NCBI GenBank assembly: GCA_034437075.1
Contig: DAOTVD010000126.1
Coordinates: forward strand, 1-58,067
Length of the DNA: 58,067 nucleotides
Reading direction: 5' to 3'
Source: Anaerolineae bacterium
Lineage (GTDB): Bacteria; Chloroflexota; Anaerolineae; Aggregatilineales; J027
Shown here: one piece after another, positions 1-58,067 of the stretch
Numbering within the stretch: position 1 is the stretch's first letter
Layout of the letters: the number at the start of each line of letters is the position of its first letter
Position numbers and translations under genes: made by a program
Notes under the pieces: model-generated
The model's database searches: none
Seen by the model: the letters and a program-made list of their open reading frames with translations, nothing else
What the model was told of the DNA's origin: nothing

Positions 1-3000
1 ATTTCCGCATTCTGGATGACCAGTTCGTTGAAGGCTTGCACTGTATAGACATTGGGCAAAAAGCGGCTGACAATCCCCGCCGTAGAGTAGTTTATATCCG
101 AACGATAGTCCAGCGCGCGCAGGGTTTGCGTGGCCGCGCTGGCCAGCGAGCGATCCACCCGCACGGTGAGTTCGCCCCGGCTGGTGTCTAGGCTGGGCGG
201 CAACACGACGATCTCGCCGCGCGAACCACTTTCGGGCATGACGCCCGCCGTGCCGACCGTTTCCGGCGCGCTATAGCGATACACGGGCAGCAAATCGTCA
301 TCGAAAGGCGCGGCGGTGGGCTTGGTGGCGTCCGTGAACTGGCCATCGTTGCCATCCGCGAAGAAGGTCAGGTCAACCGCTTGGCTTTCCAGGATGCGCA
401 CGCGCCAATTCACACGCTCGCGGCCCCCAGCGGGGATGTCTACCGTCTGGGTCAGATTCACCCCCGCCAAAGGCTCGAAGCCCGTGCCCTGAATGGAGAC
501 TTCGACGCTTTGGGCTTCGCCCGTGTTGTTATTGACCACCGCGCCCAGTTCGGCCACATCTCCGACGACGAAGAAGCGCGGCGTCAGAGGCCGCACCAAC
601 AGCGGCTTGGTGCTCAGCAAATCGGTGGTCGTTTGGCCGACGAGCATGGGCGCGTCGGCGTCGCCGCGCGTGATGGCCCGCGCATCCAAGCGCCAGGTCG
701 TCAGGTTATCCGGTAGCGTCAAGGTATATTCGGCTTCGCCGTTTTCATCGGTCACGAGGGTTGGTTCCCAACCGGGCGTATCGACAAATTCTTCGCGAAT
801 GTCAAAAATGCCGGATTCATCGCCACCGCCGCCACCGCCCTTGATGGTGTCGATGATGGTCTGCGTCAGGCGATCCACCGAGACGGATAGCGAGGCGCTC
901 GTGCGTACGCTGATTCCGCGCGTGGCGTAGAAGTGGTCGAGCAAGGTGCTGCTATTGGGCGGGGCGATGCTCAGCACCGACAAATCGGTGACGCTGAGCC
1001 CCACTTCCGCGCTGACGGGTTCGCCTTGCCAGTCCGTGGTGCGCACGGTGTAGGTGACCTCATCCCCCGGCCCGGCGAATTCATCCGGCGCGAGGTTGGG
1101 CGTCACCTCGATATTCATGGTCAACCGTTCGGTATCGACTTCTAGCATGGTCAGGCCCATGCGAAATTGCGCATAAGGGTGGTCCTCGTCCACGCCTTGC
1201 ACGATGACCACCGACACGAAAATATTGGGCGCGTGACCGGGCGTGATGGGCAATTCATAGACCTGGCTGTTGCTTTCGAGCGTGATAACCGCCTGTTGCA
1301 AGATGTCGCCACGCTCCACCGTCACCAGCGCGGTGGTTTCCCCCTGGAAGGGGCTGGCGATGAGGATTTCGGCAGTATCACCGACCTCGTAGCTGTCCGC
1401 GTCCGCGATGAGGTCAAAACGGTTGCTGTTCTGCTGCCGCCAGGCGACGTACTCGCGCCCACTGATCCACGTAAAGGCTGCCGATTGCACCGTGTTGCCG
1501 TCTGCGTCCTCGCCCCGGGCATAGACCTTATACGTCCCGGCGGTGGGCGGCACAAACGTAATCCGTCCGGTGCCGTCCGCGTCCGTGGTTAGCGTTCCGA
1601 TGCCATCTTGTAGGGGGATTTCTTCGACTGCCCACGTCCAGACCGTACGACCCAGTTCGTCTTCTTCCTGCACAGACGACCAACGCCGCTCCACGATTTC
1701 ATATTCGATTTCGCGGTCGGGGGCGGGTTCGCCTTGTGTATCGAGCGTCTGCACCAAGATAGCCGTCTCTTGCTCCGCGTTGCCGATATAGCTCTCCGGG
1801 CGCAGGCCAGTGTAGTACGCGCCCTGGTGCACGATGACCTCCGCGCGCCCGGCCACTAACTGATCGGTTTCGTCAATCACGCGCGCCTCGATGGTGTAGC
1901 GCTGGCTCTGGTTGCTCGTGCCCAGGTCGGCGGGCAGGGTGATCATGTAATTACCTTCGGCATCGGTCGTGGCTTCGCCGCTGGCGATTTGCTCGCCAAA
2001 GGCCCCACCCCGCGCGCCCGGCCCGGCATCCACGTCGAAATCCGTGAAGCTATAGCGCCGGAAGCCCTCCGGCGAGAAGGCATAGGGCGCACTGAGCACC
2101 GACCACTCGACCCGCGAGTCGCTGACCGCACCGCCGAAGAAATAATCCGCCTCGACTAACACGTTGATCTCTTCGCCCTGGATGACTTCATCCTGGTCGG
2201 GCGTGACGTTCACCTGAAATTCTGGCGCGGTGAACTCCGCGACGTTAAAACCTAAGCTGAACGTATCGCGCCATTCGCCGGGCGTCAGTTCCACGGCCAG
2301 GCGATAGAAACCCAGCGCGGCGCCTTCATCCAGCGTGAAGGAATCCGCGAAGGTGCCAAAGGGCGTCAGCGGCAAGTTGCCCTCATAGACGATGGCATCC
2401 TCGGGGTTATACACCACCACGAACACACTTTGCAGATTATCCGGCACGGTGAACTCGACATCATCTTGATTGCGGATCATGCCCCGGAAGTAAACTGGCT
2501 GGCCGGGCCGATAAATGGGCCGGTCGCTATACAGATACACGGTGCGCTCGCGCGGTTCGTATTCCGAGGGCAGTTCGAATTCCCAGGGGGCCAGGCCACG
2601 ATCCCAGCGCGCGCTGGCGAACGCGAACACGTCTTCACTTTGCACGGCGGCAAACAGCGAGTTATACAGGCTGTCCATTTCGGGGATTTCTAGCACAGCG
2701 ACGCCGTCCGCGTTGGTGTTCAAGCGCCCCAGCAAGCCAAACTCGGCATCGTAAAATTCTACGGGCACATCGGCCAGGGGTTCACCCGTCTGCAAATCCG
2801 TGACCCACGCCAGCGCGCTATCGGTGGAGAATTTGAAGACGATATTCGCATTGGCCACCAGCGCCACATGTTGCAGCGGGTCGTGCTCGCGGGCGGCGGT
2901 TTCCTCGCCTTGCACGGTTAGATAGTAAAATCCGGGGTCTAGGGCGGGGAAGTCCGCCGCATCGAGCACTTCGGGGTCGGTGCCAAAACGCTGCTCAAGC

Positions 3001-4949
3001 CCCATGAAGTAATCATCCGGCGTGCCTTCAGCCGACCAACCCGCTACGTCCTGGCCCTCGACCGTGATATTCCACCAGATGAAACCATCCGCGCAGATCG
3101 GCCCGCCGATGACATCGAACACGGTTTCCGGCGGGATTTCCGTCAAAATCTGGCTTTGCAGATTGGGTTCGGCGCGCACACGCAAGGGCGCCGGGTCATC
3201 CGGCACCACCACGCCCCGATCCCCAACTTGCAAACGGGGCGGCGGCGCGCCCAAACATTGGATATTGCCGATGCCATCCGGCCCGCTCTCGCTCAGCCGC
3301 AGCAGGTCGTAGCGCCGGATATTCTCCGGGCTACGCACATCCACCGACCAACGGCGCAGCAATTCCTCGTCAGAGGGGCTATACCCATCGCGCGTATCAA
3401 AGCCGGACATCAACTGCGTCACCTGTTCGGCGTCAATAGTATATAGCGCCGCATCCAGGCGGCTGACGTTGCGATGCGTCACGAAAACGCGCGTCGTCTC
3501 GTTATACGCGCTATACAGGCCGACGAAATCCGGCACATTCAGGTTTATATCGGGATCATAAGGCCGCGTAGAGAAGCGAATCACGGTTTCTTCTTCGATG
3601 CGATTACCATACGGGTCTTCGATGCCCGGCGCGATGGTGATGGTGTAATCCGTGCTGGGCTGGATGTCAAAATCCAGGCTATAGCGATTATCGTAATCGT
3701 AGTAAAAGGTTTCGAATTCGCGGAAGGGCTCTGGCTCTATCGTGAATTTGCCCTCTAGCGTGTCGGGGTCAATGGGCGCGTTGAAGTAAATCTGCACGCC
3801 GCCGAAGGGGTTGGCATCGTTTACGCCATCTTCGGGATTACTGCGCGTGATGCGCGGTGCCGGAACGGTGCTGAAGGCCGTCCCCCATTGCTCGGCCAGG
3901 CGGGCGCCCGAGGCACTCCGCGCGACCTCAATATCAATGAGCAATTCGTAAGCCGTGCCGAGCTTTAAGCGCTCGTCGGGCGTGATGACCACACGCCGAT
4001 TATCATCCTCCCATTCGAAGCCCAGCGCCAGTGGCGGCCCAATCGGCTGGATGTAATCGGCCACGCCCAGCCCGGCCAATTCAAAGAGCGAGATGGCCGC
4101 TTCGGTGGTAGCCCTGTCCATGGGTTGGGAGAACGTAATGCTCAAATCGGCATCCAGCGGCACATTATTCGCGACGGGTTCCGGCGAGGCTTCCACCACG
4201 ATGGGCGCTTGGGTGCTGAATCCCCATTCGTAAGGCACCGCCAAGACGCCCCCGCCGATGCTTTCTAGGCCAGCTTGCACGATGACCGTATGCTCGGTGC
4301 CCCCCGCCAGGCCATTTTCAGGCGTAAAGACGTAAATCGACGTATTCAGCCATTCGCCCTCGCCGGGCAGGTCTGGCGAGATGTTGAGCGGATTGGGGAA
4401 ATCTTCCATGTCGCCCAAGGTCGCCAAGGGCACCACGGGACGGTTAAAAATCACGGTGATCAGGCTATCCACGCCGATTTCAGTCGCGCCGGGGCGGGGC
4501 AGCACCTCGGCCACTTCCAAAAAGCCGACCACATTCAGACGCGCCGCGAAGGCTTCGTCCAGGCTCACACCGTCAGCGGATTCGGCCTCGGCGCTCACGC
4601 GCACGTCTAAGGCCGCGTCGCGGGGCCAGTCGCCCTCCGGCGAGATGACAAGCGTTTGCGCATCGTCCCATTCTGTCGCAAAGGTCACGGCGGGCAGGAT
4701 GGCTTCGCCCTCCGCCACGGCGGCACGCGCGAGCGTCAGCGCCTCGTCAACGCTAGATTGATCCATCGCTTGGTCAAAAAAGAGCGTAATGGGGTCATCC
4801 AACCCGAGTTCGGCTCCGGCAGGCGGTGTGATCTCCACCACACGCGGCGGGATGCCATCCGTCTGCGCGACTGGCTCGGCAGACACCAATGCCACGGAAC
4901 TGCACAGCGCCAACAGCGTGAACAGCAAACCTTTGAGATAACGATACAT
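1..4949 (-). CDS. Alpha-2-macroglobulin family protein with N-terminal Ig-like (Big_5-type) repeats and an internal SH3b domain; 3' end lies outside the window
   Basis: Hand translation from ATG 4949 gives MYRYLKGLLFTLLALCSSVALVSA (signal peptide). Ig-like repeats follow (PPRVVEITP...ITLFFDQAMD; EVAEVLP...ITVIFNRPV), then MG motifs (VYLYSDRPIYRPGQPVYFRG; DLSVLSIAPP; KGGGGGG bait-like segment; LPDNLTTWR). The same frame was confirmed at 4949, 3269 and 86. It is missing from the ORF track because no stop lies in the window. Confidence 0.9.
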   Translation of the reverse strand, partial: MYRYLKGLLFTLLALCSSVALVSAEPVAQTDGIPPRVVEITPPAGAELGLDDPITLFFDQAMDQSSVDEALTLARAAVAEGEAILPAVTFATEWDDAQTLVISPEGDWPRDAALDVRVSAEAESADGVSLDEAFAARLNVVGFLEVAEVLPRPGATEIGVDSLITVIFNRPVVPLATLGDMEDFPNPLNISPDLPGEGEWLNTSIYVFTPENGLAGGTEHTVIVQAGLESIGGGVLAVPYEWGFSTQAPIVVEASPEPVANNVPLDADLSITFSQPMDRATTEAAISLFELAGLGVADYIQPIGPPLALGFEWEDDNRRVVITPDERLKLGTAYELLIDIEVARSASGARLAEQWGTAFSTVPAPRITRSNPEDGVNDANPFGGVQIYFNAPIDPDTLEGKFTIEPEPFREFETFYYDYDNRYSLDFDIQPSTDYTITIAPGIEDPYGNRIEEETVIRFSTRPYDPDINLNVPDFVGLYSAYNETTRVFVTHRNVSRLDAALYTIDAEQVTQLMSGFDTRDGYSPSDEELLRRWSVDVRSPENIRRYDLLRLSESGPDGIGNIQCLGAPPPRLQVGDRGVVVPDDPAPLRVRAEPNLQSQILTEIPPETVFDVIGGPICADGFIWWNITVEGQDVAGWSAEGTPDDYFMGLEQRFGTDPEVLDAADFPALDPGFYYLTVQGEETAAREHDPLQHVALVANANIVFKFSTDSALAWVTDLQTGEPLADVPVEFYDAEFGLLGRLNTNADGVAVLEIPEMDSLYNSLFAAVQSEDVFAFASARWDRGLAPWEFELPSEYEPRERTVYLYSDRPIYRPGQPVYFRGMIRNQDDVEFTVPDNLQSVFVVVYNPEDAIVYEGNLPLTPFGTFADSFTLDEGAALGFYRLAVELTPGEWRDTFSLGFNVAEFTAPEFQVNVTPDQDEVIQGEEINVLVEADYFFGGAVSDSRVEWSVLSAPYAFSPEGFRRYSFTDFDVDAGPGARGGAFGEQIASGEATTDAEGNYMITLPADLGTSNQSQRYTIEARVIDETDQLVAGRAEVIVHQGAYYTGLRPESYIGNAEQETAILVQTLDTQGEPAPDREIEYEIVERRWSSVQEEDELGRTVWTWAVEEIPLQDGIGTLTTDADGTGRITFVPPTAGTYKVYARGEDADGNTVQSAAFTWISGREYVAWRQQNSNRFDLIADADSYEVGDTAEILIASPFQGETTALVTVERGDILQQAVITLESNSQVYELPITPGHAPNIFVSVVIVQGVDEDHPYAQFRMGLTMLEVDTERLTMNIEVTPNLAPDEFAGPGDEVTYTVRTTDWQGEPVSAEVGLSVTDLSVLSIAPPNSSTLLDHFYATRGISVRTSASLSVSVDRLTQTIIDTIKGGGGGGDESGIFDIREEFVDTPGWEPTLVTDENGEAEYTLTLPDNLTTWRLDARAITRGDADAPMLVGQTTTDLLSTKPLLVRPLTPRFFVVGDVAELGAVVNNNTGEAQSVEVSIQGTGFEPLAGVNLTQTVDIPAGGRERVNWRVRILESQAVDLTFFADGNDGQFTDATKPTAAPFDDDLLPVYRYSAPETVGTAGVMPESGSRGEIVVLPPSLDTSRGELTVRVDRSLASAATQTLRALDYRSDINYSTAGIVSRFLPNVYTVQAFNELVIQNAE

Positions 4950-5056
4950 ATGAGCATATCCCCCTGTATATTTTGACTTCAGTATACGGTCAACGCCCAG
5001 AGGACACAATTGGTTGACCGCTACAGGGGGCGCAGGAGTGCTATAGCGTGGGGTAT

Positions 5057-5419
5057 TTACCGGCTAATCTGGCTAGAAAGCGCCGCCCGGATGACCCGCA
5101 GTAGCGTGGAGGTCGTCACAGGCTTATGCAACATCTCCACGACCGCATCTGGCAAATTGGGGCGCCGGTTTTGCACAAACCCGGTCAGGACAATGATTTT
5201 GGCTGCCGCACCTGTCGCCTGCACATATTCGATGACCGTCGCGCCGGGCGCATCCGGCAGATTCAAATCCAGCACGATCAAATCCGGCTGGAACTCATCC
5301 ACCGCCGCAATCGCTTCGCGGCTACTTTCCACCGATAAAACATCATATTCTTCTGCCAGGGCATTATGATACATCCGCTGCACGGGCAAATCATCTTCCA
5401 CAAGCAAAATACGCGCCAT
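5057..5419 (-). CDS. Single-domain response regulator (REC)
   Basis: ILLVEDD, LIVLDLNLPD, IIVLTG and HKP receiver motifs; 120 aa. Confidence 0.9.
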   Translation of the reverse strand: MARILLVEDDLPVQRMYHNALAEEYDVLSVESSREAIAAVDEFQPDLIVLDLNLPDAPGATVIEYVQATGAAAKIIVLTGFVQNRRPNLPDAVVEMLHKPVTTSTLLRVIRAALSSQISR

Positions 5420-5505
5420 CGTTCAACCTTCCGGGTGCCGTTAAAGTTGATATTAGGTTAACACAAAGTTTGAATTTTGCGAGAAATTCTAACCGAAGAT
5501 GCACA

Positions 5506-5531
5506 TGCCATGGGGAGTCATCCCCATGGCA
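5506..5531. terminator. Perfect 11-bp hairpin downstream of ftsZ; possible terminator or mRNA-stabilising stem
   Basis: TGCCATGGGGA-GTCA-TCCCCATGGCA, 36 nt past the ftsZ stop; no U-tract on the minus strand. Confidence 0.4.
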
Positions 5532-5567
5532 ACGAGGTATGGAGGGTTGTAGCCGTGCGCAGCCTGC

Positions 5568-6806
5568 CTAACGGCGCCGCAAAAAGGTTGGGATTTCCAG
5601 GTCGTCAGTCTCATAGGTGACCTGTTTGAATTCTTCTTGCGGATTGGCCGGTTGTTGCTGGGGCACTTGTTGCTGAGCAGGCGGTTGTTGCTGAGCCTGC
5701 TGCGGGTAATCCGGCGCTGGCTGGGGCGCTTGGTATTGCTGCATGTGCGGGTCTTGGATGGGCGGCTGCTGCGGCATGGGTTGCTGCGGCGGCTGCGTAT
5801 AGCCCTGCTGCTGTGCCCCCTGGCGCGGGCGAACCACCACCCGATTCTGCTCGAAACCCGTCGCAATGACCGTAATGCGGATTTCGTCGCCCATGTTTTC
5901 GTCGATCACCGCGCCGAAGATAAGGTTTACATCCGGGTGCGCAGTCTCTTTGATGATGGCGGCAGCTTCGTTCACGTCGAACAGGCTGAGGTCTGGCCCG
6001 CCCGTGACGTTGAACAGGATACCCCGCGCGCCGTCGATGGTGACATCCAACAGGCTGCTGCGGACGGCTTCTTCGGCGGCCTTGCGGCTGCGGTCTTCGC
6101 CATTGGCCCGGCCTACGGCCATCAACGCGGCGCCGCCTTCGCTCATGATGGCGCGCACGTCGGCGAAGTCTAGGTTGATGAGGCCCGGTACGGTAATCAG
6201 TTCCGAAATACCCTGGATACCCTGGCGCAGGACATCATCGGCCAGCCCAAACGCATCTTGCAAGCTGGACTTTTTATCCACCAATTGCAGCAAGCGGTCG
6301 TTGGGGATGACGATGAGCGTATCTACCTGGCCTTTGAGTGCCTCGATACCCGCTTCGGCGGATTGCGTGCGGCGCGCGCCTTCGAAGTGGAACGGGCGCG
6401 TCACGACGCCAATGGTCAACGCGCCGAGCTCGCGCGCGACCTGGGCCACAATCGGCGTAGCGCCAGTGCCCGTGCCGCCGCCCATGCCGCAGGTAATAAA
6501 GACCATATCGGCCCCGCGCAGCACTTCATACAATTCTTCGGCGCTTTCTTCGGCGGCTTTGCGGCCAATTTCTGGGTTACCGCCCGCGCCCAGCCCGCGC
6601 GTTAATTTATCGCCGATGCGAATTCGTTCTTTGGCTTTGCTCAGCAACAGCGCTTGGGAATCCGTGTTCACCGAAATAAATTCGACGCCGCCCAGGCCTT
6701 CTTCTACCATGCGGTTGATGGCATTCCCACCACCGCCACCGACACCAATCACTTTGATGACGGCATAATTGTCTTGTGCATCTAATAATGGCTGATGATC
6801 AGTCAT
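5568..6806 (-). CDS. ftsZ: Cell division protein FtsZ
   Basis: [16 protein letters not shown] tubulin signature, NLDFADV and C-terminal [12 protein letters not shown] anchor peptide. Confidence 0.99.
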
Positions 6807-6864
6807 CAGGTAAACCCTCCGTGTGTCTGCGGATGAGAACGTGTCTTCTCATCGACCTCTTATC

Positions 6865-6892
6865 ATTGTAAGCAATTTGTCAGGTTTGTGAA
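6865..6892 (-). promoter_or_regulatory. Possible sigma70-type internal promoter for ftsZ
   Basis: Minus strand TTCACA-16 nt-TACAAT in the AT-rich ftsA-ftsZ spacer. Confidence 0.3.
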
Positions 6893-6964
6893 AGCAAAGG
6901 AATCCATTCCACCTCTACGGGTTAGAAAATTCACACCAAAAAGCCTATTTCTAGTGTGCAATAT

Positions 6965-8236
6965 TTAATTATCCTCATCAAGGTTGGGTGTGAAACGCTT
7001 AAAAATGCCCCCCAGGGCCTTGCCCAAGCTATTCGCCAGGGGGTCTATGCTGTTGCTGGGCGCGCCGCGTTTGCGCATTTTGGCGCGGCGGTCGTCTTCC
7101 ATATCCATGATGAGCCCCAGGCGCAACAGCCCCACCGAGGTGCTAAAGGCCGGGCTGCGCAAGGGGTCGGCCATGCCGGAGATGGCTTCGGGCTGGGCCG
7201 TGCGCGCGGGCATGTTCATCACCCGGTTGGCCACCGCCTTCAGCCCTGGCAGCAAGCTTGTGCCGCCCGTCAGCACCACCCCCGCCGGGAGCAACCCATC
7301 GTAGCCACTACGCTTGACTTCCACCAGCACGAGTTCGAAGATTTCGCTCACCCGTGCGTTGATGATGTCCACCAGATCGGAGCGCTTCACCTGGCTGATA
7401 TGTTCTTCGCCAAAGGGCTGCACGGGGAACATTTCCAGCGGCGTTACCACGCGCGTGTCCGCGTGGCCAAATTCCAGCTTCACCGCTTCGGCCAATTCGT
7501 AAGGCAAGCTCATCACCTGGGCAATATCGTTCGTGATGTTATAGCCCCCCACGGCTACCACGCCCGTATGCCATACCGTGCCCTCGATGAAAATGGCGAT
7601 GTCGGTCGTTCCGCCGCCAATATCGACCACCATCACGCCCGATTCGCGTTCGGTGTTGGTCAGCACCACATCCCCCGAGGCCAGCGGATTCAGGATGAAG
7701 CGATCCACCATCACCCCTGCCGCTTCGACGCATTTATTCAGATTTTCCAAACTGGCGCTGGCGGCGGTGATGACATGTGCTTCTACTTCCAGCCGATAGC
7801 CATGCATCCCCACTGGGTTGCGCACACTTTGCTGCTCGTCCAGGTTATAGCGCCGGGGCACCACATGCAGCACCTCGCGCCCATAGGGCAGCGCAATCGC
7901 GCGGGCGGCGTCCATCGCGCTGCCGATGTCGCGCATTTCGACCGCGCGCTGGCCGTTGATGGCAACCATGCCTTTGCTGTTCATCGACTCGACATGCTTG
8001 GCCGAGACGGACACAAACGCGCGCCCGATCTCGTAACCGCTGCTGCGTTCGGCCTTGTGCACGCTGGATGAAATGCTAGCACTTAGGGCGTTCACATCCG
8101 TGACCATGCCTTTTTTCATGCCGCGCGTGGGTTCCACGCCCACCCCAACAATGTAGGTATTGTCCTCGCGGACTTCGCCCACGATGGTGCACACTTTGGT
8201 CGTGCCAATATCGATGCCAACAACGAGTTCAGCCAT
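6965..8236 (-). CDS. ftsA: Cell division protein FtsA
   Basis: GIDIGTTKV, VDIGGGTTD and LTGGTSLL actin-fold motifs; directly upstream of ftsZ. Confidence 0.98.
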   Translation of the reverse strand: MAELVVGIDIGTTKVCTIVGEVREDNTYIVGVGVEPTRGMKKGMVTDVNALSASISSSVHKAERSSGYEIGRAFVSVSAKHVESMNSKGMVAINGQRAVEMRDIGSAMDAARAIALPYGREVLHVVPRRYNLDEQQSVRNPVGMHGYRLEVEAHVITAASASLENLNKCVEAAGVMVDRFILNPLASGDVVLTNTERESGVMVVDIGGGTTDIAIFIEGTVWHTGVVAVGGYNITNDIAQVMSLPYELAEAVKLEFGHADTRVVTPLEMFPVQPFGEEHISQVKRSDLVDIINARVSEIFELVLVEVKRSGYDGLLPAGVVLTGGTSLLPGLKAVANRVMNMPARTAQPEAISGMADPLRSPAFSTSVGLLRLGLIMDMEDDRRAKMRKRGAPSNSIDPLANSLGKALGGIFKRFTPNLDEDN

Positions 8237-8242
8237 ACTATC

Positions 8243-9265
8243 CTACTCTTGTATTTCCGAGCGCCGCCACAAGACGGTATACACGGGGTTATCCGGGTCA
8301 GAGACATCCACCTCACCGAATTGCACATCATCCAAATTGCGTTGGACTAGCGCTTCGTAGACCACGGCCTTCATGACCATGTTATCGCCCACGCCAAACC
8401 AAGCCATCCAGCCGCGTGGGTCGCGCCAGCCCAATCCCTTGACGGGATGATACAACAAAACGTCAATGCTGGGCAGGCGAGAATGCAACAGTAACGCGCC
8501 CTGGACTACCTCCGGCGGGATGCGTGTAAACGGGCCGATGGTGGTGGACGGTTGCGGCTCGTTGGGGTCGTAGACCACGCGCAACAGGTCGGCGCGGTCT
8601 TCGCGTTGGAACATCACCACGCCATTGACATCCACCCACACCCGATCTTGGTTTTGCTCCCACACGATAGCCGGCTCGCGTTCTTGCACCAAAATTTGCA
8701 CCGGGTTCGGCGGCCAGCCAATCCGCACTTCGGCGGCGGCGATATTGTTATTTTGTTCCAGATCACGACGAATGGTGTTGGCATCCAACCAAAATAAATG
8801 CTGCTGAGACGTGCCCGAAAAACGAAAGACATCTTCGCGCGTCAGGTAATTGACCCCGCCCACCGACACCGAGCGCACGTAAAAGGCATCGCTGCTGAGC
8901 AGCAACACCAAAATAATCAGCGAGACGGCGCTGATGATCGCGCTAACCCACCGCCACGACAACCACACGACCCCACGCGGGCGCACGCGCTCGGTGGGCT
9001 TGCCCTCGTGGCGCGGGGTATAGCGTTTGCGCTTGCGTTGGGCGACCCGCTCGGGGCGGACAGTCATCGGTTGGGGGGCCGCTTCCGAAGCAGTCGCCGG
9101 GTTGATGGGCGGGCGCAATTGGCGCGACTCGCGCCGCGCGCGGCGGCGGCGTTCGGCGGCCCGCCGACCGGCTGCCGGGCGAACATGCCCGCTGGCCTCG
9201 GTTTCTTCGGCTGGGCTTATTTTCTTGGGGCGTACATGCCCACCATCACGGTCTATAGAAGACAT
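8243..9265 (-). CDS. ftsQ: FtsQ/DivIB family protein
   Basis: Basic N-terminal tail, single TM helix, POTRA-like segment (VSVGGVNYLTREDV...IGWPPNPVQILVQEREP); lies between murB and ftsA. Confidence 0.9.
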   Translation of the reverse strand: MSSIDRDGGHVRPKKISPAEETEASGHVRPAAGRRAAERRRRARRESRQLRPPINPATASEAAPQPMTVRPERVAQRKRKRYTPRHEGKPTERVRPRGVVWLSWRWVSAIISAVSLIILVLLLSSDAFYVRSVSVGGVNYLTREDVFRFSGTSQQHLFWLDANTIRRDLEQNNNIAAAEVRIGWPPNPVQILVQEREPAIVWEQNQDRVWVDVNGVVMFQREDRADLLRVVYDPNEPQPSTTIGPFTRIPPEVVQGALLLHSRLPSIDVLLYHPVKGLGWRDPRGWMAWFGVGDNMVMKAVVYEALVQRNLDDVQFGEVDVSDPDNPVYTVLWRRSEIQE

Positions 9266-9333
9266 ACCAATACGTCGCTCGCCTGTCCATATCGACCATC
9301 ATACTATAGTCAAGCAGGAAATGCGCGGGACGG

Positions 9334-10257
9334 TCAGTCCGGCCAGTGGCCAATTCGCTCGATTTCTGGCTCTAGCCAGACGCCAAATTGCGCGTAGACG
9401 GCCTGCTGCGCGAGGTCGATCAGCGCGGCATAGTCGGCGGCAGTGCCCCCGCCCAGATTCACGAAAAAATTAGCATGTACGGGCGAAATCTGCACCCCGC
9501 CCAGGCGCTGCCCCTTCAGGCCCGCCGCTTCGATGAGCCGCCCGGCATAATCGCCCGGCGGATTTTTGAAAATGCTGCCCAGGCTGGCGCCGGGCGGTTG
9601 GGTACGCTTGCGATGCGCGATAAATTCATCCGCGCGCGCGGCCAGCGCGGCGGAGTCTTGGCCGGGTTGCAAGCTCAGGCAGGCGCGCAGCACGACATAG
9701 CGCCCTGGCGTGGCTTTCAACAAACTATGCCGGTAATCATATTCGAGTTCGGCGGGCGACCAATCGCGCACATCGGCGGCGGGCAAATCCAGAATGCGCG
9801 CGCTATGTAGATCACCCGCCATATCGCCGCCATGGGCCCCCGCGTTGTTGACCACCGCGCCGCCGAGCGTCCCCGGCACGCTGACGGCCCATTCAAAGCC
9901 GCCCACGCCCAAGGCCATCGCGCGCCGCGCCAAGGGTGCCAGATTCGCGCCGCTATCCGCGCAGACGCGGCCCGTCTGGGCGTTAATGTCCACCGTACGC
10001 GCGCCATTGACGATCAACAGCCCATCGAAGCCCGCATCGCTGGCCAGCACATTGGCCCCGCCGCCCAGCAGCCGCCAAGGCATGCCGCGCTGATAGGCCC
10101 ATAAGCAGGCAGCGTGCAAATCCGCGACCGAGCCAACGCGCAGCACCGCCCGCGCCGCGCCCCCCAAGCGCGCGACCGTATAGCGCGCGAGCGGTTCGTC
10201 CCAGGCTAAGGCCTCGCCGAAGCGGGCCCGCAAGGCTTGCTTGTGGGCCTCATCCAT
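9334..10257 (-). CDS. murB: UDP-N-acetylenolpyruvoylglucosamine reductase
   Basis: [31 protein letters not shown] and HANFFVN. Start set at ATG 10257 (MDEAH), overlapping the murC stop, instead of the track's TTG 10305. Confidence 0.96.
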
Positions 10258-11671
10258 CGGCGAATCCTTCTCGCTTGCGCAAGACTTCCAGCAAGGCGCG
10301 GCCAATCAGCGGCGCATCCCCCGCCGACATAATCAGCACCACATCCCCCGCGCGGACTTCTTGCGAAAGCACCTGCGCGGTGGCGAACAGGTCGCCGGAG
10401 TAGCGCGCGTCCGGGTGGCCGGTCTGTTGAATCAGCTTGGCCAAGTCCGGCGCCAGAATGCCCGGCGTGGCGACTTCGCGGGCGGCGTAAATATCCGTCA
10501 CCAGGGCATAATCCGCCGCGCCGAAAGCGCCCGCGAAGCTGCCCGCCAATGTGCGCGAGCGGCTATACGTATGCGGTTGCCAGACGGCCCACAGGCGGCC
10601 TGGGTTTTGCTCGCGCCAGGCGCGCAACGCCGCCGCGATGGCGGTCGGGTGATGGGCATAGTCATTAATGACGCGCACGCCCGCCGCTTCGCCCATCAGT
10701 TCAGCGCGGCGCCCTGTGCCCGCGAAGCTCGCGAGAGCCTCCGTAATGACCGTAAAGGGGACGCCCAAATGCATCGCCACGGCAATGACGGCCATGGCAT
10801 TGCTGACGTTATAGCGCCCCGGCATCGGGAGCCACGCCTGGCCGATGATGCCGCCGCGCGTGGCACCATGGCACACCGAAAAACGCAAGCCGCCCCGCGC
10901 GGGTTCCAGGTCTACGGCCCACCAATCCGCGCGCGGATTGCCCAGGCTATAGGTCTGCACAGAGCGCATGACCGCGCGCCGTTCGGCGGCCAGGGACGCG
11001 GCGACATCATCATCTAAGCACGCGACCAATAAACCATCGGGCTCTAGCCGTTCCATGTACAGCCGAAAAGCCAGCAGCATATCCTCCGGCGCGCGAAAGA
11101 AATCGGTATGATCCCATTCAACGTTCGTCACAACCGCGATATGCGGTTGCAAGCCCAGGAACATATAGCCGTATTCGTCCGCCTCAATGATGAAATGCTC
11201 GCCATTGCCCGCGCCCGCGTTGGTGCCCGTGTTTTTCAAAATCCCGCCCACGATATAACTCGGATCGTGGCCGCTGTGCATCAGGACATGCGCCAGCAAG
11301 GCGGTGGTGGTCGTTTTGCCGTGCGTGCCCGATACCCCGATCACACTCCGATTTTCTAGCCAGGTGGCGATGAAATCGCGCCGCTCTTGCACGGGGATCG
11401 ACGCGGCGCGGGCGGCTTGAATCTCGGGGTTATCTTTGGGGATGGCCGAACTCATGAGCACCAGTTCCGCCCCGGTGATGTGCTCGGGCGCGTGGCCCAT
11501 GAACACCTGCACGCCGTCGCGCTCTAGCGCATCGAGCAGGGCGTTCCGCTCGCGATCCGACCCCGACACGGTATAGCCATCCTCCAAGAGCACGCGCGCA
11601 ATGGCCGACATCCCGAAGCCGCCCATGCCGACGATGTGAATATGCTGGCCGGGTATCAAAATCGGGTCCAT
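10250..11671 (-). CDS. murC: UDP-N-acetylmuramate--L-alanine ligase
   Basis: HIVGMGGFGMSAIA, GTHGKTTTT, EADE, NDYAHHPTAI and WQPHTYSR; start set at ATG 11671. Confidence 0.97.
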   Translation of the reverse strand: MDPILIPGQHIHIVGMGGFGMSAIARVLLEDGYTVSGSDRERNALLDALERDGVQVFMGHAPEHITGAELVLMSSAIPKDNPEIQAARAASIPVQERRDFIATWLENRSVIGVSGTHGKTTTTALLAHVLMHSGHDPSYIVGGILKNTGTNAGAGNGEHFIIEADEYGYMFLGLQPHIAVVTNVEWDHTDFFRAPEDMLLAFRLYMERLEPDGLLVACLDDDVAASLAAERRAVMRSVQTYSLGNPRADWWAVDLEPARGGLRFSVCHGATRGGIIGQAWLPMPGRYNVSNAMAVIAVAMHLGVPFTVITEALASFAGTGRRAELMGEAAGVRVINDYAHHPTAIAAALRAWREQNPGRLWAVWQPHTYSRSRTLAGSFAGAFGAADYALVTDIYAAREVATPGILAPDLAKLIQQTGHPDARYSGDLFATAQVLSQEVRAGDVVLIMSAGDAPLIGRALLEVLRKREGFADG

Positions 11672-11690
11672 ACAGCACAACCTCTAAACG

Positions 11691-12233
11691 TTAACGAAAG
11701 ACAATCACCAACAAGAACAGCCCCACCACCAACCACAGCAGCAGATTCCCCTCTTGCAGCCACACCAAAGGCAACAGGGTGACAAAATCCGCGCTGGTGG
11801 TGCCCACCAGGGGTTGCATAAACAGCGGTTCCAGCGGATATTCGAGTTGATCCATGAAATACCACAACGAGCCCACCACCAGATAGCCATTGAAGGCACC
11901 CACCACCGCGCCCAAGGTGCGCTCGCGCCAGGTATCCGCCCCCGGCAGATTGACACCCCGCGCGCGACGGTATGCCCGGGGCGCAAAGCTGACGGGCGCT
12001 TGCTCATACGCAAAATACGTCAGCGCGATGAGAAGCACCGCCGTCACCAAATAGCGCTGGCGCGCGCCCCCCCCACCAATGAGCAGGTCAATGACGATAT
12101 CGAACTCGGTTAGCACGAACAAACCCAGCAAGATACCCGCCAACGCCACAAACTCGCGATAAAAGCCTCGCAAATAGCCAATCACCGCGAAGAAAAATAC
12201 GCAGATTTGTAGAAAATAGGACAACTCCATCAT
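11691..12233 (-). CDS. CvpA-like (colicin V production family) membrane protein, copy 2
   Basis: IGYLRGFYRE and RTLGAVVGAFNGY; several TM segments; paralog of 12249..12782. Confidence 0.75.
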   Translation of the reverse strand: MMELSYFLQICVFFFAVIGYLRGFYREFVALAGILLGLFVLTEFDIVIDLLIGGGGARQRYLVTAVLLIALTYFAYEQAPVSFAPRAYRRARGVNLPGADTWRERTLGAVVGAFNGYLVVGSLWYFMDQLEYPLEPLFMQPLVGTTSADFVTLLPLVWLQEGNLLLWLVVGLFLLVIVFR

Positions 12234-12248
12234 CGCGGCATCGGCCCC

Positions 12249-12782
12249 TCAGATGATCGCGATTAGGATGAACAGAAACAGCCCGATGACGAACAGCGTG
12301 AGCAAATTGCCTTCCAGCAACCAGGCCAGCGGCAGGTTATCCAGCCAAGCTTCGCTGGCGGAATCTGGCACGGGGGGCTGGATGTCCTCCAGCGGATAGC
12401 CTAGATTATCCAGAAACCACCACAACGACCCAAACACGACATAGCCGTTAAAGCCGCCCGTCAAGACCCCCAGCAGGCGATTCTGCAAGACATCGCGCCC
12501 GCGCCGCGTATTGCCCGCCATGCGCGAAAAACGCCCCGGCGGGGTTTGGTAGGCAAAAAAGGTGACCAGTAACAAGATCAGCGCTTGGACATAAAATAGC
12601 GTACCGCCGGGTTCGTCCGAGCCAGAGGTAAGGTTCACGAAAAAGCTATCAAATTGTTGTAACGTGAACAGCGCCAGCATAATCCCCGAAAGGGCAATTA
12701 ACTCTTTATCGAAGCCGCGCAAATAGCCGATGAGCGCGAAAACGAAAATCGCCAAAATAAGCACGCTGGACAGTTGGATCAC
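12249..12782 (-). CDS. CvpA-like membrane protein, copy 1
   Basis: IGYLRGFDKE and RLLGVLTGGFNGY; start overlaps the murG stop. Confidence 0.75.
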   Translation of the reverse strand: MIQLSSVLILAIFVFALIGYLRGFDKELIALSGIMLALFTLQQFDSFFVNLTSGSDEPGGTLFYVQALILLLVTFFAYQTPPGRFSRMAGNTRRGRDVLQNRLLGVLTGGFNGYVVFGSLWWFLDNLGYPLEDIQPPVPDSASEAWLDNLPLAWLLEGNLLTLFVIGLFLFILIAII

Positions 12783-13882
12783 GTCATTTCCTCCACGATC
12801 ACATGAGCGATGTGTTGCGCTCCATTATCAACCCGTAACGCCCGCGCGGCAAGTCGTAGCGCCTCGCGTTGTTCACGGTCGTCTATTAACATACGCACGG
12901 TCGGGGCCAGTTGCGCGGGCAAGTCCTCGTCTGGCAGTAGCAATGCGGCCCCGCGCGAGGCCAACCAATCGGCGTTGACTTTTTGGTAGCGCCAGGCATA
13001 CGGATAGGGCACCAGCACGGCGGGCAGTTCGAAATACGGGAATTCGCCCAAAACCGACGCCCCCGCGCGGCTGACGACCAAATCCGCCGCTGCCATGGCC
13101 AGGCCCATATTATGCAAATACTCAAATAGATGGTAATGCGCGCGCACTTCCGGCGCGAGTTGGGCATAGGCCGTTTGTACATCCGGCCAATCGGTGCCGC
13201 CCGTCACATGGATGATTTGCACATCCCCCGGCGCCAGGATGGCTTGCACCTGGGCCAATAACGCGCGATTGATCGACCGTGCGCCCCGGCTGCCACCAAA
13301 CACAAGCAAGGTCAAGCGCTGGGTGTCTAGCTCAAAACGTTGTATGCCCGCCGCGCGAGTGGCGGTGCGCACGTCCGCGCGCAGGGGGTAGCCCGTGGCG
13401 ACCACCCGCCGCCTTGGGAAATAAGCAGCGGTGTCCTCGGTGGTGGCCGTCACCACGCGCGCGAAGCGCCCCAGGACCTTGAGCGTCAGGCCCGGCTCAA
13501 TATCTGGCACATAGATGATGATCGGCACGCGCAGCAACCACCCCGCCACCGCCACAGGCACGCTAACCCAGCCGCCCGTGAAAAAGGCCGCCCGGGGACG
13601 TTGGCGCAGGATTATCCCTAGGCTTTGCAGCACGCCCATGCCCAGGCGAACAAGGCTCAGGGCTGCGCGCGGCAACGAAACACCATGCAATGGCCCGGCT
13701 TGCACCGTCGAATAGGCGTCAAATTGGGTGTCTGTCGCCGCGATAAGGTCGTGCTCTAGCCCGGTGGCACTGCCCACAAAATGCAGCGTGATGTCGGGCT
13801 GGTGCTCACGTATCGCGTTGGCGACGGCTAACGCGGGATATATGCCCCCGCCGGTACCGCCCGCTGACAGCAGGAGTCTCAC
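12779..13882 (-). CDS. murG: Lipid II GlcNAc transferase MurG
   Basis: GGTGGGIYPA, FTGGWVS, GGSRGA, SRAGAS and YQKVNA; GTG start. Confidence 0.97.
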   Translation of the reverse strand: MRLLLSAGGTGGGIYPALAVANAIREHQPDITLHFVGSATGLEHDLIAATDTQFDAYSTVQAGPLHGVSLPRAALSLVRLGMGVLQSLGIILRQRPRAAFFTGGWVSVPVAVAGWLLRVPIIIYVPDIEPGLTLKVLGRFARVVTATTEDTAAYFPRRRVVATGYPLRADVRTATRAAGIQRFELDTQRLTLLVFGGSRGARSINRALLAQVQAILAPGDVQIIHVTGGTDWPDVQTAYAQLAPEVRAHYHLFEYLHNMGLAMAAADLVVSRAGASVLGEFPYFELPAVLVPYPYAWRYQKVNADWLASRGAALLLPDEDLPAQLAPTVRMLIDDREQREALRLAARALRVDNGAQHIAHVIVEEMT

Positions 13883-15134
13883 GCGCGTTTTCCTTTTCCG
13901 CTTCCGATGGGGTAGCTGACGCCTCGGGTTGTTCGGCCAGGCGCGCGTCTAGGGGCAACGCCACGGGCCGTTCGGCGCGCTCGGGTGGGGTGCGGGCGGC
14001 CTGGCGTGAAACCGACAACACCAACCCGACCCCGGCCATGGCCGTCACCAGGCTGCTGCCCCCAAAGCTGATGAATGGTAATGGCACGCCCGTCGGCGGC
14101 ACCAGGGCCGTCATAACCGCGATGTTCAAAATGGCGTCGTAGGCGATCCACAGCACCACGCCGGAGGACACCAGCGCCCCGAATAAATCCGGCGCGTTGC
14201 GGGCCACCACAAACCCCCGATAAACCAGCACAACGAACAAACTGAGCACTAAGAACGACCCCATCAGGCCCAGTTCCTCGCCAATGACGGCGAAAATACT
14301 ATCCGTGTGCGGGAAGGGCAAACGCCCGAACTTCTGGGTGCCTTCGCCCAGGCCCACGCCGAACAATTGCCCGTTCAAAAAGGCTTCCACCGCCGCCTGA
14401 ACGTGCTCATTGGCTTGGGTTAAATCCTGAATGGCTGCCAGATGATCCGCGATGCGGCTTTGGGCATAGGGCAAGCGGGTGATGAGCATGTAGCCCAGGC
14501 CCCCCGCGCCGCCCGCCAACAAACCCAACTGCAACCAATCGGCCCCCGCCAGGAAGAACAGCGTCAACGAGGTGGCCAAAATAGTCGCCGCCGTGCTGAG
14601 GTCGGGCTGCAAGACCAGCAAAAAGCAGGTTAGGCCCACCAGAATCCCAAAGGGCAAAAGCCCATAAGAAATATTCTTGAGTTGCCTTTGGCGACTGGCC
14701 AACCAAGCCGCCATGTAGATGACGACGGCCAGCTTGGCAAATTCGCCGGGCTGCACCGAGCCCTCGAACAGCGAACGCTGCGCGGCCAGGCGTTGTTCGC
14801 CAAACTGCAACACGATCACCAAGGTCAAAATGGTGCCGAGCATAATCCACAGGCTGAAACGCTTCCAGACGCGATAATCAATCATCACCAGCAGGGCCAT
14901 GACCATGAACCCGATGACGAAATTGCGCACATGTAAGCGGAAAAAGTAGGTCGTGGTGGCGTCTTCGGTGGCCAGAAACGACGGGCTAATGCTGGCCGAA
15001 TAGACCATCAAAAAGCCCATCGCGCACAGCACCGCCATGGCCAAAAAGAGATAAATGTCGAAATCCAGCGCAAACATGCGGCGCTGGGTGCCCGATTGCG
15101 ATGATGTTGGACGGGTTAAGGCTGTATCACTCAT
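13806..15134 (-). CDS. ftsW: SEDS family peptidoglycan polymerase FtsW
   Basis: VQPGEFAK, LQPDLSTA, PHTDSIFAVIGEELG and GVPLPFISFGGSS; C-terminal tail overlaps the murG start by 77 nt. Confidence 0.96.
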   Translation of the reverse strand: MSDTALTRPTSSQSGTQRRMFALDFDIYLFLAMAVLCAMGFLMVYSASISPSFLATEDATTTYFFRLHVRNFVIGFMVMALLVMIDYRVWKRFSLWIMLGTILTLVIVLQFGEQRLAAQRSLFEGSVQPGEFAKLAVVIYMAAWLASRQRQLKNISYGLLPFGILVGLTCFLLVLQPDLSTAATILATSLTLFFLAGADWLQLGLLAGGAGGLGYMLITRLPYAQSRIADHLAAIQDLTQANEHVQAAVEAFLNGQLFGVGLGEGTQKFGRLPFPHTDSIFAVIGEELGLMGSFLVLSLFVVLVYRGFVVARNAPDLFGALVSSGVVLWIAYDAILNIAVMTALVPPTGVPLPFISFGGSSLVTAMAGVGLVLSVSRQAARTPPERAERPVALPLDARLAEQPEASATPSEAEKENARETPAVSGRYRRGHISRVSRRQRDT

Positions 15135-15152
15135 GGCTGTATTATGCGCTCT

Positions 15153-16574
15153 TTATGACTTATCTTGCAAGCGCTGCACCAGATCGCGGAAGTGGTCGCC
15201 GCGTTCGGCAAAGTCCCGATAGGCATCGTAGGACGTGCCGCCGGGGCTCAGCAACACCACATAGCCAGATTGCGCGACCTTGGCCGCCCGGTGCACGGCT
15301 TCATCCAGGGTATTAACGACCACAATCCGCTGCAAACGCCCGCCGATGACGCCGCGCTGAGCGCGCTTGATGGCATCTGCGATGGCCATGCGATGGTCGC
15401 CGAAGGTAATCACCACGCGGCAGCGTTCCACCGCCAGGGCGGCCATATCGTTCCAGGGCAGGTCTTTATCTTTGCCGCCGGCCAATAAGACCAGCGGTTC
15501 TTCAAAGCTACGCAACGCGGCGCTGACGCGCTCTGGCGCGGTAGCGATACTGTCGTTGACCCATTGCACGCCGTTTATCTCCGCGACGAACTCCAGGCGA
15601 TGTTCCACGCCAGAAAAATGGATAATCGCTTCGCGCATCGCCTCGGTGCTGACCCCCACGCGCCCCGCTAGGGCACACGCGGCCAACACATTCTGGATAT
15701 TATGCGCGCCGCGCAAGCGAATATCGCCCACTTCGCACACAACTTTGGCTTCGTGCGTAGGGCTGCATATCCCGGCTACGGCCAAGCGTTTGCCCAGCAA
15801 AAACGCGCCATCCGTCACCATATGCTGCGCGGAAAACCGCGCCACCTGGGCCGGCGCCAGGTCTTCCAACTGTTTGGCCGCCAGGTTATCGTCGCTCAAA
15901 ATGACCGTATCATCGCCACGTTGGTGCAAGAAAATGTTGGCTTTCGCAGCGGCGTAATTCTGAAAGCTGCCGTGTCGGTCGAGATGATTGGGCGTGATAT
16001 TCAATACGGCGGCAATATCCGGGCTGATGTCGGCAATTTCCAGTTGAAAACTGCTTAACTCCATCACGACCACATCTTCCGGCCCTATGTCGGCCAGGTC
16101 ATCCAACAGCACATGGCCAATATTGCCCCCGACCCAAGTCTTGCGGCCATCGGCGCGGCACATTTCGCCGAGTAACGAGGTGGTGGTCGTTTTGCCGGCG
16201 CTGCCCGTAATGCCCACCACCAGCGCCGGGCAACGTTCCAAAAAGAGGAGCGCATCATTCCGTACGGGTATATCTCGCTGGCGCGCTTCTTCGATAAACG
16301 GGATAGTCGGTGGTACACCACCCGAGATGCAGACCATATCGGTTTCTTCTAACAGCGCAATGGTATGGCCGCCCAAATCCAGCGCGACATTATCACCCAG
16401 GGTCGTCAGTTCGAGCATTTCATCGGCCAATTCGCCAAAGTCTTTACTATCCGAAAGGGTGACCCGCGCGCCCTGGGTGGGCAACCAACGCGCCAAAGCT
16501 TTCCCCTGGCGCCCGATACCCAATACCATCACGTGTTTTCCATCTAGCGAGAGCGGATCGTCGTTCATAAGCAT
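15153..16574 (-). CDS. murD: UDP-MurNAc-L-Ala--D-Glu ligase
   Basis: GITGSAGKTTTT, ELSSFQLE, NITPNHLDRH, NDSIAT and LSPGGTSYDAY. Confidence 0.98.
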   Translation of the reverse strand: MLMNDDPLSLDGKHVMVLGIGRQGKALARWLPTQGARVTLSDSKDFGELADEMLELTTLGDNVALDLGGHTIALLEETDMVCISGGVPPTIPFIEEARQRDIPVRNDALLFLERCPALVVGITGSAGKTTTTSLLGEMCRADGRKTWVGGNIGHVLLDDLADIGPEDVVVMELSSFQLEIADISPDIAAVLNITPNHLDRHGSFQNYAAAKANIFLHQRGDDTVILSDDNLAAKQLEDLAPAQVARFSAQHMVTDGAFLLGKRLAVAGICSPTHEAKVVCEVGDIRLRGAHNIQNVLAACALAGRVGVSTEAMREAIIHFSGVEHRLEFVAEINGVQWVNDSIATAPERVSAALRSFEEPLVLLAGGKDKDLPWNDMAALAVERCRVVITFGDHRMAIADAIKRAQRGVIGGRLQRIVVVNTLDEAVHRAAKVAQSGYVVLLSPGGTSYDAYRDFAERGDHFRDLVQRLQDKS

Positions 16575-16639
16575 ACTTTCATCATGTTCATTCGGTTTCT
16601 ATCGCCCTCGATTGTAACAAGGCTTGCGGCGGATTCCCG

Positions 16640-17158
16640 CTAATCGGCAAATTCGAGGCTCAAGAGCGTTTTGGAAAGGGGCAACACAAACGCGCGATAG
16701 CGCACGCCATCCCGCACCAAGCCGTCCAGATCATCCCCCACTACGAAGCGCTCATCCCCCAGCAGCAGGTAGTGCCCCCAGAGCCGCGCGGGCGCGCGCA
16801 CACTGCGCACCCGGCCATCAATCAAATCGACCAGCAAGAGCAAGCTAGGCCAATTGGCCAGGGCATAGAGCACGCCCAACAAGCCGCCAATGAGCAAACC
16901 GACAATCGCGCGGTTGTCCTCCAGGGCCGCGCGGGGACTGATGCCCGTTTCTAGGCTGATGAGCGCCAGCCCCAACAACACCGGCACGCTCATCAAAACC
17001 AGGCCGCCGAGTAATGTCCCGATAAAGCGCCCCCACAGGCGCCGCCGTTGCCGCCGGGAAAGCCGCCGCTGACGATTGGCGCGGATGTCATCGGGCGTAA
17101 AGTTGAACACATCGCCCAGCGTCACGCGGTCATCGGATGGTTCCAGCATCATACTCAT
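16640..17158 (-). CDS. Hypothetical two-TM membrane protein, translationally coupled to mraY
   Basis: ATG 17158 overlaps the mraY TGA (ATGA); 172 aa with two hydrophobic segments. The track's longer version lies out of frame inside mraY. Confidence 0.75.
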   Translation of the reverse strand: MSMMLEPSDDRVTLGDVFNFTPDDIRANRQRRLSRRQRRRLWGRFIGTLLGGLVLMSVPVLLGLALISLETGISPRAALEDNRAIVGLLIGGLLGVLYALANWPSLLLLVDLIDGRVRSVRAPARLWGHYLLLGDERFVVGDDLDGLVRDGVRYRAFVLPLSKTLLSLEFAD

Positions 17159-18171
17159 ACAAGCACCAACGCAATCCCTACCATGGCCGACAGAATCGCC
17201 ACCAACCAGAAGCGCTGCACGACCTGCGTCTCGCTCCAATCGCCTTCTTCGAAGTGATGATGCAAGGGCGCTTTGCGGAAAATCCGCATACCCCCGCTCC
17301 ATTTGTAGTACGTGACTTGAATAATGACGCTCAGCACTTCGGCTACCGGAATAATGGCAATAAGCGGCAAGACGATCCATTGCCCGGTCATCAGCGAGAC
17401 CGTGCCCAGCGCCGCCCCCAAAGAGAGCGAGCCAACATCCCCCATGAACATCTGCGCGGGCTTGGCGTTGAACCACAAAAAGCCGAAGCAGGCCCCCACC
17501 ATGATGAAGCAAAATTGCACCAAAAACGCCTGGCCTTGCAAAGTTGCGATAACGCCATACGCCGCGAAGGCCGTCGCCGTAATGATCCCGGCCAGGCCAT
17601 CCATGCCATCGGTCAGATTCACCGCGTTGGAGGTGCCCACGATAATCAGAATAGCAACCGGAATCCAGATGACCTGGGGCAGGCTAATCTCGCCGGGGAT
17701 GAGTGGAAACAGCACCACATTCGCGAACTGAGTATCGCCAAAGCTCATCACCAACACCGCCACCGCCGCCAAAGACAACTGCCCCGCGAATTTCGTCCGC
17801 GCCGAGATGCCCTGCCCCAACGGTGCCCGCCCCAGGATGCCTTCGGCGTCATCATAAAACCCCAGCAGGCCGAACCCAACCAGCACGAACAAGGGCAACA
17901 GAATGCTTTCCCCGGTCAGCCCTTCGCGCACCAGCGCGACGAGATTCAGCCCGAGCGTGATGACGATGGCGGGCACCAGGATAATAATCCCGCCGGAGGT
18001 AGGCGTCCCCGCTTTGGCCTGGTGGGACTCGCTGAGTTCAACCCGGATTTTCTTGCCCCATTTCAGCAGGCGCAAAATCTCTAAAAAAGGATCGCCCCAC
18101 ATCACCACCAGCAGGAATGTCACCCCGCCCAGGGTCAATGCAAACGGCAGATCGTTGAGTTCCCCGGCCAT
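17155..18171 (-). CDS. mraY: Phospho-N-acetylmuramoyl-pentapeptide transferase
   Basis: KAGTPTSGG, YDD, NAVNLTDGMDGLA, FMGDVGSL and APLHHHFE. Confidence 0.98.
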   Translation of the reverse strand: MAGELNDLPFALTLGGVTFLLVVMWGDPFLEILRLLKWGKKIRVELSESHQAKAGTPTSGGIIILVPAIVITLGLNLVALVREGLTGESILLPLFVLVGFGLLGFYDDAEGILGRAPLGQGISARTKFAGQLSLAAVAVLVMSFGDTQFANVVLFPLIPGEISLPQVIWIPVAILIIVGTSNAVNLTDGMDGLAGIITATAFAAYGVIATLQGQAFLVQFCFIMVGACFGFLWFNAKPAQMFMGDVGSLSLGAALGTVSLMTGQWIVLPLIAIIPVAEVLSVIIQVTYYKWSGGMRIFRKAPLHHHFEEGDWSETQVVQRFWLVAILSAMVGIALVLV

Positions 18172-18182
18172 GTTAGCTCCGC

Positions 18183-19928
18183 CTAATCCCGGTCAAAGGG
18201 CCGTCCGCCTTCTTGCATCAGCCCCAGGCGCACATCATCGGGCGGGATTTCCAGCAGCACGACTAGGCGTTCCACCAATTGCTGAAAGACTGGCGCCGCC
18301 GTCTGGCTGCCCCAATAGCCCGCTGGTCGGTCAAGCACCACCAGCACCGACACCGCCGGATCGTCCGCTGGCAAAAAGCCGATGAACGAGGCCCACGAAT
18401 CGGTCTGCGAATAGCCACCCGGGATGGGCTGCTGCGCCGTGCCCGTTTTGCCCGCGATGCTATAGCCTTCTACGCGCGCCAATTCGCCAAACGAGCCCGG
18501 CGCTATCGCCTCGACCATAACCTCGGTGATGGCCCGCGCCACTTCGGCGGAAATAGGCCGCGAGATGGGCGTCGGCGTCGTGGGGAAGCGCCGTTCGCCG
18601 TCCATGCGTTCGCGCACGATATGCGGTTGCATCAGCAAGCCATCGTTGGCGATAGCGTTCGCAGCGGCCAACATCTGCAAGGGCGAGACGGCGATACCCT
18701 GGCCATAGCTGACGTTCAAAAAGTCCGCCTCACTCCATAACGTATCGCCGGGCAGATTCAGTAAGCCTTCGGCTTCGCCTTCCAGGTCAACACCTGTGGC
18801 CGTGCCAAAGCCAAATTCTTGCAGCAGTGGATAAACGGTCGAGGGGCCAACGGTCATGTACCAGGTGGCGGTGCAGGTATTCAGCGATTCGGTTAGGCAG
18901 CGCCGAAAGTCTACATTCCCCTTGGGGATGCGGTCGGAGTCACAGATGCGCACACCCACGGCCTCGAAACAGCCCGTATTGTTGTACGTCCAATTCAGGT
19001 CTAAGCCGGGCTCGTTGGCTTGTAGCGCAATGGCCGCCGTGATGATCTTGATAATGCTGCCGGGTTCGTACAAGCTGCTGACCGCCGGGTTATAAGTCAC
19101 TGGGCCGCCGTCCTCGGGGCTTTCGGGGAATTCGCCGGGGCCAAAAAATGGATAGGATAACATGCCCAGTATTTCCCCCGTGCGCGGGTTCATGACGATG
19201 AGCGTACCGCCCTGAGCCTGCTGAGTTTCGATGGCGTCTTGCAGCACACCACGCAACAAAAACTGAATATCGCGGTCGAGCGTCAGCACCAGGCTTTGGC
19301 CATCGCGCGCTTCGGGCACTTCAGACACGTTAAGCAGCGTCCCCTCGTTTTCGACCTCGCGCGCGGTGCCCGCCAGCACCCGATTGTAATTGCCCTCGAT
19401 GCCATAAAAGCCACGCTCGCTATAATTCACGAAGCCGAGCATCTGCGCGGTCAGTTCGCCCTGTGGGTAGGCCCGGCGCGGGATGGACTCAATCTGCAAG
19501 CCGAAGATGTCCAGGTCTTCTAGTTCGCGCGCGGTGGCATCGTCGATGGGGCTGGCCAGCAGCACGTACTGCGCGAAAACGCCGTTACGATCTGGCAAAA
19601 GATTCCGGTAGACCTCTTCGTCATTCAAATCCAAGACGGTGGCAATTTGGGTCGCGGCTTCGCGCCGATTCAACACCAGCGACGGGCTAATCCCCACGCG
19701 GTATTCAAACGTGTTCACGGCCAGCACCACGCCATCGCGGTCATAAATTTGGCCTCGGTTGGGCTGCACGGCCTGGCGCACGACACCTTCCGAAGCGGAC
19801 GAGGTCTCGAATTCTTGAATGCTGGTGCTCAGGCGCAGTTGAAACGAGAGCAATTGCCCCACCACGACCGTTGCCGCAATGGCGAGCATGATCAATACCA
19901 GGGTAGAACGACGAGCAAAAATATCCAT
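18183..19928 (-). CDS. ftsI: Class B penicillin-binding protein (FtsI/PBP3-like)
   Basis: RGQIYDRDG, EPGSIIK (SxxK), SLN (SxN) and KTG motifs; N-terminal TM. Confidence 0.93.
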   Translation of the reverse strand: MDIFARRSTLVLIMLAIAATVVVGQLLSFQLRLSTSIQEFETSSASEGVVRQAVQPNRGQIYDRDGVVLAVNTFEYRVGISPSLVLNRREAATQIATVLDLNDEEVYRNLLPDRNGVFAQYVLLASPIDDATARELEDLDIFGLQIESIPRRAYPQGELTAQMLGFVNYSERGFYGIEGNYNRVLAGTAREVENEGTLLNVSEVPEARDGQSLVLTLDRDIQFLLRGVLQDAIETQQAQGGTLIVMNPRTGEILGMLSYPFFGPGEFPESPEDGGPVTYNPAVSSLYEPGSIIKIITAAIALQANEPGLDLNWTYNNTGCFEAVGVRICDSDRIPKGNVDFRRCLTESLNTCTATWYMTVGPSTVYPLLQEFGFGTATGVDLEGEAEGLLNLPGDTLWSEADFLNVSYGQGIAVSPLQMLAAANAIANDGLLMQPHIVRERMDGERRFPTTPTPISRPISAEVARAITEVMVEAIAPGSFGELARVEGYSIAGKTGTAQQPIPGGYSQTDSWASFIGFLPADDPAVSVLVVLDRPAGYWGSQTAAPVFQQLVERLVVLLEIPPDDVRLGLMQEGGRPFDRD

Positions 19929-19962
19929 AACGGTTTCCTCTGGCTATTCGCGGCTCTGGTAG

Positions 19963-20442
19963 CTATTCCTGGCTCCAGGCCGTGAACAACGCGCGCAAGG
20001 CATCAAATTGGCGGGTGAGCCACCCCGCGAAATTATCATCATACACTTGTGGTGTGGGCGTCACCAGCACGGGCGTCAGCGTGGGCGCGGGTTGGTCGTA
20101 TACATAGCCGTCAATGACAATATACTGAATGTCTTCTGGCCTAGCGGTGACGAACCCCAGTGCCGCCGCGCGTTCCATCAGATTCGGCACGCTGTTTAGT
20201 TCGGCGCTTTCGGCGCGCAATAGTTCGATATCGCGCAGCAGTCGGTCGCGGTCTTCGCGCATTTGCTGAATATCGCGCGCGGTCGTGACGGTGGTTGTCG
20301 CCTGCACCAGATACAGCGCGCCGATAATCAGCGACACGACCACGAACAAAACCAACACCGCGACGAACTGTTGTTGTTCGCGACGGAGGCGGGCGTTGCG
20401 CCGGGGCCGGGCGGGGTCTTCGGTATGGCGTCCATCTAACAT
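19963..20442 (-). CDS. ftsL: FtsL-like septation protein
   Basis: Short basic N-terminus, one TM, then a coiled coil; immediately upstream of ftsI. Confidence 0.65.
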   Translation of the reverse strand: MLDGRHTEDPARPRRNARLRREQQQFVAVLVLFVVVSLIIGALYLVQATTTVTTARDIQQMREDRDRLLRDIELLRAESAELNSVPNLMERAAALGFVTARPEDIQYIVIDGYVYDQPAPTLTPVLVTPTPQVYDDNFAGWLTRQFDALRALFTAWSQE

Positions 20443-20550
20443 ACCCCCATTATACCGAGTCGGCCCGCCTTGCGTTAACCGCTGGTCATTTGGCGCTATG
20501 CTTTTAGACCCAAGCAGCAGCGCGCCGCTGATTTTCTCATGCGCGTGAAT

Positions 20551-20579
20551 TTGGCGCTATGCCTTTCGGCCTGCATAAT
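20551..20579 (+). promoter_or_regulatory. Possible sigma70-type promoter for the 20610 operon
   Basis: TTGGCG-17 nt-CATAAT, 30 nt before the ATG, with GGAG in between. Confidence 0.4.
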
Positions 20580-20609
20580 TGAGGGTAGATACGCGACAGG
20601 AGATGAGAT

Positions 20610-21617
20610 ATGTCGTATTTTAGAACGCTCAAAGACCCGACCCTCTACCACGGACACGGCAAAGACGGCGATTTCTTCGAGGGCTGGTACTTTAAGCTGG
20701 TCAACGCGGACGGCTCGCGCCGCTATGCGATTATCCCCGGCGTGTTCAAGCACGGCGACCCGCACGCTTTTATCCAGGTTATGGACGGCCTAACCGGCGA
20801 CGCGACCTATCACCGCTACCCGGTAGACGCCTTCAGCGCGTCCGAAACCGCGTTCGACGTGCGCATCGCGGATAATCACTTCCGCGCGGATTGCCTGATT
20901 CTAGACATTGATGACGAACAGCGCACCGTCAGCGGCGAAGTGCGCTTCGAGAACCGCGTGCCCTATCCCTGGACATGGACAAGCCCCGGCATCATGGGGC
21001 CGTTTGGCTATCTGCCTTTTCTGGAATGCAACCATGGCGTAGTGAGCATCGACCATACATTGACAGGCACGCTGACCGTCGATGGCGAGACGGCGCAATT
21101 CTACGGCGGGCGCGGCTACGCCGAAAAAGATTGGGGCAGCGGCTTCCCCAGCGGGTATATCTGGCTGCAAACCAACCATTTCAGCAGCACGCCCACAGGG
21201 TTGATGGTCTCCATCGCCATGATTCCGCGCCTGGGGCGGCCCTTTCGCGGGTTTCTCTCTGCGTTTTACCACGAGGGCCAACTCTACCGCTTCGCGACGT
21301 ATACGGGCGCGCGCATCCGCAACTTGCACCTGAGCGACACGCATGTGCGCTGGCATCTCATCGGGCGCACGGGGGGCGCGAGCTATCGCCTAGAAATCGA
21401 CGCCGAACGCGCCAGCGGCGGCATCCTGAAAGCGCCATACGATGGGCAGATGGTCGAGCGCGTAGCCGAAAGCCTGACCGCCGAGGTCGATGTGCGCCTG
21501 GTGCGGCAAGAACGCGCGCGCGAGGTCGTCGTCTTTGCGGATCGTGGGCAGTATGCCGGGCTGGAAGTCGTCGGCGATTTAAGCCCCCTGTTGGATAGCA
21601 ACGCGACATCCGCATGA
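20610..21617 (+). CDS. Tocopherol cyclase family protein
   Basis: FFEGWYFK, PGIMGPF...ECNHGVVS, GYAEKDWGSGFPSGYIWLQTN family motifs. Confidence 0.85.
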   Translation: MSYFRTLKDPTLYHGHGKDGDFFEGWYFKLVNADGSRRYAIIPGVFKHGDPHAFIQVMDGLTGDATYHRYPVDAFSASETAFDVRIADNHFRADCLILDIDDEQRTVSGEVRFENRVPYPWTWTSPGIMGPFGYLPFLECNHGVVSIDHTLTGTLTVDGETAQFYGGRGYAEKDWGSGFPSGYIWLQTNHFSSTPTGLMVSIAMIPRLGRPFRGFLSAFYHEGQLYRFATYTGARIRNLHLSDTHVRWHLIGRTGGASYRLEIDAERASGGILKAPYDGQMVERVAESLTAEVDVRLVRQERAREVVVFADRGQYAGLEVVGDLSPLLDSNATSA

Positions 21618-22249
21618 CCGACGGGCGCTATTCTGACAATTGGCAGCGCCTGGCGGATGATTTTTTCACCCGTTTGCCAGCCGTGCCCGCCGACTTGCGC
21701 GCGGAGGTCGATCTGCTGCGGCATTATAACGATGAACGCCAGGCGCTGGCGGTCACCATTCAGGAAATCCGCGCCGAACTCGCGCGCCAACGCGCCGCCA
21801 AAATCGCGGTCAAAAAGCGCGTGGATGCTATCGCGGCGCGGCAAAACTTCGAGGCGTATCTGGAACAACAATTGGCCGAATTGCGCCGCCATAACGCCAA
21901 AATGGCCCGCCTAAAACGCGAGATCGACCGCGTAACCGATAAGATCATCCGCGAGCTACGCCAGCGCGACGCCCAAGCCGAACGCGAGCGCCGCGCCCGC
22001 GAAAAGTTCGCGCAGATGGAACAGCGCCGCCAACAAGCGCGCGACCTAGCCGCCTGGGAGGCGTTCAAAGCCGGGTTGCTGGGCGAGCCTGCGCCCGAAC
22101 CGGACGCCACAGCCGCCGAGCAACACGCCGAAGCCGAGCGCCTGCGCCAAGAGTACGAACGCATCAAAGCCCAAAAACCGCCCAACGAGGCCGAAAACCT
22201 AGCCGCCTGGCAGGACTTTGTGAACAGTTTATCCGATGACGACCCCTAA
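21614..22249 (+). CDS. Hypothetical coiled-coil protein
   Basis: 211 aa rich in A/R/E/Q helices; ATGA coupling to the upstream gene. Confidence 0.7.
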   Translation: MTDGRYSDNWQRLADDFFTRLPAVPADLRAEVDLLRHYNDERQALAVTIQEIRAELARQRAAKIAVKKRVDAIAARQNFEAYLEQQLAELRRHNAKMARLKREIDRVTDKIIRELRQRDAQAERERRAREKFAQMEQRRQQARDLAAWEAFKAGLLGEPAPEPDATAAEQHAEAERLRQEYERIKAQKPPNEAENLAAWQDFVNSLSDDDP

Positions 22250-22266
22250 ATAAACCGGAGGAAGCT

Positions 22267-22713
22267 ATGGCCACATTCGCCGAATTTGCAGGCCAAGCGC
22301 CCGAACTCGCAGCCAAGTTACGCGCGCGTCTGGCCGAAAAACCGCTCGCCTACCTGGCGACCGTCCGCGAGGATGGGGCCCCGCGCGTGCATCCTGTAAC
22401 GCCCATCCTCAGCGCTAACGCGCTGTTTGTCTTTATGGAGCCAACATCGCCCAAAGGGCACGATTTACGCCGCGATGGCCGCTACGCGCTGCATTCAGCC
22501 GTCGATGATAATGACGGCGGCGGCGGCGAATACCTCATCGAAGGCCGCGCGACCGCCGTGGACGACCCCGCGATCCGCGACGAAGCCGCCACCGCAAGCC
22601 CCTATTCGCCCGCCGAGCGTTATATCCTCTTTACGTTCGCGATTGAGCGCGTGCTGTTCACGCATTATCCCAACGGCCAACCCCAACGCGAACGCTGGAA
22701 AGCCGCCCCATGA
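22267..22713 (+). CDS. Pyridoxamine 5'-phosphate oxidase-like split-barrel flavin/F420-binding protein
   Basis: LAYLATVREDGAPRVHPV and KGHDLRRDGRYAL; GGAGG RBS. Confidence 0.85.
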   Translation: MATFAEFAGQAPELAAKLRARLAEKPLAYLATVREDGAPRVHPVTPILSANALFVFMEPTSPKGHDLRRDGRYALHSAVDDNDGGGGEYLIEGRATAVDDPAIRDEAATASPYSPAERYILFTFAIERVLFTHYPNGQPQRERWKAAP

Positions 22714-23858
22714 CCGACATCGCCACACAGTTTCAGCGCATTTTCGGCACTGCGCCAGCATGGATCGCTCGCGCGCCGGGGCGGGCCAACCTCATCGGCG
22801 GCCACACGGATTACAACCAAGGCTATGCCCTGCCCATGGCCATCGACCGCGCGATCTGGTTGGCAGGATGCGGGCGCCTGGATGACCGCATCAACGTGCA
22901 TAGCCTGGATTTTGCCGCCGCCACGACCTTCGCGACAACTGATTATCACAACACCGCGATTCCGCATTGGGCGCGTTATATCGCGGGGGCGTGGTGGCTG
23001 CTCGCCGAACTAGGCGTCGATCCTCTGCCGGGTGCCGATCTGGTTATCGGCGGAAATTTGCCGCGTGGCGCGGGCATGTCCTCCTCGGCGGCGATGGGCG
23101 TGGGTGCGGTGGAAATGGCGCTAACCCTGGCGAGTATCATCACGACACAAAGCGAAAAAGCCCGCCTGGCCGTTCGCATTGAAAACGAGTTTATGGGCGT
23201 GCCCACCGGAAACCTGGATCAGATGGCCAGCGCATGCGCACAGCCTGGCGGCCCCATGTTGCTCGATTGCCGCACATTGGATATGAGGCCCGTCCCCTTG
23301 CCGGATGCCGCGCGCGTGTGGGTCGTGGATTCGAAAAAACCGCGCGAACTCGCCGCGAGTGGCTACGCCGAACGCCGCGCCACTTGCGAAGCCGTCGCCG
23401 CGCGCCTGGGCGTGCGCGCCCTGCGGGATGTCTCACTCGTGATGTTGGAAGATGCCCGCCCGCAGTTAACCCCAGTGGCGTACAAACGCGCGCGACATAT
23501 CGTCACGGAGAATGCGCGCGTACTGGCCATGTGCGATGCATTAGAAAACGGCGCTTTAACGGTGGCAGGCGCGTTGCTGAACACGGCCCACGCCAGCCTG
23601 CGCGACGATTACGAGATTTCCATCCCCGAAATTGACTTTTTGTGCGCACGCATCGCCGCCCATCCGGCGGGCTACGGCGCGCGGATCATGGGCGGCGGCT
23701 TTGGCGGGTCGGTGGTCGCGCTGGTGGCTGCCGCCGGGGCGGATGACCTGGCGCGGGATGTGCTGGCCGCGTATGAAGGGCACTATGGCCTGCGCGCAGA
23801 AGGCTTCGTCTGCACGCCAGCGGCGGGTAGCGCCTGCACGGTCTATCGCGGCGCTTAA
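22710..23858 (+). CDS. galK: Galactokinase (GHMP family)
   Basis: APGRANLIGGHTDYNQG, GAGMSSSAA, GNLDQ and GARIMGGGFGG. Confidence 0.92.
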   Translation: MTDIATQFQRIFGTAPAWIARAPGRANLIGGHTDYNQGYALPMAIDRAIWLAGCGRLDDRINVHSLDFAAATTFATTDYHNTAIPHWARYIAGAWWLLAELGVDPLPGADLVIGGNLPRGAGMSSSAAMGVGAVEMALTLASIITTQSEKARLAVRIENEFMGVPTGNLDQMASACAQPGGPMLLDCRTLDMRPVPLPDAARVWVVDSKKPRELAASGYAERRATCEAVAARLGVRALRDVSLVMLEDARPQLTPVAYKRARHIVTENARVLAMCDALENGALTVAGALLNTAHASLRDDYEISIPEIDFLCARIAAHPAGYGARIMGGGFGGSVVALVAAAGADDLARDVLAAYEGHYGLRAEGFVCTPAAGSACTVYRGA

Positions 23859-25459
23859 TCGTTGAGCCAGGCTTCATCCTGCAAGGCGGCTTCGTCCCAG
23901 GTGGGCAGCGTGCGCGGTTGGGCCTCTTTGCGCAGGACGGCGCGCAGCGCGTCGGCGTCGTCCCAGGGATGCTCGATGCGGCCAAAGCACATGCTTTGTT
24001 CATGCCCCTTGCCGCACACGATGACCACATCCCCGGCGCGGGCCATGTGGGCGGCTTGCGCGATGGCCCGCGCGCGATCTGGCACGCGATAGAAGTCGCG
24101 GCCTTCTGCGGCCCCTTTGGCGACCATCCCCGCTTTCATCTCGCGCAAGATGCCGAACAGCGATTCGGTGCGCGGGTCTTCGGCGGTCAGGATTGTGAAA
24201 TCGGCCAGTTCGGCGGCGATTTCGGCCATCAGGCGGCGCTTTTCGCGGTCACGCAGGCCCGCGCTCCCGAAGACGGTAATCACGCGGCCCTCGGCGTTTA
24301 TCATCGCGCGCGCGGCGGCCAGGGCATTTTTCAGCGCGTTGGGCGTATGTGCGAAATCGACTATCGCCAGAAAATCTTGCCCTTCGTCAATCGGCTCCAT
24401 GCGGCCTTTGAGTTGCGGTAGCGTGCTCAGCGCCACGGGGATAGCATCCAGCATACGCTGCTGGTTGATCGGTTGTGGCATGGCGCTAATGGCGGCGATT
24501 GTTCCGGCTAGGATATTTTGCACGTTGAACGGCCCGACCAAAGGCGTGCTGATGGCCAAATCGCCCGCGTTGCCGCGCAGCATGAAGCTGGTGCCATTGG
24601 CGCGATAGTGCACGCGATCCGCGAAAAAGTCTGCATTTTGCTGGTGCATACTATACAGCATCAGGTAATTGGCGCCGCGCGCGGCTTCGGCGAAGTCCGG
24701 CCCGTGAGGGTCGTCTGCGTTAATCACGGCGATGGTCGGCTGGTCGCCGCGCGGGGGATGGTCGGCCATCAGGCGAAAGAGTTTGCATTTAGCCGCCAGG
24801 TAATTCTCGAACGTGCCATGATAATCCAAGTGTTCGTGGGTGATGTTGGTCATCACGGCGACATCGACATCCACGCCATTGACGCGGCCCTGCGCCAGGC
24901 CGTGTGAGGTCGCCTCTAGGATGCAATGCGTCAGGCCCGCGTCCACCATGCGGCGCAAATAGGCATGGACTTCATGCGCGGGGGGCGTGGTGACGTGCAA
25001 GCCGGTTTCTAGTTCTTCATCCCCGATGATGGCCTTGATGGTGCTAATCATCCCCACGCGCACGCCTGCGGTCTTCAGGATGTGGTACGCGATGCTGGAT
25101 GTCGTCGTTTTGCCGTCCGTGCCCGTCACGCCCACAATGACCAATTTTTGCGAGGGCTGGCCGTAATACGCCGAGGAGAGATAGCCCAACGCGGCGCCCG
25201 CGTCATGTACATACACATACGCCACCGGGAGCGCTAAATGGGGCAGTTCGCCCACCACAGCGACGGCCCCGGCCTGGATCGCCGCGTCGATATACGCATG
25301 GCCGTCGAAGCTATCGCCCCGCCGCGCGACGAACACGCCCCCCGGCGCCACCGTGCGCGAGTCTTCGGTGGGGGGAGCGCTGATAGTCGGGTTATCAGCC
25401 GGCGGTGGAAAGCCAAAGGGTAACGCGCTCAGTAAATCGGCCAGGGTGATGTTGCTCAT
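23855..25459 (-). CDS. murE: UDP-MurNAc-tripeptide synthetase MurE
   Basis: GVTGTDGKTTT, EATSHGL, TNITHEHLDYH, DFAHTPNAL, FGSAGLRD and GKGHEQ. Confidence 0.97.
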   Translation of the reverse strand: MSNITLADLLSALPFGFPPPADNPTISAPPTEDSRTVAPGGVFVARRGDSFDGHAYIDAAIQAGAVAVVGELPHLALPVAYVYVHDAGAALGYLSSAYYGQPSQKLVIVGVTGTDGKTTTSSIAYHILKTAGVRVGMISTIKAIIGDEELETGLHVTTPPAHEVHAYLRRMVDAGLTHCILEATSHGLAQGRVNGVDVDVAVMTNITHEHLDYHGTFENYLAAKCKLFRLMADHPPRGDQPTIAVINADDPHGPDFAEAARGANYLMLYSMHQQNADFFADRVHYRANGTSFMLRGNAGDLAISTPLVGPFNVQNILAGTIAAISAMPQPINQQRMLDAIPVALSTLPQLKGRMEPIDEGQDFLAIVDFAHTPNALKNALAAARAMINAEGRVITVFGSAGLRDREKRRLMAEIAAELADFTILTAEDPRTESLFGILREMKAGMVAKGAAEGRDFYRVPDRARAIAQAAHMARAGDVVIVCGKGHEQSMCFGRIEHPWDDADALRAVLRKEAQPRTLPTWDEAALQDEAWLND

Positions 25460-25604
25460 GGGGGTTTCTCCATCATCGCGAGATGCATTTGCTTAACCCC
25501 GCCATTTTAGCAAGCCCGGCGAACCGTTCCCATACACGGCCCTGGGATTTAGCGGGCGAAGTGCTACACTAAATGCACTCAAGACGACACAGGAGCAATC
25601 ATTT

Positions 25605-27011
<1,407 letters not shown>

Positions 27012-27042
27012 TGTCCGTTCAGCAACACAGGGAGATTATGCT

Positions 27043-27312
27043 ATGAAACGCTTTATCTTGCGCCTTTTGATTATCGCCATCGCGAGCTTGGCATTGGCCG
27101 CCTGCGTCGAATCCACACCGAGCGATATATCCGGCTGTATTGTGGAAGAAGGCGAAAACCCCGAAGACGCCTACAGCGAAGAATTCGGCTGCGAGAACGA
27201 CACCGTGCTGTATGTCTACGCCCATGGCGCCGACCATAGCGACGAGGATGCCGAACACAGCGAAGACGAAAATGCCGAAGATGCTGAATCTGATGCCGAA
27301 GCGGACGAGTAA
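27043..27312 (+). CDS. Small, very acidic putative lipoprotein
   Basis: MKRFILRLLIIAIASLALAAC signal with LAAC lipobox; GGAG RBS; D/E-rich mature part. Confidence 0.8.
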   Translation: MKRFILRLLIIAIASLALAACVESTPSDISGCIVEEGENPEDAYSEEFGCENDTVLYVYAHGADHSDEDAEHSEDENAEDAESDAEADE

Positions 27313-27373
27313 GGCTTTTCCAAGTATTTAACTATGCCGCTTGCTTTTGTCGAAAAGGATACCGGCTTGATTT

Positions 27374-27467
27374 TACCCCCCTCTAGCTCCCCCCGAATTC
27401 GGGGGGAGAACTTACTCGTGCGCATAATAGCCCCTCCCTGAATTCGGGGAGGGGCTGGGGAGGGGTA
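27374..27467. repeat. Inverted pair of GC-rich palindromic REP-like elements
   Basis: Perfect 22-bp palindrome CTCCCCCCGAATTCGGGGGGAG (27387-27408) and a related near-palindrome AGCCCCTCCCTGAATTCGGGGAGGGGCT (27429-27456) in the opposite orientation. Confidence 0.75.
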
Positions 27468-27564
27468 ATTATTTTTCTGGAAAAGCCTAACCGTTCCGTT
27501 TGAGCCTGGCGCTGGGGTCGCTTCGGCCCCGGCGCGCACCCATCCTCACCTGACCTATGGCTTA

Positions 27565-27593
27565 TTGTGCGCATACACCGATTAAGTTATACT
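27565..27593 (+). promoter_or_regulatory. Possible sigma70-type promoter for the roadblock gene
   Basis: TTGTGC-17 nt-TATACT, 30 nt before the ATG. Confidence 0.45.
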
Positions 27594-27623
27594 GACAGCA
27601 GGAGATAACCTTGAGAGATTGCG

Positions 27624-28037
27624 ATGCCGCAACAATATCGTAGCGAACAACTCGAACGCACGCTGAAAAGCTTGCACCTAGCTGTACCCGGCATAAAAGC
27701 ATCCGTCGTCGTCAACATCGAAGGGCTTTTAGTCGCCGCTTACCCCCCCACCGACGAAGACAACCCGCACGAAAACCCCACCAGTAGCCCACAAGTTGCC
27801 GCCATGTCGGCCACGCTTATCGGCCTGGCCGAAACAACGCTTAAACGCCTGGATCAGGGCGAACTCAAGCGCTTGCTTATTGATGCGGATGAAGGCACGA
27901 TGATTATCTATCCTGCCTCACGCGCATCGTTGGCGGTGTTGGTGGAACACGGCACCAAATTGGGCAAAGTGCTCTATGCTGTCTCGCAAGTGCGCGAAGA
28001 GGTCATGAATATTTTGCGCATCAAAGAAGATCATTAA
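27624..28037 (+). CDS. Roadblock/LC7 (MglB-like) domain protein
   Basis: GIKASVVVNIEGLLVAA...VAAMSATLIGLAETTLKRLDQGELKRLLIDADEG. Confidence 0.9.
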   Translation: MPQQYRSEQLERTLKSLHLAVPGIKASVVVNIEGLLVAAYPPTDEDNPHENPTSSPQVAAMSATLIGLAETTLKRLDQGELKRLLIDADEGTMIIYPASRASLAVLVEHGTKLGKVLYAVSQVREEVMNILRIKEDH

Positions 28038-28636
28038 CTGTCGTCGGCGGACGACTCGTCGGCTGCGATGGCCGCCTCGTTCACGCAGAACCCCACGCGC
28101 ATTCCCAATTGCCCAAACCGAATACGGTCGCCATCGCGGATCAAATAGGGCCGATGCGAGATCAAGCGATCCCCATTGATGAATGTGCCATTACTGCTGC
28201 CCAAATCCCATAGATACAATTGCGGGCCTTTGTCGGTTTTTTCCACGCGCATTTCGCAGTGTTTGCGGCTGACGCCCATGCGATACCCCGCCAGGGTCGT
28301 CAGGTCAACATCCGGCAACGAGCCTGTGGCCCCATCACGCCGCCCAAACAAGATATAGTCTTTCACCGGCACCAGGATAGGCCGGGTGCCTTCGCCCACA
28401 TCCAATTGCAGGATCGCGTTATCGGGCAAGACTTCGGCGCCTTTTTCGCCGAGGGGCCGTAAATCTTCCAGGCGAATCTTCTCTTGGTCTTGCGCGCTAT
28501 CATCGAGCTTGCGCGTTCCGCCCGACACCGCCTGGGCGCTCGCCGCCCCGGTACTCCCAATCAGGCTGGTGCCGCAGTTCTCGCAAAAAACCACCCCCGG
28601 GCGATTGGAATAACCACAGTTCGGACATATTTGCAT
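28034..28636 (-). CDS. Zinc-ribbon plus FHA domain protein
   Basis: CPNCG...FCENCG; FHA motifs GRRD, GVSRKH and DLGSSNGTFING. Confidence 0.92.
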   Translation of the reverse strand: MQICPNCGYSNRPGVVFCENCGTSLIGSTGAASAQAVSGGTRKLDDSAQDQEKIRLEDLRPLGEKGAEVLPDNAILQLDVGEGTRPILVPVKDYILFGRRDGATGSLPDVDLTTLAGYRMGVSRKHCEMRVEKTDKGPQLYLWDLGSSNGTFINGDRLISHRPYLIRDGDRIRFGQLGMRVGFCVNEAAIAADESSADDS

Positions 28637-28860
28637 ATAGAAACCTTTCGACGTGTTGCGGTGCGACAGTCGTCACCCCATGTTCTCGTGTTGAGCCCAT
28701 TATAAGACGCACGCTCATTCATCACCATAGGCTGCGGTGTAGCATATCATTTTGTGAAGATTGTACACCAAACAAAAGCGCGTGCGATATTATTCCGTAT
28801 AGCACGAGCTTAACATGGGGTTGCCGGAAAGAAAATACCGCCTCGGTCATGGGCGGGGGC

Positions 28861-29814
28861 TTAATCGTCGTCTAAATTGATGTCCCCCACATCCGTACGA
28901 ATGCGCAACGACGCGATTGTTTCGCGGCCTTCGCCATACACGCCCTGAAGCGACGAATCCACGACATCGCCGCCGGTTTGCTGGTCGCGCAAATCCAAAT
29001 CGCTATTGATGTCGCCAACGTTGGTCGCCGCGTCGATGCGCACCCGGCTATTATTGCTGAGTGTCACATCTACTTCACCCACATCCACGGCTATTTCGTG
29101 CTCGCCGCCATTCGCGATTTCACCTTCAAAGGTCAGGTCACCCACATTCATTTGCAGGTCGATACGATCGGCAGCCAGGATTTCACGCACGCTCAAATCA
29201 CCGACATTATTATCGGCAGTGACGTTCAGGGGCACATCATCCGGCACGGAAATTCGCAAGTCTACGTGGCTTTCGTTCAGAATATTGATATTATCGCCTA
29301 AGCCGGAGGTTTCAATGATGTAGCGGTTGCCCTCGCGGCGCACGTCCACTTCAATCTCAGCCAGATTGTCACGCGCGTCACTTTCGGATAGGCCCGAGGC
29401 TTGGCGATCAATTTCCACCTGGATGTCGTCTACATCCGCGCCTTGGATGCGCACATCGCCCACCTCATTGCGCACTTCCAGATTAATGTCGTCTTCGTCT
29501 TCGATCTCTAGGCGTTCGGTGCTGCGTTCGCTCACGGTGTTGCCGTCTACAATGGCAGCCACCGCCCCGAAGCCGCCCAAAAATACGATGGGCAACACGC
29601 AACACACCAGCAACACGGCCACCAACCCCACGCCGCAACCGATCAGCACGGGGTTAAAGCGCCGCCCACCGGAATTATTCTGGCGCGTGGGTGTGCCAAC
29701 CGGGGGCTGGGGCACGTAATTCGAGCCTGATGAGGCGCGTTCATTCGGCACCGAGACATCCGGCAGTTCGTTTTCAGGGGTTGGGTTTTGTTGTTGGGGG
29801 TTTTGATCACTCAT
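28861..29814 (-). CDS. Membrane-anchored DUF4097-like beta-strand repeat protein
   Basis: One Cys-containing TM segment, then repeated N/D-VGD-[VLI] units (RNEVGDVRI, DNNVGDLSV, MNVGDLTF, TNVGDINS). Confidence 0.75.
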   Translation of the reverse strand: MSDQNPQQQNPTPENELPDVSVPNERASSGSNYVPQPPVGTPTRQNNSGGRRFNPVLIGCGVGLVAVLLVCCVLPIVFLGGFGAVAAIVDGNTVSERSTERLEIEDEDDINLEVRNEVGDVRIQGADVDDIQVEIDRQASGLSESDARDNLAEIEVDVRREGNRYIIETSGLGDNINILNESHVDLRISVPDDVPLNVTADNNVGDLSVREILAADRIDLQMNVGDLTFEGEIANGGEHEIAVDVGEVDVTLSNNSRVRIDAATNVGDINSDLDLRDQQTGGDVVDSSLQGVYGEGRETIASLRIRTDVGDINLDDD

Positions 29815-29955
29815 GGTTGATCCTTTTATATTCGCTCGTATATGCTATATCACTATACGGCAAAAGCGCCAAGCTGTTGCGGGGTAAGCGGCACAAATGG
29901 GCCATCCGGCGAGGAGAGCATTCCCCTTTCGGCTTAGAATAACCATCCGCCAGGC

Positions 29956-29984
29956 TTGACGCCCTCCCGGCTTTTGGTTACCAT
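29956..29984 (+). promoter_or_regulatory. Sigma70-type promoter of the T-box/trp-aro operon
   Basis: TTGACG-17 nt-TACCAT just upstream of the T-box leader. Confidence 0.6.
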
Positions 29985-30002
29985 TCTCGCTGTTCGTTGC
30001 TA

Positions 30003-30255
30003 ACAACTATGAACCGGATGGGTCAGCTATCCCTCGCGGACAGAGAGCCGCCCCGCGCTGAAACGGCGGCACGCTGATATAGCCTGACTGTGGGCCGGGG
30101 AGTTGCACGGGTGAACCGCATCCGTAGCCCGTGCCGGGATCGTCGCCGTTACCCGACGCCAGAGTGAGATTTGCCCTGGGGGCGAATCTAAGCCAGGTGG
30201 CACCGCGAGAACACACCCTCTCTCGCCCTGGCACGCCGGGGGGTGACCCAACCAA
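30003..30255 (+). ncRNA. T-box riboswitch leader, Trp (UGG) specifier
   Basis: Stem I with a GA motif (TATGAACCGG / CCGGGGAGTT), AGAGAG and GCTGAA loop motifs, and specifier TGG at 30091-30093. CCGTTA box is present, then T-box AAGCCAGGTGGCACCGCG (30190-30207) and antiterminator CCAGG/CCTGG with GCGAGA/TCTCGC. Lies upstream of trpE. Confidence 0.9.
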
Positions 30256-30280
30256 CGGACTCTGCATAAAGGTGCTGCCC

Positions 30281-31744
30281 ATGTCCTCTTATAGCCAATT
30301 GACACCTAGCCCGGACGCTATCGCGCCCTTATTCGAGCAAGGCGACCTCGTCCCGGTGTATCGCCTATTGCCCGCCGACCTCGAAACGCCTGTTTCGATC
30401 TTTTTGAAATTATTTCAAGAAGACCAGCCCGCGTTTTTGCTCGAAAGCGTGGAAGGCGGCGAGCAAATCAGCCGCTATTCGTTCATTGGCGTGCAACCAC
30501 GCCGCCTACTGACCCCCGCCACCACACCGGATGGCGACGTGCTGGCCGCTGTGCGCGCCGAAATCACGCGCTATACGCCCGTGCCCATCCCAGGGATGCC
30601 GCGCCTGGCCGGGGGCGCGGTCGGGTACATGAGCTACGACATCATCCGCCGCTTCGAAGACATCCCCGACGCCACGCTGAATGATGTGGCCGTGCCCGAA
30701 GCCATGTTCATGCTTTTCGACAGCGTGATTATGTTCGACCATGTGAAACCGCGCCTGGTGGTGATGGTCAATGCCTATAACGCAGGCGACCCCCAAGCCG
30801 CTTACGAAAGCGCCGCCGCCCGCGTGGATGACCTCGTCGCGCGCATTCGCCAGCCCATGCCCGCGCTAGAGCGCTCGGCGGCGGTGCTGGATGAAGAACT
30901 CGTCTCGACCTTCGAACAAAGCGAATTCGAAGATGCCGTCGAACGCGCCAAAGAATACATCCGGGCTGGGGATGCCTTTCAAATTGTGCTTTCGCAGCGC
31001 CTTTCGCGGCGCACGACCGCCTCGCAAAGCGCCATCTACCGCGCATTGCGCTTGCTGAACCCCTCGCCGTATATGTTTTTGCTGCACTACCCCGCCACGG
31101 ATGAACACGAAACGCTGAGCATTGTCGGTGCCTCGCCCGAGATGCTCGTCCGCCTGGAAGACGGCATCGCCACCGTGCGCCCCATCGCGGGGACGCGCAA
31201 ACGCGGCGCCACCCCCGAAGCAGACGACGCGCTAGCGGATGAATTGCTGAATGACCCCAAAGAGCGCGCCGAGCACATCATGCTGGTGGATTTGGGGCGC
31301 AACGACTTGGGCCGCGTCTGCGAATACGGCAGCGTGGAGGTGCCCGAAATGATGGTCATCGAGCGCTATTCGCACGTCATGCATATTGTTTCGGGCGTGC
31401 AGGGCCAACTTCGCCCCGAATATGACGCGGTTGATCTGCTGGGCGCGACCTTCCCCGCCGGCACCCTGAGCGGCGCGCCGAAAATCCGCGCCATGGAGAT
31501 TATCGACGAACTAGAGAAAACGCGCCGCAATGTCTACGGCGGCGGCATCGGCTATTTCAGCTTTAGCGGCAGCATGGATACCTGCATCGCGATTCGCACG
31601 CTCGTCAAAGTGGGGGATCGGGTCTATGTGCAGGCTGGGGCGGGCATCGTCGCGGATAGTGACCCGGCCTCCGAATATCATGAATGCCTGAACAAAGCGC
31701 GCGCCCTGGCGGATGCCATCCAACTAGCCGAGGAGGATTTTTAA
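30281..31744 (+). CDS. trpE: Anthranilate synthase component I
   Basis: FLLES and NPSPYM Trp-feedback motifs, PIAGTRKRG, AEHIMLVDLGRND, GTLSGAPK. Start set at ATG 30281 after AAAGGTG; the track's extension overlaps the T-box. Confidence 0.95.
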   Translation: MSSYSQLTPSPDAIAPLFEQGDLVPVYRLLPADLETPVSIFLKLFQEDQPAFLLESVEGGEQISRYSFIGVQPRRLLTPATTPDGDVLAAVRAEITRYTPVPIPGMPRLAGGAVGYMSYDIIRRFEDIPDATLNDVAVPEAMFMLFDSVIMFDHVKPRLVVMVNAYNAGDPQAAYESAAARVDDLVARIRQPMPALERSAAVLDEELVSTFEQSEFEDAVERAKEYIRAGDAFQIVLSQRLSRRTTASQSAIYRALRLLNPSPYMFLLHYPATDEHETLSIVGASPEMLVRLEDGIATVRPIAGTRKRGATPEADDALADELLNDPKERAEHIMLVDLGRNDLGRVCEYGSVEVPEMMVIERYSHVMHIVSGVQGQLRPEYDAVDLLGATFPAGTLSGAPKIRAMEIIDELEKTRRNVYGGGIGYFSFSGSMDTCIAIRTLVKVGDRVYVQAGAGIVADSDPASEYHECLNKARALADAIQLAEEDF

Positions 31745-31775
31745 CGCATGCAACTATTGATTATCGACATCGCTT

Positions 31776-31799
31776 GTAGGGGCGAGGCCCGCCTCGCCC
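31776..31799 (+). repeat. GTAG-family REP element
   Basis: GTAG followed by hairpin GGGCGAGGC-CC-GCCTCGCCC in the trpE-trpG spacer. Confidence 0.7.
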
Positions 31800-31833
31800 A
31801 AAATCACCATCGCGAATAAGGATTTTTTGAGCC

Positions 31834-32403
31834 ATGCAACTGCTCATCATCGACAATTACGACAGCTTTACCTATAACCTGGCGCAAGCCTTCGGCAAAC
31901 TGCGCGCCGATGTCGCCGTGCATCGCAACGATAAGATTACGCTAGAGGACATCGAGCGCCTAGCGCCCGAGCGCATCGTCATTTCGCCGGGGCCGGGCAC
32001 GCCGGACGACGGCGGCATCTCGCTAGATGTGTTGGCGCGTATCTCCAGCGGTACGCCGACCCTGGGCGTGTGCCTGGGGCATCAATGCATCGGCCAAGCC
32101 TTCGGCGGGCAGGTGGTGCGCGCGCCGCGCCTGATGCACGGCAAAACCTCGGAGGTGTATCACCAGGGACATCCCATTTTTCGGGGCGTGCCCAATCCAT
32201 TTATCGCCACGCGCTACCATAGTTTGATCGTGCAAGACCCCGTGCCGGAAGAACTCGACGTCATCGCGCAGACCGCCGAAGGGGAAATCATGGCTTTGCG
32301 CCATAAAACCTTGCCCATCATCGGTGTGCAGTTTCACCCCGAAAGCATCCTGACGGAATACGGCCCGCGCATCATGCAAAATTTCCTGGAAGGGCGGTAT
32401 TAA
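31834..32403 (+). CDS. trpG: Anthranilate synthase glutamine amidotransferase component II
   Basis: IIDNYDSFTYNL, SPGPG, GVCLGHQ and QFHPES. Confidence 0.96.
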   Translation: MQLLIIDNYDSFTYNLAQAFGKLRADVAVHRNDKITLEDIERLAPERIVISPGPGTPDDGGISLDVLARISSGTPTLGVCLGHQCIGQAFGGQVVRAPRLMHGKTSEVYHQGHPIFRGVPNPFIATRYHSLIVQDPVPEELDVIAQTAEGEIMALRHKTLPIIGVQFHPESILTEYGPRIMQNFLEGRY

Positions 32404-33426
32404 ATGATCGTCATTATGCAAGCGGACGCCACCGGCAAACAAGCCCTGGACGTGGTGACGCGCGTTAAGCAGTTGGGCTACGATGTGCACATCAGCGAAA
32501 GCGGCGCGCAAACCATCATCGGGATTGTGGATGGCCAGGCGCGCGTAGACCCCGAAAAAGTCGTCGCGCTGAAGTTGATCGCGGGTGTGGCGGACATCAT
32601 GCCCGGCTCGCATCCGTTTAAGCTGGCCAGCCGCGAATATCACCCCGAAGCCACGCGCGTGCGCTTGGGCGGCATCGACTTCGGCGGCGCGACCATCGGC
32701 ATTATCGCCGGGCCGTGTTCGGTGGAAAGCCGCGCGCAAATCCTGGAAAGCGCGCACGCGGTCAAGGAGGCGGGCGCGGTGGCCCTGCGGGGTGGCGCGT
32801 TTAAGCCGCGCACCTCGCCATTTTCGTTCCAGGGGATGGGCGAGGAAGGGCTGAAGCTACTGGCCGAAGCCCGCGAGCAAACCGGTTTGCCCGTCGTCAC
32901 CGAAGTGATGGACTCGAATCTGGTGCCGTTGGTCTGCGAATATGCCGATGTGTTGCAGGTGGGCGCGCGGAATATGCAAAACTACGCGCTGCTAAACGCG
33001 GTAGGCAGTTCCGGCCATCCGGTGTTGCTCAAGCGCGGGATGAGCAGCACGATTCAGGAATTGCTCATGGCCGCCGATTACATCCTCAGCCACCACAACC
33101 CCAACGTGATGCTCTGCGAGCGCGGCATCCGCACGTTCGAGACGGCCACGCGCAACACGTTTGACCTCAACGCGATTCCTGTGCTGAAAGCACAAACGCA
33201 CCTGCCCATCATCGCCGATCCCAGCCACGCGACGGGCAAATCGGAATATGTCGAAGCGGCATCGCTGGCGGCCATCGCGGCGGGCGCGGATGGGCTGATT
33301 ATTGAAGTACACCCCGACCCCGCCAATGCCATGTCGGACGGACGGCAAAGCCTGGCCCCGGAGGCGTTCGCGAAGCTAGTGCGCCGCGCGCAGCGCATCG
33401 CGGATGCCGTAGAAAGAGAGCTCTAG
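32404..33426 (+). CDS. aroF: DAHP synthase class I-beta with N-terminal regulatory domain
   Basis: [38 protein letters not shown] and EVHPDP. Confidence 0.95.
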
Positions 33427-33430
33427 CGCC

Positions 33431-34285
33431 ATGTGGCTTAAAGATTGTCATGTGCATATCGTGGGCCTGGGCCTGATGGGCGCTTCGTTGGCGCTGGCCC
33501 TGCGCGGCAAGGTCGCGCGCCGCTCGGGGAGTGACATCGACACGGCAGTAGTACACGAAGCCATAGCCGACGGCACCATTGACGCCAGCGGCGAACGCGA
33601 ACAGGCCGACATCGTGGTGCTCGCCGCGCCCGCCGATGCCAATCTGCGCCTGCTGGCAGAACTCGCGCTCAAGCCCGGCGCGCTGGTCATCGACCTGGGG
33701 GGCAGCAAAACCGCCATTTGTAATCTGATGGATACGTTACCCGAGCATATCACCGCCGTGGGCGGGCACCCCATGTGCGGTATCGCAGAAAACGGCTACC
33801 AGAACGCCTTCGCGACCCTCTACGCCGGGGCGCGTTTCATCCTGTGCGCCACCGTGCGCACGACCGACACCGCGCGCGGCCTGGCCGAGCAACTCGTCGC
33901 GGCCTGCGGGGCCATGCCGCTATGGATGGATCGCGCACGCCACGACCAAACCGCCGGGGCGATTAGCCATCTGCCGCACCTGGTCAGCTTCGCGCTGATG
34001 CGCCTGGCGATGGGCCTTTCGGAGCAAAATGGCGATGTCTTCGAGATGGCGGCGGGCGGTTTCGACGGCGCGACACGCTTGGCCCGAACCAACGAAGCCA
34101 TGATTAGCGGCATGTTCCTCACCAACGAGGCACAATTACGCGCATTAGTGGACGATTTACGCCGCCATTTGGACGATCTGACAGCATTGCTTGACGATCC
34201 GCCCGCCTTGCGCGCAGAATTAGAACGCATCGTCGCTGCCCGCCGCGCTTATACCGAGCAATATGGCGAGCGTATGATTACTTAA
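33431..34285 (+). CDS. tyrA: Prephenate/arogenate dehydrogenase
   Basis: IVGLGLMGASLA, DLGGSK, GGHPMCG, HDQTAGAISHLPH and GATRLA. Confidence 0.92.
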   Translation: MWLKDCHVHIVGLGLMGASLALALRGKVARRSGSDIDTAVVHEAIADGTIDASGEREQADIVVLAAPADANLRLLAELALKPGALVIDLGGSKTAICNLMDTLPEHITAVGGHPMCGIAENGYQNAFATLYAGARFILCATVRTTDTARGLAEQLVAACGAMPLWMDRARHDQTAGAISHLPHLVSFALMRLAMGLSEQNGDVFEMAAGGFDGATRLARTNEAMISGMFLTNEAQLRALVDDLRRHLDDLTALLDDPPALRAELERIVAARRAYTEQYGERMIT

Positions 34286-34306
34286 CCACGGAGCGAATGA
34301 ACGGCC

Positions 34307-35638
34307 ATGGCAACCTTAACCATCCGACCCGGAAACCCCCTGGCCGGGCACCTCAGCGTCCCCGGCGATAAGTCGATTTCGCATCGTGTGCTGATGTTGG
34401 GCGCGCTAGCGAATGGCGTCACCGAAGTGCGCGGCTGGCTGCCCGCCGGGGATACACGCGCCACGCTCAGCGCGGTGTGCAATATCGGCGCCACGGTGGA
34501 AAGACACGACGATACGACGCTTAGCGTCCATGGCGGCAATTTGCAAGCGCCCGACATCCCGCTGGATTTCGTCAACGCCGGTACGGGCATTCGCTTGATG
34601 GCAGGTGTCATGGCCGGGTTGCCCTTTGCCGCCACCCTGGACGGTAGCGCCCAACTCCGCCGCCGCCCCATGACGCGCGTGACCGACCCACTCCGGCAAA
34701 TGGGCGCGGCCATCTCCGACACGGATGGCAAAGCGCCGCTCCATGTCTCGCCCGCGCCCTTGCAGGGTATCCATTACACCTTGCCCATGCCCAGCGCGCA
34801 GGTCAAAAGCTGTATTTTGCTGGCGGGGCTGTTCGCAAATGGCCCGACATCGGTCACCGAACCCGGCCCTGGGCGCGACCATACCGAAAATATGCTGCGG
34901 GCGATGGGCGTAAAGCTCACCGTAGACGGCGCGACGATCACCGTGCAACCCGCCTTCCGCGTGGATCATACGGCGCACACGCTAACGCCCCTAGCCGAAC
35001 TGCAACCGTTTGATCTCACCGTGCCCGGCGATTTTTCTTCGGCGGCCTTTCTCATCATCGCGGGGGCGCTGGCCGCCGCCGCGCCGATCACGCTGACGGG
35101 CATAAACACCAACCCCCGCCGCACGGGGCTGCTGGATGTATTGGCCCGCATGGGCGCGACGGTCGAGCAGAGCAACCCGCGCGACGAAGGCGGCGAACCT
35201 GTCGCCGATTTGATCGTTGCGCAACATCAGCTACAGGGCACCACGGTCGGCGGGGATGAGGTCGTGCGCATGATTGACGAATTTCCCGCGCTGATGGTCG
35301 CCGCCACCCAAGCCCAGGGCGCAACCCACGTTCGCGAGGCCGAAGAACTGCGCGTCAAAGAGACTGACCGCATCGCGGTTATGGCCGACGAACTGCGCAA
35401 AATGGGCGCGACCATTGACGAACAAACAGACGGCTTCCGCGTGACGGGCCCGCAAGCCTTGCGCGGCGCGGTCGTGGACGCGCATGATGATCACCGCATT
35501 GGGATGAGCCTGGCAATTGCCGCGCTGCTGGCCGAAGGCGAAACGACCATACAAGATGCCGGCTGCATTCATGACTCATTCCCAGGTTTCGAAGACGCAT
35601 TAACGCAATTGGGAGTCGATTTAACATGGCAGAATTAA
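34307..35638 (+). CDS. aroA: EPSP synthase
   Basis: PGDKSISHR, NAGTGIR, SAQVKS, RDHTE, PGDFSSA, KETDR and DHRIGM. Confidence 0.98.
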   Translation: MATLTIRPGNPLAGHLSVPGDKSISHRVLMLGALANGVTEVRGWLPAGDTRATLSAVCNIGATVERHDDTTLSVHGGNLQAPDIPLDFVNAGTGIRLMAGVMAGLPFAATLDGSAQLRRRPMTRVTDPLRQMGAAISDTDGKAPLHVSPAPLQGIHYTLPMPSAQVKSCILLAGLFANGPTSVTEPGPGRDHTENMLRAMGVKLTVDGATITVQPAFRVDHTAHTLTPLAELQPFDLTVPGDFSSAAFLIIAGALAAAAPITLTGINTNPRRTGLLDVLARMGATVEQSNPRDEGGEPVADLIVAQHQLQGTTVGGDEVVRMIDEFPALMVAATQAQGATHVREAEELRVKETDRIAVMADELRKMGATIDEQTDGFRVTGPQALRGAVVDAHDDHRIGMSLAIAALLAEGETTIQDAGCIHDSFPGFEDALTQLGVDLTWQN

Positions 35639-36510
35639 ACAAAGTCGGGCTTATCGGTTGGCCCGCCGATTACAGCGTCTCGCCCGCGATGCATAACGCC
35701 GCGTTTGCTGACCTGGGCCTGGAAAATTGGCAGTACGAACTGCTGCCGACCCCGCCCAATGAACTCAAAGAGCGTTTGCTGCATCTGCGCGCGCAAGGCT
35801 ACATCGGCGCCAACGTGACCGTCCCCCACAAGCAGACGATTATCCCCTTGCTGGATGGCGCGGTGCTCTCGGCGCGCGGCGTGAACGCCGTCAATACGCT
35901 GATTATCGAAGGCGGCAAAATCGAGGGGCACAACACCGACGTATATGGCATCCGTGCCGACCTAGAAGCGCATGGCGTCGTCCTGAAAGACTTAAAAGCG
36001 CTCGTCCTGGGCGCGGGCGGCGCGGCCCATGCAGCGGTGCTGGCCCTAGCCAACGCGGGCGCGGATGTCACAGTGACGAACCGCCACACCCAACGCGCTT
36101 GGGATTTATATCGTAACATCCGGCGCGGTGTCTCTAGCCAATATCGCGTCAACGTGCAAGAGCGCACGGCGTTGGCGCGCATAGCCCCGAACATGGAATT
36201 GGTCATCAACTGCACGCCCGCCGGGATGTACCCCATTTATACGGATGTCTCGCCCTGGCCAGCCGACGTACCCATCCCCAGCGAGATGATGGTTTACGAC
36301 ATGGTCTATCGCCCGTTGGTGACGCGCTTCATGCAGCAAGCCCTGGATGCGGGCGCGACGGCGGTCGGCGGGTTGGGGATGTTGGTGCACCAAGGCGCGG
36401 CGGCCTTCCAACTATGGACGGGGCGCGAACCCTCGGTGGACATCATGCGCGCCGCCGCCGAAGCCGAAATCAAGCGCAGCGAAGAAAACGACAAGCTCGA
36501 CGCCTCGTAA
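35626..36510 (+). CDS. aroE: Shikimate dehydrogenase
   Basis: SVSPAMHN, GANVTVPHK, NAVNT, NTDVYG, GAGGAA and DMVYRP. Confidence 0.96.
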   Translation: MAELNKVGLIGWPADYSVSPAMHNAAFADLGLENWQYELLPTPPNELKERLLHLRAQGYIGANVTVPHKQTIIPLLDGAVLSARGVNAVNTLIIEGGKIEGHNTDVYGIRADLEAHGVVLKDLKALVLGAGGAAHAAVLALANAGADVTVTNRHTQRAWDLYRNIRRGVSSQYRVNVQERTALARIAPNMELVINCTPAGMYPIYTDVSPWPADVPIPSEMMVYDMVYRPLVTRFMQQALDAGATAVGGLGMLVHQGAAAFQLWTGREPSVDIMRAAAEAEIKRSEENDKLDAS

Positions 36511-36540
36511 AGTCAGCCAAAAGGAAGCCAAAAAACGCCT

Positions 36541-37719
36541 ATGTTACGCTATCTGACGGCAGGCGAAAGCCACGGCCCCGAACTCAACGCCATCTTAGAA
36601 GGTTTGCCCGCCGGGCTACCCCTGGCCCCCGATGACCTGAACGCCGACCTGGCCCGCCGCCAAAAGGGCTATGGCAGCGGGGGCCGTATGCAGATCGAGA
36701 AAGACGCGGTTCGCATCACCAGCGGCCTCATGCGCGGCCAGACCACCGGCGGCCCCCTGGCCATGACCGTCATCAACCGCGATTGGAAAAACTGGGCCGA
36801 AAAAGACATCCCGCCCCTGACGACCCCCCGGCCCGGCCATGCCGACCTCACCGGGGCCATTAAATATGGCTACGAAGATTTGCGCCTCTCGCTGGAACGG
36901 GCCAGCGCGCGCGAAACGACCACCCGCGTCGCGGTTGGCGCGGTCTGTAAAAAGTTTCTGGGTGAATTTGGCATCACGGTCGGCGGCTATGTGGCCGCGA
37001 TTGGCGGCGTGCATGCTCAGCTAGACCCCAGCATGCCCTATGCCGAACGCTATCGCCGCGCCGAGGAGGAATCCAGCGTGCGCTGCCCCGACCCCGACGC
37101 CACCGAACGCATCGAAGCGGCCATTCGCCAGGCCAAGGTCGATAAAGATACGCTCGGCGGGGTCATCGAGGTCTTTGTATTGGGTTTGCCGCCCGGCCTG
37201 GGCAGCCATGTGCATTACGACCGCCGCCTGACCGGGCAATTACTCGCGGCGGTGGGCAGCGTGCAATCCATGAAAGGCGCGGAAATCGGCCCGGCTTTTG
37301 CCAACGCGGACGGACGCGGCACGCAAGTCCATGACGAGATCACACGTGCGCCGGATGGCAGCCTGCACCGCCGCACGAATCGCGCGGGTGGGCTAGAAGG
37401 CGGCATCACCACCGGCGAACCGCTGATCGTGCGCGCGGCCATGAAGCCCATCAGCACCACACTCACCCCCCTGGCTACGGTTGATTTGGCTAGCGGCGAA
37501 CCTGGCCAGACCGTCTACGAACGCAGCGACTTTTGCGCCACACCGCGCGCGGTGGTCGTCATTGAAGCCGTAGTCGCCTTTGTGATGGCCAATGCCTTGC
37601 TAGAAAAACTCGGCGGTGATAGCCTGAAAGAAATGCGCCCCCGCTTCGAGGCACTCCGCCGGGGTCACCCCGATGACCTGCCCATGTGGAACGAACCCTG
37701 GCGCTTTGGCTACGAATAA
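36541..37719 (+). CDS. aroC: Chorismate synthase
   Basis: TAGESHG, RPGHAD, RASARET, GGLEGGIT and MKPIST. Confidence 0.98.
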   Translation: MLRYLTAGESHGPELNAILEGLPAGLPLAPDDLNADLARRQKGYGSGGRMQIEKDAVRITSGLMRGQTTGGPLAMTVINRDWKNWAEKDIPPLTTPRPGHADLTGAIKYGYEDLRLSLERASARETTTRVAVGAVCKKFLGEFGITVGGYVAAIGGVHAQLDPSMPYAERYRRAEEESSVRCPDPDATERIEAAIRQAKVDKDTLGGVIEVFVLGLPPGLGSHVHYDRRLTGQLLAAVGSVQSMKGAEIGPAFANADGRGTQVHDEITRAPDGSLHRRTNRAGGLEGGITTGEPLIVRAAMKPISTTLTPLATVDLASGEPGQTVYERSDFCATPRAVVVIEAVVAFVMANALLEKLGGDSLKEMRPRFEALRRGHPDDLPMWNEPWRFGYE

Positions 37720-37769
37720 TGCGAAGATCGACAAGACTTAACGAACATATCCTATAGAAAGTTAAACTT

Positions 37770-39353
37770 ATGCCAGCAGAATATAACTTGATCATCACCG
37801 GCTTTATGGGGGTGGGTAAAACCACCGTGGGCCAGCATATCGCCGCGCAATTAGGCCGCCCCTTTGTGGATACCGACGACATCATCAGCGAACGCCTGGG
37901 CAAAAACGTGCCGGACATCTTCGCCGCCTATGGCGAACCGTTTTTTCGCGCGCTGGAAGCCAGCATCGCCCGCGAATTTGCCACGCCGCAAGGGCTGGTT
38001 ATCGCTACGGGGGGCGGCACCCTGACCAATTACGAGAATATGCGCGCTATCAGCGGCCCGGGTAACGTCATCTTTTGCCTGAATGCGCCGCTGGATGATA
38101 TTTTCGCGCGCTTAGAAAAAGACACGCGCCGCCGCCCGATGATCGACCAACAAGGCGACCCGCGCGCCGCCGCCCAAGCCCTACTCGCCCAACGCCAGCC
38201 ACTCTACGCGCGCATCCGCCGCCACATCGACACCGGAGGCCGCCGCGTGGAGGACATCGCCGCCGAAATCATCGAAATATATAACGCCGAAGTCGCGCGC
38301 AATGCCATTCGCCTGCCCGTACATACCCCCACCAACTACTACCACATCTACATCGAGAATGGCATCATGGGCCAAATGCCCGAATTGCTAGCAGCCCATG
38401 CCCTGGACGGTCGGCGCACGCTCGTGGTGACCAATCTGACGCTAGCGCCGCTCTATGGTGAGCAGATGGCCGCCGCGCTGCCCCATGCCCAACTCATCAC
38501 CATCCCAGATGGCGAGCAGTACAAGAGCATTCCCATTGCCGAGCAACTGTATAAAGATTTTGCCGCCGCTGGGCTAGACCGCAACGGCGTGGTCATCGCG
38601 CTGGGGGGCGGCGTGGTGGGGGATACGGTGGGTTATGCGGCGGCGACGTATATGCGCGGTGTGGATGTGGTGCAAGTGCCGACCAGCTTACTGGCCATGG
38701 TCGATTCCTCCGTGGGGGGCAAGGTGGCCGTGGATATGCCCGAGGGCAAGAATCTTGTCGGTGCCTTCAAACAGCCCGAACTGGTCGTCGTTGATCCTGA
38801 TGTGCTGGGTACGCTGCCGCCCGCCGAAGTCCGCGCGGGCTTGGCGGAGGCCATCAAGCATGGATTGCTGGCCGACCCTGGGCTGTTGGATGAAATCGAA
38901 GGTATCGCGGTGGGGGATGCGGGCTTGCTGCGGCGGGCTGTGCAAGTCAAGGTAGATGTCGTAGAGCGCGACCCCTACGAAAGCGGCGAACGCGCGCACC
39001 TGAACCTGGGCCACACCTTCGCACATGCCATCGAGCGGCTGAGCAATTTTCAGTGGCGGCACGGCGAAGCGGTCGGCGTAGGGTTGGTGGCCGCCGCGCG
39101 GCTCTCGATGCATTTGGGCCGCCTGGCGGAAGACCAAGCCGAATACATCGAAAAGATTGTCGAAAAGGTGGGGCTACCCACGCGCATCAACGGCTTTGAC
39201 CCCGGCCATATGTGGGAGGCCATGCAGCTAGACAAAAAATGGCGCGATGGCGAATCGCATTTCGTGCTGCTAGATGGCATCGGCGCGCCCTGCCTGGTGC
39301 GCGGTGTCCCGCGTGAAGCCGTGACGACCATCCTAGAGGACATGCGGTCGTGA
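37770..39353 (+). CDS. aroB: Bifunctional shikimate kinase / 3-dehydroquinate synthase (AroK-AroB fusion)
   Basis: N-terminal GFMGVGKTTVG, FVDTD, ATGGG and RRP; C-terminal GGGVVGD, PTSLLAMVDSSVGGK, EAIKHG, LNLGHTFAHA and HGEAV. Confidence 0.96.
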   Translation: MPAEYNLIITGFMGVGKTTVGQHIAAQLGRPFVDTDDIISERLGKNVPDIFAAYGEPFFRALEASIAREFATPQGLVIATGGGTLTNYENMRAISGPGNVIFCLNAPLDDIFARLEKDTRRRPMIDQQGDPRAAAQALLAQRQPLYARIRRHIDTGGRRVEDIAAEIIEIYNAEVARNAIRLPVHTPTNYYHIYIENGIMGQMPELLAAHALDGRRTLVVTNLTLAPLYGEQMAAALPHAQLITIPDGEQYKSIPIAEQLYKDFAAAGLDRNGVVIALGGGVVGDTVGYAAATYMRGVDVVQVPTSLLAMVDSSVGGKVAVDMPEGKNLVGAFKQPELVVVDPDVLGTLPPAEVRAGLAEAIKHGLLADPGLLDEIEGIAVGDAGLLRRAVQVKVDVVERDPYESGERAHLNLGHTFAHAIERLSNFQWRHGEAVGVGLVAAARLSMHLGRLAEDQAEYIEKIVEKVGLPTRINGFDPGHMWEAMQLDKKWRDGESHFVLLDGIGAPCLVRGVPREAVTTILEDMRS

Positions 39354-40006
39354 ATTGCCCCATCTGTGCCGCGCCGCTAGACGCCTCACACACCAACACA
39401 CAGCGCGGCCTGGCCATTTGCGATACCTGCGACACCATATTCAGTCTGCCAGACGCCCCGCCGCACCCCGCGCCTGACCTCGGCCCGCGCCACGACTTGC
39501 AAGCCGCGCCGCAGGATGTCACGATCAGGACGCGCTGGTGGAGTCCTAATTTATGGCCTGTGCCCGCCCTTAGCGCCCTGTGGGCCGTGAGTGCGGTCAT
39601 CTGGCTGGGGAGTGGCCTGGCGAGTGGTGATCTGTTCATCACGCTTTCCGGCATACCCCATGCGACCATCGCGCTGGGGTTGGCATACTATAGCGCGACG
39701 CTCTATCGCAACACGACAACCACGTATTTTTCGCCGGACGGCCTGCGCATGACCCACGGCCCGCTGCCCCTGGCGCGCAACGTCCATGCCCGGCAAGCGT
39801 CTATTCAGCGGGTTTATGCCCGGCAGCGCTACCACCGCCGCAGTGATGAATTTAGCTATGGGGTGTACATCCGCTTGGCCAGCGGGCGCGACGAGGCCCT
39901 GCTGACTGGCCTACCCGAACCCGAAGCCGCACTGTATCTAGTGGACACCTTGCGCGCGCTGTGGGAAAATCCCGAAAAGGTACCCGAAAAGGTAAATGGA
40001 GATTAA
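39350..40006 (+). CDS. Hypothetical zinc-ribbon membrane protein
   Basis: CPIC...CDTC at the N-terminus and two TM segments; GTG start overlaps the aroB stop. Confidence 0.75.
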   Translation: MNCPICAAPLDASHTNTQRGLAICDTCDTIFSLPDAPPHPAPDLGPRHDLQAAPQDVTIRTRWWSPNLWPVPALSALWAVSAVIWLGSGLASGDLFITLSGIPHATIALGLAYYSATLYRNTTTTYFSPDGLRMTHGPLPLARNVHARQASIQRVYARQRYHRRSDEFSYGVYIRLASGRDEALLTGLPEPEAALYLVDTLRALWENPEKVPEKVNGD

Positions 40007-40009
40007 CCC

Positions 40010-40453
40010 ATGCATATCCTGATCTTGCACGGCCCGAATCTCAATCTGTTGGGCACGCGCGAACCAGAAATCTACGGCACAGCCACCCTAGCCGACATCG
40101 ACGACGCGCTCGAAAGCCTGGCCGCCGAACACGGCGCGACGTTGCGCGCGTTGCACTCCAACCATGAGGGCGTCCTGATTGACGCGCTGCACGAGGCGCG
40201 CGGTTGGGCGAACGGCGTGCTCATTAATCCGGGCGGGCTAACGCATACCTCGGTCGCGCTGCGCGATGCCGTCGCGGCGGTGGCTGTGCCCACCGTGGAA
40301 TGCCACCTGTCGAACATCGCCGCGCGCGAAGCCTTCCGCGCGCATTCATACCTCACGGGGGTTTGCCTGGGCGCGGTCAGCGGCTTCGGCCCGCAGAGCT
40401 ATACGCTTGGCTTACTGGCCCTCATCCAGCACCTGAAGCGGAGTCTTCCATGA
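40010..40453 (+). CDS. aroQ: Type II 3-dehydroquinate dehydratase
   Basis: [32 protein letters not shown] and ECHLSN. Confidence 0.98.
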
Positions 40454-40467
40454 ACGTGTAATCAGAC

Positions 40468-40740
40468 ATGGTCAAGAAAAAGAAGCTGTATCAAAAACTC
40501 GTCAACAATCAAAAAAATGTGCGCTTCCCTGATTTTTTGCGGGTAATTGAAGCGTTCGGTTTTGAACAAGATCGCGTCAAAGGCAGCCATCGTGTATATA
40601 AACATCCTACTCTTCAAGATGAGTTTCTTGTGCTGCAACCAAGCAAAAGTGGCGAGGCCAAACCTTACCAGATTAAACAGTTCTTGCTATTGGTCGAAAC
40701 CTATGATCTAAGGATGGATGACAATGACGACGATGACTAA
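40468..40740 (+). CDS. hicA: HicA family toxin (type II TA)
   Basis: RFPDFLRVIEAFGF...KGSHRVYKHP...KPYQIKQ. Confidence 0.92.
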   Translation: MVKKKKLYQKLVNNQKNVRFPDFLRVIEAFGFEQDRVKGSHRVYKHPTLQDEFLVLQPSKSGEAKPYQIKQFLLLVETYDLRMDDNDDDD

Positions 40741-40954
40741 TGATTATCACATCAACATCTTTTTTAGCGTCGAAGACGAAGCCTATATTGCTGATATACC
40801 TGACCTTAAGTTTTGCTCCGCCCACGGCGAAACTCCTGAAGAAGCCTTGGCCGAGGTATTGATTGCCAAACAAGCCTGGTTAGAAGCTGCACATGAGAAT
40901 GGGCGCCCCATTCCAAAACCACGCTATCGCCCTGCAATTTATCAGGCATATTAA
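40733..40954 (+). CDS. hicB: HicB family antitoxin, short form with no DNA-binding domain
   Basis: YIADIPDLKFCSAHGETPEEALAE...AWLEAAHENGRPIPKP; start set at ATG 40733 overlapping the hicA stop. Confidence 0.93.
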   Translation: MTNDYHINIFFSVEDEAYIADIPDLKFCSAHGETPEEALAEVLIAKQAWLEAAHENGRPIPKPRYRPAIYQAY

Positions 40955-40960
40955 CTTCAC

Positions 40961-41092
40961 TGACGTTACGCACGCGCTTGGCATCCAAGGGGTTAAAACC
41001 CCTTGTTAACTTATAGCGACCTTTCATGGCCTCTTAACAAGGGGCTGAAGCCCCTTGAAGAAAGCCGATTTTGATAAAACTGCGTAACGTCA
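40961..41092. repeat. 132-bp MITE/BIME-like element: 12-bp terminal inverted repeats around two inverted REP palindromes
   Basis: TGACGTTACGCA (40961-40972) / TGCGTAACGTCA (41081-41092); CAAGGGGTTAAAACCCCTTG (40986-41005) and CAAGGGGCTGAAGCCCCTTG (41038-41057). Confidence 0.75.
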
Positions 41093-41129
41093 CAACGTCA
41101 TAAGGATTACTCTAGCAATAGTATGGCCC

Positions 41130-43547
41130 TCATCCAGCACCTGAAGCGGAGTCTTGCGTAGCCGATGTATTATCTTCTTCAGGCTTGACATGCCGCCGCC
41201 GGAAACCTAGCTTGCCTTCGGCATGATTGACCACGACTTTAACCGTATCGCCCGCTGAAAACCGTTCATCCAACAGCGCGGAGGAAAGCGGACGCAGCAA
41301 TAAGCGCTCGATAGCTCGGCGCAACGGTCGCGCGCCTTCGGTCACCGACGCGCCTTCGCGCAACAGCATCGCGCGGGCCTCCGCGCTGAGGTCGATGCGC
41401 ATATCTTGCGCGTCTAAGCGCTCGGTCAATTCGGCCAGTTGCGCATCCAAGATGCGATCCAAGGCGATGTCATCCAAGGGGCGGAAGGTGACGACCTCAT
41501 CAATACGATTGAGAAATTCCGGGCGGAAGGTGCGCTTGAGTTCCTCGCTATAATCCGGCAACTGGTCGGGCTGGGCCATAAAACCGAAGCCCTTACCGAC
41601 TGAGTCCGAACCAATATTGCTGGTCATGATCCAAACCGCGTGGCGCCCATCCACGGTCGCGCCGAGCGCATCGGTCAGGCGGCCTTCGTCGAAGACTTGC
41701 AAGAACAGGTCGAAGACTTCTACGGCGGCTTTTTCGATTTCATCCAGCAAGACCACCGAATAGGGCCGGCGGCGCAAGGCTTCGGTCAGTTGGCCGCCGC
41801 GTTCGGTGCCTTTGTAGCCGGGCGGAGCGCCGATGAGCCGCGCGGCGGTATGCTCATCATAAAATTCGGACATATCCAGGCGGATCATGGCATCATAATC
41901 GCCAAACATGAATTCCGCGATGGCCTGCGCCAGGGCTGTTTTGCCCACGCCACTCGGCCCGATGAACAAAAAGACCCCGGTCGGGCGCTGAGGATTACCC
42001 AACCCGGCACGCTGGGTTTTGATGGCATCCACCACCGTATCGACGGCATGCTCTTGGCCAAAGACCCGCGCCTTAATGTGCTCATCCATGCGGGCCACGC
42101 GCGCGCGCTCATCGGCGGTGAGGTCGGCCAAGGGAATGCCCGTCCATTCACTGAGCACTTCGCGCACATGCTGCGGCCCTACGGGGCGCGTTTCGCCATC
42201 CAGCGATTCATCCGGCGATTGAGATTGGATCACGACGCGCGCGCAGGCTTCGTCTAGCAGATCGAGCGCTTTGTCGGGCAGGCGACGGTCAGGCAAGTAA
42301 CGATCCGACAAAAGCACGGCGGCCTGGCGCGCTTCGGGGTGAATGTGGACATCGTGGTGTTCTTCGTAGCGGGCGTACACATTCTCGATAATGGCCAGCG
42401 TTTGGGTCACGGTCGGCTCGCCAATATCAATCGTGCGAAAGCGGCGGTCAAGCGCGGGGTCTTTAGCCACGGCTTTGCGATATTCTTCGAAGGTCGTGGC
42501 ACCAATGCATGAGATTTCGCCCCGGGCTAGCGCTGGTTTCAGGATATTGGCTGCGTCCAGATTGCTATCAATGGTATCGCCCGCGCCGACAATGGTGTGA
42601 ATCTCGTCAATGAACAGGATCACCCCCGGCGACGACTTCGCCTCGTCCACAATGCCGACTAGGCGCTCCTCAAATTGGCCGCGCAGGCTGGTGCCGGCCA
42701 CTAATGTCCCAATTTCCACTTGAATAATGCGCGACTCGCGCAAGGGCCGGGGCGCGGTGCCCTGGGCAATCTGCCAAGCCAAGCCTTCGACCACGGCGGT
42801 TTTGCCGACCCCCGCATCGCCGAGCAGCAGCGGATTGTTCTTTTTGCTGCGTGTCAGCGTCCGCGCGACGGCGCGAATCTCTTTTTCGCGCCCGATGGCC
42901 GCGTGCAGTTTGTTCAGGCGCGCTTGCTCGGTCAGGTCACGCCCGTATTTATCCAGCAAGGGGGTGGGCATGTTGGTGGGCATACTCGCTTCGAGGTCAT
43001 CATCCGAGAAATCGAAGGTTGGGGCGTAATCGTCATCAAAATAATCGAAGACATCATCGTCAAAATCTTCGATCTCCAGCGCATCATCCAACTGCAAATG
43101 CTCGGTCAAGTATTCGACCCAATACGCGACATCAACGCCCATCTGGCGGATTTTGCGCACGGCGACCCCTTCGCCTTCTTGCAACAAGCTGAGCAATAAT
43201 TGCTCTTGTGTCACCTCGGTTTCGCCCATGTCGTCGGCCAGATACACCGCCTGAGTCAGCACCCGATGCGCGCGGGGTGTAAAGGGCAAATATTCAGAGA
43301 GCACATCATCGCCCATGCCTACATCGCGCCGGATGGCATTGCGCACTTCGCGCGTATCCAGCCCGGACTCTAGCAAGATGCGGCTCGTAATTCCCCCTTT
43401 GATGCGGGTCAAACCATTAAAGAGATGCTCGGTACCGATGTAATTATGGCGCAAGCGCGATGCTTCGCCTTCGGCGTGTTGCAACAGATGGCCCACCAGA
43501 GTGCGGATTTCGGCATCGGTCATTTCCATTGGGGATTCGGATGACAT
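41130..43547 (-). CDS. ClpA/ClpC-family AAA+ ATPase
   Basis: Two Clp N repeats; GDAGVGKT / LFIDEIH; DRRLPDKALDLLDEA; GPSGVGKT / LLDEIEK; FRPEFLNRIDE; GARPLRR. Confidence 0.96.
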   Translation of the reverse strand: MSSESPMEMTDAEIRTLVGHLLQHAEGEASRLRHNYIGTEHLFNGLTRIKGGITSRILLESGLDTREVRNAIRRDVGMGDDVLSEYLPFTPRAHRVLTQAVYLADDMGETEVTQEQLLLSLLQEGEGVAVRKIRQMGVDVAYWVEYLTEHLQLDDALEIEDFDDDVFDYFDDDYAPTFDFSDDDLEASMPTNMPTPLLDKYGRDLTEQARLNKLHAAIGREKEIRAVARTLTRSKKNNPLLLGDAGVGKTAVVEGLAWQIAQGTAPRPLRESRIIQVEIGTLVAGTSLRGQFEERLVGIVDEAKSSPGVILFIDEIHTIVGAGDTIDSNLDAANILKPALARGEISCIGATTFEEYRKAVAKDPALDRRFRTIDIGEPTVTQTLAIIENVYARYEEHHDVHIHPEARQAAVLLSDRYLPDRRLPDKALDLLDEACARVVIQSQSPDESLDGETRPVGPQHVREVLSEWTGIPLADLTADERARVARMDEHIKARVFGQEHAVDTVVDAIKTQRAGLGNPQRPTGVFLFIGPSGVGKTALAQAIAEFMFGDYDAMIRLDMSEFYDEHTAARLIGAPPGYKGTERGGQLTEALRRRPYSVVLLDEIEKAAVEVFDLFLQVFDEGRLTDALGATVDGRHAVWIMTSNIGSDSVGKGFGFMAQPDQLPDYSEELKRTFRPEFLNRIDEVVTFRPLDDIALDRILDAQLAELTERLDAQDMRIDLSAEARAMLLREGASVTEGARPLRRAIERLLLRPLSSALLDERFSAGDTVKVVVNHAEGKLGFRRRHVKPEEDNTSATQDSASGAG

Positions 43548-43746
43548 GGTTCCCTCACTGTTTTGCTGTCTAACATTGTGCGGCGGGGGTAGGTGTAGGG
43601 CGACACCGCACCCTGTCAGTATACCGCAGCGCCCCGGCTTGTAAACCGGAAGACATTGACGTTACCGAAAGTAGGCGGAAAACGGTATACTAGCTGTAGA
43701 ATCCGGACAAGAACAACAACCAGCGCGGTAACAAGAGACTCGCCTT

Positions 43747-46221
43747 ATGGCTACAGACCCTTTGCTTAATCGAAAACTCGGTGATTACACCATCATTGAT
43801 CTGCTCGGTAAAGGCGGCATGGCCCGCGTGTATCGAGGGTATGACGAGAACCTAGATCGTTACGCCGCCGTCAAGGTCATCAGCGGTGACTTTGCCACAG
43901 CGGACGAAGCCGAATACAACGAACGGTTCTTGAAAGAAGCACGTGCCATCGCCCGCCTAAACCATCCGAATATTGTGGGGGTGTATCAATTCGGCAATGC
44001 CGAGGGCGTATATTATATGGCGATGCACTTTTTGGATGGCGAAGACCTACGCATCATCTTGCGCCGCTATGCCAAAGCGGGCCAAAAAATGCCCTACGCC
44101 GACATCTTGCGCATGGGGCGCGACATGGCCGATGCGCTCGATTATGCCCATACCGAAGGCGTGGTGCATCGCGACATTAAGCCATCGAACATCATGATTC
44201 TGAACACCAGCGGGCGCGCCGTGCTGACGGATTTTGGTCTGGCGCTCAGCGTGCCCGAAGGCACCATGGGCGATACCTTTGGCACCGCGCATTATATCGC
44301 CCCCGAGCAGGCGATTTCCTCGGCGAATGCCGTCCCTCAAAGTGACTTGTATTCGTTCGGGGTGGTGTTGTATGAGGCGCTGGCCGGGCAAGTGCCCTTC
44401 GATGAACCCTCCGCTATGAGCGTGGCCCTGAAGCACCTCAACGATAGCCCCCCGCCGCCCAGCGTCTTCAACCCCGCCTTGCCCGAAACCGCCGAAGAAG
44501 TGCTGATGCGCGCCTTGGCCAAAGACCCGGCAGAACGCTACCCCACAGGCAACGACTTACTCGACGCGCTGGAAGAAGCCCTGGGCGAAACCGCCCCCAC
44601 CAACCAACGCATCAGCACCGCCAGCAATATCGTGAGCGCAGCGCCGCCGGCAAAAGGCAACGACTGGGAATCCTATCTGAAGTCTGTGGAAGAATCCAAC
44701 GTGACGCCGCCCAGCCCCGTGCCCGATACGCCCACGGATATGCGCCCCAGGCCAGGCGAGCAAACCGAACCCTGGTCGCCCTCCATGATGGATCGCCCGT
44801 CGCAGATCGAAGCCATGGCGCGTCAGCAACAACGTAACAATATGCTGGTGCTTTTAACGCTGGTGGTGGTGCTCATTCTAGTCGGGATCATTGCCGCCGC
44901 CGTCCTGTTTTCGGGGGGTGAAGAAAATGGCGAAGACAATTTACAACAGGCGCTGGTCAGCGCGCGCCAAACCGAAAATGCCGAGAATCGCGCTGCCTCG
45001 CAAACGGCAGTCGCCCTGTTTACCGACACCCCCACGCCGACCGAAACTTTTACGCCCACGAACACCAACACACCCACCGACATACCATCGCCCACCAACA
45101 CACCCACCGACACGCCATCACCCAGCAATACACCCACCGACACGCCATCACCCACCGACACGCCATCACCCACCGACACGCCCACCGAGCTAGCGGCAAT
45201 TGCGCCCACGGCACTGCCCCCCCAGATTCGCCTGGTCTATACCAGCGACTGGATGCTCATCAGCAACCTGACAGAAGACCCGGTCGATTTACAAGCCGTG
45301 CGTTTTCAACAAGTGGGCAGTGACTTCGACCGCGAATTTGATTTTGTCAGCGATTTTGAATCCTTGAGCCGCGCCGAATTACCGCCCGATAGCTGCTTTC
45401 AGTTGGTGCGGTCGCCCAGCTTTCTCACCGAGCCCGATCTCGTGGCGCTGTGTAGCCCCGGTGATCGCATCGCCTGGGTATCGCCAGGGCGCTCGGCGTT
45501 GTTCTGGACGAACTCGGAACAAGACGGCAATTTTGTGGTGGCGCTGGGCCGCCGCACGCTCACCGAATGCTCGCTTATGCTGAATCCGCAGGGCTTCGGC
45601 ACCTGTGAATTTACCACCGAACGGCCACTCATTCTGGATAGTGGCGCCGCGCCTCCGCCAGCGGAAAGCGCCAACCGCGCCACCGACACGCCCGAACCCG
45701 ATGAGACATCCACCGAACGCGCCGCGACGGCCACTCCGACTGAAGAAGCTACCCAGGCCGCTACAGCGACCGCCACGCGCACCCCAGCCCCCACGCAGGC
45801 GGTTACCGAGGAACCATCCCCCACAGCGGAAATCGACGAGAATGCCGAGATCGAAATCGTTTATGACAATGAACGGCTGTATATCCGCAATATCTCGGGC
45901 GTGCGGCAAAACATCACGCCTTTGCGTTTCGAACAAGGGGAAACGATTGTCTTTGGCGCTGCCGAATGGCGCGATACGGGCGTGGGCTCGACCAGTCTAT
46001 TCCCGGCTGGTGCTTGTTATCTGCTGGTGACCTCGCCCCGGGCCGCGTTGCCCGTGCCCAGCGAATGTGACCGCAGCCTGGGGTGGATCCAACGCAGCAC
46101 CACGAGCCACTTCTGGATCGCGCGTAACGATGAGGTTACCACTTTTGAAGTCATTTACGACAATGACCAGATTGCAGAATGCGACATCGCAGACGGGCGT
46201 TGCACCTTTGTGTTAGAATAA
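43747..46221 (+). CDS. Transmembrane Hanks-type Ser/Thr protein kinase
   Basis: GKGGMARVY, AVK, HRDIKPSN, DFG and APE; a TM helix, P/T-rich linkers and two related Cys-containing extracellular domains. Confidence 0.96.
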   Translation: MATDPLLNRKLGDYTIIDLLGKGGMARVYRGYDENLDRYAAVKVISGDFATADEAEYNERFLKEARAIARLNHPNIVGVYQFGNAEGVYYMAMHFLDGEDLRIILRRYAKAGQKMPYADILRMGRDMADALDYAHTEGVVHRDIKPSNIMILNTSGRAVLTDFGLALSVPEGTMGDTFGTAHYIAPEQAISSANAVPQSDLYSFGVVLYEALAGQVPFDEPSAMSVALKHLNDSPPPPSVFNPALPETAEEVLMRALAKDPAERYPTGNDLLDALEEALGETAPTNQRISTASNIVSAAPPAKGNDWESYLKSVEESNVTPPSPVPDTPTDMRPRPGEQTEPWSPSMMDRPSQIEAMARQQQRNNMLVLLTLVVVLILVGIIAAAVLFSGGEENGEDNLQQALVSARQTENAENRAASQTAVALFTDTPTPTETFTPTNTNTPTDIPSPTNTPTDTPSPSNTPTDTPSPTDTPSPTDTPTELAAIAPTALPPQIRLVYTSDWMLISNLTEDPVDLQAVRFQQVGSDFDREFDFVSDFESLSRAELPPDSCFQLVRSPSFLTEPDLVALCSPGDRIAWVSPGRSALFWTNSEQDGNFVVALGRRTLTECSLMLNPQGFGTCEFTTERPLILDSGAAPPPAESANRATDTPEPDETSTERAATATPTEEATQAATATATRTPAPTQAVTEEPSPTAEIDENAEIEIVYDNERLYIRNISGVRQNITPLRFEQGETIVFGAAEWRDTGVGSTSLFPAGACYLLVTSPRAALPVPSECDRSLGWIQRSTTSHFWIARNDEVTTFEVIYDNDQIAECDIADGRCTFVLE
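45025..45189 (+). repeat. Intragenic tandem repeats encoding a T/P/S linker
   Basis: Repeated CCCACCGACACGCCATCA-type 18-mers (PTDTPS) and CCCACCAACACA-type units. Confidence 0.85.
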
Positions 46222-46239
46222 AGCGAAATAACAAGCATA

Positions 46240-47835
46240 TTGAAGCTAGTGAACGATCAAACCATCTTGGAACAGCGAACGCGCGCGCTACAGGCTATGG
46301 TCCGGGTTTCGCAACTTATCGACAGCATCGACCTGGACTATGTACTGGGTGAGATGCTCAAGATCATTACCGAAACCGTCGAGGCCTATAAAGGCAGCAT
46401 CTTTCTGCTGGATGAGAAGCTGCAACCTGTCCAACGCTTTTTGACCCAGCGTGCCCTCCCCCCCGAAATGACCCGCCAGGTCGCGCACGATGTGTTGGAT
46501 AAGGGCCTAGCGGGTTGGTGTGTGCGCCATGGACAGGGCGCTATCGTCCCCGACATCAGCCAGGATGGCCGCTGGCATATCTTCCCGGATGATCATCAGC
46601 AGGATGTCCGGTCGGCGATGTGTGTGCTCTTGCAACACGAAGGGCGGACGCTGGGCGTACTGACTTTGGTGAATCCGAACGTGGCCCATTTTCATGACGA
46701 ACACTTGCAAATCGTACAGGCCATCGCGAACCAGGCCGGGCTAGCCATTCGCAACGCCCAACTCATCGATCACCTGGAAAGCCAACAGCACGAAATGCGC
46801 CTGATGCTCGAAACAGTCAGCGATGCCCTGCTAGCCTTGGACGCCCAACTGAATGTGCGCCTCATCAACCGGCGTGCGCGCGAGTTGCTGGGTGTCGCGC
46901 CGGGCGCGGATGTGGCCGGCCAACCCTTGGCCCAATTGGCGGGGGCCTCGGTGTATACCCAAGTCGTCAGTCGCCTACAAGACCCCGCCGCCATCGAACA
47001 AGCCGCGAATATCATCGTGCGCGACGAGCCCAACCAGAAAGATTATGCGCTGCAAATCGCCAGGCTGGGCCAGCCCGACCAGCAAAGTGGGCCGGGGTAT
47101 GTGACCGTATTGCACGATGTCACCACCATCCGAGATGTGGATCGCCTGAAGACGCAAATGTTGCAAATGCTCAGCCACAACCTCAAAAACCCGATGAACA
47201 TCGTCTGGGGTTATGTCGATCTGCTGCGGATTGATAGCGAAGATGGCAAATCGACAGACCCGCGTTTTGTGGATAGCATCTTGCGGGCGCTGCAACGCAT
47301 GGAAATCTTGATCGATGAAACGCTGGCCGCCTCGCGGCACATCACCGAAGATTTTGCCATGCTTCAGCGCGATGTCTTCGCCCCCACCAAGACCATTTCC
47401 GACTTGTTGTATGACATGAACAGCCTGGCGGAAGCCAAGTCGCTGACCATTGTGCGCGATATTCAGCCCGATATGGCCCCGTTTTTGGCCTGGGCTTTCC
47501 AGATGCGCGAAGCCATGGCCAATCTGTTGGGCAACGCCATCAAATACACCCCGGAGGGCGGCACCCTGACGGTGCAGGCCCGGCGCGACGACGAGCGCTT
47601 TTCGTTCTCGGTGCAGGATACGGGCATCGGCATCCCTGGCCACCTGCAAGCTCAGCTATTCACCGAATATTACCGTGCCGAGCGCCCCGCGCTCAGAGAA
47701 ATCCCCGGTACTGGGCTGGGGCTGAGCCTCGTGAAAAAGATCGTCCAAGCCCACGAGGGCGACGTTTGGTTCCAGAGTAAAGAACACGACGGCAGTACGT
47801 TTGGGCTGTGGGTTCCTGTCGTACCGCTTGAGTAA
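46240..47835 (+). CDS. Cytoplasmic GAF-PAS-HisKA-HATPase sensor kinase with an atypical H-box
   Basis: GAF (KGLAGWCVRHGQGAIVPDISQDGRW), PAS, SHNLKNP H-box, NLLGNAIKYT, DTGIGIP and GTGLGL; TTG start is uncertain. Confidence 0.92.
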   Translation: MKLVNDQTILEQRTRALQAMVRVSQLIDSIDLDYVLGEMLKIITETVEAYKGSIFLLDEKLQPVQRFLTQRALPPEMTRQVAHDVLDKGLAGWCVRHGQGAIVPDISQDGRWHIFPDDHQQDVRSAMCVLLQHEGRTLGVLTLVNPNVAHFHDEHLQIVQAIANQAGLAIRNAQLIDHLESQQHEMRLMLETVSDALLALDAQLNVRLINRRARELLGVAPGADVAGQPLAQLAGASVYTQVVSRLQDPAAIEQAANIIVRDEPNQKDYALQIARLGQPDQQSGPGYVTVLHDVTTIRDVDRLKTQMLQMLSHNLKNPMNIVWGYVDLLRIDSEDGKSTDPRFVDSILRALQRMEILIDETLAASRHITEDFAMLQRDVFAPTKTISDLLYDMNSLAEAKSLTIVRDIQPDMAPFLAWAFQMREAMANLLGNAIKYTPEGGTLTVQARRDDERFSFSVQDTGIGIPGHLQAQLFTEYYRAERPALREIPGTGLGLSLVKKIVQAHEGDVWFQSKEHDGSTFGLWVPVVPLE

Positions 47836-47924
47836 CCCACCATCATGCTGCTGGATACCAATATGAACGACATACAACACAAAATCAGTTCCTATCGCAC
47901 CGCTTGAGTAACCCACCATGATGC
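47812..47924 (+). repeat. 37-bp imperfect direct repeat duplicating the kinase-GNAT junction
   Basis: GTTCCT(G/A)TCG(T/C)ACCGCTTGAGTAACCCACCAT(C/G)ATGC at 47812-47848 and 47888-47924. Confidence 0.9.
47845..47907 (+). pseudogene. 20-aa mini-ORF MLLDTNMNDIQHKISSYRTA; possible PIN/VapC N-terminal remnant
   Basis: Lies inside the junction duplication. LLDTN matches the first PIN-domain motif, but that is only five residues. Confidence 0.3.
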
Positions 47925-48514
47925 CCTATCAGGTACGCCCATTGCGCCGCGAGGACATCCCACGCTTAACGGAGATCAACCCCACATTTACCGCGCAGAC
48001 CGTTTTGCGCATCTCCCGCACGGGGGCGTCGCCCTTCCAAGGTTGGCACCTGGAAGAAATCCCTCGCCAGACCCCCTTTCATAAGGGCCGCGCTTACGAC
48101 TTCGATGCCCAAGAACGCGCCCACATCAACCGCCGCCATGCCCAAGCAATTCACCTGCAAGAGGTGGTCGAAGACCCGGCCAAGGGTAAACTCGTCGGCA
48201 TTCTGGATGTTGAATACGAAAGCTGGCGCCACACCGCCTGGATATGGAATTTAATGCTCGATGTCAACACCCGGGGGCGCGGCCTGGGGCGTTTGCTGTT
48301 TCAACATACCCTAGCGTGGAGTCGCCAGCATGGCTTGCGCGCCATCCTGCTGGAAACCCAGAGCAACAACACCCCCGCCTGCCGTTTTTATGCCCATTTA
48401 GGGTTTCAACTGGTCGGGGTGCATGATATATTCTACACAAATGATGATCGACAACGCGAGGAGGTCGCGCTATTTTGGGCCTATACACTCACCCCATCCG
48501 ACGCTACGCGCTGA
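47918..48514 (+). CDS. GNAT acetyltransferase resembling the streptothricin acetyltransferase (Sat) group
   Basis: RGRGLG acetyl-CoA motif; LETQSNNTPACRFYAHLGF...E.ALFW. Confidence 0.85.
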   Translation: MMPYQVRPLRREDIPRLTEINPTFTAQTVLRISRTGASPFQGWHLEEIPRQTPFHKGRAYDFDAQERAHINRRHAQAIHLQEVVEDPAKGKLVGILDVEYESWRHTAWIWNLMLDVNTRGRGLGRLLFQHTLAWSRQHGLRAILLETQSNNTPACRFYAHLGFQLVGVHDIFYTNDDRQREEVALFWAYTLTPSDATR

Positions 48515-49008
48515 TTCTGGCGCTGGGCTGCCTTATCATCCTAGCGGCCTGTTCTGCCGAAGATGAGGCAGATACAGAAGCCACGCCCACCGCCCAACCA
48601 ACCCCAGAACCGACCGAGGAAATGCCCGCTATGAACACCTCCGGCACGGGTAACGCGGATGTCACCTTCGTGCGCGCGACCCAATCCGCGAGTGGCACCT
48701 GGCGCTTTGATGTCACGGTCGCTCATCCTGACACCGGATGGGAAGATTACGCCGATGGCTGGGACGTCGTCTTGCCGGATGGCACCGTGCTAAAAAACGA
48801 CCCCACCGCCCCGTTCACCCGCCCGCTAGCCCATCCGCATGTGACTGAACAGCCCTTCACGCGCAGCCAGAGCGGCCTGGCTATTCCGGCGGATGTCACG
48901 CAAGTGACCGTCCGCGCGCATGATCTGGTGGACGGTTTCGGCGGCCAGACCGTGCCGGTCGATTTAACCCAATCCGCAGGCGAGAATTACACGGTCGAGC
49001 GCCCATAA
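48475..49008 (+). CDS. Conserved hypothetical lipoprotein with His-containing motifs
   Basis: Hydrophobic signal with LAAC lipobox, a PT linker, then FDVTVAHPDTGWEDYADGW...LAHPHVTEQPFTRS...VRAHD; start is uncertain. Confidence 0.75.
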   Translation: MGLYTHPIRRYALILALGCLIILAACSAEDEADTEATPTAQPTPEPTEEMPAMNTSGTGNADVTFVRATQSASGTWRFDVTVAHPDTGWEDYADGWDVVLPDGTVLKNDPTAPFTRPLAHPHVTEQPFTRSQSGLAIPADVTQVTVRAHDLVDGFGGQTVPVDLTQSAGENYTVERP

Positions 49009-49147
49009 GGGTGAACAGAAACCGAGGGCTTTTGATGTTGCTTATCCCTAAGGGGTCTGGATATGGTCAATATCTATCTTTTTTTTTATGATGGGAGGGG
49101 ATACAATCGACTGACCAACCCGGCTAGAGGGCTCTAGGAAAACCACC

Positions 49148-49837
49148 ATGACCGTAACCTCTGTGATGCAAGAATATCTCGCTGAAACCTACCGCATCGC
49201 CTCCTATCAGGATAGCGCCTACGTGAGTACCTCCGAATTGGCCGACCGCATGCGCAAGACTGCGCCCGCCGTGGTGCGCATGGCCAGCCGACTGCGCGAG
49301 GCCGGGCTCATCGAACACGAACCTTATCAGGGTATCCGCCTGACCCCCGCTGGCGAGCGCGAAGCCCTGCTGAGCATCCGCCGCCACCGGATTGTCGAAG
49401 TCTTTTTGATGGCCACCATGGGCTATGGCTGGGAAGAAGTGCACCCCGAAGCCGAAGCGCTCAGCGCAGTCGTTAGCGATGATCTGCTGAGCCGGATGGA
49501 ACGCATGGCCGGGTTCCCGCAGCGTTGCCCACATGGCGAGCCAATCCCTTCGGCCACAGGCAACATGCCCCACATTGATGATATGTCGCTGGGTGATTTG
49601 GAACCGCAACAAGCCCTAACTGTGAGCCGCGTCAACACCCACGAGCCCGATAAACTCGCGTATTTGCGCGAAATCGGCCTGGTACCCGGCCAAGATATTG
49701 AATTGGTATCGCGCGCGCCCTTCAATGGGCCGTTGCGCTTGCGCATCGGGCGCGATGAACAGGTCATCGGGATGGAGCTCGCGCGCGCGTTGCGCGTCTG
49801 CCAACAAGGCCAATACGAACTGCAACCCCTGGGTTAG
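49148..49837 (+). CDS. DtxR/MntR family metal-dependent regulator with C-terminal FeoA domain
   Basis: MQEYL, HTH, RRHRIVEVFL, HPEAEALS, CPHGEPIP and FeoA (YLREIGLVPG...APFNGP). Confidence 0.95.
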   Translation: MTVTSVMQEYLAETYRIASYQDSAYVSTSELADRMRKTAPAVVRMASRLREAGLIEHEPYQGIRLTPAGEREALLSIRRHRIVEVFLMATMGYGWEEVHPEAEALSAVVSDDLLSRMERMAGFPQRCPHGEPIPSATGNMPHIDDMSLGDLEPQQALTVSRVNTHEPDKLAYLREIGLVPGQDIELVSRAPFNGPLRLRIGRDEQVIGMELARALRVCQQGQYELQPLG

Positions 49838-51486
49838 GGAACGACTGGCACCTCGGCCAATGTGCCTTGCTCGAAATCGTACCAGGGCGCGGCGCTCCAC
49901 CCTTGCAGCCCTTCATAAGCAATCAACACCCATTCATTATCGGCAGTCCGCCCCAATACCGCGACCGTCTCGCCCCATGGGACATCCCCCACGCGCTGCG
50001 CGGAGGGGCGCGGTTCGCTACGAATGCGCAGATTCGCGTTCGCGCGAGCGATGAACGCACTTTGGGGCAAGCTGATCTCGGTTGGGTCGCCCTCTAGCGC
50101 GGGGCCGACCCTTACATCGCCATCTGGGCCGACAAACAACACGCCTTCAGGGTCTTGTAACGTGATGGCTGGGTCTGCCGGATCGGCCACGGGGGGTGGC
50201 GCGCTGCCATCAGTGATGGGCAAACTGGTAATTTGCCCGCTGAGCGTCAAGAATTCCGTCATCGACCAGCCAACGACCCCATCCACGCGCAATTGCACCC
50301 ATACATTATCCGCCGAGCGCCCCAGCGCGGTGTACTGTTCGCCCCGGCTGATGGTGCGTAGCGGGGTCGCGGTGGTGCTGGGCTGGGGCCGAAAACGTAA
50401 CGGCCCTGCGCGGACAGTCACGGGCATGGCGGCGGCGGCGGTTGGCGCGGCGCGCTCGGGGCAGGGGGGCGCGCTGCCATTCGCCCCAGCCAAGATGGAA
50501 TTACACCCATCCGGGAAGAAATTCGTCCCGATGGGCGGGTCCCACGTCAGGAACAAGTTAGCGGCTTGAATATCATCCGCGTGTTCGACCACAATCGTAT
50601 GGCGCCCAGCGGGGATTTCTACGGCCACGGTGAAGCTCTGCCCCTGGGCAAACGCCGCCTGATTCAGCACTTCGATACCATTGATCAGCACGCGCGCGCG
50701 GTCATCGGCGCGCAGCGTGAAGGTATACACCCCCGCCGGAAAATCGACCGCGCGCGTCCAGCGCGCCGACCAGCCGTCCGCGTTAACACCTGTTGCCGGG
50801 GCATCCAGGCCCGGTATTACCGCGATGCCATCGGCGGGCGCGCTGCCCGTGGCGACCACCTCGCCGCTTAAATCGGGCGAATTGAAATACTCAATGGCCC
50901 AGGGTTCGCCCACCACCGCATTATTGCTGAGTGCCGTGCCCGTGTCGGTCGTCGGGGCGGCGTCATTGGCATTGTTGGCGGTTGTTGTGGCGGATGGCGG
51001 CGACGCGCCGCCACTGGCCAGCGACCAGGTTAAACGTACTTGGGCTGGGCCCGACCAATTGGCCATTTCTAGCGTGATGAACGCCGTTTGGCCGGGGTTC
51101 TGGATGGTATGGCGCGCGCTGAGCGTGGTTGGCCCTTCGCTGGGGTTCAAGGCATCAATCAACGGGCTCCCGTTGATGTACAGCCGCACGCCATCATCCA
51201 CCTGTGCGGTAAATAGATACGTCCCCGGCGCAGCAAAAGACTGGGTACTCGTCCAACGCACCGAGAAGTTATCGGGGTTGATGCCCGGCGCGGGCGCATC
51301 CAGGCCCCAGTTAAAATCCAGCAGCGGCGTACAGTCCGAATAGACGACGCTGCCGCTCAGATCAACCGAATTATAATAACGCGCTTCCCAATTGGGCGGC
51401 GCGCAGGTTTGGCCTTGGGCCGGGGAGAGCGCCCCCCAGCCCCCAAACAACATAACAATGGCACATATCCAAGCAAGCTGTTTCAT
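49834..51486 (-). CDS. Secreted protein with two PA14 domains and two SH3b domains
   Basis: Signal peptide; DNFSVRW...DDGVRLYING and DGWSARW...DDRARVLING; then LRFRPQP...WVQLRVDGVVGWS and LRIRSEP...WVLIAYEGLQGWS. Confidence 0.88.
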   Translation of the reverse strand: MKQLAWICAIVMLFGGWGALSPAQGQTCAPPNWEARYYNSVDLSGSVVYSDCTPLLDFNWGLDAPAPGINPDNFSVRWTSTQSFAAPGTYLFTAQVDDGVRLYINGSPLIDALNPSEGPTTLSARHTIQNPGQTAFITLEMANWSGPAQVRLTWSLASGGASPPSATTTANNANDAAPTTDTGTALSNNAVVGEPWAIEYFNSPDLSGEVVATGSAPADGIAVIPGLDAPATGVNADGWSARWTRAVDFPAGVYTFTLRADDRARVLINGIEVLNQAAFAQGQSFTVAVEIPAGRHTIVVEHADDIQAANLFLTWDPPIGTNFFPDGCNSILAGANGSAPPCPERAAPTAAAAMPVTVRAGPLRFRPQPSTTATPLRTISRGEQYTALGRSADNVWVQLRVDGVVGWSMTEFLTLSGQITSLPITDGSAPPPVADPADPAITLQDPEGVLFVGPDGDVRVGPALEGDPTEISLPQSAFIARANANLRIRSEPRPSAQRVGDVPWGETVAVLGRTADNEWVLIAYEGLQGWSAAPWYDFEQGTLAEVPVVP

Positions 51487-51489
51487 AGC

Positions 51490-51513
51490 AAAAAAGCCCG
51501 GTCGAAGCCGGGC
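51490..51513 (-). terminator. Rho-independent terminator between the two PA14 genes
   Basis: Minus strand GCCCGG-CTTCGA-CCGGGC-TTTTTT, 18 nt after the stop at 51532. Confidence 0.75.
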
Positions 51514-51531
51514 CGTTGATTATCGTAAGCG

Positions 51532-52590
51532 TTACGGGGCGATTTGCTCGGGCGTAAAGGTCGCGATACCCCGGTCGGGGCATAGGGGCGCATTACCGCC
51601 AAGACCAGCGGTATAGTGCCCATTACAGCCATCCGGGAATAGCATCGTGCCCACGGGCGGGTCCCAAGTGACGAAAAGATGCGCGGGGCCGCTGTTGTCG
51701 AAATGCTCCACGGCAATCGTATGACGGCCTGCCGTCAGCGTGACGCTACCCGTGCCATTTGCACTGAGCGGCACGACTTCGGCCCCATCCACCAACAGAC
51801 GCGCGCTATCATCGGCCCGAACCGTGAAGGTATACGTGCCCGCTGGGAAATCCACCGTGCGCACCCAGCGCGACGACCAACCATCGGCGTTAAAACCTGG
51901 GCGCGGCGGGTTCTCGGCATAATCCAAGCTGATGCCATCCGCGACATGGATCGATTCGCCCGTGTGCGGTTCGGTGAGGTTCGGGTTATTGAAATGGGTG
52001 ATGGCCCAGATATTGCCACCCCCCGCCGGGAAGAGGCTATTATCGCGCGTCAGCCCCGGGTTATGATCGTCAGTGGCGCCTGGCGAACCGCCTGCGACCA
52101 ACGACCAGGCCAAGTACAATTGCGAAGGGCCGCTGTGGTCAACGTGTTCGATGACGATTTCGGCAGTCTGGCCTGCGCGGGCCACTTCATATTGCATACG
52201 GCGTTCGGCGTAATCGTTGGTCGCGTTATTATCTTGAATGAGGGTCGCGCCATTCACGCGCAAGGTGACATCCCCCTGGCCCCATACCGTGAATTCATAG
52301 GTTCCGGCAGTCGGGAACGCCTGGGTAGAGCGCCACCGCGACGAAAAGCCGTCGTTATTGATCCCCTGCAACGGGACACCATCGCCCCAATTGAATTCGA
52401 TCATCCGGCGGCACAAGACATAGGCGGGAGTGCCCGCAAAACTCGCATTGTCATAAAATTCGCCCGTCCACGCAGGTACGGCGCATGGTTCAGTTTCTAA
52501 CGGATAATTGTCCTGGGCCGCAACGGAGGCGCTAAAGACCACCGTTAACAGGGCCAGAGGCAATACAAATGCAAAAAATCGCTTTGACAT
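51532..52590 (-). CDS. Secreted double-PA14 protein, paralog of 49834..51486 without SH3
   Basis: Signal peptide; DGFSSRW and DGWSSRW...DDSARLLVDG; shared WDPP.GT..FPDGCN...CP motif. Confidence 0.88.
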   Translation of the reverse strand: MSKRFFAFVLPLALLTVVFSASVAAQDNYPLETEPCAVPAWTGEFYDNASFAGTPAYVLCRRMIEFNWGDGVPLQGINNDGFSSRWRSTQAFPTAGTYEFTVWGQGDVTLRVNGATLIQDNNATNDYAERRMQYEVARAGQTAEIVIEHVDHSGPSQLYLAWSLVAGGSPGATDDHNPGLTRDNSLFPAGGGNIWAITHFNNPNLTEPHTGESIHVADGISLDYAENPPRPGFNADGWSSRWVRTVDFPAGTYTFTVRADDSARLLVDGAEVVPLSANGTGSVTLTAGRHTIAVEHFDNSGPAHLFVTWDPPVGTMLFPDGCNGHYTAGLGGNAPLCPDRGIATFTPEQIAP

Positions 52591-52698
52591 AACATGTTCC
52601 CCTGATGCAATATGTTGCAGGTCAGTATGCCCTTATCCTACAGGCTTTAAGGCACCAGCGAAAGCACAGCAAGGTAAGCGTTGTTCAAACGGTGCGTG

Positions 52699-53061
52699 TT
52701 AATCGAGATACTCGCGGATGACACGCAGTAAATCGGGCGAGCTAATGGGCTTGGGTAGATAGTTATCGCAGCCTGCCGCCAGAAAACGCTCGCGGTCGCC
52801 GCGCATGGCGTTAGCCGTCAGCGCCACCACCGGGATGCCTTCGGTTTCCGGGTTGGCTTTGATGATGCGCGTGGCCTCAATGCCATCAATACCCGGAATA
52901 CTGATGTCCATCAAGATCAAGTCCGGTAGCTCTTTGGTGGCCATTTCGACCCCCGTTTCGCCATCATCGGCTTCTAGCACTTCGTAGCCTTTGGCCTTCA
53001 GAATTTTGCGCACCAAGCGTTTATTTTGATAATTATCTTCCACATAAAGTATCCGTTTCAT
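52699..53061 (-). CDS. Single-domain response regulator, DivK-like
   Basis: ILYVEDN, LILMDISIPGIDG, VALTANAMRGDRE and YLPKPI. Confidence 0.95.
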   Translation of the reverse strand: MKRILYVEDNYQNKRLVRKILKAKGYEVLEADDGETGVEMATKELPDLILMDISIPGIDGIEATRIIKANPETEGIPVVALTANAMRGDRERFLAAGCDNYLPKPISSPDLLRVIREYLD

Positions 53062-53068
53062 GGATTCC

Positions 53069-55153
53069 TCACTGCTGTTTGCTCAGGGTTTGGTGAACAT
53101 GTTGGACGAGCGCCTCTCGGTTGAGCCCCGCTTTTTGCCAGATCGACACACCACGCGCCGCAAAAAATGCTTGCTCATCGGCTGTCAGGTCTTTGGCAGT
53201 TAAGACGACCACAGGCGTCTGCGAAAAGGGTTTGTTTTCTCTAATCTTATCTACCAGAATACCACCACTTTCGACATCCGGGAGCATTAAATCCAGCACA
53301 ATAAGCCCCGGAGTGATATTCGGCAAGCTTTCCAGTGCTTCTTGGCCCGAATACACCTCATACACGGCATACTGTTGGGTGGCTTCTAACATGCGTTTGA
53401 CCAAGCGCGCGTCTTTGCGGTTGTCATCAATGACCATAATCGGTGTACGGTTCACTGAGTCGAACGCTTGGCGCAATTCGCTGGCCACGTCGCTCGCTTT
53501 GGCGGTAATCACCGTATCTTCGGCCACATCGTCGCCGCCCAGGGTTTGCACCACATGGTCTACCAATTGGCGCGTATTGAAATTGCCCTTTTGCCAGACG
53601 GACTCCGCCTCGCCCAGGCGTTGGTAATCGGCGGCGTTCAACGCCTTGGCCGAAATCACCATCACCGGGACATTCGCCGTCTCGGGGTCGCGCTTGAGCG
53701 CGTCTAGCAAGTCGAAGCCGTCCATTTCGGGCATGGTCAAATCCGAGATCACCAGGTCTGGTTTGCGGTGTTTCACGAGGTCGATACCATCCAGCGGATT
53801 TTGCGCCTCGAAGACGCGATAATTGCGGTAGCTTTGCAACAAGCGGCGGATCAAACGGCTATCTTGCGGATTATCATCAATGACGACGATGGTCGTCACC
53901 TGTTCATCCAGCCGTTCCAGTGCAGCGCTAAGCCCTTCTTCCACCTTGGTGGGTTGGGGGGTGCCGCCTTCGGCAGCTTCTTGGCCTAGTTGCAAATCCA
54001 ACACATATTGGTCTTCCAGAATGTGCTTTTCGGCGGGGAAGGTATGGCCCGAGCAATTCACGACGACCGTCTGCTCTGGCGTTACGAGCCCTTGCGCGGC
54101 CAGCTTTTCCAGCCCAGCGAAGGCCACCGCTGCGGCAGGCTCCACGCTATAGCCTTCGATGCGCGCCAGGCGGCGCATCGCGCGGAAGGCTTCGCCATCA
54201 TCAACGGCCACCATGGTGCCCTCGGTGGCTTTGCAGGCCGCGCGCAGCACGACATACCCCTGGCCCGGCGCGCCCGTCGAGAGCACCGCGATGCGCGTAT
54301 GCGGCACCACAGGCTCGGCGGTTTCGGCGTCCTGCTGCCAGGCTTTGACCATCGGTGAGCAGCCTTCCACCTGAATGATGCCAATCCGCGGAATCCGGTC
54401 AATCAGGCCGATGCGTTGCAATTGTTGAAAGCCATGGTAAATGGCCACCGGGCCGATTCCGCCGCTCACGGCCTGAATATACCAATCCGGGGTGCGCCAT
54501 TTGCCATCTTCCAGGGGCATATAGCGCGATAGCTGCTCGGCGATTTCGAACGCGATGGTCTTCAGCCCTTCGCGCCCCGCAACCCCCGCAATACCGGGGT
54601 CGTAATGCAGCTTGCGCCGCGCGGCGAAGTCTTTGGCCACCTGTTTCGATTGGTCGTAAGTGCCCGCGATCTTCACGACTTCCGCGCCATATAGCGCCAG
54701 TTCGCGCAGTTTCTCGTTGGGTACCATGCTCGTCAGAAAAATCCACAAGCGGATGTTGGCTCGCGCGCAATAGGCCGCATATGCAGCGGCTTTGTTGCCC
54801 GTGGAGGCCAGCACCGCCTCGTCGATGCCGTCTTGGCGCAACATATTCACGGCCATGGCCCCCTGGCGATCCTTAAAGCTGCCTGTGGGGGTCTGGCGTT
54901 CGTCTTTTATATAAACCTGTTGCAGGCCCAGTTCCTCGGCCAGGCGTTTAGCGCGTACCAATGGCGTCCAGCCTTCGCCCATGGTGATGAGATCATCATA
55001 TGACTTAAGCGGCAGCAGTTCTTCATAACGCCAAAGGCTGGTATCTCGCCCTTGCAAGATACCAGGCCAACTTTGGGAAAGCCCTGCTTCGTTGTAACGC
55101 GCCTCTTGCCAACCGTGGTCTGTGGTGATGATGTCTTGCAGTTGGGATGGCAT
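53069..55153 (-). CDS. Threonine-synthase-like fold-type II PLP enzyme fused to two C-terminal receiver domains
   Basis: LWRY, GEGWTPL, PTGSFKDR (PLP Lys at 54872-54874), ASTGN, KTIAFEIAEQL, EPAAA and NCSGH; REC1 IDDN/SDLTMP/ISAK/QKG; REC2 IDDN/LDLMLP/LTAK/QKA. Confidence 0.92.
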   Translation of the reverse strand: MPSQLQDIITTDHGWQEARYNEAGLSQSWPGILQGRDTSLWRYEELLPLKSYDDLITMGEGWTPLVRAKRLAEELGLQQVYIKDERQTPTGSFKDRQGAMAVNMLRQDGIDEAVLASTGNKAAAYAAYCARANIRLWIFLTSMVPNEKLRELALYGAEVVKIAGTYDQSKQVAKDFAARRKLHYDPGIAGVAGREGLKTIAFEIAEQLSRYMPLEDGKWRTPDWYIQAVSGGIGPVAIYHGFQQLQRIGLIDRIPRIGIIQVEGCSPMVKAWQQDAETAEPVVPHTRIAVLSTGAPGQGYVVLRAACKATEGTMVAVDDGEAFRAMRRLARIEGYSVEPAAAVAFAGLEKLAAQGLVTPEQTVVVNCSGHTFPAEKHILEDQYVLDLQLGQEAAEGGTPQPTKVEEGLSAALERLDEQVTTIVVIDDNPQDSRLIRRLLQSYRNYRVFEAQNPLDGIDLVKHRKPDLVISDLTMPEMDGFDLLDALKRDPETANVPVMVISAKALNAADYQRLGEAESVWQKGNFNTRQLVDHVVQTLGGDDVAEDTVITAKASDVASELRQAFDSVNRTPIMVIDDNRKDARLVKRMLEATQQYAVYEVYSGQEALESLPNITPGLIVLDLMLPDVESGGILVDKIRENKPFSQTPVVVLTAKDLTADEQAFFAARGVSIWQKAGLNREALVQHVHQTLSKQQ

Positions 55154-55181
55154 GTGGTTCTAAGAGTTTGCCTTTCGTGCG

Positions 55182-58067
55182 TTAACTTGCATCGGCTGTA
55201 TCAGTTTGAGCGACGGGCATTGTAAACCAGAAGGTCGAGCCCGCGCCGAGTTGGCTTTCGACATGAATGTCGCCACCGTGCATTTCCACCAATTGGCGGG
55301 TGATGGCCAGGCCTAGCCCGGTGCCCCCCACGCGGCGCGTAGACGACTGGTCAGCTTGGCGGAAACGCTCGAAGATGGTTTCCAGCTTATCCTCGCTGAT
55401 GCCCGTCCCGGTGTCGATGATTTCAAAACGGATCATCGCCTCGTCTGTGCGACGAACACGCACAGTGATCGTCCCTTCATCCGTGAACTTCGCCGCATTC
55501 GAGAGCAGATTATTGATGACCTGCTGCGCGCGCAAGCGGTCGGCTTGCATCATTGGCAGGTCGTCTTGCAGGTCGGTGAGTAGCTCAACCGGCTTGTCTT
55601 TGACCAAAATGCGCGAGGTATCCAGCAAGCTATTCAAGAAGCCTTCGATTTCGATCGGTTCGGTGACCAAATCTAACTGCCCGGCTTCGATCTTGGCTAA
55701 GTCCAGAATGTCATTGATCAGGCTGAGCAGCAGCTTACCAGAGCTATAGATCGCGCCGACATCTTCCTGAACTTCTTCGTTGATCGGCCCGTCGATGCCA
55801 TCCAAGATGACTTCGGCATAGCCGATGATGGAATTGAGCGGCGTGCGCAACTCATGCGACATACTGGCCAGGAATTCACTTTTCAGGCGGTCGAATTCGC
55901 GCAACTGCTCGGCGGTTTCTACCTGCTCGGCGTATAAGCGCGCAGTCTGCACCGCCACCGCGACCTGGTCGGCCAAGGTGCGCTTGATGCGCACGTCTTC
56001 GTCCGTGAAGCGGTTGAGTTGTTCGGACTGCACGTCCAGCACGCCAATCAGTTGGTCGGCCACGACCAACGGCACGGCGAGCTCCGCCCGGGTTTGCGGC
56101 AACAAGGGATTGGGCAAGAAGTCCGGGTTCGCTTGCACATCGTTCACGATCACACCCTGGCGTTCGCGCGCGGCGCGGGCCACCAAACTATGTTCGTGGG
56201 AGAGCGCAATCGCATGATGCGCGCTCACCATACGATCCCCCGCCGCGCCTGCGCCGGCTACCAGTTCGAGGCGCTCAGTTTCGTCATTCATCAGGTAAAT
56301 ATGCGCATGATAGAGATCAAACCGCTCTTTTGCCAGGTCCGACACACTCTTGAGCAAGCGCGAGACGTTCAATTCGGTGGCGGCGGTCGCGCTCACCTGG
56401 GCCACGGTTTGTAGCTCGGCGGCGCGTTTTTCCGTCTGGGTCAGCGCTTGCGCATTCTGGTAGGCCACCGCGATCTGATAGGCCAGTGTGCTTTGCACGC
56501 GCACATCTTGCTCGCTAAAGCGACCGCGCTCTTGGGCTTGCACGTCCAGCACGCCAAGCAGGCGGTCACCCACAATCAAGGGCACGGCCATTTCGGACTC
56601 CGTAGAGGGCAAAAGCGGGTTCGGCAAGAAGCCATCCGCCAGCGCAACATGGTTCTCGATGACGGCTGCGCGGTCGCGCGCGGCACGCGCCACGATACTA
56701 TCTTCACGGCTTAGCGCGATGCGGTGCCCATGTTCCACCATCTGGCGGCCTGCTTCGCCCGCACCCGCCGTCAGGGTCAGGTACTTTTCATCGTCGTCCA
56801 GCAGATAAATATGCGCGTGGTAGAGCCCGAAGTTCTCTTTTGTGAGTTCGGTCACCGACCAGAGCAAGTCTTCAATGTTGGTATTGGTGGCCGCCTGCGC
56901 CCCCACCTCAGACACAGTGGCCATTTCACGCGCCATGCGCTGGGTTTCGCGTTCTTGCGCGCGCCGTTCGGTGATGTCCTGAAAGCTGACCAGGCTCGCC
57001 ACGATGTTGCCTTCTTCGTCGCGCACGGGCGCGCCATCAATTTCCAGCAGAATACGGTTGCCATCCGGTCGTTCGACTTCCATATCATCAATGGACACCG
57101 TTTCACCATATAGGCCGCGCACCACGGGCGCTTCTTCGGTGGGGTAAATGTCGTTCGTGCCGGCTTTATACGCGGCGTAGATTTGCGTCAGGTCATCTTC
57201 AATCGCGCCTGGCGAGATGCCGCGCCCCAGCAATTCTTCGGCACGCGGATTGCTCAAGATGGGGGTGCCATCCGGAGCGCTGACCACGAAGATACCCGAC
57301 GGGATATTGTTCAGGACCGCTTGTAGCAAACGGCGCTGCGACTCGATTTCTTCGCGTTGGGCCTGTCGTTCGGTGATGTCTTGGAAGGCAATCACGGAGG
57401 CGATCACCTCGCCCTCTGCATTGCGGATGGGCGCGCCGGAGACTTCCAACAAGATGCGCTCGTCGCCCCGGTGCACTTCCATGTCGTCAATATAAGCTTC
57501 TTCGCCCATCAAACCGCGCACAATCGGCGTCTTCTCGGTGGGGTAGGGCTCGTCCGTGCCTGCTCGATAAGCCGCATAAACCTGTACAAGGTCTTCGCTA
57601 CGCGCATCCGGCGAGATACCGCGCCCCAGCAATTCCTCCGCACGAGAGTTCGACAGCAGCGGCGTGCCGTCTGGCGCTGCGACCACGAAGATACCCGACG
57701 GGATTTGATTCAGGATGGCTTCCAACAGACGGCGCTGGGACTCTAGTTCTTCTTCTTGCGCTTTACGCTCGCGGATGTCCGTCATGATCGTCCCGATATT
57801 CTGCGGGTTGCCATCGTCATCACGCACGATGAATAGCGTTTGGTCTACCGGAATGACCGTGCCATCGCGCGAAATGATCGTGTTTTCGGCGCGCCAGGTG
57901 TCGTTTTCTAAGATTTCGGGCACGCCTTTGTTCAGCACCAATTGGGCCCCGGCTTCGTCGTGGTAGTCCGGAATAAGCATTTGCTGCGCTTCGGCTAGGT
58001 CGGCAAAACCCATCATCTTGATACCACCCGGGTTCAGGTAGATGATCTCGCCTTCCATCGTCGTCAG
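55182..58067 (-). CDS. Multi-sensor histidine kinase (at least 3 PAS, 2 GAF, HisKA, HATPase); 5' end lies outside the window
   Basis: The frame stays open to the edge (LTT-MEGE, mid-PAS). SHELRTPLN, NLLSNAAKFT, DTGTGI and GGTGLGL are present; no TM or receiver domain in the visible part. Confidence 0.96.
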   Translation of the reverse strand: MTTMEGEIIYLNPGGIKMMGFADLAEAQQMLIPDYHDEAGAQLVLNKGVPEILENDTWRAENTIISRDGTVIPVDQTLFIVRDDDGNPQNIGTIMTDIRERKAQEEELESQRRLLEAILNQIPSGIFVVAAPDGTPLLSNSRAEELLGRGISPDARSEDLVQVYAAYRAGTDEPYPTEKTPIVRGLMGEEAYIDDMEVHRGDERILLEVSGAPIRNAEGEVIASVIAFQDITERQAQREEIESQRRLLQAVLNNIPSGIFVVSAPDGTPILSNPRAEELLGRGISPGAIEDDLTQIYAAYKAGTNDIYPTEEAPVVRGLYGETVSIDDMEVERPDGNRILLEIDGAPVRDEEGNIVASLVSFQDITERRAQERETQRMAREMATVSEVGAQAATNTNIEDLLWSVTELTKENFGLYHAHIYLLDDDEKYLTLTAGAGEAGRQMVEHGHRIALSREDSIVARAARDRAAVIENHVALADGFLPNPLLPSTESEMAVPLIVGDRLLGVLDVQAQERGRFSEQDVRVQSTLAYQIAVAYQNAQALTQTEKRAAELQTVAQVSATAATELNVSRLLKSVSDLAKERFDLYHAHIYLMNDETERLELVAGAGAAGDRMVSAHHAIALSHEHSLVARAARERQGVIVNDVQANPDFLPNPLLPQTRAELAVPLVVADQLIGVLDVQSEQLNRFTDEDVRIKRTLADQVAVAVQTARLYAEQVETAEQLREFDRLKSEFLASMSHELRTPLNSIIGYAEVILDGIDGPINEEVQEDVGAIYSSGKLLLSLINDILDLAKIEAGQLDLVTEPIEIEGFLNSLLDTSRILVKDKPVELLTDLQDDLPMMQADRLRAQQVINNLLSNAAKFTDEGTITVRVRRTDEAMIRFEIIDTGTGISEDKLETIFERFRQADQSSTRRVGGTGLGLAITRQLVEMHGGDIHVESQLGAGSTFWFTMPVAQTDTADAS

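Follow-up and report, generated by a model that had tools for sequence, protein, structure and literature searches.

The window analysed here, a stretch of 58,067 nucleotides from a 4.5-Mb Anaerolineales MAG (473 contigs, 95% complete), contains three gene junctions that occur in two copies with additional DNA between them, and the question is whether one route of insertion or several produced them. A first-pass annotation had claimed a single, sequence-flexible route carrying toxin-antitoxin (TA) and REP micro-cassettes into duplications of 23–37 bp. The direct repeats are real in all three cases, as it had claimed, and Pfam confirms the gene identities at all three junctions. The junctions are compact in relatives, and each of the three duplications is a derived insertion. 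Their origins are at least two and unrelated, because the aroQ/clp junction (case 2) falls off the 37-bp ruler and belongs to a hicAB pattern of its own found across phyla; this is the outcome that the annotation had itself named as refuting a shared mechanism. On balance, it seems likely that two different processes acted, one at the kinase/GNAT junction (case 3) and probably at the trpE/trpG junction (case 1), the other at aroQ/clp.

At case 3, a GAF-PAS histidine kinase gene (46240..47835, plus strand; Pfam HATPase_c, GAF, HisKA, and PAS) precedes a GNAT acetyltransferase gene (47918..48514, plus strand; Pfam Acetyltransf_1). A 37-nt sequence occurs there twice: X1 (47812..47848, plus strand) holds the kinase end, its stop codon (47833–47835), and a pseudo-start, and X2 (47888..47924, plus strand) holds a pseudo kinase end and the functional GNAT start at 47918. 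The copies are identical at 34 of 37 positions and enclose a unique, spacer-sized insert of 39 nt (47849..47887, no strand assigned) that is single-copy in the genome and was matched by nothing in phages, in IMG/VR, or among 382 genomes of the order; a metagenome scan with the kinase end also gave no match. In genus g3 this junction is 80–92 nt shorter. The insert contains neither REP nor TA. What had been taken for a VapC-like stub is a spacer-type insert whose ATG comes from the duplicated GNAT start and in which only five residues (LLDTN) are PIN-like.

The genome-wide scan that the annotation had proposed recovers at least 22 such repeat-spacer-repeat units, case 3 included (about five per Mb), which bears out its idea of a recurrent, nondisruptive insertion duplicating gene junctions. 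Each unit has a unique duplication of 37–39 bp around a unique insert of 30–39 bp (mode 34–35), with a period of 70–74 bp, and the periods in the scan form a sharp peak at 69–74 bp over a background of 0–1 per 3-bp bin. The deep interiors of genes make up 81.5% of the genome, and 21 of the 22 units avoid them and sit at gene borders (P = 7e-15). The supposed TA/REP micro-cassettes are not the recurrent cargo, which is unique spacer-sized DNA: neither REP nor TA is found in any of 21 short units, and a repeat element serves as cargo in one unit only (C106), as a nested MITE. This MITE has its own TAA duplication and another unit contains a nested second unit; hence, the units are real and of different ages. 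The two copies are identical in nine units and differ at one to six of 37 positions in the remaining ones. Every duplication and every insert is present at its own locus only, and neither the inserts nor the targets are related to one another.

The GC content of the inserts is 51.7%, against 57.3% for the genome, and exact duplications of 38–39 nt are commoner than a strict 37-nt ruler with chance extension predicts. The targets show a putative flank preference (G at −1, C at +1); hairpin enrichment at them is not significant relative to location-matched controls (P = 0.11), and a 510-aa gene apparently shared beside the units was rejected as an artefact of 1.5-kb windows. Searches for protospacers gave none in phages, in IMG/VR (six inserts), in metagenome contigs (one insert), or in the 382 genomes of the order. 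Three relatives have no unit in the 2.0 Mb sampled, where about 10 would be expected at the rate of this genome (P = 4e-5).

The genome encodes an RT, Cas1, an RVT_3/RNase H-like protein, and Cas2. Cas1 scores 300 bits (C201) and breaks off after residue 297, where the contig ends, Cas2 scores 87–90 bits (C204), and the RT lies upstream; an exact-protein look-up of Cas2 returned no record. The 13 arrays that adjoin the closest Cas1 homologues (55–74% identity) all have repeats of exactly 37 nt and spacers of 33–41 nt. In one relative (G124) the module has the same gene order with arrays and csm genes on its flanks; the array positions of that relative are occupied by ordinary genes in this genome. 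CRISPR arrays often fail to assemble, and none was found in this assembly by inspection of local repeat clusters and contig ends, by BLAST with the repeats of relatives, or by a pattern search; neither a RAMP effector nor a repeat of canonical type was found in it. The 37-nt ruler is thus taken from relatives rather than from this organism. Judged by the arrays of relatives, the duplication length of the units equals the repeat length of the resident Cas1 clade, and the insert length falls within their spacer range, except for case 1, whose 49-nt insert lies beyond it (33–44 nt at its widest). The orthologous module comes without scars in relatives, and in one of these (G015) no array lies within 10 kb of it either. 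Hence, neither the module nor the absence of an adjacent array is sufficient.

We consider it probable that case 3 and the units like it arose by off-target Cas1–Cas2 integration outside an array. Cas1–Cas2 would hold a spacer-sized fragment, possibly a cDNA made by the RT, whose two 3′ ends would attack ordinary DNA, one on each strand, at points about 37 bp from each other, and gap repair would copy these 37 bp to either side of the insert. A duplication of 37 bp would preserve a compact junction with stop, ribosome-binding site, and start on both sides, and selection would leave only the insertions at gene borders. Off-target spacer integration by Cas1–Cas2, producing neo-CRISPR units, is described for the type I-E system of E. 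coli (Nivala, Shipman and Church 2018, as cited in 10.1101/148544). In both situations a repeat-length stretch of ordinary DNA is duplicated around an unrelated insert of spacer length, at many sites without a common sequence. Unlike the E. coli units, the present ones occur in a wild genome, at about five per Mb, and are confined to gene borders; their ruler is 37 nt, which is typical of an RT-associated type III adaptation module; the part played by the enzyme is a putative one; and neither array nor effector is detected in this assembly.

The RT-associated Cas1 modules of type III CRISPR-Cas, for which Silas and colleagues reportedly described spacer capture from RNA in 2016 and a structure preprint is listed (10.1101/2020.10.18.344481), provide another comparison. 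Here too the RT is beside Cas1 and Cas2, and in relatives the module is beside arrays of 37-nt repeats and csm genes. Unlike in those modules, RT and Cas1 are separate genes here, and the RVT_3/RNase H-like gene lies between cas1 and cas2.

Case 1 probably is also a solitary repeat-spacer-repeat unit of this kind. The trpE gene (anthranilate synthase component I; 30131..31744, plus strand; Pfam Chorismate_bind, Anth_synt_I_N) has its stop TAA (31742–31744) within X1, a 36-nt copy of the trpE-stop/trpG-start junction (31734..31769, plus strand; gapped local alignment and sequence). X2, of 37 nt (31819..31855, plus strand; alignment and sequence), holds the functional ribosome-binding site and start of trpG (glutamine amidotransferase; 31834..32403, ATG at 31834, plus strand; Pfam GATase). 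Between them is the 49-nt insert (31770..31818, plus strand) with a REP hairpin (GTAGGGGCGAGGCCCGCCTCGCCC, about 31776–31799). The repeat is identical at 25 of 32 positions ungapped and extends to 36/37 nt once one 1-nt indel is allowed; it is thus longer than the 23-nt core of the first description. Its local alignment score ranks third among about 580 adjacent window pairs within the window; the alignment match at window 26001 is merely a coding repeat. The trpE–trpG spacer measures 89 nt here, against about 3–31 nt in at least 17 relatives. A mini-ORF of 23 codons (31748..31819, plus strand, read from the sequence) has the duplicated trpG ATG as its start and stops 14 nt short of the real trpG start; from this position, it may relay translational coupling. 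The REP is multi-copy in the genome and its family is present across the order; when the 382 genomes were searched with the inserts, only this REP matched.

The divergence between the case 1 copies is purely synonymous (P = 0.0014), which implies input from a related allele. Case 1 is probably, with some uncertainty, an older unit reshaped by recombination. Its insert would be oversized, and the present copies would descend from two alleles that had diverged and were later brought together by homologous recombination, the least certain step of the proposal.

At case 2, aroQ (type II dehydroquinase; 40010..40453, plus strand; Pfam DHquinase_II and sequence) faces a clp-family AAA+ chaperone gene (ClpB/ClpC-like; 41130..43547, minus strand; Pfam AAA_2, ClpB_D2-small, Clp_N). 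An exact 32-nt sequence (32/32 identical) occurs as X1 in the C-terminal coding part of aroQ (40416..40447, plus strand) and as X2 with the clp stop (41124..41155, plus strand; stop at 41130–41132 on the minus strand); in 4.5 Mb, chance is not expected to place an exact 32-mer twice within 3 kb. Just past X2, at 41159–41161, is the TAG that was the ancestral aroQ stop. The final codon and the stop of aroQ now derive from the cargo (...SLP* vs the ancestral ...SLA*), so the statement that both neighbours stay intact is nearly, not strictly, true. In one relative (G004) aroQ and clp are about 720 nt nearer each other. The repeats enclose only hicA, hicB, and a MITE, and no recombinase; that none is encoded holds for the window and not for the genome as a whole.

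The hicA toxin gene (90 aa; 40468..40740, plus strand; Pfam HicA_toxin, 41 bits) starts 14 nt downstream of the aroQ stop, which leaves no space for a promoter of its own. The hicB antitoxin gene (about 73–78 aa, without a DNA-binding domain; 40718..40954, plus strand) is a borderline match to Pfam HicB_lk_antitox (26.5 bits vs a cut-off of 27). The pair is predicted to be a toxin-antitoxin system of type II, HicAB, with a 23-nt gene overlap, its toxicity being a prediction from sequence. The "REPs" previously placed beside it are the internal hairpins of a MITE of ~140 bp (40958..41095, no strand assigned), which has 14-bp terminal inverted repeats (TIR ACTGACGTTACGCA), two internal hairpins, and no ORF. 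Copies are found across the genome (about 15–20, 88–94% identity), two of them (C403 and C413) with 5-bp target duplications, and the copy in the window has a probable one of its own (ACTTC/ACGTC). It is a secondary, later arrival beside hicB. An attC-like or integron reading of these hairpins was rejected, as they belong to the multi-copy MITE. Case 1 with its multi-copy REP hairpin (occurring as singlets and inverted doublets) and case 2 with its TIR-bounded 140-bp MITE thus recall REP/REPIN-RAYT elements and MITEs, but both elements are here passengers or late arrivals, not the makers of the 32–37-bp duplications.

The arrangement at case 2 recurs elsewhere. Among 68 loci with hicA homologues, drawn from many phyla, 20 have flanking direct repeats (counted at a score of at least 20); the shifted controls give 7 of 248 (29% vs 2.8%; Fisher P = 1e-9). 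The repeats at the hicA loci vary in length from 21 to 206 bp, and at least nine of the 20 include a host gene end, identified by the stop codon that closes a flanking ORF of at least 60 codons. The cargo is hicAB plus tens of nucleotides, mostly 500–700 bp, at 20 or more independent loci. Two cassettes that are 88% identical (L205 and L207) have different sites and repeats. Cassette ends are not conserved, and no close donor of hicAB was found, the best identity being 63%, which makes the ends undefinable by comparison. The idea of a sequence-flexible TA-cassette route is supported by this pattern for case 2, and not for the 37-bp units.

The flanking repeats across phyla argue for a recombination-type insertion. 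A promoterless hicAB cassette would have inserted behind aroQ with a 32-bp duplication, most likely by recombination rather than by a ruler enzyme, for example with a small DNA circle that holds hicAB and a target copy entering by one crossover, or with the cassette entering a staggered break. The repeat-cargo-repeat arrangement, otherwise unstable, would persist since loss of hicAB would kill the cell (toxin addiction). Against such a route, neither a circular intermediate, nor an empty allele, nor a close donor was seen for hicAB, and in other genomes dispersed repeats, not target duplications, may account for some of the flanking repeats. Reviews state that the way in which TA modules integrate is unknown (PMC7167474; PMC13617665). 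Two single cases from other TA families are similar: a ParDE-like pair fenced by 152-bp direct repeats in Microcystis aeruginosa PCC 7806 (PMC7935541) and ParE/RelE 26 with a duplicated 24-bp palindrome in Photorhabdus (PMC13617665). All are two-gene modules just behind a host gene, with no mobility gene and a direct duplication on the flanks. Unlike these, the hicAB pattern is quantified in one family across phyla, with repeats of variable length that include the host gene stop in many cases.

The arrangement of case 2 also resembles Campbell-type or site-specific integration, as in the attL/attR of prophages and islands, in that the repeats hold a gene 3′ end and both neighbours are functional. 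The 32-bp repeats might therefore be attL/attR cores of a larger, integrase-borne element that came in where aroQ and clp overlap and was deleted down to an addictive hicAB, the one part impossible to lose. Gene 3′ ends are common targets of integrative elements, which duplicate 15–200 bp there; the aroQ–clp interval is variable in relatives; and repeat copies at hicAB loci in other genomes differ by 0–10%, as expected of element-borne copies. TA entry via mobile elements followed by streamlining has also been proposed (Belot et al. 2026; PMC13617665). We nevertheless hold this origin to be rather unlikely, because no integrase remnant lies between the case 2 repeats, the cargo is only about 0.5 kb, and so thorough an erosion should have removed the useless second repeat, which the hicAB-only loci (at least 20) still keep. 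The single route of the annotation, in which a REP-associated HUH enzyme or homology-facilitated uptake placed micro-cassettes in all three cases, is much less probable still. The three cases do lie within 16 kb and keep their gene ends, case 1 has a REP and hairpins lie beside hicAB, the synonymous divergence of case 1 implies input from a related allele, and the genome has one Y1 HUH match. This Y1_Tnp match is weak (36.8 bits), at a contig end, and accompanied by no REP in the available sequence, and only case 1 has a REP, so that the feature set of a REP/RAYT element is incomplete. Genome-wide tabulation largely refutes the single route: the short units carry neither REP nor TA, as is true of case 3, the case 2 hairpins are part of a MITE with its own target duplication, and the geometries are unlike (a fixed 37 bp vs a variable 21–206 bp). 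To our knowledge, HUH/RAYT transposition makes no target duplication; the fixed duplication of ~37 bp points instead to the Cas1–Cas2 integrase of the genome.

For the 37+35 units themselves, some other process (repair or end joining, for example, or an integrase that escaped recognition) might have produced the CRISPR geometry by coincidence. The assembly without array or effector, the inserts without protospacers, and the scar-free relatives with the same Cas1 module are all compatible with this, but among the genomes sampled only this one has the units, and the lengths of both duplication (37) and insert (33–39) fit the resident Cas1 clade in 13 of 13 arrays. We know of no other enzyme that makes a fixed duplication of ~37 bp around unrelated inserts of ~35 bp, and regard such a coincidence as unlikely. 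That the units are assembly artefacts of a fragmented MAG is scarcely credible. Although there are 473 contigs and the unit-free relatives are far better assembled, twelve units have one to six mismatches or indels between copies, nested events (the MITE with its TAA duplication and the second unit) are present, two overlapping contigs share one unit, and the units keep out of coding interiors, of which an assembler has no knowledge.

Taken together, an RT-Cas1–Cas2 module that has lost its arrays and effector and is still active, scattering spacer-sized DNA, alongside minimal promoterless hicAB cassettes that spread across phyla by a target-duplicating route, is a picture we advance only tentatively. 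If it holds, the module would scatter DNA, possibly cDNA, at about five surviving sites per Mb, rewriting gene junctions, uncoupling overlapping or coupled genes, and seeding potential new CRISPR arrays, and the hicAB route duplicating 20–200 bp of target would supply the integration mechanism that is missing for chromosomal TA modules. The demonstrations of off-array spacer integration so far come mainly from engineered E. coli; over 20 units of different ages in a wild genome, beside an apparently array-less RT-Cas1–Cas2 module, would make CRISPR integrases a standing source of small insertions, would show how selection confines these to gene borders, and would supply natural target sites for biochemistry. 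The flank duplications of hicAB (about 29% vs about 3% in controls) are a concrete, testable clue to how TA modules enter chromosomes. For annotation, short "toxin stubs" and gene starts that occur twice at a junction can have arisen as scars of spacer type instead of through gene decay. The remaining long local repeats of this genome were rejected as cargo, being for the most part repeats of coding domains or a tandem Flp-pilin duplication.

Three direct repeats at gene junctions lie in the window where the first-pass annotation had placed them, and Pfam matches agree with the neighbouring genes as it named them: trpE/trpG, aroQ/hicA/hicB/clp, and a GAF-PAS histidine kinase/GNAT pair. At trpE/trpG, copies of 36/37 nt with one 1-nt indel (31734-31769 and 31819-31855) enclose a 49-nt middle; at aroQ/clp, an exact 32-mer (40416-40447 and 41124-41155) recurs with 676 nt between its copies; and at kinase/GNAT, a 37-mer with three mismatches (47812-47848 and 47888-47924) flanks a 39-nt middle. 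Judged by sequence comparison, all three are derived insertions. The trpE-trpG spacer has 89 nt here versus approximately 3-31 nt in at least 17 relatives, the kinase-GNAT pair is kept in a related genus (g3) with a junction 80-92 nt shorter, and in the related genome G004 aroQ and clp stand tail to tail, approximately 720 nt nearer each other than in the window.

The whole source MAG (4.49 Mb, 473 contigs) was searched for local direct repeats, with a second, ungapped scan at a threshold of at least 30 matches in 37. Taken together, the scans reveal one dominant class, made up of unique 37-39-bp duplications flanking unique 30-39-bp middles, and every duplication and every middle is confined to its own locus in this genome. 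The start-to-start period is 67-76 bp, mostly 70-74; background bins of 3 bp hold 0-1 loci each. There are 21 short units, kinase/GNAT among them, and one further unit on contig C106 (6369-6654), an exact 37-bp duplication whose 33-nt middle was later invaded by a MITE of approximately 176 bp (GGCTTTTCC termini) at a TAA that became duplicated. The copies are identical in nine units and show one to six differences per 37 positions in the remaining ones. Outside the window, at C360:4697-4895, a younger unit overlies an older one: the younger (39-nt duplication, 35-nt insert) lies 16 nt further in, and once it is removed the older shows a 32-nt duplication and a period of 70. Hence, one spot has been used twice.

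Deep gene interiors (over 45 nt within a predicted gene) make up 81.5% of the genome but hold only 1/22 units (P = 7e-15). A stop or start codon lies inside at least ten duplications; on C238 two convergent genes both have their stop within the duplication, and on C286 the duplication contains a stop/start junction. These results indicate that a recurrent, junction-preserving insertion process exists in this genome. This much of the earlier proposal stands, whereas the cargo turns out to be spacer-sized unique DNA, not TA modules or REPs. The flanks carry a weak, symmetrical signal, with G at -1 and -2 (11/22 each) and C directly after the duplication (14/22, P = 7e-4), which may mark two attack points. 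The kinase/GNAT junction is a typical unit of this kind (37 + 39). The VapC stub reported there is instead a chimeric 20-codon frame that takes its ATG from the duplicated GNAT start; its likeness to PIN proteins is restricted to LLDTN, and we treat it as chance.

The genome encodes a candidate integrase, an RT-Cas1-Cas2 module split over two contigs that abut inside it (C201:4760-6658 and C204:842-1504). The order RT (RVT_1), Cas1 (300 bits), RVT_3/RNase H-like protein, Cas2 is shared with the closest relative, G124 (locus L015, 8544-12352), where three arrays flank the module and csm genes follow; in both genomes an ORF of approximately 320 aa without Pfam match precedes the RT. Lying between cas1 and cas2, the RNase H-like gene may have a role in cDNA spacer capture. 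In five relatives, homologues of this Cas1 (55-74% identity) adjoin 13 CRISPR arrays; in all 13 the repeat is 37 nt long and the spacers measure 33-41 nt. Because the duplications and inserts of the units have the array dimensions of this Cas1 clade, they carry the hallmark of spacer integration at off-target sites, as documented in E. coli (Nivala et al. 2018, cited in 10.1101/148544). The genome holds a genome-wide set of insertions with CRISPR geometry, a new natural counterpart of a known laboratory phenomenon. Cas1-Cas2 probably made the 37-bp units, with a 37-nt ruler deduced from the arrays of relatives. The sites matching the G124 array positions hold ordinary genes and no arrays, and neither a canonical-type CRISPR repeat nor a RAMP protein was found in the assembly. 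The inserts had no match in phages, 382 genomes of the order, IMG/VR (six inserts) or metagenome contigs (one insert). The same pipeline found no units in the sampled parts of G124 (800 kb), G015 (800 kb) and G035 (400 kb), where approximately ten would be expected at the rate of the source genome (P = 4e-5); the units are therefore specific to the latter and not general in the order. G015 has the module, no arrays within 10 kb and no units in the 800 kb sampled, so an array-less module is not sufficient for their formation.

The trpE/trpG junction shares its 36/37-nt duplication with this class, but its middle exceeds the longest spacer observed (44 nt) and bears a REP (31776-31799); the chances that it belongs to the class are about even. 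The REP family (GTAGGGGCGAGGC..GCCTCGCCC), with further copies on C79, C145, C288 and others, is arranged as singlets and REPIN-like inverted doublets, and at least 29 further genomes from the order carry near-identical copies. The duplicated trpG codons differ at four positions, in each case synonymously (P = 0.0014 under random change). Since a neutral copy decays faster than the silent sites of a live gene, the upstream copy most likely evolved in a different lineage as a genuine trpG start. Our tentative reading is that the junction is an ageing unit in which homologous recombination later replaced the left copy with that of a diverged allele. The trpE stop and trpG start are now linked by a 23-codon frame (31748-31819), which may keep the two genes translationally coupled. 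A single Y1_Tnp (HUH) match, possibly a RAYT, was found in the genome (C223:8274-8603, 36.8 bits, at a contig end), with no REP nearby up to that end.

A single TA/REP mechanism for the three junctions is not confirmed; we find the 37-bp units and a separate hicAB pattern instead. The aroQ/clp case, with its 32-bp repeat and 676-nt cargo, is off the 37-bp ruler. The hairpins downstream of hicB are part of a MITE of approximately 140 bp (40958-41095), from a family of some 15-20 genomic copies with 14-bp terminal inverted repeats (ACTGACGTTACGCA), two internal GC hairpins and a 5-bp target duplication; other MITE families are nested in the centre of this element on C108 and C432. The original cargo was therefore approximately 533 nt, that is, 20 nt, hicAB and some 26 nt, with no promoter space. 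Collapsing the repeat in silico restores the aroQ end (...SLA*) and a tail-to-tail overlap of approximately 32 nt with clp. In g3 (loci L022-L024; genomes G007, G010 and G002), one or two additional genes lie between aroQ and clp, including a secreted protein of approximately 410 aa and one other ORF (approximately 155-315 aa) per genome, which makes the junction a hotspot where insertions recur in the family.

This case is one member of an insertion pattern that crosses phyla. Among 80 hicA-homologue loci fetched from many phyla (identity up to 63%), 68 had full flanks, and in 20 of these direct repeats (score of at least 20) bracket the hicAB pair, versus 7/248 shifted control positions (Fisher P = 1e-9). 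The repeats span 21-206 bp around cargoes of 499-1004 bp, mostly 500-700, and in at least nine of the 20 loci they include the stop codon of an adjacent ORF (at least 60 codons). Two cassettes that are 88% identical occupy unrelated sites, with a different repeat at each. Neither a ruler enzyme nor a transposon is favoured by the variable repeat length and the unconserved cassette ends. These features fit entry by recombination, through single crossover of a circle bearing a copy of the target, or by insertion at a staggered break, and the addictive toxin would then shield the structure from deletion by recombination between the repeats. That the aroQ/clp cassette is an integrase-borne element worn down to its TA pair seems rather unlikely. 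Published examples of direct-repeat-flanked TA modules are anecdotal (PMC7935541; PMC13617665), and the pattern bears on the open question of how TA modules integrate, a mechanism stated as unknown in a review (PMC7167474).

Two other loci of the source genome have repeat-flanked cargo, and the route may thus extend beyond TA modules. At C101:1762-3144, a 124-bp repeat (five mismatches) that includes the 3' end of a lyase-like gene surrounds a single gene for a predicted 306-aa multi-pass membrane protein; at C38:1171-2490, a diverged repeat of approximately 105 bp with the 5' end of a gene surrounds ORFs of 183 and 66 aa. Within the window, a Ser/Thr kinase gene (43747-46221) contains 18/30-bp periodic, Thr/Pro-rich coding repeats at 45021-45188.

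Follow-up and report, generated by a model that had tools for sequence, protein, structure and literature searches.

A predicted hicAB toxin-antitoxin pair between two copies of a 32-bp gene-end repeat at the aroQ/clpC junction of an Anaerolineae bacterium

In this study, we focus on a small segment that separates two convergent housekeeping genes in the genome of an Anaerolineae-type Chloroflexota bacterium. The window that we analysed is the whole 58,067-bp contig of a metagenome-assembled genome, and the features of the locus are collected in Table 1. On the left side, aroQ is the final gene of a long trp/aro operon, and its product matches the NCBIfam equivalog TIGR01088 over residues 2-141. 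On the right side, a clpC-like gene is convergent with aroQ and encodes a Clp ATPase with the Pfam domains Clp_N, AAA, AAA_lid_9, AAA_2 and ClpB_D2-small. The segment between them contains hicA, hicB and a structured non-coding tail, and nothing else. In a cluster look-up, the aroQ, hicA and clpC proteins are singletons at 90% identity. An original prediction, made from the letters of the sequence, had proposed that the pair was inserted there by duplication of the overlapping 3' ends of aroQ and the Clp gene, and our analysis supports this interpretation.

Table 1. Features of the aroQ-hicAB-clpC locus, with positions in the window
Feature	Position	Strand	Basis or remark
aroQ, type II 3-dehydroquinate dehydratase	40010..40453	+	Pfam DHquinase_II 3e-55
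Repeat copy 1	40416..40447	.	forms the 3' end of aroQ
Orphan clpC tail (...DSASGAG*) in copy 1	40422-40447	-	sequence
Inserted foreign segment, 676 bp, GC 0.439	40448..41123	+	composition, repeat bounds
hicA, predicted toxin, 90 aa	40468..40740	+	Pfam HicA_toxin, AlphaFold model
hicB, predicted short antitoxin, 76-78 aa, start 40718 or 40724	40718..40954	+	Pfam, conservation
Nested palindrome in the non-coding insert tail	40961..41092	.	DNA fold
Repeat copy 2	41124..41155	.	forms the clpC 3' end, including the stop at 41130-41132
Orphan tail of the putative ancestral aroQ, (M) + 11 residues, TAG at 41159-41161	41123-41161	+	
clpC-like double-AAA+ Clp ATPase, 805 aa	41130..43547	-	Pfam, homologues

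The segment is bordered by an exact 32-bp direct repeat, TGGCCCTCATCCAGCACCTGAAGCGGAGTCTT, which occurs twice in the window; both copies were located as predicted, and they are identical at 32 of 32 positions. Across 100 dinucleotide-preserving shuffles, zero matches to this 32-mer are expected, with 3 mismatches tolerated. The whole window holds six families of direct repeats of at least 20 bp lying within 6 kb, and the 32-bp repeat is the sole exact one. Its edges are sharp, since the copies share 0 of the 7 positions to their left and 4 of the 9 to their right. The last 11 residues of aroQ before the final Pro are encoded by copy 1, while the Pro codon itself (CCA) and the stop (TGA), at 40448-40453, are derived from the insert, so that the protein ends in ...KRSLP*. 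As had been claimed, the duplication leaves both genes whole, copy 1 ending aroQ and copy 2 ending clpC, whose stop codon lies inside it. We rejected the idea that the 32-mer is a Xer/dif site, as it has no dyad symmetry and sits in coding sequence. The same structure, with both repeat copies, is found in another assembly, GCA_046541395.1, on a 34,252-bp contig (locus L103) that is collinear with the window over 6,273 bp with 2 mismatches.

The composition of the segment sets it apart from its surroundings. Of all 676-bp stretches of the contig, the one beginning at 40451 has the lowest GC (0.439, versus a mean of 0.599 with sd 0.035), so that this minimum coincides with the repeat-bounded segment. 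The foreign character of the segment is also apparent from GC3, which is 0.44-0.45 in the insert genes versus 0.68-0.79 in the host genes. The prediction that the cassette would hold no integrase or transposase was borne out: hicA and hicB are alone in it, and no recombinase was found among the insert ORFs with Pfam. No recombinase, transposase, integrase or Cas1 domain was detected in the contig ORFs that were scanned, namely selected ORFs of at least 90 aa across the 58-kb contig and the large open frame at the contig start. The window contains no further copies of the insert, and the whole insert gave no blastn match against plasmids and phages. No inverted repeat of at least 14 nt pairs the two insert ends; by inspection, these share a 7-of-8 match placed at unequal distances from the two ends.

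The inserted pair is predicted, from domain matches and a structural model, to be a HicAB-type toxin-antitoxin system with an RNase toxin. The hicA start codon lies 14 nt past the new aroQ stop, on the same strand, and HicA matches Pfam HicA_toxin at 2e-10 (41 bits versus a gathering score of 27). Its Gly-Ser-His motif (G39 S40 H41) is intact and invariant in 11 homologues, and the top PDB matches of its AlphaFold model (pLDDT 88) are the HicA structures 6g26, 4c26 and 1whz (probability 0.99-1.00), with 21-31% sequence identity of HicA to solved structures. The HicA domain, the dsRBD-like fold and the conserved catalytic histidine of HicAB toxins are thus all found. The hicB gene overlaps the 3' end of hicA by 17-23 nt on the same strand, which is the toxin-upstream operon order. 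HicB matches Pfam HicB_lk_antitox with an E of 7.8e-6 and 26.5 bits, just below the gathering score of 27. The best PDB match of a profile built from 11 homologues is Y. pestis HicB3, over residues 5-64 and at an E of 0.25 only, and the single-sequence AlphaFold model has low confidence (pLDDT 59). The antitoxin assignment is supported by the position beside hicA and by conservation, which hold in all relatives. TALE repeats returned as HicB matches by phmmer against the PDB were disregarded because of their spurious summed scores, and neither PADLOC nor NCBIfam gave a match for HicA or HicB.

This HicB consists of the predicted N-terminal HicB domain alone, and the C-terminal DNA-binding (RHH/HTH) domain is absent; the 11 of 11 family members are 72-84 aa long and end directly after the N-terminal domain, HicB3 being 143 aa long. 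Such a C-terminal domain is present in many HicB proteins, not in all. The characterised HicAB systems (B. pseudomallei 6g26; Y. pestis HicA3B3, 4p78) resemble the pair of the window by the gene order, with the toxin gene upstream and the antitoxin gene overlapping it, and by the HicA fold with its Gly-Ser-His; the predicted N-terminal domain of the antitoxin is HicB-like as well. They differ from it in that the 76-78 aa HicB of the window is devoid of the C-terminal DNA-binding domain of the characterised proteins, and its HicA has an additional N-terminal helix and an acidic tail.

The non-coding tail of the insert contains a nested palindrome, in which an outer 12-bp stem pairs TGACGTTACGCA (40961-40972) with TGCGTAACGTCA (41081-41092) and encloses two GC-rich hairpins (40986-41005 and 41038-41057). 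The DNA fold reaches -32.9 kcal/mol (z = -5.9), and 0 of 200 shuffles were equally stable. The hairpin motif occurs once in the window. No Rfam family came above threshold, a degenerate pattern of the palindrome had no match in metagenome contigs, the insert as a whole had none in plasmids or phages, and the palindrome is missing from the related hicAB inserts. Between hicAB and the convergent clpC, it may function as an insulator or as a bidirectional terminator. In an integron attC site, the consensus order is R''(RYYYAAC)...R'(GTTRRRY). An attC reading was rejected here, as by inspection the 5' side of the palindrome carries GTTACGC and its 3' side GCGTAAC, in reversed order and off consensus, and no integrase was found among the scanned ORFs. 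The insertion of an integron cassette would not generate a 32-bp duplication.

The ancestral state of the junction can be approached in two ways. When the repeat was collapsed in silico, aroQ ended in ...KRSLA*, with GCG TAG at 41156-41161, and overlapped the clpC stop on the opposite strand, which reproduces the reconstruction of the original prediction. The putative ancestral overlap of aroQ and clpC spans 41130-41161, that is 32 bp, and is shifted by 6 bp relative to the repeat. The idea that these genes overlapped tail-to-tail is backed by four hicAB-less relatives in which aroQ and clpC are convergent and overlapping. In L003/L004, L018 and L019 the overlap is 4 bp long, and in L016 it is 12 bp long. 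The overlap would have been as long as 32 bp because the low-complexity C-terminal tail of this clpC exceeds that of most relatives in length. The junction is single-copy in all four relatives, so the pattern that had been named beforehand as contrary to the prediction, both repeat copies in a relative without hicAB, was not found. Since the collections examined contained no conspecific empty site (genome contigs scanned with Clp gave distant, irrelevant loci only), we infer the target duplication from relatives whose Clp is 70-75% identical and whose junctions are not alignable base-for-base with the 32-mer. The insertion had also been called scarless. Both genes are indeed intact, but because the repeat falls 6 bp short of the aroQ end, the final Ala of aroQ was replaced by Pro and its TAG stop by TGA, which makes the word a slight overstatement.

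Related hicAB loci have the same signature in about 10% of cases. At 7 of 68 such loci from metagenomes, hicAB is flanked by exact repeats of 17-73 bp, whereas of the 469 control positions only 1 reached 17 bp (Fisher p = 3e-6), and repeats of at least 30 bp flank 5 of the 68 loci versus 0 of the 469 controls. The nearest hicAB relatives (L005, L006-L012) have no flanking repeats, and only once the sample was widened to 80 loci did the pattern surface. With a few mismatches allowed, the repeats lengthen to 136, at least 93, 88, 78 and 48 bp, and the duplication lengths of the eight loci, window included, are 17, 19, 32, 48, 78, 88, at least 93 and 136 bp. The repeats consist of host junction sequence, that is neighbouring gene ends, gene starts or promoters: a permease stop overlapping the yqeC start (L061), a stop with a ribosome-binding site and a start (L065), the final 26 codons of an amylase-family gene (L052), the lepA 5' end (L094) and a promoter (L027). 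The related inserts measure 548-817 bp and are often of lower GC than their flanks; they have no conserved termini, and their boundaries vary relative to hicAB. Three inserts start 17-20 nt upstream of hicA. A retro-insertion of mRNA-derived DNA was set aside, as other inserts appear to carry their own promoter-like -10/-35 sequences. Two of the seven cases (L037 and L027) lie within toxin-antitoxin islands, and their histories could be more complex.

We consider that a foreign hicAB fragment was probably inserted by a host-mediated illegitimate process, with a 32-bp target duplication that spared aroQ and clpC. The 676 bp of low-GC DNA, with only the hicA-hicB operon and its hairpin-rich 3' tail as cargo, would have entered the chromosome and landed in the 32-bp tail-to-tail overlap of the two genes, and no element-encoded recombinase would have been involved. 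The likely routes would be filled-in staggered breaks, or two offset end-joins or template switches; to our knowledge, this molecular pathway has had no experimental demonstration to date, restriction-modification (R-M) systems included. Of the duplicated 32 bp, copy 1 would complete aroQ with an insert-derived codon and stop, and copy 2 would complete clpC, and both housekeeping genes would therefore survive. As hicAB is co-oriented with aroQ and lies just behind it, read-through from the operon could transcribe the pair. The insertions that are visible today would be those whose duplication spared the neighbouring genes, and toxin-antitoxin addiction would disfavour their precise loss via the flanking repeats. 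From the identity of the two copies and the unameliorated GC, we may reasonably infer that the event would be recent and possibly excisable.

The arrangement could also have been formed once in another strain and then imported by homologous recombination (Campbell-type or allelic), through the aroQ and clpC flanks or through the single crossover of a circle at the 32-bp copy. In L094, the repeat copies have 4 mismatches, all at lepA third codon positions in our reading of the alignment, and in L052, wobble positions account for 2 of the 3 mismatches, and the codon and stop that were replaced are 'synonymous'. Such differences fit one copy coming from a diverged allele, and they hint that, in L094 and partly in L052, some copies did so; homologous recombination would then spread pre-formed arrangements and thereby blur the origin of single cases. 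The sharing of the structure by two assemblies fits an import as well. However, the copies of the window show no difference at all, no testable mosaic of divergence is seen in their flanks, 32 bp of homology is near the lower limit for a RecA-dependent crossover, and an import accounts for the spread and not for the origin, since a first duplicating event is still required. We thus find this explanation unlikely for the window.

Even less probable, in our view, is site-specific integration. The 3' ends of genes are common targets of integrases, the lost end being rebuilt from a copy that the element brings, and an identity of 32 bp is within the usual att range. The perfectly identical repeats could accordingly be the attL/attR core of a miniature integrase-less element (CIME-like or satellite) that a tyrosine integrase encoded elsewhere mobilised in trans, or of the remnant of a larger element, and the strongly structured palindrome could in principle bind a protein. 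Integrative elements at tRNA and gene ends, with their integrase-less derivatives, do share with the window the flanking repeats and the preserved target 3' end. Yet neither the insert nor the scanned ORFs of the 58-kb contig encode an integrase, the repeat has on inspection no dyad symmetry of the core-site type, and no conserved attP-like end is seen. Related inserts are flanked by repeats that have no relationship in sequence and measure 17 to 136 bp, the conserved insert termini that a dedicated recombinase would require are missing, and the palindrome is absent from the related inserts and from the collections searched.

Transposon-type or Cas1/casposase-type integration in trans, with an unusually long target-site duplication, is very improbable. 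Some enzymes do produce long duplications: with casposons these measure about 14-15 bp, and when a CRISPR spacer is integrated, a repeat of about 30 bp is duplicated. IS1630 duplications measure 19-26 bp (cited in PMC2853133). Insertion sequences, transposons and MITEs are nevertheless poor models for this locus, which has no terminal inverted repeats (the 7-of-8 match being unequally placed), no transposase or Cas1 among the scanned contig ORFs, no other copy in the window and, in the place of a duplication of fixed length, one that varies eight-fold among loci whose insert ends are not conserved. Lastly, as the window is a whole contig of a metagenome-assembled genome, a foreign fragment might have been stitched into it at a shared k-mer, but this is scarcely credible because an independent NCBI assembly has the same structure with 2 SNPs in 6.3 kb, and moreover an artefact would not yield a duplication that keeps two reading frames, and analogous structures recur in unrelated metagenome contigs.

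An insertion of this kind has a precedent. In R-M systems, insertions that lack mobility genes and show a long (>30 bp), variable target duplication are established (PMC2853133; review PMC3874152). The R-M insertions (2000, Gene 259:99; Furuta, Abe & Kobayashi 2010, PMC2853133) and the window have in common a small addiction-type complex with no mobility gene, direct repeats of more than 30 bp (single-copy at the empty site in the R-M cases), a repeat into which the 3' end of an adjacent gene often extends (15 bp of HI0105 in one example), a deviant GC, a repeat length that changes from case to case, and insertion into operons. With respect to the features listed by Furuta et al. 2010, the direct repeat exceeds 30 bp (32 bp, exact), the duplication length varies between independent events, here over an eight-fold range, and the insert is below 20 kb and without mobility gene (676 bp, hicA and hicB). 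The cargo is different, as the insert has no restriction or modification gene and no PADLOC match, and carries a type II toxin-antitoxin pair with a predicted RNase toxin; DNA double-strand breakage, as proposed for R-M systems, would thus not stem from it. The target differs as well, being a 32-bp tail-to-tail gene overlap from which both genes were rescued, and the empty site is deduced from distant relatives, whereas it comes from a sister strain in the R-M cases.

Little is understood of the way in which chromosomal toxin-antitoxin systems move when no plasmid, phage, integron or transposon carries them, and this locus is a clean, nearly scar-free example. The recurrence of its signature at related hicAB loci suggests that such pairs can move without a mobility gene of their own. 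The signature had earlier been tied to R-M systems and was tentatively attributed to their DNA cleavage; a case with a predicted RNase toxin favours an insertion made by the host, addiction and the gene-sparing duplication then selecting the insertions that persist. The locus also shows that tightly overlapping essential genes can be separated undamaged, and it provides a rule to search for recent addiction modules in genomes and metagenome-assembled genomes, namely a small low-GC gene pair between repeats of at least 17 bp taken from gene ends. It is conceivable, and we put it forward tentatively, that type II toxin-antitoxin pairs such as this HicAB subfamily are minimal mobile units, which owe their spread across phyla to a general pathway of the host for the insertion of short promoter-plus-operon fragments; their insertion at gene boundaries with target duplications that are long and variable would be a similarly speculative part of this view. 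Such a pathway would need no DNA breaks made by the cargo, because HicA is a predicted RNase. If so, the unit could be amplified, or excised as a circle, through the flanking repeats, and addiction would render the insertions effectively irreversible and fix the neighbouring operons.

Another case with similar features is found in Microcystis aeruginosa PCC 7806, where a ParE/ParD-like module lies between two identical 152-bp direct repeats (PMC7935541). As in the window, it is a chromosomal type II pair bracketed by direct repeats that are identical, and the intervening DNA has no mobility gene. The repeats of PCC 7806 differ in being intergenic and in containing inverted repeats, and a duplication of a target or gene end was not demonstrated there (PMC7935541); the module belongs to a toxin-antitoxin family other than HicAB.

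The locus between aroQ and the clpC-like gene is a real hicAB cassette, acquired horizontally and probably recently, whose insertion duplicated 32 bp of target where these two genes ancestrally overlapped. This supports, as a whole, the interpretation of the original prediction, in which hicAB had been inserted scarlessly by duplicating the shared 3' overlap of the two neighbouring genes. The exact 32-bp repeat that it described around hicAB is indeed there: the window (58,067 bp) contains two copies of the 32-mer TGGCCCTCATCCAGCACCTGAAGCGGAGTCTT and no others; the repeat has no match in 100 dinucleotide-preserving shuffles even when three mismatches are permitted, and among the six direct-repeat families of at least 20 bp within 6 kb found across the window, it is the sole exact one. 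Its edges are sharp, since none of the 7 bases on the left and 4 of the 9 on the right are common to both copies. The left filled junction reads GGCTTAC-[32-mer]-CCATGAAC and the right one CAATAGTA-[32-mer]-GCGTAGCC; in this model, the empty site would read GGCTTAC-[32-mer]-GCGTAGCC, and an excised circle or tandem junction CAATAGTA-[32-mer]-CCATGAAC.

The insert has a GC content of 0.439, compared with 0.599 on average over the contig (sd 0.035 among same-sized windows), and the lowest-GC 676-bp window of the contig starts at 40451, thus coinciding with the repeat-bounded segment. GC3 is 0.45 in hicA and 0.44 in hicB, and 0.68-0.79 in the neighbouring host genes. The structure is not an assembly artefact, as a second NCBI record, GCA_046541395.1 (a 34,252-bp contig), encodes the exact HicA sequence and aligns collinearly along 6,273 bp of the window, with 2 mismatches and both repeat copies present.

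Features of the hicAB locus and of the rest of the contig (window coordinates)
Feature	Position	Strand	Description
alpha-2-macroglobulin frame	3-5063	-	bacterial type, >1,680 codons; Big_5, MG2, bMG3 and A2M domains; continues past left contig end
218-aa ORF	39350-40006	+	between aroK/B and aroQ; 4-bp overlap with aroK/B stop; no match in Pfam or NCBIfam
aroQ	40010-40453	+	Pfam DHquinase_II 3e-55; NCBIfam aroQ equivalog, residues 2-141
Repeat copy 1	40416-40447		32 bp
Insert	40448-41123		676 bp
hicA	40468-40740	+	90 aa; Pfam HicA_toxin, over gathering score
hicB	40718/40724-40954	+	76-78 aa; HicB_lk_antitox E 7.8e-6, slightly below gathering score
Nested palindrome	40961-40972 x 41081-41092		outer 12-bp stem; two GC-rich hairpins enclosed
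Repeat copy 2	41124-41155		32 bp
clpC-like gene	41130-43547	-	double-AAA+ ATPase, from homologues and domains
Tandem 30-nt repeats	45063-45170		Pro/Thr/Asp/Ser-rich linker in 824-aa Ser/Thr kinase
37-nt direct repeat	47812-47848 and 47888-47924		92% identical, 76 nt apart; no Rfam match

The aroQ gene ends a long plus-strand trp/aro operon, in the order trpE, trpG, DAHP synthase, prephenate dehydrogenase, aroA, aroE, aroC, aroK-aroB, the 218-aa ORF and aroQ. AroQ residues 136-146 are encoded by repeat copy 1, after which CCA TGA is read from the insert, and the end of clpC is copy 2, with its stop inside (41130-41132). When one copy and the insert are removed, aroQ ends at a TAG (41159-41161) and, as had been claimed, overlaps the end of clpC on the other strand; this overlap is of 32 bp (41130-41161). 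The repeat is shifted by 6 bp from this inferred overlap, and for this reason AroQ now has a new stop and, as its last residue, Pro in place of Ala. Strictly speaking, the insertion is thus only nearly scarless: both genes do keep their ends, but that of AroQ is altered. The predicted tail-to-tail arrangement of the ancestral genes finds support in four independent relatives (Clp identity 70-75%), in which aroQ and clpC are convergent and overlapping and the junction is single-copy. This overlap is of 4 bp in the comparison loci L003/L004, L018 and L019, and of 12 bp in L016; the aroK/B-aroQ synteny is common to L016, L018 and L019, and the Clp homologues place the organism in Chloroflexota/Anaerolineae. 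At its C-terminus, Clp carries a variable extension of low complexity, whose greater length in the window explains the larger overlap, and the reconstructed AroQ tail has a length inside the family range.

In other respects, the clpC/aroQ junction varies across the clade. In L017, clpC and aroQ are separated by two genes, one of DUF7482 and one of the DinB family (5379-7010), in L002 aroQ is missing (6392-6671), and in L001, the closest relative (87% Clp identity), other sequence follows clpC up to the contig end (6410-6774). As for the 218-aa ORF, a 217-aa counterpart occupies the same position in L015, but aroK/B adjoins aroQ directly in L016, L018 and L019. The ORF has the look of an older insertion, specific to the lineage, in the operon that also holds the hicAB site.

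The coding content of the insert consists of two overlapping plus-strand ORFs. HicA retains the Gly-Ser-His motif that is invariant in the family, and the top PDB matches of its AlphaFold model (11 homologues, pLDDT 88) are the solved HicA structures 6g26, 4c26 and 1whz (probability 0.99-1.00). HicB is short and the C-terminal DNA-binding domain is absent; the best PDB match of its profile (11 homologues) is Yersinia HicB3, a weak one. The other 169 nt have no coding content and hold a nested palindrome, which folds with a z of -5.9 relative to shuffles and occurs once in the window, without any Rfam match above threshold or any occurrence in the metagenome contigs, plasmids or phages searched. 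It would likely act as a terminator or insulator separating hicAB from the convergent clpC.

The nearest HicA relatives (at most 69% identity) lie in varied contexts, and flanking repeats are absent from them. A broader survey, in which the HicA family alignment was run against metagenome contigs, gave 80 further loci, 68 of them with both flanks; in these, the 600 bp ahead of hicA were compared with the 800 bp following hicB, and the longest exact match was recorded. Exact flanking matches of 17-73 bp were found in 7 of these 68 loci. Cross-locus pairings reached a maximum of 17 bp in 600 trials, and equally shaped "virtual cassettes" elsewhere in the same loci and in the window reached 17 bp in one of 469 cases (Fisher's exact test, p = 3e-6 for at least 17 bp and 3e-5 for at least 30 bp). 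About one in ten of the related hicAB loci shows this duplication-flanked mode. With mismatches allowed, the repeats measure 136 bp in L037, at least 93 bp in L094 (where the contig end is reached), 88 bp in L061, 78 bp in L052, 48 bp in L027, 19 bp in L069 and 17 bp in L065.

These repeats consist of host sequence at gene boundaries: a xanthine/uracil permease stop overlapping the yqeC start (TGATG) in L061, a stop, ribosome-binding site and next start in L065, the last 26 codons of an alpha-amylase-family gene in L052, the first 93 bp of lepA in L094, and in L027 a promoter-like TTGACA-N17-TACAAT, now ahead of both hicAB and the downstream yefM-yoeB pair. Wherever the case is clear, one edge of the repeat is a few bases at most from a gene end, and according to the ORF lists, hicAB has the orientation of its upstream neighbour in every repeat-flanked case. 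The inserts (548-817 bp) are alignable across hicAB only, have no conserved termini and start between 17 and 288 nt ahead of hicA; in L061, L052, L065 and L094, their GC content falls clearly below that of the flanks. In the window (40448-40453) and in L052 (1406-1409), the gene crossing the repeat edge gains an insert-borne in-frame stop, at the original stop position or one codon away, a coincidence of about 5% per case; such well-placed stops may reflect selection on surviving insertions.

Two of the repeat-flanked hicAB pairs sit in small toxin-antitoxin islands, with brnT-brnA and a DUF2284 gene fragment in L037 (498-1056 and 1121-1393) and with yefM-yoeB in L027 (1495-1955), which suggests successive insertions at one spot. 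Close HicAB relatives (HicA identity 63-64%) are also found within diversity-generating retroelement loci (L006, 2607-4551; L007-L010; L005, 18-5344). There, hicAB adjoins bAvd in L006-L010, with the reverse transcriptase directly after in L006 and L007, and in L005 it lies between two nSTAND/NACHT-FGE-sulfatase genes, which are likely the retroelement targets.

Insertion by a transposase or a dedicated site-specific integrase is argued against by the variable length and unrelated sequences of the repeats, the lack of conserved ends and the lack of a recombinase. Indeed, as predicted, the insert contains no integrase or transposase, and none was found, nor any Cas1 or relaxase, among the ORFs of the 58-kb contig scanned with Pfam (selected non-overlapping ORFs of at least 90 aa and the large open frame at the contig start); no tRNA gene was found in the window either. 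HicA, predicted here to be the toxin, is an RNase, so the DNA break is not made by the cargo, and we therefore favour a host-made illegitimate insertion, which could proceed through staggered breaks, offset joins or template switching. The insertions that we can see would have passed two filters: the duplication would spare both neighbour genes, and toxin-antitoxin addiction would oppose precise deletion via the repeats.

Later history may blur this picture. The L094 copies (1-93 vs 701-793) differ by 4 mismatches, all at third codon positions of lepA, and in L052 (511-514 vs 1406-1409) the last codon and stop were replaced, yet both versions give Glu-stop. These synonymous-looking differences hint that one copy came from a diverged allele rather than from decay in place, and suggest that homologous recombination may then spread such arrangements among related strains. 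Such spread is compatible with host-made insertion and leaves individual histories uncertain.

The window locus is a toxin-antitoxin counterpart of an insertion mode known for restriction-modification systems. For these, Furuta et al. considered repeats of more than 30 bp around inserts of less than 20 kb, with examples including 46-bp repeats that cover a neighbouring gene's 3' end, and they tentatively tied the process to DNA breaks made by the restriction enzyme (PMC2853133). The long target duplication is shared, whereas the cargo here is an RNase toxin pair. A later review assigned this mode to restriction-modification systems and not to other toxin-antitoxin systems (PMC3874152), and a ParDE-like pair of Microcystis is enclosed by 152-bp repeats (PMC7935541).

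The other scanned ORFs of the contig are housekeeping or signalling ones: alpha-2-macroglobulin, a dcw cluster from ftsZ to murE, the trp/aro operon, clpC, kinases and PA14 proteins. Of the 37-nt repeat, one copy is at the end of a GAF histidine-kinase gene and the other in the intergenic gap ahead of a GNAT acetyltransferase gene. The 824-aa Ser/Thr kinase and the GAF histidine kinase that follows it keep their synteny with clpC in a number of relatives (L001, L003, L017 and L018).

Follow-up and report, generated by a model that had tools for sequence, protein, structure and literature searches.

A threonine synthase-fold PLP domain joined to two receiver domains beside a histidine kinase gene in Anaerolineae: a candidate phosphorylation-controlled enzyme

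Three reverse-strand genes lie at one end of the window (the whole 58,067-nt stretch of Anaerolineae DNA analysed here) and are listed with their features in Table 1. They encode a sensor histidine kinase, a protein that joins a PALP domain to two receiver domains (P0001), and a lone receiver protein. The kinase gene stops 28 nt before the P0001 gene, and the lone-receiver gene begins 7 nt past the P0001 stop, a spacing that looks operon-like. Scanning positions 52300-55400 for promoters and terminators gave counts at the level of shuffled sequence, with no terminator signal above chance. Within P0001, Pfam places PALP in the N-terminal part (residues 56-369, E = 1.3e-67) and Response_reg in two C-terminal stretches (E = 6.4e-37), and this architecture is common to at least 200 homologues.

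Table 1. Features of the kinase, P0001 and lone-receiver locus, with residues of Thermus threonine synthase (ThrC) and their P0001 counterparts; Thermus residue numbers were counted from the phmmer alignment.
Feature	Position	Strand	Basis
Sensor histidine kinase, PAS-PAS-GAF-GAF-HisKA-HATPase, running off the contig end	55182..58067	-	ORF and translation
PALP-REC-REC protein gene P0001, 694 aa	53069..55153	-	ORF; Pfam
ThrC-fold PLP domain, about residues 36-390	53984..55048	-	phmmer to PDB ThrCs; Foldseek
SFKDRQ, residues 92-97, with Schiff-base Lys K94 (codon 54872-54874)	54863..54880	-	
Asn loop STGNK, residues 117-121 (canonical ThrC: STGNT)	54791..54805	-	
Remodelled substrate loop, residues 185-199 (D-P-G...G-R-E-G-L-K-T)	54557..54601	-	alignments
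Cofactor-phosphate loop AVSGGIGP, residues 228-235 (canonical: G-N-x-G-N)	54449..54472	-	
Family-specific motif, residues 366-390, starting N-C-S-G-H-T-F-P-A-E-K-H	53984..54058	-	
Receiver domain 1 (REC1), about residues 421-540	53534..53893	-	Pfam
REC1 phospho-acceptor D471	53741-53743	-	
Receiver domain 2 (REC2), about residues 570-690	53084..53446	-	Pfam
REC2 phospho-acceptor D621	53291-53293	-	
Lone receiver protein, 120 aa	52699..53061	-	ORF
Thermus ThrC T88, P0001 K121			
Thermus ThrC N154, P0001 P186			
Thermus ThrC S155, P0001 G187			
Thermus ThrC R160, P0001 G193, then R194			
Thermus ThrC N188, P0001 G232			
Thermus ThrC N191, P0001 P235			

Both receivers of P0001 carry the acidic pair, phospho-acceptor Asp, Ser/Thr and Lys, and do so in all or nearly all of 201 family members. 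In REC1 (mean identity 72%), D426, D427, D471, S501 and K522 are invariant across the 201 homologues. REC2 is more variable (50%), with D621 and K674 invariant, D577 present in 200/201, D or E at position 576, and T or S at position 652 in every member (T in P0001). Gene context supplies a kinase that is probably cognate, and phosphotransfer from it is predicted.

When we clustered the flanking ORFs of 82 related loci, only the kinase, the lone receiver (the second-largest neighbour cluster) and a PA14 protein recurred, the last of these in closer relatives. Of the 73 loci testable for it, 44 have a homologous kinase core immediately upstream on the same strand, and 63 of 77 have a lone-receiver homologue immediately downstream (31-85% identity, mostly 50-85%). 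Among these same flanking ORFs no conserved metabolic or transport partner was found, and so no clue to a substrate. The three receivers and one kinase include no Hpt, DNA-binding or nucleotide-cyclase output.

The PLP domain has the ThrC-type form of fold-type II, as indicated by both Pfam PALP and structural comparison. Searching P0001 against the PDB ThrCs 2zsj, 2d1f and 1uim with phmmer gave E-values of 1e-35 to 1e-38, and the top Foldseek matches of an AF2 model were all ThrC (2d1f, 1v7c and 2zsj; target TM 0.80-0.82, E = 1e-23 to 1e-24, 26-31% identity). The model has a pLDDT of 79 and a pTM of 0.59; linkers fall below 50, as does everything from residue 375 onward, and the inter-domain packing is uncertain. 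The comparison with Thermus and Mycobacterium tuberculosis ThrC that a preliminary description of this DNA had proposed thus returns the ThrC fold, with substrate columns that differ by alignment.

That description had also reported an intact cofactor site, and its motifs are where it placed them, except that AVSGGIG (residues 228-234, 54452-54472) falls just outside the range it gave. K94 and Q97 occur in 200/201 homologues, the remaining one having a gap; the Gln is family-specific, and canonical ThrC has G there. S117, G119 and N120 of the Asn loop are invariant, as are S230, G232 and G234 of the cofactor-phosphate loop, with G231 in 200/201. The best-conserved stretch of the family is residues 366-390 (83% mean identity), where canonical ThrC has T-G-H-G-L-K-D-P; S368, H370, E375 and K376 are invariant, and S368 is the counterpart of the ThrC Thr that faces the pyridine N. 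All the cofactor ligands (K94, N120, S230/G232/G234 and S368) are therefore present in P0001 and unchanged across the 201 homologues. The PLP domain as a whole has a mean pairwise identity of 68%, with 31% of positions at least 98% invariant, and the cofactor residues are kept across about 200 sequences with identities down to roughly 50%.

The substrate loop is a different matter. Residues 187-199 (54557-54595), the segment to which the preliminary description had drawn attention, read GIAGVAGREGLKT, and canonical ThrC has L-N-S-x-N-P-x-R-x-E-G-Q-K-T opposite residues 185-199. Its comparison had relied on a consensus and is now backed by computed alignments, one made with phmmer to the ThrCs of Aquifex, M. 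tuberculosis and Thermus, the other with hhalign between a profile of 52 family members and four canonical-motif ThrCs. In P0001 the canonical NSxNPxR becomes xGxxxxG, and both methods place no Asn, Ser or Arg opposite the canonical N, S and R. The ThrC signature is thus missing, as had been claimed, in the sense that its columns are replaced, but the loop still has an Arg, shifted one residue later. The E-G-x-K-T end of the loop is retained. The phosphate-site columns absent from P0001 (the T of STGNT and the NSxNPxR before EGQKT) are invariant in Aquifex, M. tuberculosis, Thermus and own-genome ThrC and in three other canonical-motif ThrCs. Nor does P0001 have the GNxGN loop: in the hhalign alignment to the own-genome ThrC, N266 is matched by G232 and N269 by P235. 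We take T88, N154, S155, R160 and N188 of Thermus ThrC to be phosphate ligands, in keeping with the invariance of their columns; the roles reportedly go back to the work of Omi et al. in 2003 on the Thermus ThrC-analogue structure 1V7C. The first Asn of the ThrC G-N-x-G-N loop also contacts the substrate phosphate.

These substitutions are fixed or nearly so across the 201 homologues. At position 121, which aligns to T165 of the own-genome ThrC, 138 members have K, 63 have A and none has T; G187, K198 and T199 are invariant, and position 185 is D or E in 198/201. At position 194, 106 members have R, 72 have K and 23 have another residue. No member of the 201 lacks a basic residue at both 121 and 194, and R287 is present in 166. 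For that reason an anionic, even phosphorylated, substrate is possible for the PLP domain, and to say that phosphate binding has been lost goes too far. Compensation between 121 and 194 needs one change at each position on the tree and has no statistical support. Four canonical ThrCs share ninety-seven invariant columns, of which forty-three are kept in the family and fifty-four are not; in twenty-two of the ninety-seven the family has another residue, conserved among its members to at least 89%. As judged from these columns, the divergence from ThrC is conserved-but-different rather than decay.

Family scores and phylogeny likewise set P0001 apart. It falls under all six NCBIfam ThrC cut-offs: NF006050, its top-scoring model (258 vs 303), NF004170 (183 vs 421), TIGR00260 (159 vs 167.1), NF005035 (127 vs 301), NF004996 (125 vs 266) and NF006205 (122 vs 358). 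Against the cysteate synthase model TIGR03844 it scores 117.5 bits for a cut-off of 324.9 bits, and it matches PDB 9k3c at E = 7.6e-12. In the tree, the P0001 clade (SH-aLRT 96) is separate from the clade with canonical motifs (97). The same genome carries a separate canonical thrC (P0121, 245-246 bits) that has the canonical motifs and every other sequence mark of the enzyme, and hom and thrB-like genes lie elsewhere in it; this is the check that the preliminary description had asked for. A TIGR00260 match above cut-off occurs in 39 of 41 genomes at class level, some of the matches being receiver-fused forms, and this survey of stop-to-stop frames, which blur fused and unfused forms, is clear only for the present genome. 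The earlier view that P0001 is not an ordinary threonine synthase is therefore supported by its sub-threshold scores, its separate clade, the canonical-invariant columns it does not keep and the canonical thrC elsewhere. P0001-type genes are automatically annotated as 'threonine synthase' (JGI names), an annotation that is unsafe on the active-site analysis; an ESM Atlas look-up returned only generic 'threonine synthase family' names.

P0001 has no Cys in its first thirty-five residues and so lacks the N-terminal four-Cys ribbon of NF006050. An in-frame TAG precedes the ATG by 9 nt, within the 28-nt gap that follows the kinase stop codon, and the ORF therefore cannot extend to a ribbon. Both observations had been made before. 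What had been presented as a property of the protein is, on the family alignment, a lineage-specific loss, because 175 of 201 relatives keep four N-terminal Cys and the ribbon is absent only from P0001 and the 86%-identical P0002.

About 490 species genomes encode a member of the P0001 family, whose best eighty matches are all from Chloroflexota/Anaerolineae. The same operon is present in a cultured carrier, Aggregatilinea lenta (P0067). The genome studied here also encodes a one-receiver paralogue, P0122 (G000 contig C467), of a kind present in Anaerolineae and in the same clade. The one-receiver form resembles P0001 in its FKDRQ, SGG-x-GP loop, G-C-x-P-M and N-C-[ST]-G-H-T motifs and, in P0122, in following a histidine kinase gene, but it has one receiver rather than two, V or A at 121 and no Arg at 194; P0122 scores above the TIGR00260 cut-off. 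P0122 is partnered here by a hybrid kinase, and the two-receiver proteins by a lone receiver instead. Among standalone relatives, the nearest sister clade (P0145/P0149/P0159, about 38-40% identity) lies in glycan-type biosynthetic clusters beside an ATP-grasp enzyme. Another standalone protein, P0127, is found among housekeeping genes, and P0134 and P0173 are on short contigs, so that their surroundings gave no lead. Elsewhere a ThrC-like fold has been recruited to regulators as PadR DNA-binding fusions, and these PadR-fused proteins have lost the Schiff-base Lys.

Our preferred reading, to which we give a probability of roughly 0.5, is that P0001 is an enzyme-type response regulator, a phosphorylation-controlled PLP enzyme acting on a non-ThrC substrate. 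The ThrC-fold domain would have diverged to act on something other than O-phosphohomoserine. Its substrate would be an amino acid, perhaps with an anionic side chain, and the likely chemistry beta/gamma elimination, replacement or deamination. D471 and/or D621 would be phosphorylated by the PAS/GAF histidine kinase encoded upstream, and this would activate or shut down the PLP domain by allostery, acting through conserved inter-domain helices and/or dimerization, in the manner of the C-terminal regulatory domains of IlvA and CBS, which are likewise fold-type II enzymes. The lone receiver, encoded 7 nt downstream, may compete for or drain the same phosphoryl groups. A signalling kinase would thus probably control an amino-acid reaction through P0001.

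Several observations speak against an enzyme. Neither a metabolic partner nor a transporter is present in the operon to hint at a substrate; the receivers are C-terminal, the reverse of the usual receiver-then-output order; and three receivers per kinase would fit a phosphorelay or a phosphate sink, with the PLP domain as a possible input. We consider it rather unlikely that the domain only senses: an amino acid would form an external aldimine without productive turnover and gate the passage of phosphoryl groups between REC1, REC2 and the lone receiver. That the lone single-domain receiver is the real output is doubtful to the same degree. A sensor would sit N-terminally, as inputs usually do, and would account for receivers that come with one kinase and none of the outputs sought, for the lack of a conserved metabolic or transport gene nearby and for the replaced substrate-phosphate columns; the PadR fusions offer a regulatory precedent for the fold. 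Those fusions, presumably regulatory, have nevertheless lost their Lys, and likely represent a contrasting sensor lineage, whereas the P0001 family keeps every cofactor ligand in 201/201 members. In addition, the derived clade has standalone relatives that reside in biosynthetic clusters and carry no output domain at all. GabR/MocR PLP-fold sensor domains also keep their Lys, and cofactor retention does not therefore prove turnover. Taken with the conserved-but-different columns and the sister proteins in biosynthetic clusters, it makes us lean toward catalysis over sensing, where the preliminary description had left a new substrate and a sensing-only role side by side.

An improbable alternative has P0001 still working as a threonine synthase, in the form of an isozyme under kinase control that would bind O-phosphohomoserine through an anion site remodelled around K121, R194 and R287. 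Its best structural and sequence matches are indeed all ThrC, S-T-G-N and the E-G-x-K-T loop end are kept, a basic residue at 121 or 194 is universal in the family (with R287 in 166 of 201), and the paralogue P0122 passes TIGR00260. P0001 itself lies below all six equivalog cut-offs, however, in a distinct clade and in a genome with a canonical thrC; the counterparts of T88, N154, S155, R160 and N188 are all replaced, 54/97 canonical-invariant columns are gone, and the 121/194 compensation, at one tree change each, carries no statistical weight. Most improbable of all is a dead scaffold, in which the fold is a dimer interface (ThrC enzymes are dimers) or a kinase/receiver docking surface and any cofactor binding is structural: residues 366-390, outside the classical substrate loops and poorly modelled, are what an interface segment might look like, but a scaffold would have no need of the strictly retained Lys, Asn loop, Gly loop and pyridine-N Ser in about 200 sequences.

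Hundreds of Anaerolineae conserve this unstudied family, and the PLP domain is the only non-receiver part of P0001 in a kinase, PLP-REC-REC and lone-receiver module kept across a bacterial class. The usual end points of two-component signalling are gene regulation, second-messenger turnover and chemotaxis. If P0001 is catalytic, phosphorylation would directly switch an amino-acid reaction, a new response-regulator output, and the domain would add a new ThrC-derived activity to those of MetM and cysteate synthase. As a sensor, it would form a new class of two-component input domain that joins a metabolic cue to the kinase's own signal in filamentous Anaerolineae. Cultured A. lenta makes the function testable. 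A full-text literature search found no account of two-component systems that use a fold-type II PLP or ThrC-like domain as output or input, and no description of the ThrC/PLP-receiver fusion architecture.

Among known proteins the closest is ThrC itself (EC 4.2.3.1; 1UIM/1V7C from Thermus, 2D1F from M. tuberculosis, 2ZSJ from Aquifex and 6CGQ from B. subtilis), which shares with P0001 the fold, the S-F-K-D-R Lys, S-T-G-N, E-G-x-K-T and a Ser/Thr facing the pyridine N. P0001 differs in T88K, N154P, S155G, R160G (Thermus numbers) and the change of GNxGN to SGGIG, in its two receiver domains, and in not being the genome's housekeeping copy. NF006050 (PRK08197), a Zn-ribbon ThrC-like family, has the same N-terminal CxxC...CxxC ribbon as most P0001-family members; it differs from them in lacking C-terminal receivers, and from P0001 and P0002 also in keeping the ribbon. 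Cysteate synthase (TIGR03844; PDB 9K3C) is a precedent for a new reaction on the ThrC fold, with a phosphorylated substrate and no receiver. So is the homocysteine synthase MetM, a ThrC-derived enzyme with a new reaction (Hasebe et al. 2024, cited in PMC12172450). MetM reportedly still uses a phosphorylated substrate, and it has no receiver domain.

CheB, PleD and RpfG resemble P0001 in coupling a receiver to an enzyme domain, and the domain order of P0001 is reversed relative to CheB and PleD. GabR/MocR proteins likewise use a PLP fold in signalling, that of GabR being the fold-type I aminotransferase fold. In IlvA (ACT-like domains) and cystathionine beta-synthase (CBS domains), a PALP catalytic domain is followed by C-terminal allosteric regulatory domains. 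P0001 has the same order of catalytic PALP before regulator, and its Gly-rich cofactor loop resembles the GGGG loop of the dehydratase, although in sequence it resembles IlvA only weakly (E about 1e-8). Unlike in either enzyme, the regulator in P0001 would be a kinase-driven phospho-receiver in place of a metabolite-binding domain.

The feature named in the preliminary description lies in the N-terminal third of P0001, a 694-aa protein. Pfam places one PALP domain (the PLP fold) at residues 56-369 (E 1.3e-67) and recognises two receivers, REC1 and REC2. Its gene lies between those of a histidine kinase and a lone receiver (see table), with no terminator-like signal above chance between the three. 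We surveyed 82 loci related to P0001, using testable cases as denominators. The lone receiver ORF was directly downstream in 63/77 and a homologous kinase directly upstream in 44/73, and the same three-gene order was found in the cultured Aggregatilinea lenta. A PA14 protein was downstream in 31/69, in closer relatives only (A. lenta included), which may reflect inherited synteny instead of a functional link. Clustering all flanking ORFs of the 82 loci gave no further conserved partner. At the A. lenta locus (L017:1501-7829) the upstream kinase has 1272 aa and a HAMP domain, and its gene is preceded by genes for a periplasmic-binding protein and a HAMP-GAF protein. These neighbours hint at an extracellular ligand as the input of the module.

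Coordinates of P0001, its neighbours and the other ThrC-like genes of the genome
Feature	Location	Strand	Description
P0001 gene	53069-55153	minus	ORF, 694 aa
Substrate-loop segment	54557-54595		residues 187-199
Phosphate loop	54452-54472		residues 228-234
PLP-to-REC1 linker	53903-54031	minus	residues 375-417; strongly conserved
Histidine kinase gene	upstream; stop 28 nt before P0001 start		PAS-PAS-GAF-GAF; runs off contig end
Lone receiver gene	downstream; begins 7 nt past P0001 gene end		120 aa
Two PA14-domain protein genes	49834-52590	minus	secreted; downstream of lone receiver
P0122 gene	L002:1288-2967 (contig C467:31933-33612)		559 aa; zinc-ribbon ThrC-like domain plus one receiver
Fourth ThrC-like gene	L013:2-685 (contig C420) and L012:1399-1998 (contig C361)	minus	unfused; split over two contig ends

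The motifs reported from the sequence were all present: the Schiff-base motif SFKDRQ (residues 92-97), the Asn loop STGNK (117-121), the substrate-loop segment GIAGVAGREGLKT and the phosphate loop AVSGGIG, which falls just beyond the range first quoted. The earlier comparison with threonine synthase (ThrC) used a consensus, which we replaced with computed alignments: phmmer against PDB entries from Aquifex (2zsj), M. tuberculosis (2d1f) and Thermus (1uim), with E-values of 1e-35 to 1e-38, and hhalign of a profile of 52 family members against four canonical-motif ThrCs. The two methods agree on the residue correspondences and bear out a retained cofactor site with a replaced substrate signature. 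The Schiff-base Lys, S-T-G-N and E-G-x-K-T of P0001 align with ThrC. Thermus T88 corresponds to K121, N154-S155 to P186-G187, and R160 to G193 (R194 being the next residue), while the G-N-x-G-N loop (N188, N191) falls on G232...P235 within S-G-G-I-G-P. MAFFT offsets the substrate loop by one residue relative to the other methods, and the canonical loop residues face no Asn, Ser or Arg in any of the phmmer, hhalign or MAFFT alignments. Five of the Thermus residues (T88, N154, S155, R160, N188) we take to hold the substrate phosphate, as in the ThrC-analogue complex 1V7C; seven canonical ThrCs, drawn from different phyla, show no variation in these columns.

In the protein search, the PALP and receiver architecture recurred in at least 120 clusters (55-86% identity). 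When species-representative genomes were scanned, 492 stretches proved to encode a relative, and the 80 best matches all come from Chloroflexota (Anaerolineales, Aggregatilineales, Caldilineaceae, Ardenticatenales and Thermoflexus). Across 201 aligned members the cofactor residues K94, S117, G119, N120, S230, G232, G234 and S368 are unchanged, and the family-specific Q97, G187, C265, Y300, H370, E375 and K376 are equally fixed. Four canonical ThrCs share 97 invariant columns; the family retains 43 of these, and at another 22 it has a different residue with a conservation of at least 89%, the pattern of a protein whose function has shifted while selection persisted rather than of decay. Judged by these alignments, the divergence from ThrC is a real, selected feature. 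Mean pairwise identity is 68% in the PLP domain, 72% in REC1 and 50% in REC2, rising to 83% in a family-specific stretch (residues 366-390); within the linker, E375, K376, L379, E380, G407, A411, L415 and E417 are invariant in the 52-member alignment.

The N-terminal zinc ribbon is indeed absent from P0001, and since the reported in-frame stop (a TAG 9 nt before the ATG) is there, it cannot hide upstream. This is not, however, a family trait: the consensus has CxxC...CxxC, and 175 of 201 members carry four N-terminal Cys. The only full-length members without any ribbon Cys are P0001 and its relative P0002 (86% identical), so the loss is a recent lineage-specific deletion.

AlphaFold2 with the family alignment gave a model of mean pLDDT 79 and pTM 0.59, confident for the PLP and receiver domains but not for linkers 375-417 and 540-566. 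Despite its conservation, linker 375-417 was modelled at pLDDT below 50, and it could be an interface or signalling helix ordered only within a complex. Foldseek ranked ThrC structures first (target TM 0.80-0.82), followed by cysteate synthase, dehydratases and TrpB.

Among the 130 representatives placed in a tree, those whose loop reads S-G-G-x-G group together with good support (SH-aLRT 96), apart from the canonical-motif clade (SH-aLRT 97), both within a very diverse ThrC-like superfamily. The two-receiver family is sister to that of the one-receiver paralogue P0122, which shares its derived motifs and is encoded immediately after a hybrid histidine kinase; its contig stops just past the gene, leaving the downstream side off the contig. 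The split fourth gene encodes a zinc ribbon and a different cofactor loop, G-S-V-G-D-G, and by eye its translated neighbours just upstream resemble carbamate kinase and ornithine carbamoyltransferase.

Other fusions and standalone forms also occur. P0196 (491 aa) and P0198 (499 aa), the two covered by the PadR scan, join a ThrC-like domain to a PadR DNA-binding domain and have Leu or Ile for the Schiff-base Lys (S-F-L/I-D-R), a replacement shared by their shorter clade-mates P0210 and P0271; the Atlas cluster with this architecture is mostly Thorarchaeota. The PadR fusions look like pseudoenzyme-type transcription factors. P0180, P0189, P0200, P0208, P0238, P0263 and P0266 (610-633 aa) carry a C-terminal LeuA allosteric/dimerisation domain and near-canonical loops (Atlas cluster mostly Methylomirabilota), and are possibly ThrC-type enzymes under amino-acid feedback. 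The standalone derived-clade sisters P0145 and P0159 each follow an ATP-grasp-like gene (L105:223-2605; L108:37-5624; L107:1568-8128); the two ATP-grasp proteins are 26% identical to each other (E 1e-18). At L107 and L108 the pair occurs with NeuB and glycosyltransferase genes; L108 also has DegT, and L107 a radical-SAM/methyltransferase gene. This set looks like a pathway for amino-acid-decorated sugars.

The preliminary description had proposed a new substrate or a sensing-only role. The non-ThrC motifs and a separate canonical thrC support this in part. We put at about one half the probability that P0001 is a PLP enzyme under kinase control whose substrate differs from that of ThrC. Catalysis is favoured by strict retention of the whole cofactor apparatus beside a conserved but different pocket, by the ATP-grasp neighbours of the standalone sisters in sugar-type clusters, and by the contrast with the regulator-like PadR fusions, which lack the Schiff-base Lys. 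The missing Asn/Ser/Arg/Asn set speaks against O-phosphohomoserine being held as in ThrC, while K121 at the T88 position, with R/K194 and R287 nearby, would allow an anionic side chain on the substrate; the apparent compensation between 121 and 194 amounts to one event at each position on the tree. Residues 375-418, which form conserved helices joining the PLP domain to REC1, are candidates for relaying the phosphorylation signal. That the PLP domain acts only as a sensor is a tentative alternative, consistent with its N-terminal position, the three receivers in the module and the lack of a metabolic neighbour gene.

A regulated true ThrC is improbable. P0001 scored under the cut-off of all six NCBIfam ThrC equivalog models and of the cysteate synthase model, and the same genome has a canonical gene on contig C260 (246 bits to TIGR00260) whose product carries STGNT, L-N-S-I-N-P-F-R-L-E-G-Q-K-S, G-G-N-L-G-N and a zinc ribbon, with hom and thrB-like genes elsewhere. 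P0001 is therefore not the housekeeping threonine synthase, and it falls outside the ThrC equivalog families. Least credible is a PLP fold serving as mere scaffold, which leaves the invariant cofactor ligands unexplained.

The original observation is thus confirmed and its interpretation partly supported. Our literature search found no response regulator described as containing a ThrC-like or PALP domain, and the family represents a conserved, undescribed variant in which a ThrC-derived PLP domain is built into a two-component module. Its layout resembles that of IlvA and CBS, fold-type II PLP enzymes with C-terminal regulatory domains, except that in P0001 the regulators are receivers.
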